Shown here: in pieces, positions 1 to 47,198 of the stretch | Position numbering within the stretch: position 1 is the first letter of the stretch | Layout: the number at the start of each line of letters is the position of its first letter | Assembly (NCBI RefSeq): GCF_004010195.1 | Contig: NC_057746.1 | Location: 9,437,183 to 9,484,380, forward strand | Source: Chiloscyllium plagiosum | Taxonomy: Eukaryota | Direction of reading: 5' to 3' | DNA length: 47,198 bases | Notes under the pieces: model-generated | Databases searched by the model: none | Told to the model about the DNA's origin: nothing | What the model saw: only the letters and a program-made list of their open reading frames with translations | Translations under genes and position numbers: made by a program

Positions 1-580
1 ATTGAATATGATCACGGCTGAACTTTGAGATCAATGTATCTTACCCACCTTGTTTCCGTATCCCTGTTTCCTCTAGTGCCCCATTGACATCCATCTTGAC
101 TCCACAGATCAATTGTGTAATTTTGTGAGAAAGAATTTGAAAGATTACCAACTCACTGTGGAGGAATCTATCCTCATCCCATTCTGAAAGAATTGCTGCC
201 TTAGTTTAAGTTTGTGACAGACAGCTCTGGACAACCAAACAGTCATCTCCTCAGAGCTCCTTGGACTCTACCCCGTCCAACATTCTATGCTTCACTGAGG
301 TCACCTCTATTTTTCCAAACTTGAGAGTATCAGCCTATTCTACTTACATTTGCCTTGCAGAAGAACCATGTCATCCAATGAATATTTGAACCATTATTAG
401 GTTCTAATGTATATATGTCCTTCCTTAGGTAAAGAGGCCAACACTGTACACAATAGTCCAGGTTTGATCTCATCGTAGCTCTACAAAATCACAGTTGGAT
501 ATCTTCATTCTTATACTCAACTCACTTTTAAACCCTCTCACCCTCCTAAATGGTTTTTATGCTCTGTGTGTTCATTTTCT
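1..580 (-). mobile_element. Old CR1 3' fragment
   Basis: Degenerate similarity to the minus-strand CR1 3' ends elsewhere in the window. Confidence 0.55.
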
Positions 581-657
581 GTGATTTTGTTGACTTAAAA
601 TGATTAGGTTTATTATTGTCACATGAACCTCACCAGAGTGAGAAGTTTTGCGTGCAA

Positions 658-1145
658 ACAAAAGTTGGCCTCTTACAGGCAAAAGCTGGGGGAATTATAA
701 CAGGATGAAGAGAAATAGCAGAAGAGTTGAATACATACTTTGATTCTGTCTTCACAAAAGAGAGCACAAAAGAACCTTCCAAAATGCCAGAGCACCAAGA
801 GTCGAGTGAGATAGTGGAACTGAAAAAAATTAGTATTAATAAGGAAATAGTGTGAGGGAAATCAATGGGGTTAACGGTTGGCAAATTACCAGACAGTTTA
901 TATCCCAGAATATGAAAGAAAGCAGCCCTGCAAATATTGGATGCATTGGTGGGCATCTTTCAAAATTCAATAGACTCTCAAGCAGTTCCTTGCAGGATGG
1001 CAAATCTAACCCTGCAATTAAAAAAGGGGGAGTGAGAAAAAAAATTGGAGAATTACAGAATAGTTAGCCAAACAGTAGCGGGATAAATACAAAGTCTATC
1101 ATGAAAGATGTGATCACTTGAAAGCAATAACGAGAATGGCCAAAT
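658..1145 (+). mobile_element. CR1 ORF2 fragment (part of inversion)
   Basis: AEELNTYFDSVFTKE..LKKGG..; its first 281 bp is an inverted copy of 1848-2128. Confidence 0.8.
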
Positions 1146-1429
1146 GAGGTGGAGTCTGGGGGCAGTGGGACACAACTAGAGAGTCTGGACAGGGATGGAG
1201 CCTAGAAAGAATATAATGCTGATCACAAAATGTTGTTAATTGCTGGGAAAATACATCTTACTCACTACTGTCCTTTAGGGAAGCAAACTACCATCTTTAC
1301 CTGGTCTGGCTTGAATGTGACTCCAAACCCAAAGCAGTGTGGTTGACTCTTAACTGCCCTGTGGGCAAATAGTTACAGGTAATAAATGCCACAAATGACA
1401 ACCACATCCAGTGAATGAAGGCTTTTTTT

Positions 1430-1835
1430 TTATAGTTGCGCAATAGAAAGCATCCTATCCAGATCCATCACGGCTTGGTGTGGCATCTGCTCTGACCAAG
1501 CGATTAGTGAATGCAGCCCAGGACATCATGCAAGCCTTCTATCAATTGGCTCCATCTATATGTCTCACTGCCTCAAGAAAACAGCCCAACACAATAAAAG
1601 ATTCCTTCCACCCTGGTTACCTCTTTCAACTAGTTCTGTCACACAGAAGATACAAAAGCTTAAATACATCAGATACCAACAGATTCACAAACAGCTTCTT
1701 CTCTGCTGTTATTAGACTTCTGAATAGATCTCTCAAATTTTAAATTTATTGTTGATCTCACTCTTTACGCACGTTCTCTGCAGCCTTAACATTGTATTCT
1801 TCACCCTGTTCTATTACCCTTATGCACGTTGTATG
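1430..1835 (+). mobile_element. Rex1/Babar-type LINE 3' fragment; its tail is displaced to 598-660 on the minus strand
   Basis: IESILSRSITAWCGIC resembles the Rex1 RT C-terminal motif. accaacagattcacaaacagcttcttc is a 3' motif of such elements. Confidence 0.65.
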
Positions 1836-1847
1836 GTGCATAAGGGT

Positions 1848-2300
1848 AATATTTCCAGGGCTGCTTTCTTTCATATTCTGGGATATAAACTGTCTGGTGA
1901 TTTGCCAACCATTAACCCCATTGATTTCCCTCACACGATTTCCTTATTAATACTAATTTTTTTCAGTTCCACTATCTCACTCGACTCTTGGTGCCCTGGC
2001 ATTTTGGAAGGTTCTTTTGTGCTCTCTTTTGTGAAGACAGAATCAAAGTATGTATTCAACTCTTCTGCTATTTCTCTTCATCCCTTCATAATTCCCGCAG
2101 CGTTTGCCTGTAAGAGGCCAACATTTGTATTCACTGATATTTTTTCCCCATGTTTATAAAAGCTTTTATCATCACTTATTATCTTCCCTGCAATTTTACT
2201 CCCATCCTGTATTTCCTTCGCTTGACCAAACATGTTTGTCTCCTTTTTCTGATTTAAAAAATGCTCCCAATCCTCAGGCTTGCAGCTTTTTCCAGTGAGG
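1848..2300 (-). mobile_element. CR1 ORF2 fragment
   Basis: Reverse complement of 658-938 plus upstream CR1 sequence (KSFYK motif). Confidence 0.8.
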
Positions 2301-2439
2301 GCTTCTACTTAATGAATGTGATGTGACCGCCCTCTAATGACTGCCTCACCCCTATGCCAGCTCATCCACTTTAATCCATTTATAAATTCATTTGTTTTCA
2401 ACAAAGTACGTCCTGCCCTTTGTGAAATGGTAAGACCAT

Positions 2440-3495
2440 GGAAAGCACGCAAAGAATGTTAACTGACAATAGAATTGAGTGACTTTAATTTTCTGGAGAG
2501 ACTGGAGGAACTAGAACTTTTTTCTTTAGTACTGGTAAATGGGAAAATTTTAAGGAAGTTCAGAATGATAAGCATTGAAACGGTAAGTTAAGATAAACTG
2601 TTTCCATTGGGAAGTGGATGGTTTCAATTATCAAATTATTGTGCTCATTTGAATGTGATTCAAAATACACAATTGAAAGTGAAGACACTCCAGAACAAGG
2701 AGTTTCCGTCCAAGGTTACACCATAGACCACTTAGGACTGCGATGAAGAGAAACTTCTTCAGCCAAAGAGTGGCCAGCCTGTGGAATTTGCAAAAATGAG
2801 ATAGAACATAGAACATAGAAAAATACAGCGCAGTACAGGCCCTTTGGCCCTCGATGTTGCGCCGATCCAAGCCCACCTAACCTGTACTAGCCCACTATCC
2901 TCCATATGCCTATCCAATGCCCGTTTAAATGCCCATAAAGAGGGAGAGTCCACCACTGCTACTGGCAGGGCATTCCATGAACTCTCTGCACCCGTTCCAG
3001 TGCCTCCACATCCTTCCTATAGTATGGCGACCAAAACTGCACACAAATTTTTTTTGTGCGGCCGCATCTGGAGTATTGTGTGCAAAAGATGAGGCCAAAA
3101 CTTTGCACGCTTTCAAGAAGGAGTCAGGTATGAAGTGATCAAAGGGCATGGGGAGAAAGCAGGAACAGGTACTGAGTTGGATGATCAGCCAGGATGGAGA
3201 AAGTGAGGACTGCAGATGCTGGAGCTCAGAGTCGAGAGTGTGGCGCTGGAAAAGCACAGGTGGTCAGGCAGCACCCGAGGAGCAGCAGAATCAACGTTTC
3301 AGGCATAAGCCCTAGATCAGGAAAGATGGATGAAGGGCTTATGCCCAAAACATTGATTCTCCTGCTCCTTGGATGCTGCCTGACCCACTGTGCTTTTTCA
3401 GCACCACACTCTTGACTCTGAACAACCATGATCATATATAACAACAGAACAGGCTCAGATGGTTGAATTGCCCACACCTGCTCCCATTTTCCATT
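2440..3495 (+). mobile_element. Composite of CR1 3' fragments (nested minus-strand copy 2800-3045; Penelope insert 3196-3418)
   Basis: RNFFSQRVASLWN motif, and a catagaacatagaa tail on the nested copy. Confidence 0.7.
3196..3418. mobile_element. Fold-back Penelope-like terminal-repeat element
   Basis: About 95-bp inverted arms centred near 3325, a 33-nt unpaired tail, and a degenerate 14-bp TSD (3182-3195 / 3419-3432). Confidence 0.75.
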
Positions 3496-3589
3496 TTGCT
3501 GATGTGATCTCCCACCCTTGTTGACAGTTTTAGGTCAAATTACTGAAAGTGAGCAAGTGTTTCGAGTGCTTTAAACAGCAGCATGCAGT

Positions 3590-4030
3590 AAGAATCACAG
3601 AACCATACAGCACAGAAACAGACCCTTCAGTCCAGCTAGTCCATGCCAAACATAATCCCGAGCCAATCTAGTTCTACCTTCCTGCTCCTGCCCCATTTCC
3701 CTCCAAACCTATCCTATTCATTTATTTATCCAAATGTTTTTTTACACATTGTAATTGTACCCTCATCCATCACTTCCGAAGGGAGATCATTCCACATGCA
3801 ATCCATCCTCTGTATAAAAATATTTTAGTGTCTTTTTCAAATCTCTCACCTTAAAAAAATGCGCCACCCTCGTCTTGAAGTTCCTCCATCCTCAGGCACT
3901 CCTCCCATTAACCCGATCCATGCACCTCATTATTTTATAAACCTCGATAAACTAACCTCTCAACCTTCTATGCTCCAGTGGAAAAGTGTTCCAGCCAATC
4001 CAGCCTTTCTTTATAATTCAAACTTTCTCT
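3590..4030 (-). mobile_element. CR1 3' fragment
   Basis: cacagaaacagacccttcagtcca terminus shared with other CR1 ends. Confidence 0.75.
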
Positions 4031-4629
4031 TAGAATAAATAATCTTAAATTCCATTTTTTGGTACCATTTTAGAAGCAGGTACACATTTTCCCATCATGG
4101 GTGTAACACTAACACGTGATGGAAATACCACACTTCGTGAGTGACAGAGGTGGTAACCACAGCTCACTTGGTCACCCAATCGCTTCTTAATGAAAAGGTC
4201 AGGTGACACTCCTCCACTGTCAAAAGTCCAGGCTAATCTGGGGGCAGGGACAGACCACTATAAACAAACATCAAAGAAGCGCTTCGCAGGAGGCTCCCAA
4301 GCACTGATGATGTCGCCTAGCCAGGGGACGAAACGTTTGCAACAAAAACTTCCAGCTCGGCGAACAGAACCACAACAACGAGCACCCGAGCTACAAATCT
4401 TCGCACAAGCTTTCTCTTGGAATAAATAATCTTAAATTCCATTTTTTGGTACCATTTTAGAAGCAGGTACACATTTTCCCATCATGGGTGTAACACTAAC
4501 ACGTGATGGAAAGACCACACTTCGTGAGTGACAGAGGTGGTAACCACAGCTCACTTGGTCACCCAATCGCTTCTTAAGGAAAAGGTCAGGTGACACTCCT
4601 CCACTGTCAAAAGTCCAGGCTGATCTGGG
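4023..4629 (+). repeat. About 220-bp direct duplication (4023-4242 / 4410-4629) flanking a Penelope-like terminal fragment
   Basis: The two copies differ at only about 4 positions by eye. Confidence 0.92.
4301..4340 (+). ncRNA. Minimal type I hammerhead ribozyme motif in Penelope-like fragment (4243-4409)
   Basis: GCA-CTGATGA-T-GTCGCCT agcc AGGGGAC-GAAAC-GTT-TGC: both core boxes, stem II and a 3-bp stem I. Confidence 0.65.
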
Positions 4630-5020
4630 ATTACTGAGTGAGCATAGCACTGTCAGAGGTGCTTCCTTTCAGATCAGATGTCAAGCTGAAGTCCTATCCA
4701 TATTATCAGGCGGATAGAAAGGATCTTGTGCTGTAATTTTGAAAGAAGGCAGGGAAGTTATCTTTGGTGTTCTGGCTGATATTATCTCTCAAGCAGCATC
4801 ACAAAAAAAAATCGATGATTAGCTGGTCATCTCTCAAGCAGAATCTCTCTCACACACATAAAAATCACAGATTATCTGGTCATTATCACTTGCTAAATGT
4901 GCAAATTTAACATGCTTCCCCTGTAATATTATTCTGATTGCACTTCAAAAAGAAAATCGCGGCTGAAAGGGACTCGTATATATTCAGTAATCGTGAAAGT
5001 CTCTAAATACATACAAAATT
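4590..5020 (+). mobile_element. Deu-domain SINE (SacSINE1-like), decayed
   Basis: gcactgtcagaggtgc..tttcagat, cagattatctggtcattatcac, cacttcaaaa and gtgaaag blocks in Deu-SINE order. Confidence 0.7.
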
Positions 5021-5144
5021 TCTGGCGTTTAGCTGTCAGTAGGTCAGGAACGGTTTATTCAGATCACAATTTTCAATTGCGTATGTTTCGGTGATGAAAA
5101 ATATCGGCTTTTGGCTCATTGCACTTTGAACTGTAATTGATGAA

Positions 5145-5160
5145 GAAACGAAAATGAAAA
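5145..5160 (+). promoter_or_regulatory. ISRE/IRF-E-like element upstream of TRIM ATG
   Basis: GAAACGAAAATGAAAA has three GAAA cores, including GAAANNGAAA, 35-50 bp upstream of the start codon. Confidence 0.6.
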
Positions 5161-5194
5161 TGCAAGGTACATCATAAAACAAGTGTGCAGGAAG

Positions 5195-5611
5195 ATGGCC
5201 GCTGACAAGCAGGTTTTAATCTCGACTGAGGACTTAACCTGCTCTATCTGCCTGTCCCTGTTTGTGGAGCCGGTGCAGTTGGAGTGCGAGCACAATTTCT
5301 GCAAATCCTGCATCCAGGCGTATTGGGAAAACCAGGGGAAGGTGGTGTCCTGCCCGGAATGTCGCGCAGTTTCCCAGCAGAAGAGTTATAAGAAGGCCAG
5401 AGTGTTGGCCAATCTCTGTGAGAAAGCCCGGCAGCTGGAGCTGAACCCGGGGCTGCAGCAGGAAGGGGGTTCCCGCTGTCTGGAACACGATGAGAAGCTG
5501 AAGCTGTTCTGTCAGGACGACCAGGCTCTGATCTGTGTCATTTGTCGAGATTCACCCGCACACTCAGGCCACAGCTTCCTGCCTGTCACTGATGCAGTGA
5601 GAAAGTACAAG
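5195..5611 (+). CDS. TRIM (RING-B-box-CC-B30.2; TRIM39/RFP/nuclear factor 7-like) coding exon 1: RING + B-box2
   Basis: ATG at 5195 (aagATGg). C3HC4 RING CSIC..CEHNFC..C..CPEC and B-box CLEH..FCQDD..ICVIC..H..H are both intact. Ends AAG|gtaaga, 417 bp, phase 0. Confidence 0.95.
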
Positions 5612-5934
5612 GTAAGAGGCGAGAGAGAGAGAGAGCGCGCCTTCAGCTTGTGACTGGGATTGCAGGAGTGAAGGGCTGCAGTCACTTGTTGCCTGAAGAC
5701 TCAGGATCCCCGGATCTCTGTTTGCAATCAGACCGCTGGATTTTTCTCTCTCTCTCTCTCTCCAACCCGGCATTGGGGGTTCCTTGCTGTTTAGCTGAGA
5801 GCCCGTTCAAAGCAGTGCCCAGAATCTGATTGCTCAGTGTGAGGGACACGGTCAGATCCTGTGTGGTTTGTGGGTGTCTGACTCTGGGCTGGGTCATTTT
5901 GATTAATGTCCTTTGTTTACCTTTGATCACCATT

Positions 5935-7470
5935 TTTTCTACGGTGCAGCAAGAGGCCCTTCGGTCGCTTTCTTCTGGCTGACATTTAAGCGACTGCTGG
6001 ACATGCACATGGATAGCAGTGAGTTGAGGGGTGCACAGGTTAAGTTACTATATTTTACATTAGGATTAAGTCTCGGCACAACCTTGTGTTCCCAAGGCCC
6101 TGTCTGTGCTGTACTTTTCTATGTTCAATGTTCTATGCCCTCTAGTTTTGGATGCCCCTACACTAGGAAAATGACCTTGGCCGTTCACCTTATCTTTTCC
6201 CGTCATGACATTACAAACCTCAATAAGGTCACTCCTCAGCCTCCTATAGCCAGGGGGAAAAAAAATACCAGCCTATCCAAGCCTCTCCTTATAGCCCAAA
6301 TCATCCAGTCTCAGTAACATCATTATAAATCTTTTTTGCGCCCTTTCCAGTTTAATAACATCCTTCCTACATTCAGGGTGACCAGAAGTGTATGCATTAC
6401 TCCAAATGTGATCTTACGAATGTCTTGTTAATGTTACATGATGCCCTGTACTCAATGCTCTGACCAACAAATTGTAGCTTACAGACCATGTGCGAACTAA
6501 TCACTGGATATGCCCCGTCCCACTGACAGGATGAGTGCAGCAGACATGGCACTGGTGTACAATCAGAGGGGAGATGCCCTGGGAATCCTCAGAGTATAGC
6601 ACCAGAACCTGTGAAGTATCATGGCAGACTACCCTGTCTCAGCTGAGGAATACTACCTGGAGGAAGCACTCAGGTTGACAAGGGTGCAGAACACACTGGT
6701 ATTAGCAAGGTGGACCGAATTCTGCACTGGACTGATGAGAGTCAAAGGCCTACACAGCATGGAAGCAGGCCCTTCAATCCAACTCATCCACACCAGACAT
6801 CCTAAATTAATCTAGTCCAATTTGCCAGCATTTGGTCCATATCCCTCTAAACCCTTTCTATTCATTTACACATGCAGATGCCTTTTAAATGTTGTAATTG
6901 TACCAGACACCACCAGTTCCTCTGGCAGCTCATTCCACCACCCACTCAGTGAAAAATTGTCCCTTAAATATTTCCCCTCTCACCATAAACCTATGCCCTC
7001 ACATTTTGGACTCCTGCACCCCAGGGAAAAGACCTTGGCTATTCGTCCTATCCATACCCCTCATGATTTTATAAACTTCAATAAGGTCACCTCTCTGAGT
7101 GTACAACACCCCAGGGAAAATAGCCCCAGCCTATTTAGCCTCTCCCTACAGCTCAAACCTTCCCCCCTGGCAATATCCTTGTCAACCCTTTCAAGTTTCA
7201 CAACATCCTTCATGTAGCAGGGAGAGCAGAATTGAATGCAGTATTCTAAACGTGGCCTAGCCAATGTGCTGTACAGCCGCAACATGACCTCGTAACTCCT
7301 ATACTCAATGCACTGACTGATAAAGGCAAGCATACCAAACTTGTCACTATCTTGTCTATGTGTGACTCCACTTTAAAGGAGCTATGAACCTGCATTCCAA
7401 GGTCTCTTTCTTCCCCAAGATATTGCCATTAAGTGTGTAAGTCGTGGTCTGATTTTTCTTTCCAAAATGC
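5935..7470 (-). mobile_element. Cluster of CR1 3' fragments in TRIM intron 1 (+ strand tail at 5985-6135)
   Basis: ORF 7061-7333 LARPRLEYCIQF; CR1 tails. Confidence 0.75.
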
Positions 7471-7693
7471 AGACTACCAGCAGATCATTTTGTTTCTCTG
7501 TCTGAATGGTTAGAGTGGTTTTGAGGTCTTGATCAGTTCAAATTGAATGGTGAAAAGTCTGCCTGCACAGCAGTTTTGAAGTATGCATTTCAGTTAAATA
7601 GTTACAAGTTTCTTTTTTAACAATTAATTTAATTGATTTGAAACCTCCACACTACAATTATTTCAAAGCATTTTCAAACACCCCTTCATTGAG

Positions 7694-7990
7694 AGATTAT
7701 TAGATTACTTACAGTGGGGAAACAGCCCTTTCGGCCCAACAAGTCCACACCGACTCTCTGAAGAGCAACCCACCCAGACCCATTCCCCTCCATTTACCCC
7801 TTCACCTAACACTATGGACAATTTAGCATGGCCAATTCACCTAACCTGCACATTTTTGGACTGTGGGAGGAAACCCACGCAGACACGGGGAAAATGTGCA
7901 AACTCCACACAGACAATTGCCTGAGGTGGGAATTGAACCTAGGTCTCTGGTGCTGTGAGGCAGCAGTGCTAACCACTGTGCCACCGTGCC
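7694..7990 (-). mobile_element. tRNA-derived HE1/V-SINE
   Basis: Reverse complement of ggcacggtggcacagtggttagcactgctgcctcacag with a B box ggttcaattcc. Confidence 0.9.
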
Positions 7991-8338
7991 ATTTTGTCCT
8001 TGTTTATTAGCAGTGGAGCAAATTTAGTTCACTACTTTTGTAATGTTGATGACCTACATGTGTGTTCTGCTGAAGGTCCTCAGTTGCTGTGAATATTGCT
8101 TGAAACTCTTGGGTTTCTGCTCTTTACCATGTCTCAAAAATCCTACCTCATACATTGCACATTGCCCCCACCATTTCCAATGTGTTTCTGTCCTTCCTTT
8201 AATCAGGTCGTCAAACTGGGACAATATATAACAATTGCTGCACAAATGCTGCACAAATTCAATGCCATCTGATTTGTTTTGTACTTGACCTCTATCAATA
8301 CAAAACCAAACATGGAGGCTGAATTTTCCAATTTTTTT

Positions 8339-8640
8339 GGGACAGCATGTTGGCTCAGTGGTTAGCACTGCTGCCTCTCAGTACAAGGGACCTGGGTTCG
8401 ATTCCTTCCTCAGGCAACAGTCTGTGTGCAGTTTGCACGTTCTCCCCGTGTTTGCATACGTTTCCTCTTCAATCGAAAGATGGGCTGATTTAGAGTGGGT
8501 TGACTATGCTAAATTGCCCGCAGTGTCAAGGAAGTGTAGGATGGATTAGCCATGGGAAATGCACGGTTATGGGGTGGGTGAATCTGGGTGGAGTGCTCTT
8601 CATTGGATTGGTGTGGACTTGATGGGCTGTTGTCTACATT
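8339..8640 (+). mobile_element. HE1/V-SINE, decayed
   Basis: tggctcagtggttagcactgctgcctc..gggttcgattcc. Confidence 0.8.
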
Positions 8641-9545
8641 TGGCCCATCATGTAGCTGTTGGAATGGCTTTAAATGTTGTAACTGTAGCTGCATCTGGCA
8701 GTTTGTTCCACATATGAACCACTCTGTGTGTGAAAAAGTTGCTCTTCAGGTGCCTTTTAAATCTTTCTCCTTTCACCTTTAAATTATGCCCACTAATTTT
8801 GAATTCCCCAACCATGGAGAAAAGCCATTTACTATTCACCTTAAGGCTGTCCCTCATGAGTTTATAAACTTCAGTGAGGTCACCCATCAAATTCCTACAC
8901 TGCAATGAAAAACGTCCCAGCTTATCAAGCCTCTCTTCATAACTCTCACTCTCCATCCTGTAAATCTTGTCTGCACCTTCTGCAATTTAATAATATTATT
9001 CATATAACAGAGCAACCAGAACGTAAGCAATACTCCAAAACTGACATCAGCAATGTCAGGTAAAACCACAACATGATATCCTAACTCCTTTACTCTGTGG
9101 TCTGAGCAATGAAGGCAAGCATGCTAAATTCTGGATTCGTGGTGCTGGAAGAGCACAGCAGTTCAGGTAGGATGCTGCCTGAACTGCTGTGCTCTTCCAG
9201 CACCACTAATCCAGAATCTGGTTTCCAGCATCTGCAGTCATTGTTTCTACCAAGCATGCCAAATGCCTTCTTTACCCCTCTGTCTACCTGTGATGCAACT
9301 TTCAATGAACTTCGTATCTGAAGCTCTGGGTAGCTGTTCTACAACATTCACTAGGACCTTCCTATTAATTCTGTAAGTCCTGCCCTTATTCATATTATTA
9401 AAATGCAAACCTCGTATTTATCTAAATTAGACTCCATCTGCCACTCCTTGGCCCAAAGGTCCAAAATCCTTTTTAATCTTAGATAACCTTCCTCACTGCC
9501 TACTCTACCACCAATTTTGGTTGTTATCAGCAAACCTATGAAACA
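8640..9545 (-). mobile_element. CR1 3' fragment
   Basis: ORF 8648-8956 YEERLDKLG..FFTHRVVHMWNKLP. Confidence 0.85.
9130..9250. mobile_element. Short fold-back Penelope-like element
   Basis: About 38-bp inverted arms, a 35-nt tail, and TSD caagcatgc(t/c)aaat (9116-9129 / 9251-9264). Confidence 0.8.
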
Positions 9546-10394
9546 TATTTCCTCATGGTAATCTCAGCTGGTGTTGGAGTCACTCTGCCCTGCAAAGTGC
9601 ACCTTGACTGACCGTGACAATACACCATGAATGATCGTAGTGTCCTTTCAGACCATTAAGTGCTAGTCCCCTTTGACGTCTGCACATGGCCATTTGGATG
9701 AAGCATTTGTTTACCATGTAAGTATTCTGGAGGAATGAAGTTGAAGTTGCAAGGTGCCATGTTGTTCAGTGCTCCGAACTGGGATAAACTTCCACCTCTC
9801 CCTGTTTGCAAAAAAAATACAGAATCTGTCAGCCTCCATAAAGTGAGTGCGTACTAAGAAATGAAGCTCAGAGCCAAATCATATATGGATGCATGAAATG
9901 TAAGACTGTATAAACTAGAAATGTGTGTTTGTCCCTGCGTTTACAACAACCTGACGGAAGGGTGGTAAGTCACAGATGTCCCTGAGCTCCCAAAGGGAAG
10001 CCCTGAAGTGCTGAAGTGATGTCTCGGTTGATCTGAAAGCAGGCATGATGATGTGGCAAGCCTGGTCATTTACTGGTGCCGAATTGCTTGGATTAGGTGT
10101 GGAGGAGGATAAGGGCGCAGAGAAGCAAGTGGTGAGCTGTTGTCGTCGGGTAATTGCTCTGACTCTCGCTTCTGTAGTTCATCACAGAAAGAGAGGAGAA
10201 TTGAAAGCTGCATAGAACTGAAATAAAGTGGGCTATTGATGAGATGCAAATGCACAGAAAAGCAGTAATCACCACTCATGAGTGACGTTTTGAACTTGCC
10301 ACTTTAAATCTTAAAGGGGGATTTCAGAATTCTTATTTTTATGATATCGATAATCTGATTTCTTTTTCATTTTTGACATATTTTCCCACGTTCC

Positions 10395-10513
10395 TCCCCA
10401 TTTCCCACACAGACATGGGGAGAATGTGCAAACTCCACACAGACAGTGGCCCAAGGTGGGCGTCAAACCTGGGTCCCTGGTGCAATGAGGCTGCAGTGCT
10501 AACAACTGAGCCA
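10395..10513 (-). mobile_element. HE1/V-SINE 5' part
   Basis: gtgcaaactccacacagacag..gcagtgctaac. Confidence 0.75.
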
Positions 10514-10514
10514 C

Positions 10515-10860
10515 TCAGTTTTGAGTCAGAAGGTCTTGGATTCAAGATCCGACTCCACATATTGAAGGAATGTTCCTCAATTGGAGGTGTCATTTTTTAG
10601 ATGAAATGTTAAATCTGCTCGATTAGATAGATATGGCATTATTTTGAGGAAAAGCAAGGGATTCGTGAAGTCACAACCAATATTTATCCCTCAATTAACA
10701 TCACAAAAACAATTCCTTTTGTTGATTATTAAATTGCTGTTTGTTTGAGTTTTCTGTATGGAGATTAGTTTCAGTATTTCTTCCATTATTACAGGGACTG
10801 TGTTTCAGATTAACTTCTTTGGTAATGAAGTGCTTTGGAATGCCCTGCGGGTATGGAATG
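10515..10860 (+). mobile_element. Deu-domain SINE, decayed
   Basis: gagtcagaagg..ggaggtgtc..ccaatatttatccctcaa..attgctgtttgt. Confidence 0.7.
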
Positions 10861-10974
10861 TACATGGAACACCACAATGTGCGTATTCCCTCCCAGACCA
10901 CATCACATCATGGCTTGGAACTCTATCACCATTCCTCCAATATCTCTAAGTCAAAAGCCTGGAACTTCCAGGAA

Positions 10975-11640
10975 GCTGGCATCCATGTTCGATGGGTAAT
11001 CATGAGAGAAAATTGGATGTTAGCCTTTATTTCAAAGAAAATGGAATATAAAAATAAGGAGGTTTGCTGAAACTGTACAAAACACTAGTCAGATGATAGA
11101 TGGAGTATTGTGAAATGTTTTGTGTCCCTTAACTAAGGAAATCTAACTGTCCTGGCATTGGAGGCAATCCACATAAGGTTCATTCATCTGATACCTGGCA
11201 AGGAGGGTCTGTCTTATGAAGAGAAGTTGAGTAGATTGGGCCTTGAAATATAAAAGAATGAAAGGCTACCTTCTTGAAACAATCAAGATTTTTAGAGAAC
11301 TTGAAAGGGGAGATGTTATTTCCCCTTGTGGGAGAGTCCAAGAGCAGTGGGCATAATCTTAGACTCAGGAGCCACACATTTAATACAGAAATGAGGAGGA
11401 ATCTTTCACAGAGGGTTGTGAATCTGTTGATTTGTTTGCCTCAGAACTGTTGAGGCTGAGTCATGAAGTATATTCAGAGCTGAGGATAGATGAATTTTTA
11501 AATAGTGAGAGAATGGGGAAAATTTTATGGTGAAAAGGCAGGAATGTGGAGTTGAAGATGATCAGATCAACTATGATCTTATTGAATGGCAGAGAAGACT
11601 CAATGACCTATTTCTACTGCTTTGCCATATGGTATTTTAG
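10975..11640 (+). mobile_element. CR1 3' fragment nested in an L2-type 3' end (10870-11800)
   Basis: MLAFISKKMEYKNKEV; tail gatcagatcaactatgatcttattgaatggcaga. Confidence 0.75.
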
Positions 11641-11999
11641 TTCTTCCCGAAGAGAACTGTGGTAGTACTCACACCACATGGACTGCAGGGGTCTCAGAAG
11701 GGGTTGACTAAAACCTTCTCCAAGGCAGGAAGGGATTGCAACAAATGCTGGCCCAGCCAGCCATGTCCACGTCCTGCAAATGAATAGATAAAATAAAAAA
11801 ATCTGAGCCTTACTTCAATTTCCATTCAGGGTGAGAAAGTGTGTGAACCATGAGTAATATCATTGCTGGTTGGTCATACTCTGTCTCTTTTATCTTTGAG
11901 TTTGGAGCTGTGTGAATGCATTCTAAACTCCAACTATCTATAGCAACAAAAGACAAATTGGAAAAGGATGCATTTTGACAGGCCTGCTTCCATTTCCAG

Positions 12000-12095
12000 G
12001 TCCAGCTGCAATCCCCCTTGCATTCCATTGAGGAGAGAAAGAACAGGAAAATTGAATTGAAGCATCAGCAGGAGGAGAAGATTTCAGAACTGGAT
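12000..12095 (+). CDS. TRIM exon 2 (coiled coil)
   Basis: ttccag|GTC..GAT|gtaagt. 96 bp, phase 0/0, VQLQSPLHSIEERKNRKIELKHQQEEKISELD. 96 bp is the typical size of this exon in B30.2 TRIM genes. Confidence 0.92.
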
Positions 12096-12330
12096 GTAAG
12101 TCACTCAGTCTAATGTTTAAACACTGCTGGATGGAAATGAAATTTTTTTTTCAGTGTTAAAGAATTGTGTTGGCTGATTGTTGCACTTGAGAACAATTTT
12201 CATTGTATTCAGTAGAATTGGATTTCAACAGATGGCCAGTAAGATGCCAGGAGTTTTGCATTTCCAACTGGCATTCATGTATCTGTGCCTCTAAAAGAAC
12301 CCACATGTATGTTTTCTCTCACTGACCTAG

Positions 12331-12564
12331 GAACTCACACAATTCCTGGAGCAACACATCTCTGAACAGTTTGCCAAAATTCAACAATATCTTGAAGACA
12401 AAAAGGCATGCTTAATTAGAGAACTCCAAATGCAACGGGAAGATGCTTTTAAATTAATGGACTTAAATTTGGCAGAAATTAACAAAGAATTAAAATCCCT
12501 TGAAGAGGATGTATCGAAACTCCAAGCTGTCATTCACCAGGAAGACAATATCACTTTTCTCAAG
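12331..12564 (+). CDS. TRIM exon 3 (coiled coil)
   Basis: cctag|GAA..AAG|gtatca. 234 bp open frame ELTQFLEQHISEQFAKIQQYLEDKK...DNITFLK. Confidence 0.92.
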
Positions 12565-12929
12565 GTATCAGTTTACAAACCAGAACCATTCCTGTTTCTG
12601 CAGGCACTGTCAATGATCAGTAGGCTCAGGCGATTATGTCAGTGTTAAGGGACAGGGTTTCTGCTTCAGGTTTGAAGGACACTTTACTTTCACAAGGTTC
12701 CAGTACAAATCTGCAGACAATGTTCAAGTGAACTCTATTACAGCCAACTGAATCACGATTTATTAAGCACGAATACTGGGGACAGTACCATGAATACTAA
12801 CAATCATGTTTCAGTCTAAGTGAGCTCCAGCACGTATGGGCCAGGAGTTGATATGATAATACTCCATACCTTTAGTCAACTTGTTATGACAAAGATTGTA
12901 ATACTGATCGAGTCCTGTGACACTGTGAT

Positions 12930-15230
12930 AATAGTGTCATAAAGTTATACCACACGGAAACAAACCCTTTGGTCCAACTTGTCGATGCTGACCAAGTTCC
13001 TCCAACTAAACTAGTCCTATTTGCTGCGTTAGTCCACAATCTTCTAAACCTTACCTACTCATTCATGTTAGCTGTCCAAATGTATTTTCAATGTGGTAAC
13101 TGCACCTGCATCGAACACTTCCTCTGGCAGCTGGTTCCACACGTGAATGAACTTCTGCAAGAAAAGTTGACCCTCCCAATTTAGAGTTCACACTACCTTG
13201 GCTATGAATTTCGGTTGTTTATCTGACTCAATATCAAGAAAAAAATTGTATGAATTGTTTCATACTGGAATTTACTAATTATAGAGTCAAAGAGTCATAT
13301 AGCACGGAAACAGACCCTTCTGTCCAACTTGCCTGCGCCAACCAGATATCCCAGTCTGAAGCAGTTCCATATTCCAGCATTTAGCCCATATCTCTCTTAA
13401 CCCTTATTATTATACCTATATAGTTGCCTTTTAAATGTTGTAATTGTACCTGCCTCCACCACTTCCTCTGTTTGTTTAGCATGCAATAGCAAAATCTGTT
13501 CCATTAAAATATGCAATCATGTGGACATGCAAAATAAGAATGGAAGTTGACTATTTAGCACCTCAAACCTGCTCTGCCACTTAATAAGGTTTGTGTTTCC
13601 TATGTTTAAAAACAAAGTATAATGTTCCTGCCTCTGCTGCATTTTGAAGCATACAGTTCTAAAGTTGCATAACTGTCTGAGAGGTGAAATATTCTCTTCA
13701 CCTCTAACCTGAAAGTTCAACCACTACATTTAAAACAGTGCTCGAAAGTTCTGCACTTAACCTCATGCAGAAACATATTGTTCACTTACACCTTGTTGAG
13801 ATCATTCAAGATCTAATGCACTTTCATCACATCACTCCTCCAAACTCCAGTGGAAACTAGTCCAGCCTCCCCAGCCCGTACTCGTAAGTCAAGCCAGTCA
13901 TTCCAAGTATTAACCTAGTCAACCTCCTGTGAGTCACTTCCAACATGTTTAAATCCTTCCTTGCACAAGAGGACCAAAACTGCACACTGTATTTCCAATG
14001 TTAATTTAGCAAATCTCTGTACAGATGAAACATAACATCCTTACCTTTATGTTCAATCCATATAGTAATAAAGGATAACATCCTGTTAACCATCTTGATT
14101 ACGAACCATACCTACATTCTAGCTTTTTATGATTCATGCAGTACAGCACCTTAATCCCCTGCATCTTGAATTTCCACAATAATTTTCTGCTTAAGAAATA
14201 TTCCTTATTTTCATTCTTCCTGCTAAAGTGGCTGACTTCACACTTTACTGCATCACACTCCATCTGCTGGGTTTTTCACACTCTCAGCATATTTAAATCT
14301 GTCAGCAGTCTCCATATGTCTTCTGCTCAATGTCTTTTCCTACCTAGCCTGGTTTTGTTTGTGAGTTTGGTTACCATGCCTTCACTTCACTCATCTAAGC
14401 CATTGATAAGAGTTATGAACAGTTGATGCCGTGAGTTGGATGAAGACTTATTTGTTTATATATCCACTGCATTTATCTTCATTCTGAAATGTGACACCCA
14501 TAAATTAACATAATACTTGAAATGGGATCTAATTAGCGCCTTTTATAATTGGAATTTCCTTTGGATTGAACTTCTTTGACAGAAAGACCAACATTCTATT
14601 TGTCTTTTAAATCATGTTCTACCCCTCAACTAACTTTTAGTGATTTCTGTGCACTGATCCATAAATCTTTAAGTTATCCACTTCTTAACTTCTCTCAAAT
14701 TCAAAAATACATTTTCTTTTTTGAGACTAAAATGGATTCATTTTTCCGTTACCACGGATTTGGCTACTCACGTGATCTATCAATGTTCCTGTATAATTTC
14801 TTCTTCCATTCATACCATTTCCCACACGTATGTTAATGCCTGCAGCAAGCTTGGATATTGACTCCTTCACCTAAGTTGCTCACATAAACAATAAAAAACT
14901 AAGGACCCAGTTTATACCCAGACAGACAATCACAGGTTAATTCCTGACAGTTTAAAGTTAGCTACATTATCTGTACTAATTAATTCCCAGTTAATCCACA
15001 TTCCATGTCAGTGGGTGCTTTCAATTTCAGTGCAAGCAGTTTTGCTAATAGTGTAGTATGTAGAAACCTTGCAGAATGCCATCAGGGAGTTCAGATAAAC
15101 AACATTCAGAGAGTTGTTGCCAAATATTTTGTAGGTATGTGCCTATAAAGGTTTAGTTAGGTAATCACAACATCACATAACCACATCAAATCCATGCTGG
15201 CTGTCTCTGAACATAAATAAAGTACAAATC
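12930..15230 (-). mobile_element. Several CR1 fragments of different ages in TRIM intron 3
   Basis: acacggaaacaaaccc / gcacggaaacagaccc termini at 12950 and 13300; degenerate RT-like sequence beyond. Confidence 0.6.
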
Positions 15231-15443
15231 AACATTTGTTGTTGTTTGGCAAAGGGGCCAGTACCTGAATGAATAGCAGTATGTTTTATTGTTATAAAGG
15301 AGACAAGTTTACAATTGCCAAAACCATTGAACTAGATTTCACCACGAAGCTCCTGCAGAATGATTGAAGTCCATTGTAAAGTAGGACTTGTGTCATAGAT
15401 GGAACAGCTCAATTCATGTTATTTTTATTTACTTTTTATACAG

Positions 15444-15466
15444 GAAATGAAAAGATTGCCAGAAAG
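15444..15466 (+). CDS. TRIM exon 4 (23-bp microexon)
   Basis: tacag|GAAATGAAAAGATTGCCAGAAAG|gtgcgt. A 23-bp exon is typical of this TRIM class, and its phase 2 end matches the next exon. Confidence 0.88.
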
Positions 15467-15554
15467 GTGCGTATGATTTATACCTACATATTTTCTAAAA
15501 ATGAGCATATAGCATTATTTTGAGAAATTAAACCAAGTTGTCGATCCAATTCAG

Positions 15555-15862
15555 ATACCTTGGGAGTGAAAAGAGTGAAAGTGAAGAAGAGACAAGTGAT
15601 GATGTTGGTGAAGATGACAATAAAAATGAAGGTGACAGTGATGATGATAAAAATGATGATGCAAGTGATGATGACCATGATGATGGTGAAATTAATGATG
15701 ACACTGATGGCGATGAAAATGAGAGAATTGATGAAGCAAGTGATCATGAATCAGATGAAAATGATGAAGACGTGGTGGAGTTTAGTGACCTGATACTGGG
15801 AAAGTTCAGGGGACCTTTGCAATATGCAATATGGAAGGAAATGAAAGAAATCCTCTCTCCAG
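15555..15862 (+). CDS. TRIM exon 5 (linker with long D/E-rich tract)
   Basis: ttcag|A TAC..CCA G|gtaaga. 308 bp, ending in the TRIM linker motif LGKFRGPLQYAIWKEMKEILSP. Confidence 0.9.
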
Positions 15863-16436
15863 GTAAGACATGACCTGCTGTTAACCGCATGGCACTCATT
15901 TGCCCTAATATAAAATGGCTGTCATATGCTTGAATTAGAATGAATAAATGATTTGCTGCTTGTGGTGTCTGTCATTTCAAGATTTAGATTGTGGTTCCAT
16001 TGACTTGAACACAATTGACTATTAGGCAGGGTATATCACTGTTGGTACATGGAGTAAATTTACCTGCTTGGCATCATAGCCTGCCATCCCCACTCCAGGC
16101 TGTTCCAAATTCTAATTTCCAATATCACTTATCCTCAGGAGCTCAAGGTTCAAACAATCTTCATGGAGGAAATTGATGTAAGGTCATTTATTGCAATATT
16201 ATAAATTCAATAAATAAATGAAACAATTTGTCCTCTTGATTGCAAAAGAAACCTGTCTGTGGTGCTGGCATGAATTGGCCATTTGGTATTAGCGCACAAT
16301 TCAGTATTCAGACCGATTGAGGTCAGTTGGTGTCTGTAACAGATCCAACTCCACCTAGTTTACACCAAAATTGAATTCCTACAAAGGGGATTGTAAATAT
16401 CAGGGTTATTTATTTATTTATGGTCATAAAGGTGGA

Positions 16437-17992
16437 GGGTGGAATCTCAGAGCGGGGTGGGGGGTGGGAGGTTACTCAGCACAGTGGGCTATGGTGAGAT
16501 TTGTAGCAGAATCGCGTGAAAGGTCTGGTAAGTTCCAACACCCTGCTGTTGGAATTATCTCACTGCATCTTTTGTGCTTTTCCCAAGCAGTGAAGTTAGG
16601 TTCTCTCTGGGCAGTGGCAAGTGGCAAACTAAGAACAACTAATTGCTTATTGGTCATTTTGTTAACAGTCCAATTCACTGATCTTATCAATCTCCCCAAA
16701 CCAGCTAGACATTCGGAGATTTTGACATGGGAACTAAAGCAGGTATTTGGTGAATGCAGGTTGATCTGAAAGACCCTCCTGTTGGACATGGGCCATGTTC
16801 ACCTCATACTTGCAGACATTGGCATCTGATATGCTGCAGCAAGGACATTGTGTGTTCAACGAGACATCCAGCTCATGGACCAGGCTGTATCTCCAGGCTT
16901 TTCACTCAGTGTCATAGCATCATAGCAGACACTCACTCTGTGCCTCCCTGTGTACTCCCAGCATCCAGCTTTGTATTGCCTCACTTTCCCTTTTTCTGCT
17001 TTGCTCCTCTCCCAAATAAGAAACTCCCTGAGGTCCTGCCCTTCATATTTAGACACAAAGAAGTGAAGCTTATCATGATTGTCAGGAGGCCTCAGTCAAA
17101 GCAAGGGAATAGCCTTTGTTTCAGGGATCTCCTGTCAGCACTAAGTCAAGGGTTACCTCTAATACCAGTCCAGGGGCTTGGAAATGGTCAGTGTCGATGC
17201 AGAGTCAGTATTCGCTCCACCAGCCATATTGGCGGATGTTTTCCTCCTGAGAGAGAGGCACGTATTAAGGGAGGTGACATGTCTGTTACTTTTGGTTTTA
17301 GGTGGGACTGTCCCGAGTGAGTGAGAAGACAGCACAGAGCGCCTGAAAGCTTCAGAGGGTTGGAGTGGATGACAGCCCATGAGAGTTGTTGCAGGCAGTA
17401 GTGAGACTAATCAGGCATCAATTTTGGTGGGAGGTGTGTTTAGTAGCAGAGATTGAGTGAGTATGAGATGTCAGAGAGAAGATGATGGCATTTACACTGG
17501 CAGAATGGACAAGGTCATTGACCTTCTTTCTATACCACTGTGCATTTCTCCAGCCTGGCTGAGATTGCTTTAAATTGAGTGGCATTATCAGACCAGTCTG
17601 GCGCTGGCCTGGTGTTCTGGACTCCATGGCTGGTCCTGGGGAGGACAGTGTCCTATGTGTACACCCCACCTTCCAGCATGACCTTCATGTCCCTGTCTGT
17701 ACAGAGGGGCACCAATTTCCCCTGTTTGTCACATCTGGGGTAAATGTACAGGGCAATTCTGGACTGACAGTGCTTGTCTTGATGCACAATCAGCTTTTAA
17801 TGGTCGCATCATCACCATGGATGCTGTTGAATTCTGGGGCATGTGGTGAGTTGTCTTGGGAACAGCATGGACTGGGAAGAGGCTGGAGTTAGATCTGAGG
17901 GACACTGTAGGGGCAGGGTAGGTCGCTGTTGACAAGAGTTTGGTGAGATATAACAAGAAAACACATTAGGCCTCGCCATGGAAATTCCTGCA
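16437..17992 (-). mobile_element. Probable PIF/Harbinger-derived element with Myb/SANT-like remnant
   Basis: Minus-strand WRNAQWYRKKVNDL (about 17500-17555) resembles the R...QCRKK.NDL helix of Harbinger Myb/SANT proteins. Ends gggtggaatctc / gaaattcctgc are only loosely complementary. Confidence 0.45.
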
Positions 17993-18890
17993 AAAAATTC
18001 AATGTAACTTAAACTTAGTGAAAACATTTGTGATTCAGCTCCAAGGTTATATTACATGAGAGTGATCAATTCTCAGACTATAAATGAATAACCATTGTTT
18101 TTATAAGTTAGCATGTGTAAAACCTTTTGAGTCTAAAAGTTTTGGCCCAGATATTGATAGTACGTAACAACTTGGATGCAGTTCCACTGAATATAGTACT
18201 CCGACATGACACTAACCAATAATATATATTCACAATGACACTAGTTACTTAGAATACCCATGACCCAGAGTCAGTCTCAAGTGGTCAGTCCATAAAAAGA
18301 TATCCTGACACGGTTTCTGACCAACTGACCTAACTGCACACGCTAGCTACAAACATGCAGCATTTACAGTTTCCTTTTTTATACCACTTTGTTTTCTAGC
18401 ACTTTGCCATATAAGGTCAGATCTATTTTTTGGCCGGCGTAAATACTTTTCAGTGACATCACTGTCCTATTTGAAGTCATGTCCAGATGTATTCTCTCTG
18501 GACTCTCCTCATGTTTATCCTTGGCTGTCTGTGGTCTTTATTTTCAACTTTCTTATATTTATATTCACAGAAACAACAGGGCCCAGGTCTTGAACATAGT
18601 GTTTTTTTTTTAATTTGTAGGCTTTTGGCAAAAATCTGCATCTCAGTTCCTCAGGGAGAATACCAATTTCTTCTTTGATGTCCATCCATGAGATAAGCCC
18701 AATACCACAGAACTCCACTGCAATCCTTATGTTCATCAATAGGAAATAAATAAAAGCATGATTCAAAATGATTAATACAATGTGAGAGAAAATAATGCAG
18801 AGCTTTGCTGTGTCTATTTTGTGTGTGTCTATGTGTGTATGGACTTATACATGTATAGCTTTTAACTTGTGTTACTTTATTTCCTCCAAG

Positions 18891-19405
18891 TTCCAGCACC
18901 ACTGCTTTTTGACCCAGACGCAGCACATTCTCAGCTGACCGTGTCTGATGACCAGACTAGCGTAGAACTCGATGACATGAAGGTTGTTAATGAGTCGGAA
19001 TATCTTGATATCCTGGGATCAGAAGGATTTACATTTGGGATACACTACTGGGAGGTGGCAGTGGGAGACATCTCTGACTGGCTTATTGGTGTAGCCACTG
19101 AGTCAGCCACTGAAGAGGAAATGGTGGATATTTTCCCTGAACATGGATATTGGACTCTGTTATTGAGAGATGGAGATGAATATTATGCTAATGAGACTCT
19201 GAAATTGGATGTGAAACCCAGGATCATTGGTATTTACCTGGACTATGAGGGAGGACAGGTGTCATTTTATAATGCTGATGATATGTCTCATCTCTTCACT
19301 TACACTGACACATTCACTGGAAAACTTTTTCCATGTTTTGCTCTTGTTTGCAATGATAATGTTGAAAACAATGAGCCTCTTAGGTTGAACCACTTACTAA
19401 TATGA
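18891..19405 (+). CDS. TRIM exon 6 (PRY/SPRY = B30.2 domain) to stop
   Basis: ccaag|TT CCA. Motifs FDPDAAH, LGSEGF..G.HYWEV, GIYLDYEGGQVSFYN, KLFPCF; TGA at 19403-19405. Spliced CDS is 1593 bp = 530 aa. Confidence 0.95.
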
Positions 19406-19448
19406 GACATTAAGCTATAGAGGTTCATGAGAATAGAACAGAAATGGA

Positions 19449-20477
19449 TGCCCGGATTTTCCACTGCATCAGGCAACCGTTATTACAGTGAAGATGGGGT
19501 ATATCAGACCACACAATTTCCATCATAGCATTCTCTGAAGGAATTGCCTTGTAAATATTTTGTTTGGCAATTCCTCTATGACTGGAATCCTCCAGAAGTC
19601 TGCATTTGGCTTTCAGTTGATCTGATGAAATTAAATAAAGCAAGGACACAGGAAATGTTAGGCTATTAGATATGCAATATAACTCCTGAGTAACTATGAA
19701 AGAGAGCTCAATCTTCACTAAGGTACTGCAACTGCACATTCTCACGGACCCCTTACAACCCCAGACTCAACATCCTCAATCCCCTCCCCGCTAGAATTTG
19801 CCCTTCACCAGACCTGACATTGTCACCCCTCCCCCTGCCAGACCCTCCCCTCCAGCACCCGCAGTCTTTTCTAACCTTCCCTCACTGCCCTGGACCTGAA
19901 CTCCACAAATCTGGCACCAACCCTGCCCAGCCCCTTCCAAACCTGATTTCCCCGCTCATCCTGAGCTACCCTTAAGACTGCATCCCTTATCTTGCACCCT
20001 TGCATCCTAACCACCTGTCAACCCTACCCACTACTGATCTGATATCCTACTCCTGCCAGCTTGCTCTGTGCAAAACTAGTCCCCTACTAACCTGTCACCC
20101 TACTAACCAAGCTCTGTAGTCCCTATTCATCTGGCATTCTGCCCAGGCCCTTTACACCATCCCTAGCTGGCATCCCAATTAAATAGCATCCTACCCACCT
20201 GGCACCTGGCTTACCTGACAGCCTATCCCTCCTACTCATCTGGCTCTGTATCCTTCCAACACCTTAACATCACGCTTGCAGTAGCTGACTGCTATGCCTT
20301 CCTCTGACAGTTGTGCCCCTATGAACTAACATTGGAAACGAAGCAAGGCTCTGCGTTTCTGACAAAGGCCTCAGCAGAATCTCCTGTTGGAAATCCAGAG
20401 CTTCCTTCTTTCATTAAGAAAATAGAATGGGCGGAGTGCGTTCTGTGCGAGATTGCCAATTTCTTGGAAAATCTAAA
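19449..20477. mobile_element. Possible old non-autonomous DNA transposon with C-rich interior
   Basis: gattttcca (19455) / tggaaaatc (20465) inverted ends, plus inner imperfect inverted blocks near 19584 and 20360. Confidence 0.35.
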
Positions 20478-21617
20478 TCTTAATCCTTTTGCAGCAACTC
20501 CTATAATCCCACAAATACAGCAGGGACCTAGAACGCCCAGCGTGCAGCAAGTATGTTCTGTTCAACGTGAATAACAAACTGATAACAGGTAGAAATACTA
20601 TCTGTGTAAATCATTTTCAGGAGAGGGTTTGTCAAACAGTCCTGATGTCTGCCGGAATTTTACTCTTATTCATTTCTCGTAATATTCTTGTGATAGTAAT
20701 TTTCAAGCTTTGACTGTTAAGTGAGGACATGAAATCAATTTTGATTCAGTGACAATAGAGTTACTGGATTAATATTGATATTTTTAATGAAGAAAGATTT
20801 AGTGAATAGACTTCTGTGTATTTTGAAGAGTTTTAATTGCTTGTTTGCAAGTTTGTTCAGCAGAGAGAAACACCTCTGAACAACTTCCTGCTTCAGAAGA
20901 GGAGAATGTGATTTGGAATTGTACAAGTTAGTGATTAGAATTGTCTCTCAGTGAAGTAGGTACAGGCAATAAAATGCTAATGGGAGAGTGGAGAAAGGAA
21001 TCAAACCAGTCTCCAGAAACATTATTGTTGAGGGATATTGGACACAAAATTCATTTAACAACAATTTAAAATAGAATTGCAGTGAAAAATGAAAAGTTTT
21101 CTACTTTGATATGTGGAAGTAATAGGAAGAAAATGTAAAAACCTTGAAGTAACTCTCAAAGTATCTTCAACATGGGCACTGGAACTTGTAAGTTTTCGTT
21201 GTTAGCAATTGTATACCATGTACAATTGTACCACTCCTTCGGTACACATGGCCTAATTGTATGTTTAATTACAATATGCGTCATAAATACATTGTGACAT
21301 TAATATGTTATGAACCTGGCTGATGGAAAATAAATTTAACAGGAGCATACACTGTTCTCCAATTTACATCATTGGGATAATTTAGGTTTTAAGATTGGGG
21401 ATGATGTTTTTGATATTTTGTCTAAATGGAGTGTGTGTGGAATGAATTTGAAGCCCATCTAACCTACACTCTTCCATTTTCATCCATATATTTATTTGTC
21501 TAAGTGTCAATTCAGTCAAATTTCATGCAGGTCAAATTCTCCATGAAGCCTACTGAGTTTTCTCACTCTATCTTAGCAATTCAAATTATCACTATTATGG
21601 CACCCCTCATCGCATAA

Positions 21618-21800
21618 AAATCCCTATAGTGCAGAAGCAGACCTTTCAGCCCATTGAGTCCACACTGACCCTCCAAACCAACCTTATTCCCTTAACCCTG
21701 CATTACCCACTTTACCTGCACATCCCTGTACGCTATGGGCAATTTAGCATGGCCAATCCACCCTAACCTGCACATCTTTGGACTGTGGGTGGAAATCAGA
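21618..21800 (-). mobile_element. HE1/V-SINE 3' part
   Basis: gggcaatttagcatggccaatcca..ctgcacatctttggactgtgg. Confidence 0.8.
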
Positions 21801-22591
21801 GCATCAGGTCAGATACTAGCCCAATTCTGCCAATGGCCATAGATAGAAGAACTCGACAATGCCAGGATATCCCAAATGTACTGGCATACTTTAAAAAGTC
21901 ATTGTGTGTCTTGTCATTTTGGAGCTACCTGGCATCGTTCATGCCATTTGCCCAGGTAAGGGCATTATGGTGCCCTGCTTTCCTGACAGGAACCTGAAGA
22001 TCCTGGTGGACAAGGCAGCATAGAAAAAGGCCATCTTCTTTTTCCCCTGGGACTGGCTGAGGATGCCACCTGTGTTATAGCAGTCTCTGCTGTCTGGAGG
22101 AATGCCCAGCAAAGTATGGAAAAGGTCCATGACATTTTCTGCCCCTCCAGGATAAACGCTACCATCTTCTCTCTGCTACTCATACTCACTGTATCTTTAC
22201 CACTGCCATCTCAATCACCCACCAAAGCTCATACTTGATCACCCTCATTATTGTGTGGAACTTCTTCCCTCATTTGCTCTCGGTAACCTCAGCACCCCTA
22301 CAACACTAACCCTGCATGACCTCCGAATTGCCAGCTCACTGACTCGGGACAACTCATTGCTTTTGACCATCACCTCAACCAGAACTATCAGCTGTGCCGC
22401 CTACTTTCATTTCTCTCTCATTCCGGGAGCAAACAGCCCGCACTGGAGCAGGAAGAGGCAAGACCAGGTGGTGGACTGATGACATTTAGCTCCTCACCCC
22501 TTATACTGACTCTCAGTGTCCTGAGCAATCGGCTGACTGAGGTTATGCCCTTGGATTGGGATTGGAGGTTGCCCCTGATATACTGCTTGGG

Positions 22592-22937
22592 TTACATGGA
22601 GGCTCGGTCATTAGCACTGCTGCCTCACAGCATCAGGGACGTGGGTTCGATTCTACCTTCGGGCAACTGTTTATGTGGAGTTTGCTTATTGTCCCTGTGT
22701 CTGTCTGGGTTTCTGCTGGGTGTTCTGATTTCCTGTCACAGTCTAAAGATATGTAGGCCATGTGGATTGACCATACTAAACTGCTTATTGTGTCCAGGGA
22801 TATGCAGGGGAGGTGCATTAGCTGTAGGAAGATACAGGGTTTCATGGATAGGTTAGGGGAATGAGTTTGAGTGGGGTGTACCTCTTCAGAGAATATCTGT
22901 GGAGTCAGTGAGCTGAATCTTCGCATGATTCTATGAT
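22592..22937 (+). mobile_element. HE1/V-SINE, decayed
   Basis: ttagcactgctgcctcacag..gggttcgattc; tail tgattctatga. Confidence 0.8.
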
Positions 22938-23569
22938 ACTGTACTGGAAAGCCCTGATGGCAGGCTATTTCCCTGGAGTTGACTGGGCACTGCTGACACC
23001 CAGGACATTGTCCATGAGCTCTAAATTGCAAGTCAGGATAGAAGCATTTTGATCCTGGAAACTCTGTCTGAGTGGGTAAATTGCAAGAGGACAGGGTGTA
23101 GCAAGGGAAGGCAGAGAGGAAGCTGCTTGTTCATGGGTTGGTGCGTAATAAACCAGGCCAATAATAAAAAAGAAATATCCTCATTATGCACCTTACCGCT
23201 GACTAGCGAGAATCCAATTCCAATGCCCCTAACTTCCTTGGAAACTGCAGCACATTGTTCCCGTCACTGGGAATGGCATTGGTGGCCTTCTCACAGAATT
23301 CTCTCCGTGTTCAAAGATCTATTTGATTGCACCAATTATTTCCAAAGAACAATAAGCTCACTCCAGAGAAATGAGTAATTGTAATTCATATTTTAGTACA
23401 ATTTGTTTGACAGTAGGCCATCATGATCGCAGGTTGGGGAAATCTTCAGTATCCAATATCCCATCTCCCCTCACAAATGGGTGAAACCTTTGCAGGAAAT
23501 GTGACACCAAAGGCTTTCTTTTACAACATGAAGAATCTGGAGGGTGTTCAATGGCAATTAAAGAGGAGG

Positions 23570-24452
23570 AGGAAGCAATGGCCTAATGTTATTATCCCTG
23601 GAAACTAGCCAATCTAGAAACTTCGCCAATGTTATAGAGTTATAGAGTGACAGATATGTACAGCATGGAAACAGACCCTTCGGTCCAACCCATCCATGCC
23701 AACCAGATATCCCAACCCAATTTAGTCCCACCTGCCAGCACCCGGCCCATATCCCTCCAAACCCTTCCTATTCATATACCCATCCAAATGTCTCTTAAAT
23801 GTTGCAATTGTACCAGCCTCCACCACATCCTCTGGCAGCTCATTCCATACACGTACCACCCTCTGCGTGAAAACGTTGCCCCATAGGTCTCTTTTATATC
23901 TTTCCCCCACAACATCTTTCCAATAGGACGGAGGACCAGAATTGCATGCAATATTCCAACACTGGCCTAACCAATGTCCTGTACAGCCGCAACATGACCA
24001 CCCAACTCCTGTACTCAATACTCTGACTAATAAAGGAAAGCATACCAAACGCCTTCTTCACGATCCTATCTACCTGCGACTCCACTTTCAAGGAGCTATG
24101 AACCTGCACTCCAAGGTCTCTTTGTTCAACAACACTCCCTAGGACCTTACCATTAAGTGTATAAGTCCTGCTAAGATTTGCTTTTCCAAAATGCAATGTT
24201 CTTTGGACCCGGGTTCAAATGCGACCATGACAGGTGGTGGAATTGGAATACAATAAAGAATTTGGAGTTAAGAATCTGATGATGACCATGAAGCCATTGT
24301 TGATCTGGTTCTCTGATGTCATGTAGTGAGTCAGCCTTACGTGGTCTGGCCTACATGTGATTCCAGGCCCACAACAATGGGCAATTGGGGATGGGTAATA
24401 AATGCTGGCCTAGCCAACAATTCCCTCATCCTGTGAGTGAATATTAAAAAAG
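23570..24452 (+). mobile_element. SINE with L2-type tail, split by CR1 23635-24192
   Basis: gacccgggttcaaat B box; tggtctggcctacatgtga..taataaatgctggcc tail, also seen at 1260-1430. Confidence 0.65.
23635..24192 (-). mobile_element. CR1 3' fragment (same subfamily as 29915-31090, internally deleted)
   Basis: Near-identical to the 29915 copy. Flanked by caatgtt on both sides. Confidence 0.88.
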
Positions 24453-24699
24453 GAGAATTAACTTCCACTATGTGACTGCTGTATGGGAGTCTGGCGAGCT
24501 GTCACGGGACAGTGGCAGGCATGGGGATGTGGGTGTGAGTGGGAGGGGGAGTGGTGGTACATAGGATCAGTGTGGTGGGGGGGCATGATGGCGCTGGCAG
24601 CCAGGTTTGTGGGGAGGTGGGAAGGACTGAGTGAGGGGACCAATGCAACAAGCTGGCAAAGCCAGATTGTGGATGCACTATACTCTAGTAGTGTGGCTT

Positions 24700-24835
24700 C
24701 TGGAAGTCAAAAGTATACAGTGGCATGAAAATTGATGGGCGTGTGCTTTGGGTACACTGGCGGGCAGTGAGATCGACTGCCAGAGATCCTGCAATCGACC
24801 AGTCGATCGTGATCTACTTGTTGGAGACCGCAGCT
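24700..24835. mobile_element. hAT (Charlie-like) DNA transposon end
   Basis: Subterminal gatcgac repeats: gagatcgac..aatcgaccagtcgatcgtgatctacttgttggagacc. Confidence 0.5.
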
Positions 24836-25499
24836 TTAACTACCATCCGGTTGGTCTCACCGACAGTGGCAGCAAAGATAGTGATAGGGTGAGAATTGGT
24901 GCAGATTGGAATGTGTGGGAGACAAAGTTAAAAGAAACACAGCAACAATGAGACACTCGAGAGAACGAGAGTTTTAGAAAGGTAGTTAGCAGGAGAACGG
25001 AAAAGGGATAGGCAGAGAGAGGGAGACAGAAGGGGCTTTGATACGAAGTAAAGACAATAACTGTAATGTGAAGGGAGACATTATAGATACAGCAATAAAA
25101 AGTGTCAGGAATAAACAGGGACAGAGAGAAAGAGACAATGGCAAAAGGAGAGAAAATAGTTTGAGCCTGTGAAATATGGGGCAAAGGACAGAACAGTCCT
25201 TTCTCTGCAGCAAATAAAAATTAAATGAGCTTGATCCCAGATGGATGAGCTTTTTGAAATGTTGTGCAGTGCAGCCTGTTTTTACCTTCTGTTTGTATCC
25301 AGTGGATTAGCTTCTGGAGGTTAATGAATAACTAAAGCAGGGACAATGGACGATTATTTTTCTGGCTTATTACTGGCTTTGTATCCTGCTGTAATGCCCC
25401 ACATACTGCCTTTCTGCACTCAGTGCTCATGTTTATATAAGCAGAATTATTCTTTACACCAGTTTTGGAGAGTGGCAGGATGGGAGCTGAAAGAGAAGT

Positions 25500-26467
25500 T
25501 CATAGAACATAGATTGTTACAGCGCAGAATGGGGCCTTCGGCCCTCAATGTTGCATGGACCTGTGGAATGAATCTGAAGCCCATCTAACCTACACTATTC
25601 CATTTTCATCTATATGTTTATCGAATGACCATTTAAGTGCTCTTAAAGTTGACAAGTCTACCACAGTTTGTGGCAGTGCCTCTCCTACTCTCTGAGTAAA
25701 GAAACTACCTCTGGCATCTGTCCTAATGCTATTACCCCCCAATTTAAAGCTATGACCCCTTGTGTTCACCTTCACAATCCAATGTAAAAGACTCTCCCTG
25801 TCCACCCTGTCTAACCCTCTGATTATCTTCTATGTCTCAACCTTCTTCTGTCTAATGAAAATGGCCTCAATTCCCTAAGCATTTCCTCATTCCCTCCAAA
25901 TCAAGCAACATCCTCATAAATCTCCTTTGAACCCTTTCCAAAGCTTCCACATCCTTCCTAGAACTGCATGCAATATTCCAAGTGAGGCTGCACCAGAGTT
26001 TTGTACAGCTGCAGCGTGACCTCTTGTCTCCGAAATTCAATCCCTCTTCCAATAAAAGCTAACACACCTTGTGCCTTCTTAACAACCCTATCCACCTGGG
26101 TGGCAAATTTCAGGGAACTATGTACATGGACACCGAAATCTCTCTGCTCATCTACACAATCAAGAATATTACCATTAGCCCAGTAATCTTTATTCCTGTT
26201 GCTCCTTCCAAATTGATTCACCTCGCACTTATGCGCATTAAACTCCACCTGCCACCTTTCAGCCCAGCTGTACAGCTTATCTACATCCCTCTGTGAGCTG
26301 CAACATCCTTCACCACTATCCACAACTCCACCAATCTTAGTGTCACCCGCAAATGAACTAACCCATCCTTCTATGCCCTCATCTAGGTCATTTATAAAAG
26401 TGACAAACAGCAGTGGCTTCAAAACAGATCCTTGCAGTACACCACAAGTAACTGAACACAGGATCAT
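25500..26467 (-). mobile_element. CR1 3' portion, interrupted by the + strand CR1
   Basis: ORF 25958-26467 with GVLQGSVL, FAGDTK, PHLEYC. Continues at 29423. Confidence 0.9.
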
Positions 26468-29422
26468 AAGGACAGACTGACGGGCAGAGGGGGTGGGGTG
26501 GCCATGTTGGTAAGGGATGATATTCAGTCCCTTGTGTGGGGGGGAACCTAGAATCAGGGGATGTAGAGTCAGTATGGATAGAGTTGAGAAATTCTAAGGG
26601 TAAAAAACCCTCTTGGGAGTTATCTACAGGACCCCAAACAGTAGTCTGGATGTCGGATGTAAGTTGAATCAGGAGCTGAAATTAGCCTGTCGCAAAGATG
26701 TTACTACAGTTGTTATGGGGGATTTCAACATGCAGGTAGACTGGGAGAATCAGGATGGTATTGGACCTCAAGAAAGAGACTTTGTGGAGTGCCTCCGAGA
26801 TAGATTCTTAGAACAGCTGGTCCAAGAGCCTACCAGGGAGATGGCAATTCTGGATCTGGTATTCTGTAACGACCCAGAATTGATCAGGGACCTCGAAGTG
26901 AAGGAGCCATTGGGAAGTAGTGACCATAGCTGAAAATGTGTTGCTGGAACAGCGCAGCAGGTCAGGCAGCATCCAGGGAACAGGAGAATCAACATTTCGG
27001 GCATAAGCCCTTCTTCAGGAATGCGGGCTTATGCCCGAAACGTCGATTCTCCTGTTCCCTGGATGCTGCCTGACCTGCTGCTCTGTTCCAGCAACACATT
27101 TTCAGCTCTGATCTCCAGCATCTGCAGACCTCACTTTCTCCTCCAAGTAGTGACCATAATACAATAAGCTTCAATCTGCAATTTGAGAGGGAGAGGGTAT
27201 AATCGGAAGTGATAATATTTCTGTTGAATAAAGGGAACTATGGAGCAATGCGGGAGGAGCTGGCCAAAGTTCAATGGTGCAATATCTTATCAGGGATGAC
27301 AGTGGAGGAACAATGGCGGATATTTCTGTGTATAATGCAGAAGACGCAGGATCAGTTCATTCCAAAAAGGAAGAAAGTTCCTAGGAGGAGGCATGGGTGG
27401 CCGTGGCTGACGAGGAAAGTTAAGAAACATATAAAGTTAAAAGAGAAAAAGTATAACATAGCAAAGATAAGTGGGAAAACGGAGGACTGGGAAGCTTTTA
27501 AAGAACAACAGAGGATGACTAAGAAGGAAATAAGCAGAGAAAAAATGAGGTACAAAGGTAAACTGGCCAAAAATATAAAGGAGGATAGTAAAAGCTTTTT
27601 TAGGTATGTGAAAGGCAAAAAAATGGTTAGGACTAAAATTGGGCCCTTGAAGACAGAAATGGGGGAATATATTACAGGGAACAAAGAAATGGCAGAAGAA
27701 TTGAATTGGTGCTTCAGATCTGTGTTCACTGGGGAAGACACAAGCAATCTCCCTGAGGTAACAGTGGCTGAAGGACCTGAACGTAAGGGAATTTATATTT
27801 GCCAGGAATTGGTGTTGGAGAGACTGCTAGGTCTGAAAGTTGATAAGTCCCCGGGGCCTGATGGTCTACATCCCAGGGTACTGAAGGAGGTGGCTCTAGA
27901 AATCGTGGATGCATTGGTGATTATTTTCCAGAGTTCGATAGATTCGGGATCAGTTCCTGTGGATTGAGGGTGGCTAATGTTGTAGCACTTTTTAAGAAAG
28001 GTGGAAGAGAGAAAGCACGAAATTATAGACCAGTTAGTCTGACCTCAGTGGTGGGAAAGATGCTGGAGTCTATTATAAAGGATGAAATTACGACATATCT
28101 GGATAGTAGTAACAGGATAGGTCAGAGTCTGCATGGATTTATGAAGGGGAAATCATGCTTGACTAATCTTTTTGAATTTTTTGAGGATGTAACTCTGAAG
28201 ATGGACGAGGGAGATCCAGTAGATGTTGTGTACCTGGACTTTCAGAAAGCTTTTGATAAAGTCCCACATAGGAGGTTAGTGAGTAAAATTAGGGCGCATG
28301 GTATTGGGGCAAAGTACTAACTTGGATCGAAAGTTGGTTGGCTGACAGGAAACAAGGAGTAGTGATAAACAGCTCCATTTCGGAATGGCAGGCAGTGACC
28401 AGTGGGGTACCGCAGGGATCAGTGCTGGGACTGCAGCTTTTTACAATACACATCAATGAGAGAGAAGATGGTATTAGTAATAACATTAACAAATTTGCTG
28501 ATGATACTAAGCTGGGTGGCAGGGTGAAATGTGATGAGGATGTTAGGAGATTACAGGGTGACCTGTGCAGGTTAGGTGAGTGGTCAGATGCATGGCAGAT
28601 GCAGTTTCATGTGGATAAATGTATGATTATCCACTTTGGTGGCAAGAACAGGAAGGCAGATTACCACCTCAATGGAATCAATTTAGGTAAAGGGGCAGTA
28701 CAAAGAGATCTGGGTGTTCTTGTACACCAGTTAATGAAGGTAAGCATGCAGGTACAGCAGGTAGTGAAGAAGGCTAATAGCATACTGGCCTTCATAACAA
28801 GAGGGATTGAGTATAGAAGCAAAGAGGTTCTTCTGCAGCTGTACAGGGCCCTTGTGAGACCACAATTGGAGTATTGTGTGCAGTTCTGGTCTCCAAATTT
28901 GTGGAAATACATTCAGGCTATTGAGGGAATGCAGCGTAGGTTCACGAGGTCAATTCCTGGATTGGCGGGACTACCTTACGCTGAAAGACTGGAGCGACTG
29001 GGCTTGTATACCCTTGAGTTTAGAAGACTGAGAGGGGATCTGATTGAGACATATAAGATTATTAAAGGATTGGACACTCTGGAGGCAGGAAACATGTTTC
29101 CGCTGATGGGTGAGTGCTGCACCAGAGGACACAGCTTAAAAATACGGAGTAGACCATTTAGGACAGAGATGAAGAGAAACCTCTTCACCCAGAGAGTGGT
29201 GGGTGTGTGGAATGCTCTGCTACAGAAGGCAGTGGAGGCCCAGTTTCTGGATTCATTTAAGAAAGAGTTGGATAGAGCTCTCAAGGACAGTAGAATCAAG
29301 GGTTATGGAGATAAGGCAGGAACAGGATACTGATTATGGATGATCAGCGATGATCATATAGAATGATGGTGCAGGGTCAAAGGGCAGAATGGCCTACTCT
29401 TGCACCTATTGTCTATTGTCTA
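26468..29422 (+). mobile_element. CR1 LINE, nearly complete ORF2 (endonuclease + RT), inactivated
   Basis: EN motifs GVIYR, MGDFN, SDH; RT motifs YLDFQKAFDKVPH, GVPQGSVLG, KFADD; ends in an (ATTGTCT)n tail. Broken by an insertion at 26929, stops near 27200 and 27965, and a frameshift near 28310. Confidence 0.95.
26929..27144. mobile_element. Fold-back Penelope-like element inside CR1 endonuclease
   Basis: About 83-bp near-perfect arms, a 37-nt tail, and perfect TSD aagtagtgaccata (26915-26928 / 27145-27158). Confidence 0.88.
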
Positions 29423-29900
29423 TTTCCCATCAGGCACAACCCTCTGTCTTCTTTCAGCTAGCCAATTTCTGATACAAACTGCAAAATCACCCTCAATCCC
29501 ATGCCTCAATATTTTGGGCAATAGGCTAACATGGGGAACTTTATCAAATGCCTTACTGAAATCCAGATACACCACATCAACTGCTTTACCCTCATCCACC
29601 TGTTTGATCACCATCTCAAAGAACCTAATAAGGTTTGTGCATGACCTACCTTTCACAAAACCATGTTAACTAAACTAATCAACTTCTTCGATTGGAGATG
29701 ACAATAAATCCTATCTCTTATAACCTTTTCCAACACTTTACCCACAACCAAAGTAGGACTCACTGGTGTATAACTACGAGTGCCGTCTCTACTCACCTTC
29801 TTGAACAAGGCGGCAACATTTGCTATCTTCCAATCTTCAGGCTAATTTGTAACTCTCAGGTGCCCTAACTGAGCTATCACATCTTCTCCTAATATAAGCC
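29423..29900 (-). mobile_element. CR1 fragment, continuation of 25500-26467
   Basis: ORF 29420-29656 YLDFSKAFDKVPH..NWLAERRQRVVPDGK joins the frame that resumes at 26467. Confidence 0.85.
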
Positions 29901-29914
29901 TTCTTCTTCCATTT

Positions 29915-31090
29915 AGACTCAGAGTCATAGAGATGTACAGCATGGAAACGGACTCTTTGGTCCAACCCATCCATGCTGACCAGATATCCCAACCCAATCT
30001 AGTCCCACCTGCCAGCGCCCAGCCCATATCCCTCCAAACCCTTCCTATTGATATACCCATCCAAATGCCTCTTAAATGTTGCAATTGTACCAGACTCCAC
30101 CACATCACCTGGCAGCTCATTCCATACACGTACCACCCTCTGTGTGAAAACGTTGCCCCTTAGGTCTCTTTTATGTCTTTCCCCTCTCACCCTAAACCTA
30201 TGCCCTCTAGGTCTGGACTCCCCAACCCCAGGGAAAAGACTTTTGCCTATTTATCCTATCCATGCCTCTCATAATTTTGTAAATCTCTATAAGGTCATCC
30301 CTCAGTTTCCGACGCTCCAGGGAAAACAGCCCCAGCCTGTTCAGCCTCTCCCTGTAGCTCAGATCCTCAGCACATCGTTGGATGGTGGGAGGAAACCGGA
30401 GCACCCGGAGGAAACCCACGCAGACACAGGGAGAACGTGCAAACTCCACACAGTCAGTCGCCTGAGGCGGGAATTGAACCCGGGTCTCTGGCGCTGTGAG
30501 GCAGCAGTGCTCACCACTGTGCCACCGTGCCGTCCCTGTAACTCAGATCCTCCAACCATGGCAACATCCTTGTAAATCTTTTCTGAACCCTTTCAAGTTT
30601 CACAACACCTTTCTAATAGGAAGGAGACCAGAATTGCATGCAATATTCCAACAGTGGCCTAACCAATGTCCTGTACAGCCGCAACATGACCTCCCAACTC
30701 CTGTACTCAATACTCTAACCAATAAAGGAAAGCATACCAAACGCCTTCTTCACTGTCCTATCTACCTGCGACTCGACTTTCAAGGAGCTATGAACCTGCA
30801 CTCCAAGGTCTCTTTGTTCAGCAACACTCCCTAGGACCTTACCACTAAGTGCATAAGTCCTGCTAAGATTTGCTTTCCCAAAATGCAGCACCTCGCATTT
30901 ATCTGAATGAAACTCCATCTGACACTTCTCAGCCCATTGGCCCATCTGGTCCAGATCCTGTAATCTGAGGTAACCCTCTCCGCTATCCACTACACCTCAA
31001 ATTTCGGTGTCATCTGCAAACTTGCTAACTGTACCTCTTATGCTCGCATCCAAATCATTTATGTAAATGACAAAAAGTAGAGGACAAGAG
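29915..31090 (-). mobile_element. CR1 3' fragment with nested SINE
   Basis: RT C-terminal ORFs (VFTQRVVRVWNELP; DLGVQVHSSLK) and a CR1 3' tail. Confidence 0.9.
30369..30532 (-). mobile_element. HE1/V-SINE, 3'-truncated, with about 20-bp TSD
   Basis: tccctgta(g/a)ctcagatcctc on both flanks. Confidence 0.88.
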
Positions 31091-31599
31091 CTTCAACTTA
31101 TTTGGTAAACCACGGCTCCCTCGCTCGACCACTTCCTCCCTGCCTGACAGGCACATACTTATTGAGGACACACAGTAGCAGTTGCTTGAATAAGCTCCAC
31201 ATTTCAATTATGCCCATCCTCTGCAGTTTCCTTCCCCATTCTATGCATCCTAAATCTTGCCTAATCACATCATAATTGCCTTTCTCCCACTATAACTCTT
31301 GCCCGCAGTATATATGTATCCCTTTCCTTTGCAAAAGTAAACATAACTGAATTGTGGTCACTATCATCAAAATGCTCACCTACCTCCAAATCTAATGCCT
31401 GGCCAGGTTGATTCCCCAGTACCATAGTTTTTAATCAATACATTGAATTCAGTCATTTACAGTTTTATTCTTAATAATACAAATGGTTCAACTGAAAGAA
31501 ATTATGTTATGTTAATACTTGTTAGATTTGGGGTTGTGGAAAAGTCACGTTATCACTGACACAGAATGAAACACTGTGGGTTGAATGGTCTACAGGCCA

Positions 31600-32475
31600 T
31601 ACTGATTCTTACCTCCGCTGCAAGCGATCCCACAAGCAATGGATCAGATCAAAGCTCTGTGGTCCTGCCATGTCCAGTCGTGAATGGTGGTGGACAATTA
31701 AAAAACTCACTGGAGCAAGAGACTCCACAAGCACTGGGCGGCACGGATGGCACAGTGGTAAGCACTGCTGCCTCACAGTGCCAGAGACCTGGGTTCTATT
31801 CCCGCCTCAGGCAACTGTCGGTGTGGAGTTTGCACATTCTCCCCGTGTCTGCGTGGGTTTCCTCTGGGTACGCCGGTTTCCTCTGGGTGCTTTGGATTCC
31901 TCCCACAGTCCAAAAATGTGCAGGTTAGGTGAATTGGCCATGCTAAATTGCCGATAGTGTTAGGTGAAGGGGTAAATGTTGGGGAATGGGTCTGGGTGGG
32001 TTGCTCTTCGGACTTGTTGGCCCAAAGGTCCTGTTTCCACACTGTAAGTAATCTAATCTAATCTACTTCCATTCTCAATGAAGGGGGAGTCCAGAACTTC
32101 ACTGCAAATGATAAGCCTGAAGCATTAGTAAGAATCATCAGCTACAAATGCAGAGTAGATGATCCATCTCAGACACACCAGCTTCACAATCTTTAGCCAA
32201 TTTGACACACTCCATGTGATATTAAGATACACCTGGATGCCACTGGATGCTGCAAATTGTCGGATAGTCTCTGATAATATTCTGGCAAATGTGCTCAAAC
32301 TCCTGGCCAAGCTGTTCCCATGCAGCTGAACACTGGCATCAACCCGGCAATGTGGAAAATTGCTCAAGTATATCCTTCAGACAAGAAGCAGGGCAAATCC
32401 AACCCGCCCAATTACTGCTCAGTCAGTCTCATCTTGATTATTAGTAAAGTGATGGAAAGGCTCACCAACAGCGTT
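31600..32475 (+). mobile_element. L2-type LINE fragment split by a SINE
   Basis: SSREWWWTIKKLTG; MWKIAQV..KSNPPNYCSVSL motifs. Confidence 0.7.
31736..32065 (+). mobile_element. Full-length HE1/V-SINE
   Basis: gggcggcacg..A and B boxes..(aatct)n tail. Confidence 0.92.
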
Positions 32476-33137
32476 ATCAAGCAACGTCCCTAAATCTTGA
32501 GAGTTGCATGTGTTTAATTATAACCCATGGTAATGAAGCCGTGGAAAGTGTAAACATTGTATCTTCCAGAAGAAGAAAGTTCTGGTGAAATTTACACAGA
32601 ATTTCTATTACAGCATCATAGCTGTAATCTCCATTACCCAAACAAAAACAACAGTCTGATAAAAAAAAACAGAAAACGGAAACTACTGTCATACCAGACA
32701 GAGAGGGAATCTAAAGCAAATTACTGCAGATGCTGGAATCTATACGGAATACAAAAAAAAAATGCTGGAAATCACAGCGGGTCAGGCAGTATCCATGGAG
32801 AGAGAGTGAGCAAGCTAACATTTCAAGTCTAGATGACTCTTCATCGGAGCTGAAATGAAGTGTGGAGGAGGCAGCATATACACAATAGTGATGGGTGGGG
32901 TATGGAGTGCTGAGAGAGGAAGGACGTTGATAGTTCAGATTAAGTGATCAGAATGTGAGAAAGGTAGAACAATGGTTTGTCTAACTACCAGACTGGAAAA
33001 GACTGACAATCCCACTGGAGTTGGGGGAGGGGAGAGAGCTTAAGCGACACTTAAAGGACAGGAATGAGGTTCACAATTTAAAGCCATTGAACTCAATACT
33101 GAGTCCAGAATGTTGTAAAGTACCTAGTTTGAAGATG

Positions 33138-33512
33138 TGATTTGGAGATGCCGGTGTTGGACTGGGGTGTACAAAGTTAAAAATCACACAACACCAGGTT
33201 ATAGTCCAACAGGTTTAATTGGTTTAATTAGTGTGCTTCCAATTAAACCTGTTGGACTATAACCTGGTGTTTGAGGAGAAAGTGAGGTCTGCAGATGCTG
33301 GAGATCAGAGCTGAAAATGTGTTGCTGGAAAAGCGCAGCAGGTCAGGCAGCATCCAGGGAACAGGAGAATCGACGTTTCGGGCATAAGCCTTCCTGAAGA
33401 AGGGCTTATGGCCGAAACGTCGATTCTCCTGTTCCCTGGATGCTGCCTGACCTGCTGCGCTTTTCCAGCAACACATTTTCAGCTATAACCTGGTGTTGTG
33501 TGATTTTTAACT
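33138..33512. mobile_element. Fold-back element (second family) with TSD tagtttgaagatg
   Basis: Inverted arms agttaaaaatcacacaacaccaggttatagtccaacaggtttaattgg, a 37-nt tail, and TSD 33125-33137 / 33513-33525. Confidence 0.82.
33272..33484. mobile_element. Fold-back Penelope-like element with hammerhead core
   Basis: About 80-bp arms, a 37-nt tail, TSD (ct)ataacctggtgtt, and CTGAAGA-agggcttatggcc-GAAACGTC at 33394-33421. Confidence 0.88.
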
Positions 33513-33559
33513 TAGTTTGAAGATGAAATGTTGCTCCTCCAATTTTTGCAATTAAATCT

Positions 33560-36500
33560 ATTTGGAATAGACAATAGATGCATGAATAGGCCATTCGGCC
33601 CTTTGAGCCAGCACCAACCATTCATTATGATCATAGCTGATCATCCATAATCAGTATCCTGTTCCTGCCTTCTCCCCATAACCCTGATTCCACTATCTTT
33701 GAGAGCTCTATCCATCTTTTTCTTGAAAATATCCAGAGACTTGGCCTCCACTGTCTTCTGGACAGAGCATGCCATTGATCCACCACTCTCTGGATGAAGA
33801 GGTTTCTCCTCAACTCTGTCTGAAATGGCTTACCTCTTATTTTTAAACTGTGTCGTCTGGTTCTGGACTCACCCATCAGCGGAAACAGGCTTCCTGCCTC
33901 CAGAGTGTCCAATCCTTTAATAATCTTATACGTCTCAATCAGATTCCCTCTCATCCTTAAGTGTATACAAGCCGAGTCGCTCCAATCTTTTAATGTATGA
34001 TAGTCCCATCATTCTGGGAATTGACCTCGTGAACCTATGCTGCACTCCCTCAATAGCCAGGATGTCCTTCCTCAAATTTGGAGACCAAAATTGCACACAA
34101 TATTCCAGGTGTCGTCTCACTAGGGCCCTGTACAGCTGCAGAAGGATCTCTTTGCTCCTATACTCAATTCCTCTTGTTATGAATGCCAGCATATCATTAG
34201 CTTTGTTCACTGCCTGCTGTACCTGCATGCCTGCTTTCATTGACCAATGTACAAGAACACCTAGATCTCATTGTACTGCCCCTTTCCCTAACTTGACTCC
34301 ATTGAGGTAGTAATCTGCCTTCCTGTTCTTGTCACCAAAGTGGATAGCCACACATTTAAACACATTAAACTGCATCTGTCATGCATCCATCCACTTACCG
34401 AGCCTGTCCAGGTCACCCTGTATTCTCCTAACATCCTCCTCACATTTCACCCTGCCACCCAGCTTTGTGTCCTCAGCAAATTTGCTCATATTACTTTTAA
34501 TACGTTCATCTATATCATTAATGTATATCGTAAATAGCGGCAGTCTCAGCACCGAACGTGTAGTACCTCACTGGTCACCGCCTGCCATTCTGAAAGGGAC
34601 CCATTTATCACTACTCTTTGCTTCCTGTCAGCCAGCCAATTTTCAGTCCAAGTCAGTATTTTGTTCCCAGTACCATGCGCCCTAATTTTGCTCACTAATC
34701 TCCTATGTGGGACTTTATCAAAGGCTTTCTGAAAGTCCAGGTACACTACATCCACTGGATCTCCCTTGTCCATCTTCATAGTTGCATCCTCAAAAAAATT
34801 CCAGAAGATTCGTCAAGCATGATTTCCCCTTCGTAAATCCATGCTGTCTCTGACCTATCCTGTCACTGCTATCCAAATGAGTCATAATTTCATCTTTTAT
34901 AATTGACTCCAGCATCTTTCCCACCAATGACATCAGGCTAACCAGTCTATAATTCCCTGTTTTCTCTCTCCCTCCTTTCTTGAAAAGTGGGACAACATTA
35001 GCCACCCTCCAATCTGCAGGAACTGATCCTGAATCTATAGAACATTGGAAAATGATTACCAATGTGTCCACGATTTCTAGACCCACCTCCTTAAGTACCC
35101 TGGGATGCAGACCATCAGGTTCCAGGGACTTATCAACCTTCAGACCTAACAGTCTATCCACTACCATTTCCTGCCCAATATAAATTCCCTTCAGTTCATC
35201 CATTACCCTAGGTCCCTTCAGCCACTATTACACCTGGGAGATTACTTGTGTCTTCCCCAGTGAAGACAGATCCAAAGCACCATTCAACTCTTCTGCCATT
35301 TCCTTGTTCCCCATAATAAATTCACCCGTTTCTGTCTTCAAGGGCCCAATTTTAGTCTGAACCATGTTTTTCTTTTCACATACATATAAAAGCTTTTACT
35401 ACCTTCCTTTATATTTTTGGCCAGATTGCCTTCATACCTCATTTTTTCTCCACGTATTTCCTTTTTAGTTCTCCTCTGTTGCTCTTTAAATGTTTCCCTT
35501 TCCTCCAGCTTCCCGCTCATCTTTGCGATGCTATACTTTTCTTTTCTTTTTATATAGTCCTTAAACTTTCCTCATTAGCCAAGGCTGCCCCTGCCTCCCC
35601 TTACGGTCTTTCTTCATCTTTGGAATAAACTGATCTTCTCCCTTCTATATCCAGAAATACCTGCCATTGTTGTTTCACTGCCATCCCTACTAGGGTATTG
35701 AACCGTTGAACTTTGACCAGCTGATAGCTCCATAGTTCCCTTTGTTCAACTGCAATACTGAAATTTCCAATGCTCCCTTCGCCGTCTAAAATTGCAGATT
35801 AAAACTAGTCATATTATGGTCACTACCTCCTAATGACTCCTTTACCTCATCAAATCCAGTTCATTGCACAACACTAGATCCAGAATTGCCTTCTCCCTGG
35901 TAGGCTCCAGTACAAGCTGTTCTAAGAATCCATCTCGGAGACAGTCTACAAACTCCCTTTCTTGGTATCCAGTACCATCCTGATTCTCCCAGTGTACCTG
36001 CATGATGAAATCCCCCATAACAACAGTAGTAATACCTTTGTGACAGGCCAATTTCAACTCCTTATTCAACTTACAACCTACATCCAGGCTACTGTTTGGG
36101 AGCCTGTAGATAACTCCCACTTTTGGACTTTCTATCCCTTCGAATGTCACAGCTATACGCATACTGACTTGACATCTCCTGATTCTGTGTTCCCCCTCGC
36201 AAGGGACTGAATATCATTCCTCACCAACAGGGCCACCCCACCCCCTCTGCCTGTCAGTATGTCTTTTCAATACCACATATAGCCTTGAATATTCATTTCC
36301 CAGGCCCTGTCAACTTGAAGCCAACATCGTGCCTGCCAATTTCCAACTGAGTCTCAAGCTCTTCCACCTTATTTCTTATGCTTCATGCATTCATATATAT
36401 TTTTCTTAATGAGTCAGTTCCCTCACCCTTCCTATCAGCCCTTCTTTCAATTGACCATACTGTATAATCCCTTCTTGAGTTTCCTGTTCCATTGATTCTG

Positions 36501-36800
36501 TTGTCTTTCTTCTGTTATTCTCACTTTTCCTTGAACTGCCTTCTTGAATTTCCAGTTTGTCCACTGCTCCCACCCCCAATACATAGTTGAAACACACCTG
36601 TGTTGCAGTGGCAAGTCTGCCTGCCAGAATGCTGGTCCCCCACCCTATTATGGTGCAACCCGTCCCTCTCGTATAACTTATCCTTACCACAAAACATACC
36701 CCAGTGATCAAAGAATTTAAATCCTTGTTTCCTGCACCAGTTCCTCAGCCACATATTTAAATCAAGAATGACTGAACAATTTGACGATCTCTGCTGCAGT
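33560..36800 (-). mobile_element. CR1 LINE with ORF2 and part of ORF1 (SGNH esterase), decayed
   Basis: Minus-strand ORF pieces 35842-36162 (EN), 34790-35203, 34546-34779 and 33935-34240 (RT). ORF1-like LRNWCRKQGFKFFDHW..RDGLH at 36521-36811. Confidence 0.93.
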
Positions 36801-37331
36801 AAAGACAACACAGAGTGTTAACTGGATAAAACTCACTAATATTATGTGGGTCGTTTAATAGATTAGATTTAGATGACACATTTTCACTTTTACAAGTCCC
36901 AAATATTGGACTGTAAATATACAACGACCACTAATAAGTCCACAAAGGAATTCAAGAGAAACATCTTGACTCAGAGAGGCCATGAGAACTGGTTTTGAAA
37001 AGGAGGGGTTAAGATAAGTAGGAAAGGTGACATTTAAGTATCATGTCAAAAAGTGTTGTTCTTAATGAATTTGCTCACACATGTTGGAAAATAACTCAGG
37101 GATTTTCCAACCCAGGAGTATTGATACTACTGCTGTTCCAAAGACCAATCAAAACACCAACAAATTGAGGACTTAGTGATGATAATATTGTTAAGTATCA
37201 AGGCGAGGTTGAAACTGATCATGTCCTGTCAGTCTGTGGTGTGACTATTACTTGAAACCTATCAGCTTGAGCCTGGATGTTGTCCAGTTCACAGGATGCA
37301 GAAGCTTCAATATTTAGAATCATCAGCAAGC

Positions 37332-37700
37332 AGGGCTGCACAGTGGCTCAGTGGGGAGCACTGCTGCCTCACACCTCTAGGGAACTAGACATGACTCCAG
37401 TCTTAGGTAACAGTGTGTGTAGAGTTTGCATGTTGTCCTTATGCCTGTGTGGGTTTATACTGCCTAATCCCGTTTCTTCCCACAGTCCAAAAAAGAGCAG
37501 GTAAGGTGGACTGACAATGATAAAATCAAATTGTCCGTACTGTCTGGGGATGTGCAAGCGAAGTGGATTACTCATCCGCCCAGTAAATGTGGAGTTGCAG
37601 GGATAAGGTGGGGGGCTGTCTTTGGAGGGATGTTCTGGAGGGTCAGTGCAGACCTGATAGGCTGAATGGCCCCTTTCAACACGTTAGAATTTCTATGATT
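37332..37700 (+). mobile_element. HE1/V-SINE, decayed, within an L2-type fragment
   Basis: gtggctcagtgg..gcactgctgcctcac. Confidence 0.75.
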
Positions 37701-38304
37701 TCCCCTGTTCATCTATTGTGATGGAGGGAAGTTAATTGATGAAGTAGCTAAGGGTCTAGGGTACTACTGTCAGGATCGCCTGGTGCTGAGATGATTTGCC
37801 TCCAATTTTCACAACCATCGTCTCTTGTGGTAACTCCCACTCCAGCCAGTGGAGAGCTTTGCTTATAATTCCTACTGACTTGGATTCCATGAGTGTTGCT
37901 TTAGGTTGCTTGGTGAAGTATTGCTGTGACGACAAATGAATTCACTTTCATGTCACATTGTGATTTTAACTATTTTATCTAAGGATGGCCCAGTGGAACA
38001 CAAGAGGTGTCAGTGAATAGATGAGTGAGAGTTGGATGATTGGACTCTCAATAACATACTGAATTACTTTGCTAGTGAGGTAGGATTTAGCCACACTGAC
38101 ATGTTCCTGCTTTTCCTGCACAGGGAGACCCAGATAATTCTCCAATTCTTTGGAGATTGATAAACCAAATGAATTTTATATATAAGGACACTTGGAAATA
38201 TAGATGTCCATATCATTAAAAAGTAATAGTCCAAGCTGATGACGACACAGGGTGTTTATAGAAATATTATTTCTGAGCTGTAGATTGTCTTTATGTGACA
38301 GAGC

Positions 38305-38630
38305 ATGTGGGCAGCATTGTGGCTCACAGCACCAGGGATCAGGTTCTATTCCAGCCTTGGGCAACTGTCTGTGTGGAGTTTGCACATTCTCCCCATGTCT
38401 GCTTGGGTTTCCTCTAGGTGCTCCAGTTTCCTCCCACAGTCCAAAGATGTGCAGGTTGGGTGAATTGGCCAAGCAAATGGTAGTCATGGATGTGCAGGTT
38501 TGGTGCATTAGTCAGGGGAAATGTAGATTAATAGGGTAGGGGAATGGGTCTGGGTGGGATACTCTTCAGAGGGTCTGTATGGACTTGTTGGACCAAAGGG
38601 CCTGTTTCCACACTGTAGGGAATCAAATCT
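38305..38630 (+). mobile_element. HE1/V-SINE
   Basis: gtgtggagtttgcacattctcccc..cctcccacagtccaaagatgtgcagg. Confidence 0.85.
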
Positions 38631-38684
38631 TCATGGTCAATACGGAGAAAAGGCCACAATTTCCAGTGGGAGAATGTGTCTATT

Positions 38685-38962
38685 TAGAACATAGAACAAT
38701 ACAGCACAATTCAGGCCCTTCGGCCCTCGATTTTGCGCCGACCTGAGAACTATTCTCAGCTCGTCCCCCTACACTATCCCAAAATCATCCATGTGCTTAT
38801 ATAAGGATTGTTTAAAGCTCCCTAATGTGGCTGAGTTGACTACATTAGCAGGTAGCATTCCATGCCCTTACCACTCTCTGCGTAAAGAACCTGCCTCTGA
38901 CATCTGTCTTAAATCTATCACCCCTCAATTTGTAGCTAGGCCCCCTCATACACGCTGACATC
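38685..38962 (-). mobile_element. CR1 3' end
   Basis: tagaacatagaacaatacagcac tail; similar to the 46212 end. Confidence 0.8.
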
Positions 38963-39740
38963 AAGAATAGGTTTCTGGAAAAGTTAGACAAGTCAACTGC
39001 ACCATCTGATTTAAAACCAGATGACAGTTTGCTGTGTGGTTCCCAGTGTGGTTTCTACCCTTTCTCTCGGACTTCCTCTTCCAGTTCTTTGACATTCACA
39101 TTCTTGTCACGTCTCAATTGGGAAAAATGTGCTGACAATCGTGTTCTATACATCAATTGATTTTCTCTCCTGCTGTGTTTGTCCATTTACTGCCTGTCTA
39201 CACTTTCTGTTCAGGTTTGGACTGACAGAATTGTTGGCAACAATTTTGGAGGGAGGCAATGTGGGGACAGAAATAGCAAACCAATTTTTTAGTCAATAGA
39301 TTTAATTTGCATTTTTTATGGATTTACTCTGTTAACAACTTTCCATTCTAAATATAGCAGGTCTAATATGAAGAAATTATGTAACATAAACCCTTGCTAG
39401 GTTCGCAGTCATGGAAAGGTCACATTCTCGCTGACACAAAATGTGAGTGGAAGGTTTCACAGGCCATGTTGACCACAATTCCACAATCAACAGATCAGAT
39501 CGAAACTCTACTGTCCTGTTACAGCCAGTCATGGAACGGTCTTAAATAGTAGCGAAGAATTAAATGACTCAGGACACGGAGAGATATTTGCTGAGATATC
39601 TGTGTCATTGACAGCAGCAGGTGAGGTGATGGAAGACTGGAGGTCGGCTAATGTGTGACACTATTTAAGAAAGGTGGTAAGGAAAAGCCAAGGAACTATA
39701 CAGGAGTGAACCTGACATCGGTGGTGTGCAAGTTTTTTTT

Positions 39741-40039
39741 TAAGATTACTTTAGATTTTTTTTTAGGTTAGATTACTTTACAGTGTGGAAACAGGCCCTT
39801 CGGTCCAACAAGTCCACACCGACCCACCGAAGCGAAACCCACCCATAACCCTACATTTACCCCTTACCTAACACTACGGACAATTTAGCATGGCCAATTC
39901 ACCTGACCTGTGGTCTAGACCGACGCAGACACGGGGAGAATGTGCAAACTCCATACAGTCAGTCGCCTGAGGCGGGAATTGAACCCGGGTCTCTGGCGCT
40001 GTGAGGCAGCAGTGCTAACCACTGTGCCACCATGCCACC
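39741..40039 (-). mobile_element. HE1/V-SINE
   Basis: Reverse complement matches 31736-32065. Confidence 0.9.
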
Positions 40040-40831
40040 CACAAATTCTTGGAGAGAATCCTGAGGGACAGGATTTAAATGTACTTGGAAAGGCAAGGAC
40101 CGATCAGGGTTAGTCAACATGGCTTTGTGATGGAAAATCATGTCTCCCTAACTTGACTGAGTTTTTTTGAAGAAGTAATGAAGAGGATTGATGAGGGCAG
40201 AACAGTGGACATGATCTATATGGCATTTAGTAAGGCACTCGACAAGGTTCCTTGTGGTAGACTGGTTAACAAGATTAGATCACATGGAACACAGGCAGAA
40301 TTAACCATTTTAATACAGAATTGGCTCGAAGGTAGAAGACAGAGAGCATTGCTGGAGTGTTGTTTTAAAGGCCTGTGACCAGTGGTCTGACACAAGAATT
40401 TGTGCATTATCCACTGCTTTTCATCATTTATATAAATGATTTGGATCCAAACATAGGAGGTATAGTTGGTAAGTTCGTGGCTGACACCAAAATTGGAGGT
40501 GTCCTGGACAGTGAAGAAGGATACCTCAGATTACAACAGGATCTTGATCAGATGGGCCAATGGGCTGAGAAGTGGCAGATGGAGTTTAATTCAGATAAAT
40601 GCAAGATGCTGCATTTTGGGAAAGCAAATCTCAGCAGGACTTATACACTTAATGGTAAGGTCCTATGGAGTGTTGCTGAACAAAGAGACCTTGGAGTGCA
40701 AGTTCATATTTCTGTGAAAGTGGAGTTACAAGTACATAGGATATTGAAGAAGCCTTTGGTATGCTTGTTTTTATTGATCAGAGCATTGTGAATAGGAGTT
40801 GGGAGATTATGTTGCAGCTGTACAGGACATC

Positions 40832-41110
40832 GATTAAATTCGATTACTTACAGTGTGGAAACAGGCCCTTTGGGCCAACAAGTCCACACCTACCCTCCAA
40901 AGAGCAACCCAACCTGACCCATTCCCTTACACCTAACACTATGGGCAACTTAGCATGGCCAATTCACCTAACCAGCACATCTTTGGACTGTGGGAGGAAA
41001 CCCACGCAAACACCGCATCCACACAGACAGTTGCCCGAGGCGGGAATTGAACCCGGGTCCCTGGCGCTGTGAGGCAGCAGTGCTACCCACTGTGCCACTG
41101 TGCTGCCCCA
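40832..41110 (-). mobile_element. HE1/V-SINE
   Basis: Reverse complement matches 31736-32065. Confidence 0.9.
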
Positions 41111-41483
41111 TGAGGTCACTTTTGAAATAAAGTGTGCAATTCTGGTTTCCCTGCTATAGAAAGGATAGTGAGAAAATGGAAAGGATTCAGAAAAGATTTC
41201 CAAGTGTGTTGCCAGGTTTGGAAGGTTTGAACTGTCGGGAGACACTGAATAGGCTGGGGCTATTTTTGCTGGAGTGTTGGAGGCTCAGTAAGAACTTAGT
41301 AATTCATAAAATCTTGATGGGTGAATAGGATGAATGGACCTCTCCTCTCTTCCACCCTCTACTCTCTCCCCCCCTCCAAACCCACTCTCCATCACCCTCC
41401 CACCTCTCCTCCCCACCCCATCTGTCCCTGCTTCTCCTCCTCCCGCAGCCATCTCCTCATTTCGCCTCCCCTCCACCCCTACG

Positions 41484-41824
41484 NNNNNNNNNNNNNNNNN
41501 NNNNNNNNNNNNNNNNNNNNNNNNNNNNNNNNNNNNNNNNNNNNNNNNNNNNNNNNNNNNNNNNNNNNNNNNNNNNNNNNNNNNNNNNNNNNNNNNNNNN
41601 NNNNNNNNNNNNNNNNNNNNNNNNNNNNNNNNNNNNNNNNNNNNNNNNNNNNNNNNNNNNNNNNNNNNNNNNNNNNNNNNNNNNNNNNNNNNNNNNNNNN
41701 NNNNNNNNNNNNNNNNNNNNNNNNNNNNNNNNNNNNNNNNNNNNNNNNNNNNNNNNNNNNNNNNNNNNNNNNNNNNNNNNNNNNNNNNNNNNNNNNNNNN
41801 NNNNNNNNNNNNNNNNNNNNNNNN
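41484..41824. other. Assembly gap (341 N) inside a C/T-rich low-complexity tract (about 41340-41940)
   Basis: Run of N flanked by pyrimidine-rich sequence. Confidence 1.
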
Positions 41825-42065
41825 CCCTCTACTGCCACCATCTCCCCTCTACTCTCCTCTCCCCTCTCCTCTTGTCTCCTCGCCACCCGCACCACCCCTC
41901 TCGTCTCCCCATCCCCATTTCCTCTCTCCTCCTCCCTTTATTGCAATTGGAAGTTGAGCTCGATAGATGACCTCTTGAGTGTAAAACTCAGCTCATATTT
42001 TCTTCTTATCCCCACCCTTTCTCATTTGTGTTCACCAGCAGAAGTAGGAAGTTTTTTTAAAAAAA

Positions 42066-42138
42066 ATGACAGGAGGACCTCATGGCGTGTTGCTGCTGCT
42101 TCTCCTGAATGTCTTCCGAGTGCAGCCATCCCTGACCG
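42066..42138 (+). CDS. Probable first (signal peptide) exon of a secreted or membrane protein gene
   Basis: aaaATG; MTGGPHGVLLLLLLNVFRVQPSLT+G followed by a consensus donor G|gtgagt (phase 1). Hydrophobic leader, and CpG-retaining sequence follows. Confidence 0.6.
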
Positions 42139-42619
42139 GTGAGTATTCTCGACTGTGTTTCCAAGTTGCTGTGCGCTCGCCGCTTCTGACCCGAGACTGC
42201 AACAGGCAGAGAGGTTTCTGGAGTAGTTTTATTAAAAGGGGATGGAGTTTGGCGCCTTTGTAAAGCTGTGAAACCTATCCTCTGTTTTGCACACAGGCAA
42301 TATTTATGGCTTTGTCTGTTTTCTTTTGTTGTCACTGGACGTCCGTTTTGTCTCAGCTCTCGACTGTCCTAAGCAGACGTCCTGCCGCCATTACTCAAGG
42401 TCACAAAAGTCAAGACCGACTCAATGAGCTTCTTAAACGTTAGCCGTGAAAGCAAGGTGCCCTCCTGACCTGTTGATGCTCCGCGCACACGAAAGAGAGA
42501 GGATGACTTGCATTTATGTAGCACCTTTCACGACGCACGGTAGCCTAAAGAACATTACCGTTCTCTCGCTACCACGCACCTCCCAATAATTCACTTGAAA
42601 TGTTTGCAAGCATATGTTA

Positions 42620-43130
42620 CTAAGAGTTATAGAGACACACAGTATGGACACAGACCTTTTGGTCCAACCAGACCACACCATGTTCCCAAACTAAAGTAGC
42701 CCCACCTAAATGGGCTTGACCGGTTGGAACTGTACCCACATCCACCACTCCCTCTGGAAATTCATTCCACGCAGCGATTACTCTGTATAAAAATAATTTT
42801 TTGCAACTTTCGCCTCTCACCTTAAAAATATGCCCCCAAGTTTTGAAATCTCCTACCCGAGAGAAAAGACATGTCATTCACCTTATTTATACCCCTCACG
42901 ATTTTATAAACCTCTAGAAGGTCACCCCTCAGCCTGCTACACTCCAGTTAAAATTAAGGCCCAACCTGTCCGCATAACCCAAACCCTCCATTCCAGGTAA
43001 CATTCTGGGAAAACCTTTCTGAATCCTCTCCAGCTTAATAATATCCTCTTTTATTACCACTAGACCAGAACTGGACACAGTACTCTAGAACAGGCCTCAA
43101 CATCCTGAACAACCTCAACATAGTTCTGGA
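42620..43130 (-). mobile_element. CR1 3' fragment
   Basis: ORF 42620-42877 GHIFKVRGE..RVIAAWNEFP. Confidence 0.8.
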
Positions 43131-44044
43131 AGGACCTGAGACAAAAGCCTTTCCTCATTCAGTTAACACACCTTATAGCCTTTGAACTGTTTGAAAATGA
43201 TTTGAAACCTGTTGCAGGAAAGGCATTGGTTGATTTGAGCATGTGTTCCCTTTAACTGCAGTGTGCCAAGGGCTGTTTCATTGTTGTCACCAGCATGATC
43301 ACACTGTGGGTTGACTGTTCAGTTTTACGTTTTGGGATGGTTTGTTTTTAGAGCAAAGAAAATCTGTAACTCTGGCCTCCCATGGAGACAGGATTGAGAA
43401 TTGAGGTGTGGCGCTGAGGATGGTCAAAGTCTCCTGTGTTTCACGCTTGAAGTGATTGGCCCCATAAACCTGTTGAAATGCGCCTCTTTCCATTCTCTGT
43501 TCAAGAACCAGTGTCCTCTGACTGCACCTGTTCTCCTTTCAAAATGAAGTCATCCCTTCTTTCAGTTCTGTGCAAGACACTGCGTTGTTTGGCGGAGAAA
43601 ACTTTATGCATCTTGTTTCCCAAGCTTTTCAGTATGATGACTCAGTTCCATGAGAGATACAATTCTGTCGTCTCAACCACTTTTTACAGCAGAATGAATG
43701 CTCACAAACAGCACATTTGCACCCATTTACAATGATTACTAATGAGGTTTGCAACATAATGCATACAAAAAGCTAAAGAAAGAGGCAAATGCATTCTTTT
43801 TCAGTGTGGTTACTGCTTTGTGGGACTTGTTGCTTTCCTCTAAAGTTAACTATGAAACTGTAAATGCGAGAGTCAGTGGTTTGATGGCTGTACATTTTTA
43901 TTTCATTTTTTATTAATTGCATGTAGGTGTTGGGTTAGCGTTTTATTTTGATGGCCCCCAGTTGCCTTTGAGGTGGTGATATATCTGTACAGAAGCTGGT
44001 ACTGAATCACCCTTGATTTACATGTGCACAGTACATGACACCAA

Positions 44045-44172
44045 CATTCCTGATGAAGGGCTTTTGCCCGAAACGTCGATTTTGCCTGTCCTCGGATGCT
44101 GCCTGAATTGCTGTGCTCTTCCAGCACCACTAATCCAGAATCTGGTTTCCAGCATCTGCAGTCATTGTTTTT
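44045..44172 (+). mobile_element. Single Penelope-like terminal repeat with intact minimal hammerhead core
   Basis: CTGATGA-A-GGGC tttt GCCC-GAAAC-GTC at 44050-44077; downstream it matches the 9130-9250 family. Confidence 0.8.
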
Positions 44173-44221
44173 ATCACACCTAGCCCAGAGGCAGCTCCCA
44201 CAGTGACCAGAGCCCCTGACC

Positions 44222-46150
44222 CTTTTGTTTCGTTTTGTTATTGTATTAACTAGTACAAGTTACAAGCAAACAATTCACATAAACAGCCGTATACAAGAAG
44301 CAGCAATTTAAAAGGGGAAAGGGATGTCAAGACCAGACCCCAAACCCCACCGTACAACCAGTTTACAGTGAAACGAGGCCAGACCTCGAATCCTACCTTG
44401 CACTATCAAGATGATAACAGTAAAACACAATCACATGCAGACAGTCTGATAAACTGAACAAAGAAACTGCATATAACAGATACCCCTTGCAACATAGCAA
44501 ACCATTCATCACTCCTACCTTCCGGTCACTCAAAGGCAGTCCGCCCCTACGCCCCTTACAGCTCTCAGTTTGCCCCATGTGACACTTTTTAAAAAAATTT
44601 TATCAAAAAATTATAAAACAGTTTACAAAAAAACAGTTAACATTTACAGCTGTATACAAGAGACAGCAATTTTACAAGGGAGAGGATCGGCAAAACCAGG
44701 CCCCAAATCCTACCGTTCAACCAGTTTACTGGGAGTTGAGGACCAACCCCAAACTCCAGTTTCAAACATGACAGACAGCAACCACGACATTTGTACATAA
44801 AAAGCCAATCCAGTTACATAAAAACCGTGCATACACTACAGCAAGCTCTCGTCCCTCCCACCTTCCGGCTCTCAGTCGACCCTGACACACGTTTCGACCA
44901 TCTCTAGGACAGCCAGCCCCGGTGCCCGCCCAGTGTGACAGCGGTCAGGATGGCTACCCGCCTTCTGGCTCTCAGTCTGCCCCTACGTACCATTGGGCTC
45001 TCACCCACCCCGATGCACCGTCCGGCCAGTAGACTACTCTGACACACCTTCCAGCCACCTCTAGGACAGCCCGTCCCCTCCCCCAGGGATGGCAGCGTGC
45101 AGGGCAGCCCACAAGCCTTCCGGATCTCAGCCTGCCCCTACGCGCCTTCTGGCTCTCGGTTCCTCTAACATACCTTTCGACCACCTCCAGGACAGCCCGT
45201 CCCAATTACCCCTTTTCGGGACGACAGCGCTCAGAACAGCCGACACACCTTCTGGCTCTCGGGGCGACTGGCATCGGGGTAGCCTACCCACCCTCTGGCT
45301 TTCGGGACAGCCTACCAACCTTCAGGTTCACAGGATGGCCTACCCACCCTGCAGCTCTAGGGGTAACAGCTTTCAGGATGACCCATGAGCCTCCTAGGTC
45401 ACAGTAAGGCCTGCCAGACCCAGGGACACGCAAGACAGTGCAGGTGATAAGCCCAACAAACAATACAATAGAGTTAATTGTGAACAAACAGAGTGCGTTC
45501 TGGTACACACAGAGTCTAAATATGAAGTCTTCAAAAATATAGAGTCCATTCTCAGGAACAGAGTCCACTCCAGTTTACAATGTGCATTGTCAGAAGTGGA
45601 ATCCACTCCAACTGCAGAGTTCACCACTAAAAACAGGGTCCACAACCAAGGGCAGAGTCCACTCCCAAAGGCAGCAAATGCACACCTCACAGCGCACAGG
45701 TGTTCAGTCTCCATGGAGTCTTGGCACATTTTTGTGAGAGCTAGGCCCACTCACAGGAACACAATATATTTTAAAAAAAGGTGCAGTTAACTCCCAGGAG
45801 TTTTGGTCCACACCTGAAGGCAAGGTCTTCTCCAAAACTCCAGGGTATTGCAAGTGCTCACCTCCCAGCACATGCAGAGGTGTTCAATCTTCAGAGGACC
45901 AGTCCCAGGCCTCCCCACAGAAACAGCTCCTCTGGTAAAATGTATGTCTTCCACAAGGGCTCAGTCCAAACACCAAAAAAACAGTGAGGATACATACAAA
46001 AAAAACCCAAAGAAAACTAGAATCCAAGGGCTAAGTCCGACCACAAAAATCTACATTTTTAAAAAAACTTTTCAGAAAAGGACAAAAGTAAAGCATAACC
46101 GGCTGTAACCAGCCAGTGAAACAACAATCCACGAATGAGAGCTGAGACAC
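44222..46150 (-). repeat. Unclassified composite repeat with internal tandem modules
   Basis: About 90-bp direct repeat 44281/44645; recurrent ccttc(t/c)ggctctc and ctaggacagcc motifs; minus-strand AATACA plus A-rich end at 44222-44247. Confidence 0.5.
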
Positions 46151-46211
46151 CTGAAACACATTGCGTGCATCAGGAGTTTAACAATCCGTCCTCACTAAAA
46201 GGAATACCAGT

Positions 46212-47198
46212 TAAACATAGAACAGTACAGCACAGAACAGGCCCTTCAGCCCACAATGTTGTGCCGACCACTGATCCTCATGTATGCACCCTCAAATTTC
46301 TGTCACCATACGTATGTCGAGGAGTCTCTTAAATGTCCCCAGTGACCCTGCCTCCACAACTGCTGCTGGCAATGCATTCCATGCTCTCACAACTCTCTGT
46401 GTAAAGAACCCGCCTCTGACATCCCCTCTATATTTTCCTCCAACCACCTTAAACCTATGACCCCTCGTGTTAGTCATTTCTGTCCTGGGAAATAGTCTCT
46501 GGCTATCAACTCCATCTATGCCTCTTATTACCTTGCATACCTCAATTAGGTAGCCTCTTCTCCAATGAGGAAAGTCCGAGCTCAGTCAACCTCTCCTTAT
46601 AAGATAAGCTCTCCAGTCCAGGCAGCATCCTGGTAAACCTCCTCTGAACCCTCTCCAAAGCATCCACATCTTTCTTATAATAGGGCGACCAGAACTGGAT
46701 GCAGTATTCCAAGTGCGGTCTAACCAAAGTTTTATAGAGCTGCAACAAGATCTCACGACTCTTAAACTCAATCCCCCTGTTAATGAAAGCCAAAACACCA
46801 TATGCTTTCTTAACAAATCTGTCCACTTGGGTGGCCATTTTAAGGGATCTATGTACCTGCACACCAAGATACCTTTGTTCCTCCACACTGCCAAGAATCC
46901 TATCCTTAATCCTGTACCCAGCTTTCAAATTTGACCTTCCAAAATGCATCACCTCGCATTTATCCACGTTGAACTCCATCTGCCACCTCTCAGCCCACCT
47001 CTGCATCCTGTCAATGTCCCGCTGCAGCCTACAACAGCCCTCTATACTGTCAACGACACCTCCAACCTTTGTGTCGTCTGCAAACTTGCTGACCCATCCT
47101 TCAAGCCCCTCATCCAAGTCATTAATAAAAATTACAAACAGTAGAGGCCCAAGGACAGAGCACTGTGGAACACCACCCACCACTGACTTCCAGGCAGA
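46212..47198 (-). mobile_element. CR1 RT 3' portion running off the window
   Basis: ORF 46542-47183 GVPQCSVLGP, KFADD, PHLEYC; 3' tail near 46215. Confidence 0.93.

Follow-up and report, generated by a model that had tools for sequence, protein, structure and literature searches.

Five short fold-back inserts in Chiloscyllium plagiosum DNA as likely end pieces of Penelope-like retroelements

In the window, the 47,198-nucleotide stretch of Chiloscyllium plagiosum DNA analysed here, we located five TSD-flanked fold-back inserts that are likely very short end pieces of Penelope-like retroelements (PLEs), and we lean toward the view that each was made from two target-primed cDNAs, one per nick, which were truncated and end-joined head to head at the landing site. 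All five had been claimed in a preliminary description and lie where it placed them (E1, 3196-3418; E2, 9130-9250; E3, 26929-27144; E4, 33138-33512; E5, there 33272-33484, with the body from tail through short arm now drawn as 33272..33482 and the right TSD from 33483). The combination of fold-back, tail, TSD and minimal hammerheads on opposite strands is the published PLE pattern, and the kind of element is not new; ordinary as it is, it is yet a useful footprint of the PLE mechanism. PLE insertions are described with an inverted 5'-truncated pLTR, a 30-40 bp tail and a TSD (Arkhipova et al. 2013, PMC3846280; Craig et al. 2021, PMC8557442), and the present inserts contain a head-to-head, 5'-truncated inverted copy of which the stumps alone remain (121-223 nt, no ORF). 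The parts of the inserts and of two linear relatives, E6 and E7, are as follows.

E1 left TSD: 3182..3195, degenerate, 3 of 14 positions differing from 3419-3432
E1 tail: 3196..3228, minus strand, 33 nt
E1 long arm: 3229..3323, minus strand, extending about 3 nt upstream of a decayed CTGA box
E1 junction filler: 3324..3328, GATG repeating the start of the short arm, judged from sequence
E1 short arm: 3329..3418, plus strand
E1 right TSD: 3419..3432
E2 left TSD: 9116..9129, 14 bp, 1 mismatch to 9251-9264
E2 short arm: 9130..9169, minus strand, without hammerhead sequence
E2 long arm: 9170..9215, plus strand, beginning about 44 nt downstream of the CTGA box
E2 tail: 9216..9250, plus strand, 35 nt (33 with microhomology)
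E2 right TSD: 9251..9264
E3 left TSD: 26915..26928, 14 bp, exact
E3 short arm: 26929..27023, minus strand, whole CTGA box (27018) plus 5 nt upstream, GUC site decayed
E3 long arm: 27025..27106, plus strand, beginning at stem II, without CTGA box
E3 tail: 27107..27144, plus strand, 38 nt (37 with microhomology)
E3 right TSD: 27145..27158
E4 left TSD: 33125..33137, 13 bp, exact
E4 tail: 33138..33174, minus strand, 37 nt, second family
E4 long arm: 33175..33222, minus strand
E4 junction filler: 33223..33228, repeating the final letters of the long arm, private to the E4 locus
E4 short arm: 33229..33512 (33229-33271 plus 33498-33512), plus strand, split by E5
E4 right TSD: 33513..33525
E5 left TSD: 33257..33271, 15 bp, exact (13 with microhomology), within the E4 short arm
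E5 tail: 33272..33310, minus strand, 39 nt (37 with microhomology)
E5 long arm: 33311..33393, minus strand, its TTC (33391-33393) common to the short arm
E5 short arm: 33391..33482, plus strand, minimal hammerhead core at 33394-33421 with one stem II mismatch
E5 right TSD: 33483..33497
E6: 44040..44176, plus strand, linear one-armed copy of E2's family, 96% to E2
E7: 32712..33124, resuming at 33526-33551, minus strand, older related linear copy, host of E4

The TSD length of 13-15 bp given earlier was borne out by exact copies in E3 (14), E4 (13) and E5 (15), and E2 and E1 have 14-bp TSDs with 1 and 3 mismatches, respectively; in a chance control, an exact repeat of at least 13 occurred in 2 of 3000 random position pairs. 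The TSD of E1, whose target is a CR1-like 3' end, escaped a strict repeat search, but two CR1 paralogues that lack the insert, at 29341 and 33630 of the window, support it. Empty paralogues in the window also support E2, which sits in a LINE RT region with four of them, and E3, which interrupts a CR1-type endonuclease reading frame that resumes past the insert. E5 is nested in the E4 short arm and has E4's other arm as its empty site, and a minus-strand reading frame overlaps across both copies of the E4 TSD. The A+T content of the TSDs was 0.61 versus 0.57 in the window, and an ATT preference was not evident at the five sites. An A-T-rich flank consensus, considered as a target preference, was rejected as a plurality artefact.

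All five inserts have an unpaired tail at one end only. With the TSD taken at its maximal length, the tails of E1 to E5 measure 33, 35, 38, 37 and 39 nt; allowing for 1-3 nt common to the TSD, they measure 30-33, 33-35, 37-38, 36-37 and 37-39 nt. The earlier figure of 33-37 nt, with 37 in three inserts, is hence one valid reading with microhomology, whereas maximal TSDs give 33-39 nt. The end of the short arm shares 1-3 nt with the target in all five inserts, a weak point given that the chance of five such microhomologies, 0.0014 when one side is counted, is about 0.02 for either side. The inverted arms span 93 nt at 86% identity in E1, 43 nt at 95% in E2, 89 nt at 94% in E3, 94 nt at 94% in E5 and 33-34 nt at 97-100% in E4, and whole-element folding gave z values of -15 to -23 in the four inserts folded. 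More than one sequence family is present, as previously suggested, but the "several" reduce to two groups: E1, E2, E3 and E5 (76-95% alike), with the arms of E3 and E5 differing at only 1-5 of 79 positions, and E4.

Pattern matching found a candidate minimal type I hammerhead core in E3, E5 and E6. Of the proposed hammerhead on both strands at the arm junction of three inserts, the CTGA box was present in E1, E3 and E5, but in one arm only, and an intact core, stem II and GUC occurred together in none of the five inserts. For the E4 family, loose ends in public contigs place a hammerhead core immediately upstream of the point where E4 stops, and the E4 short arm starts no more than 2 nt from the predicted cut site. 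A predicted stem II probability of 0.0 in whole E3 and E5, versus 0.99 in the E3 arm alone, suggests that the hairpin may sequester the hammerhead. An Rfam search at E up to 5 returned 14 matches, all below the gathering score and mostly microRNA hairpins, with no hammerhead among them. RNA run X21 contained no pile of molecule ends, although this is a polyA single-cell library from which cleavage is not readable. Pattern scans yielded 4 loci in viral, 11 in metagenome and 13 in prokaryote collections; the resemblance of all 28 hardly went past the pattern itself, and they were discounted as chance matches.

In public contigs the arms run on upstream into a longer parent. E6 has an arm, a tail and an intact minimal hammerhead core; a TSD was looked for and not found, and the copy halts at the same hammerhead front edge without a palindrome. 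E7 is 68-71% alike over arm and tail and continues into a decayed core, a spacer upstream and the last part of a reading frame, which may resemble the C-terminus of a PLE endonuclease. That frame end had no Pfam match, no candidate, no Atlas match, one spurious repeat protein and two chance PDB matches, and had none in one supplement with incomplete long sequences. A Pfam search of 150 of the 180 window frames of at least 70 aa found no GIY-YIG domain in any of the 150, while matching LINE RT and endonuclease and TRIM domains. The architecture suggests a tie of the inserts to an autonomous PLE ORF, which the protein searches did not confirm.

Identical junctions had been proposed as the sign that the hairpin itself transposes, and the junctions proved to be variable. 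The centres differ in all five inserts, including the near-identical E3 and E5; the unpaired centre is short-arm sequence in E3, E4 and E5 and long-arm sequence in E1 and E2, with locally repeated filler at two centres (E1, E4) and microhomology at two (E2, E5). In public contigs of three organisms, depth through the centre amounts to 0.004-0.005% of arm depth for E4 and to 1.3-6.2% for E5, and the 1-6% depth through an E5-like centre could be a small amplified sub-family. The abundance is very high, with 123,177-171,846 contigs aligned per DNA run. Among the 15 joints listed of 1069, 11 were fold-back joints, all different and seen in 1-4 contigs a run, in tables of short contigs biased toward the reference edge at 33391. 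Seven of these 11 were lopsided by 47-99 nt, the asymmetry being taken without direction as short contigs are compatible with either mirror, and one kept little beyond the tail. Contig ends pile at 33138 and 33173, 35 nt apart, and at 33274. Most changes among contig copies were C>T or G>A, the kind expected of copies in decay. Both E3 arms carry one variant, which reaches 6-8% of depth in organism A and stays below 0.3% in organisms B and C; its presence in both arms indicates that they came from one source.

As we picture the assembly, the nicks made by the element's enzyme in the two target strands would lie 13-15 bp from each other, each nick would prime one cDNA from one of two RNA start sites 33-39 nt apart, both cDNAs would stop early, and host end-joining would unite the two stumps head to head, making the centre. 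Both starts would belong to a single event, using either the same RNA or RNAs of common origin, and the hairpins would be dead-on-arrival products, not templates. A single folding-back cDNA could not account for E3, E4 and E5, whose short arm holds sequence absent from the tail-bearing arm. In L1 twin priming, two primed cDNAs of opposite orientation are joined between TSDs, as would be the case here; in L1, however, the site of second priming is variable and a different sequence becomes inverted, whereas here the second start would be fixed 33-39 nt inside, and therefore the same sequence would be copied twice. For Poseidon PAc in vitro, PMC11167929 describes both strands as nicked and extended, with two RT starts bounding the tail, a predicted dimer and a dispensable hammerhead cleavage; the earlier suggestion that tail length records enzyme geometry agrees with these two start sites. 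The arm stops lie no more than about 14 nt apart in all five window copies, which had been selected as hairpins, and do so even in E2 and E4, far from the usual stop. Such coupled stops are unexpected if twin starts are truncated independently, and are predicted by snap-back or by later deletion of a palindrome centre; the E5 centre, moreover, is compatible with snap-back via TTC/GAA.

Other origins were weighed against these twin starts. A PLE product could form de novo if one cDNA or an antisense RNA folded back on a short palindrome close to the hammerhead and primed its own copying, as put forward in PMC3846280, with endonuclease resolution leaving the tail (PMC8557442). This would suit the closely spaced arm ends of all five window copies and, through a 3-nt snap-back, the E5 centre, and variants common to both arms would follow automatically; but the centre polarity of E3, E4 and E5 is that of the tail-less arm, so that the tail needs a second start, and the lopsidedness of 47-99 nt in seven of the 11 listed fold-back joints also speaks against it, as do the extension of both strands and the tail lying between two RT starts in vitro (PMC11167929). 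We consider self-priming somewhat unlikely. Long palindromes are unstable, and longer head-to-head units might at first have been present and have lost their centres later, leaving near-symmetric centres with filler as in E2 and E4; this is improbable, however, given the lopsided joints and one-armed E6, which ends at the same hammerhead edge without a palindrome, and it leaves tail and TSD unexplained while fitting either priming model.

That the hairpin is a non-autonomous retrozyme-like unit, transcribed, self-cleaving and re-inserted whole, appears very improbable to us, and for E4 it is already largely refuted. Non-LTR retrozymes (Cervera and De la Pena 2020, PMC7229834; bioRxiv 10.64898/2026.07.22.740005) are likewise short, non-coding and PLE-related with a type I hammerhead, being reported as PLE derivatives in the latter, and the very high abundance and the 1.3-6.2% of depth through an E5-like centre would fit. 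They are, however, built of directly repeated units in tandem, every one with its own complete ribozyme, and give circular RNA, whereas the present inserts are inverted, single and broken: centres are private or varied, no insert of the five has an intact hammerhead, stem II is lost in the predicted whole-hairpin fold, copies follow the C>T and G>A decay pattern, and a tandem dimer is impossible for opposite-strand copies. The initial alternative of a retrozyme-like family or a fixed product of PLE integration therefore survives as an integration product; the variable junctions argue against a transposing unit, and "fixed" does not hold, given the varying arm lengths and centres and the linear one-armed copies present in the window. 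A MITE-like DNA transposon with its terminal inverted repeats joined mid-element would explain inverted arms and a TSD, yet the unpaired tail is always at one end, and hence the ends are not inverted repeats, which refutes this origin; one-armed copies, 5'-type truncation and hammerhead cores also speak against it.

EN+ PLE insertions share with the inserts the head-to-head copy, the 30-40 bp tail at one end, the TSD, strong 5' truncation and junction palindromes; unlike them, the inserts are stumps only, with TSDs of 13-15 bp versus 8-10 bp in the rotifer and a far higher abundance. In PAc of Anolis (Frangieh et al. 2024, PMC11167929), the tail likewise equals the interval between two RT starts, the hammerhead precedes the end by about 100 nt and an AC-rich stem-loop lies near the inner start, similar to the AC-rich run before the short-arm end of our inserts, in which pairing of the tail with sequence further upstream is predicted; the inverted arm, however, is not derived in the available part of that work, and an ATT preference is not evident here. 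Metazoan PLE minimal hammerheads (Cervera and De la Pena 2014, PMC4209133) similarly have a core without a stem III loop and are mostly solo, with opposite-strand pairs 100-700 bp apart already noted, whereas here the arms abut and usually one keeps the CTGA box.

More tentatively, and as something possible rather than probable, these genomes may contain roughly a hundred thousand footprints of a two-headed Penelope enzyme, with a short non-coding RNA from the hammerhead front edge moved in trans and reverse-transcribed twice, from two fixed starts, into both nicks of one target. If this is true, the lengths of tail and TSD, taken with the polarity of the junction, would read out the geometry of a step not yet reconstituted; later PLE insertion steps are called unvalidated in PMC8557442 and PMC11167929. 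Because the product is minimal and copies are plentiful, a genome-wide count of arm length and centre polarity can part twin priming from snap-back. Such inserts might also yield perfect double-stranded RNA when they lie in introns, and they present an annotation hazard in that they mimic MITEs and microRNA hairpins.

The five hairpin insertions are real and abundant. An inverted-repeat scan of the window recovered all of them among 30 pairs, as the preliminary description had claimed, and a strict search for target-site duplications (TSDs) found those of four. The window itself is of vertebrate origin and contains a TRIM-type gene along with numerous LINE fragments, and its repeats look shark-like.

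3196-3418: hairpin E1; tail 33 nt; TSD copies differing at 3 of 14 positions
9130-9250: hairpin E2, within an intron of the TRIM gene; tail 35 nt; TSD 14 bp with one mismatch
26929-27144: hairpin E3; tail 38 nt; exact TSD 14 bp
33138-33512: hairpin E4; tail 37 nt; exact TSD 13 bp
33272-33484: hairpin E5, inside E4; tail 39 nt; exact TSD 15 bp
32712-32860: E7, older linear relative and host of E4
44040-44176: E6, linear one-armed copy
4243-4405: end piece of a third family, with one arm and a hammerhead core at 4304; a direct duplication (224 nt, 98%) lies on either side of it (4019-4629) as a very long TSD-like scar
5144-5653, 12331-12648, 15532-15873, 18866-19405: exons of the TRIM gene (RING, B-box, coiled coil, PRY/SPRY), which has an acidic low-complexity stretch

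E1 was passed over by the strict search, but in two CR1 paralogues that lack the insert, the one site present matches both of its TSD copies; E2 and E3 likewise have empty paralogues, and at E3 and E4 the TSD copies are spanned by overlapping host reading frames. An exact repeat of 13 occurred in 2 of 3000 random position pairs. The claimed TSD length of 13-15 bp is thus borne out, by the search for E2-E5 and by the paralogues for E1. The tails, earlier put at 33-37 nt, reach 39 nt, each being 1-3 nt shorter when letters common to the TSD are assigned to the element. More than one sequence family is involved, but two rather than "several": E1, E2, E3 and E5 form one alignable group with E6 and E7, and E4 is separate.

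Identical centres at many loci had been taken beforehand to mean that the hairpin transposes, and variable centres that it forms anew at each insertion. We mapped contigs or reads from four of the 24 listed runs to positions 33060-33580, namely three DNA sets (organisms A, B and C) and one RNA set. The DNA sets gave 153,811 (A), 123,177 (B) and 171,846 (C) contigs, so that both families are very abundant, although depth does not equal copy number and some rows were uncounted. The E4 centre reached only 0.004-0.005% of the depth of its arm, and the E5 centre 6.2, 1.3 and 2.7% of the adjoining arm. Among the 15 listed of 1069 joints, 11 lie within E5, and all 11 differ, each with 1-4 contigs per run; seven are lopsided, by 47-99 nt, and several have their end at 33391, in part an effect of the reference arm stopping there. 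Loose contig ends accumulate at 33138, 33173 and 33274, that is, at the tail ends and an inner end 35 nt off, and upstream of the arms reads of both families run on into common parent sequence, which for the E4 family contains a hammerhead core. The left junction of E4 with its flank was found in all three organisms, and substitutions are predominantly C>T and G>A. Fixed ends with variable centres argue for de novo formation, and we dropped the reading of the hairpins as transposing units. The proposed retrozyme-like unit fell likewise, given inverted arms, variable centres and no intact core with stem II and GUC in any of the five; unlike E1-E5, retrozymes consist of units repeated directly in tandem, and their ribozymes are complete (PMC7229834; bioRxiv 10.64898/2026.07.22.740005). 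The 1-6% of depth with E5-like centres may come from joining that recurred at a TTC/GAA microhomology, or from a few copies that were amplified.

Read from hammerhead through arm to tail, the arms meet head to head, and the tail is found on just one of them. Three hairpins had been claimed to place ribozyme sequence on both strands; E1, E3 and E5 do have a CTGA box, but in a single arm each, and in E2 and E4 the arms end downstream of it. Linear E6 retains intact core, stem II and GUC. Predicted stem II pairing was 0.0 in whole E3 and E5, 0.99 in the E3 arm alone and in E6, and 0.07 in the E5 arm alone because of a stem II mismatch. The Rfam search found no hammerhead, which is what one would expect when cores lack stem III. 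E1, E3, E5 and E6 do not end at the cut site but 3-5 nt, or slightly more, upstream of the CTGA box; a short template RNA might begin at this stop. In one case, the E4 short arm begins at most 2 nt from its family's predicted cut site (33229). In an alignment fold, the tail is predicted to pair with sequence some 50 nt upstream, so that an AC-rich run right before the short-arm end lies between the paired strands; two-sided changes occur in just 1 of 21 pairs, so this pairing stays a prediction. The E3/E5 arm (e.g., 27065-27106) carries CTGAC, then a pyrimidine run and CAG, which we take to resemble a branch point and splice acceptor. Introns are known in PLEs (Penelope-like elements).

How the arms arise may be read from a lizard PLE protein that, according to PMC11167929, nicks the two target strands and extends each of them, begins reverse transcription at either of two sites bounding the tail, is predicted to dimerize and does not require hammerhead cleavage. 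Combining these findings, we infer that one nick would prime cDNA at the outer start site, giving the long arm, the other nick, 13-15 bp off, would prime at the inner site, giving the short arm, and both cDNAs would halt early and be end-joined. The model of PMC3846280 instead derives the mirror arm from snap-back self-priming of the cDNA, with which the E5 centre is compatible; in each of the five hairpins, moreover, the two arms end no more than ~14 nt apart, which counts against two starts. For two starts count the lopsided joints and the centres, of short-arm origin in three copies and long-arm origin in two. Filler in E1 and E4 copies adjacent letters, which we counted for end-joining; such filler is typical of polymerase-theta joining. 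In organism A, 6-8% of depth shows a variant that both E3 arms carry, and the two arms therefore come from one source. Also in favour of two starts, the 13-15 bp TSD is absent from the one-armed copies, E6 having no TSD found and the copy at 4243-4405 a 224-nt duplication instead.

The hairpins are likely PLE end pieces, four features of their architecture agreeing. The upstream part of E7 closes a reading frame whose end presumably resembles that of PLE endonucleases; protein searches gave no support for this identity, and PLE membership therefore rests on architecture. A 5'-truncated inverted copy with a 30-40 bp tail is typical of PLE insertions (PMC8557442), a 31-bp tail, 8-10 bp TSDs and junction palindromes are described (PMC3846280), minimal hammerheads are mostly solo and at times paired on opposite strands (PMC4209133), and similar features recur (PMC8969392, PMC6765202). 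E1-E5 are thus likely a new instance of an already described insertion product, and they are of value as a footprint of how PLEs integrate, one that lends itself to testing. Among the papers listed by searches of the open literature, none deals with minimal hairpins of this kind in cartilaginous fish, and "twin priming" does not occur in the PLE papers listed.

At 32712-33551, E5 within E4 within E7 forms a three-level nest, and E7 is itself interrupted by a CR1-like LINE at about 33570. Opposite-strand joints recur between element ends (33138, 33173, 33274 and 33314), both tail-to-tail across families (47, 12 and 35 contigs) and from tail to short-arm end within one family; they may mean that new insertions favour the termini of older copies. 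Elsewhere, a LINE-like inverted repeat (652-938 and 1848-2134) has 287-nt arms, 95% identical and 909 nt apart. In RNA run X21, poly(A) directly follows 33262 in 385 reads, downstream of ATTAAA/AATAAA in an E4-family arm (33229-33262), and 537 reads have their upstream end in common (agreement 0.92); one host transcript likely takes an E4-family copy as its poly(A) site.

Follow-up and report, generated by a model that had tools for sequence, protein, structure and literature searches.

A shark TRIM paralogue with a strongly acidic B30.2 domain that appears to have lost a TRIM69-type basic site

TRIM69 is an interferon-stimulated antiviral regulator of microtubules in amniotes. The human protein grips the acidic tails of tubulin via K351, K352, R401, K402, R417, R419 and K425, and this binding is described as required for its antiviral activity (PMC12541436). 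More generally, the variable ligand-binding face of the B30.2 fold is formed by loops 3, 6, 7, 8 and 13 together with the exposed sheet A, and the same pocket sets the charge of the ligand in BTN3A1, TRIM14 and TRIM7, where basic pockets receive phosphoantigens, acidic peptides and carboxylates (PMC8203840). TRIM26 has a strongly acidic stretch within its B30.2 domain, namely a single large insertion of acidic residues that separates strands 4 and 5, and TRIM9 and TRIM67 lack 11 residues between strands 2 and 3 and have domains that are folded and functional (PMC12355088). In teleost finTRIMs and primate TRIM5alpha, both clustered TRIMs, the B30.2 loops diversify by positive selection (PMC2657112). 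Cartilaginous fish have an expansion of 'TRIM69' genes, of which the bamboo shark has 13 on Chr37, the chromosome that carries its MHC (PMC7677710).

Our literature search, with subscription journals, bioRxiv supplements and figures outside its coverage, found no paper on acidic shark B30.2 domains or on the charge or function of XP_043533868.1, the protein described here. For the expansion and positive selection of TRIM/B30.2 genes in sharks, the matches among those listed were, by title, on teleosts or cattle.

Gene model, domain layout and genomic context

The gene lies on the plus strand of a 47,198-nt stretch of the Chiloscyllium plagiosum genome (the window, in whose coordinates all positions are given), and the interval 18891–19405 was the last of its six coding exons. 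The coding part of exon 1 (5195–5611) encoded a C3HC4 RING (residues 16–56) and one B-box 2 (residues 93–131), both assigned with Pfam. Exon 2 (12000–12095, 96 nt) and exon 3 (12331–12564, 234 nt) encoded the coiled coil and were followed by an exon 4 of 23 nt (15444–15466), with which the RefSeq model agreed. Translation and structure model placed an acidic linker at the start of exon 5 (15555–15862), then a conserved segment and a helix that precedes the B30.2 domain. The entire B30.2 domain (PRY-SPRY) was encoded by exon 6, which starts after an AG acceptor with the remainder of a split codon and then runs for 170 codons to a stop; a different frame or strand for this exon was considered and rejected. 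Joined, the six exons gave a 1593-nt frame of 530 residues with zero internal stops and GT-AG introns, and there were no differences over 530 aa from P0123, the C. plagiosum protein XP_043533868.1, whose RefSeq name 'zinc-binding protein A33-like' is automatic. The predicted transcript was free of pseudogene features such as stops, frameshifts and broken splice sites. An assembly artefact was also rejected because the same features were found in independent models of three species. The pyrimidine tract of intron 4 (15467–15554), which is just 88 nt long, is weak; RefSeq places the junction at the same site. Fragments reminiscent of LINE reverse transcriptase and endonuclease, on both strands, made up most of the region 20000–47198, which is interrupted by an N gap near 41.5–41.8 kb; its listed open reading frames did not point to a second TRIM exon.

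Pfam matches exceeded the cut-off for zf-C3HC4 (39.3 bits), zf-B_box (46 bits) and SPRY (71.8 bits). PRY scored 26.3 bits, just below the cut-off, with 26 of 49 profile positions covered, and TRIM_CC scored 24.1 bits against a cut-off of 30. A sequence-only reading of this locus had called the RING intact, and all of its zinc ligands were indeed present (C16, C19, C31, H33, C36, C39, C53 and C56), as were I18, W44, P54 and R57; the zinc ligands of the B-box were complete as well. The full-length structure model predicted a long helix at residues 131–239, disorder at residues 260–327 (pLDDT under 50) and a folded B30.2 domain. When modelled in isolation, the B30.2 domain reached a pLDDT of 88.5, and the predicted fold matched TRIM21 (2iwg_B) with a Z score of 24.5 and an rmsd of 1.8 Å over 164 residues, and BTN3A and TRIM14 chains with Z scores of about 22–24. 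A search of the ESM Atlas returned only ordinary SPRY/PRY clusters. Taken from sequence and model, the protein appears to have the layout of TRIM class C-IV, with a RING, a B-box 2, a long coiled coil and a single-exon B30.2 fold. Membership of the finTRIMs was rejected, as this shark gene has only one B-box and finTRIMs have two and are specific to teleosts (PMC2657112).

The acidic linker that the sequence-only reading had pointed out spans residues 259–335 (about 15559–15789), holds 40 D/E and 4 K/R and is predicted to be disordered. Its coding sequence contains degenerate 27-bp GAT-rich repeats at 15613–15722, and its length varied from about 51 to 78 residues across orthologues. The sister paralogues P0048, P0055, P0060, P0064, P0080 and P0091 had linkers of −11 to −30 with B30.2 domains of +1 to −13, and acidic linkers occur more widely than acidic domains. 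Linker and domain charge correlated with a Spearman coefficient of 0.67 over 47 rows and of 0.47 over the 39 non-orthologues, all of them related and thus non-independent sequences. A complex prediction of linker residues 292–337 with the domain of the basic-channel paralogue P0072, run without alignments, scored 0.05, too low to speak for or against such a contact.

Upstream of the gene, a triple GAAA that resembles an IRF/ISRE motif was present at 5145–5159 on the plus strand, 36–50 nt 5′ of the ATG. The ISRE-like element of the earlier reading exists in this form, with one match in the window against 0.04 expected and matches in 4 of 100 shuffles for a pattern that was written after the motif had been seen, whereas plain GAAANNGAAA had four matches in the window against 2.84 expected.

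P0123 was located on one 35.0-Mb sequence together with three paralogues; this sequence is probably Chr37. The MHC gene tables of PMC10751288 assign four sawfish paralogues to chromosome 34 of that fish. Compared to the paralogue P0055, the B-box region (5429–5611, residues 79–139) was identical at 60 of 61 positions, the RING at 55 of 78, the coiled coil at 61 of 118 and the B30.2 domain at 88 of 169. Gene conversion between cluster neighbours is likely because the B-box is so much closer than the RING or the B30.2 domain. A 152-aa C. plagiosum protein from a 5-kb scaffold, P0125, repeats exon 1 with the same read-through into the intron (window 5195–5653) from about residue 11 and has a different N-terminus; it may be a recent duplicate, a conversion product or a haplotype. 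In single-cell data, 13 rows of 'A33-like' markers cover T, B, erythroid, kidney, goblet, proliferating and unknown cells (PMC11372145). XP_043533868.1 was absent from the rows of that supplement that we examined, and no marker row there could be attributed to the gene.

Charge of the B30.2 domain and its position

The B30.2 domain contained 18 D and 15 E against 4 K and 3 R and had a net charge of −26. The count of 33 acids to 7 bases in the sequence-only reading was exact, and the core strands were retained. For comparison, 175 domains were extracted from 120 listed of 964 long homologues and ten cluster members. After the removal of 15 domains for length (net −11 to +10) and of duplicates and orthologues, 134 were kept. 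Among these matches the net charge was −0.6±4.4 with a minimum of −13, which places the window domain at z = −5.8 and shows that its charge is not typical of paralogues. The background was gathered with the acidic query itself, and its bias, if any, is toward acidic relatives. A further 98 short relatives included none below −14. In 11 pairwise, non-independent comparisons, the window B30.2 domain was significantly more acidic in five (e.g. 27:5 and 26:7) and the RING, B-box and coil in none, so that the bias is domain-specific.

The substitutions named in the sequence-only reading were borne out in large part. Among the 134 relatives in the matches listed, the positions of E74-E75-E76 (19112–19120) were occupied by R in 132, K in 128 and G in 109, and the position of T69 by R in 63 and K in 24, where the window domain reads TESATEEE. 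The family R33 and F34 of the PERF segment, present in 132 and 130 of the same 134 relatives, were lost, and the beta2-beta3 (v1) segment (18971–19009), which ends in D39 by our hand-counted numbering, was shortened to 13 residues from the usual 19, six fewer than in the orthologues. For I50 the picture was mixed: its position carries R in 103 and K in 26 of these relatives, as claimed, but I50 lies outside the loops of the binding face, and K was retained there in two of the five non-bamboo orthologue species. Use of D/E codons in exon 6 was even (GAT 10, GAC 8, GAA 8, GAG 7), and the low GC3 (0.38) would favour Lys rather than Glu. Repeat expansion as the source of the exon 6 acidity was rejected, since the exon has no tandem repeat.

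To locate the acids, we defined the binding face as residues 27–39, 57–62, 69–84, 92–108 and 150–161 (64 of 170) from the alignment, the literature and predicted secondary structure rather than from 3D coordinates. The loops are labelled v1–v4. With this alignment-defined face, 21 of the 33 acids fell in the face loops, which accounted for about three quarters of the charge shift (20 of its 26 units), and the acids were not scattered away from the face. The net charge of the face was −17 compared to +2.7±3.6 in the relatives among the matches listed (z −5.5), and that of the remainder −9 compared to −3.3±2.5 (z −2.3). The greater shift of the face persisted when the comparison was limited to non-strand positions (permutation p 0.002; rank test p 0.038).

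The deletion was mapped with the offsets of PMC8203840 (BTN3A1 W350 = TRIM7 T382), counted by hand on the alignment, and the missing segment corresponds in this count to BTN3A 341–347, TRIM7 373–379 and TRIM25 488–494. Judged from the alignment, the deleted PRY loop would adjoin the pocket and not lie inside it. In TRIM25 this region forms loop L3 and touches the coiled coil, and the long linker comes after the last helix; in TRIM20 the B30.2 domain directly follows the helix and there is no such contact (PMC5940772). The effect of the deletion on docking is uncertain because the B30.2 domain directly follows a helix here, as in TRIM20. D39 is the equivalent of TRIM7 R385 and was D, Y or S across three bamboo-shark species.

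Acidic inserts as in TRIM26 and PRY deletions as in TRIM9 and TRIM67, which tolerate theirs in the same loop, provide a precedent for such changes. In contrast to TRIM26, the window domain is shortened and has substitutions across five loops, and TRIM9 and TRIM67 belong to another subfamily, for which we found no report of overall acidification in PMC12355088. BTN3A1, TRIM14 and TRIM7 share the fold with the window domain, and their basic pockets are opposite in sign to its face.

The TRIM69-type site and the galeomorph-shark orthogroup

The window protein resembles TRIM69 in its RING, coiled coil and B30.2 layout and in a B30.2 identity of 44%. The seven basic residues of the human tubulin-tail channel are all present in orangutan TRIM69 (P0319, 500 aa), and they align to K30, V31, E74, E75, L90, R92 and Y98 of the window domain, in which only two of the seven are basic. 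The pair R401/K402 is EE, and E76 stands at G403 (roles from PMC12541436). The domain differs from TRIM69 further in its net charge of −26, two loop deletions and the long acidic linker. A more specific link than general acidity was missed in the earlier reading, in that the lost bases appear by alignment to be those of the TRIM69 tubulin-tail channel. This apparent loss of a TRIM69-type basic site is what is new here. The net charge at the seven sites is 0, not negative, and R92 is near the pocket. Ten amniote TRIM69 sequences kept 5–7 of the seven basic sites with net charges of −5 to +3. Among the 134 other relatives in the matches listed, at least four of the seven sites were basic in 80 and only one or two in 19, so that an eroded site is not unusual; an acid at both the 401 and the 402 equivalent was found in none of the 134. 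The loss of the near-invariant R33, F34, R74 and K75 could equally be structural decay. In a quick B30.2-only tree, amniote TRIM69 (SH-aLRT 97) and the shark orthogroup (SH-aLRT 99) were separate clades on a backbone that was not resolved.

A quick maximum-likelihood tree gave an orthogroup of 14 rows with an SH-aLRT of 100. The bamboo sharks C. punctatum and Hemiscyllium ocellatum grouped with the window gene, at B30.2 net charges of −26 to −28, and the other orthologues had net charges of −28 (Mustelus), −21 (Heterodontus), −15 (Cetorhinus), −11 (Scyliorhinus canicula, a 274-aa partial model) and −8 (S. torazame). The acidity of the B30.2 domain is thus a trait of the orthogroup in galeomorph sharks (−8 to −28) and not unique to the window gene. 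Common to the orthogroup were a v3 loop of 17 residues compared to 21 and a long acidic linker of net −28 to −39. Four of the five non-bamboo orthologue domains likewise kept only one or two of the seven basic sites. The PERF deletion and the change of RK to EE were limited to bamboo sharks. Mustelus keeps RK and yet reaches −28, with 23 acids common to both domains, 10 found only in the window domain and 11 only in Mustelus. The catshark orthologues P0127 and P0032 combine a basic v1 loop (net +3 in P0127) with acidity over the remaining face, a pattern opposite to that of Mustelus. The net charge therefore recurs while the sites turn over, since Mustelus is equally acidic at partly other sites and the catshark v1 loop is basic.

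Full-length orthologues in two other bamboo-shark species were 94–96% identical, and the full-length models of seven species had neither a stop nor a frameshift. The orthologues found are thus open reading frames without pseudogene-like decay, and on this point, too, the sequence-only reading stood. No orthologue from whale, zebra or white shark was found among the 120 listed of 964 long matches or the 98 short ones, which is weak evidence of absence. On the bamboo-shark stem, the change per site was 0.25 in RBCC and 0.51 in B30.2, both long, and a burst specific to the domain is not indicated because the ratio of about 2 resembles that in four other lineages (1.4–2.0). The selection suggested in the sequence-only reading is not supported by these figures. 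Among four bamboo-shark proteins, 16 of 170 positions varied in B30.2 and 21 of 257 in RBCC, and 9 of the 16 variable B30.2 positions were on the face (p 0.10). The conservation of 31 of the 33 acids among bamboo sharks is what 94–95% identity alone predicts. Some annotated orthologue isoforms are shorter (the exon 2 segment is missing from P0023 and P0032, and P0124 is reduced by 87 aa), and the loss of these coiled-coil parts could alter dimerisation.

Ligand preference and alternative explanations

The suggestion that the domain may bind basic proteins is reasonable as a preference for basic ligands because the charge is atypical of paralogues, the acids are concentrated on the face and the reading frames of the orthologues are open. 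Tentatively, with a probability of about 0.45, we favour the reading that a paralogue of the cluster has switched from polyanionic to basic ligands and acts as a likely dimeric ligase or scaffold, most plausibly one that captures viral nucleic-acid-binding proteins. From what is known of the family, the protein would dimerise via its coiled coil and transfer ubiquitin by its RING. The acidic B30.2 domain would be repelled from microtubules, whose binding we assume to be ancestral in the shark paralogues, and from RNA. Two acidic B30.2 faces would capture a basic ligand by charge, the 77-residue acidic loops would add avidity, and the ligand would be brought to the intact RINGs, with the TRIM69-like binding of polyanions given up. 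The gene may be interferon-induced and have an antiviral role, to judge by its upstream motif, its family and the cluster that probably lies on the MHC chromosome. A viral nucleic-acid-binding protein would be the likeliest ligand because the charge varies so much between lineages. In a wider version, which we consider unlikely, sharks would have a charge-inverted TRIM69 paralogue whose tubulin-gripping basic channel became an acidic face. One antiviral cluster would then include both polyanion- and polycation-binding ligases, and the polycation-binding ones would recognise viral nucleoproteins or capsids by their charge pattern and change the sign of their charge from one lineage to the next as part of an arms race.

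A switch to basic ligands has to be weighed against a simple loss of binding. The protein might be a binding-dead decoy or regulator that co-assembles with its paralogues by B-box or coil and pulls them off microtubules or other polyanions, and its acidic linker might fill their basic channels as tubulin tails do. A TRIM69 mutant without the seven bases still associates with the wild-type protein and drives it off microtubules (PMC12541436), and the loss of near-invariant residues, the contrast between B-box (60/61) and B30.2 (88/169) identity with P0055, and the long acidic linkers in relatives with a neutral B30.2 domain (P0048, linker −30, B30.2 +1) are consistent with such a role. However, the coiled coil is only 61/118 identical to that of P0055, which argues against easy heterodimers, and mere loss of function predicts neither a gain of acids concentrated on the face nor the similar charge of Mustelus, which keeps RK. 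Overall, we regard a decoy as unlikely. Drift under relaxed constraint that affects a single redundant member of a large tandem family, with no role of the acidity in ligand binding, would agree with the acceleration of the whole gene on the bamboo-shark stem, with a B30.2 domain about as variable as RBCC among bamboo sharks and with the lack of whale, zebra and white shark orthologues among the matches listed. It appears improbable given the intact models of seven species, the preserved core strands and zinc ligands, a charge shift that is one-directional and face-biased, and the even use of D/E codons at a GC3 that would favour Lys over Glu.

Nucleic-acid mimics have carboxylates spaced like backbone phosphates and compete with DNA or RNA for a binding protein. 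If the carboxylates of linker and B30.2 were spaced in this phosphate-like way, they could block the grooves in which capsid, nucleoprotein or retroelement proteins bind nucleic acid, and these proteins would then be ubiquitinated. Mimicry was proposed in the sequence-only reading, with viral capsid/nucleoprotein, retroelement ORF1, histones or protamines as candidate targets; neither the mimicry nor any of these targets is supported by the analysis. The C-terminal half is highly acidic (40 D/E and 4 K/R in the linker, −26 in the B30.2 domain) and looks like a charge mirror of TRIM25, which has RNA-binding residues in PRY/SPRY, coiled coil and linker (PMC11445558). Net acidity alone is insufficient as proof of mimicry, and we regard this possibility as improbable, for the predicted disorder of the linker, its degenerate repeats and its variable length are unlike a shaped mimic, and the positions of the acids differ between equally acidic orthologues. 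A housekeeping role as a chaperone-ligase for the shark's own basic proteins (histones, protamines or ribosomal proteins) in the maturation of sperm or red cells seems very improbable. The first description of TRIM69 came from mouse spermatids (PMC11359181), and some bamboo-shark 'A33-like' genes mark erythrocytes, none of them tied to the window gene in the rows examined from PMC11372145, but the swing of −8 to −28 among orthologues fits conserved self ligands poorly and the IRF-like motif upstream speaks against such a role.

The gene is a real and strong outlier in a known family and has a specific link to the tubulin-binding site of TRIM69. Known charged B30.2 pockets are basic with anionic ligands, and a face of the opposite sign is a ready test of how the specificity of the fold changes, for which the orthologues form a natural charge series from −8 to −28. 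If drift is the explanation, the gene is merely one odd copy among many, and if it is a decoy, it shows self-regulation in large TRIM clusters. If its ligand is viral, it would represent charge-pattern recognition in the oldest jawed-vertebrate immune system.
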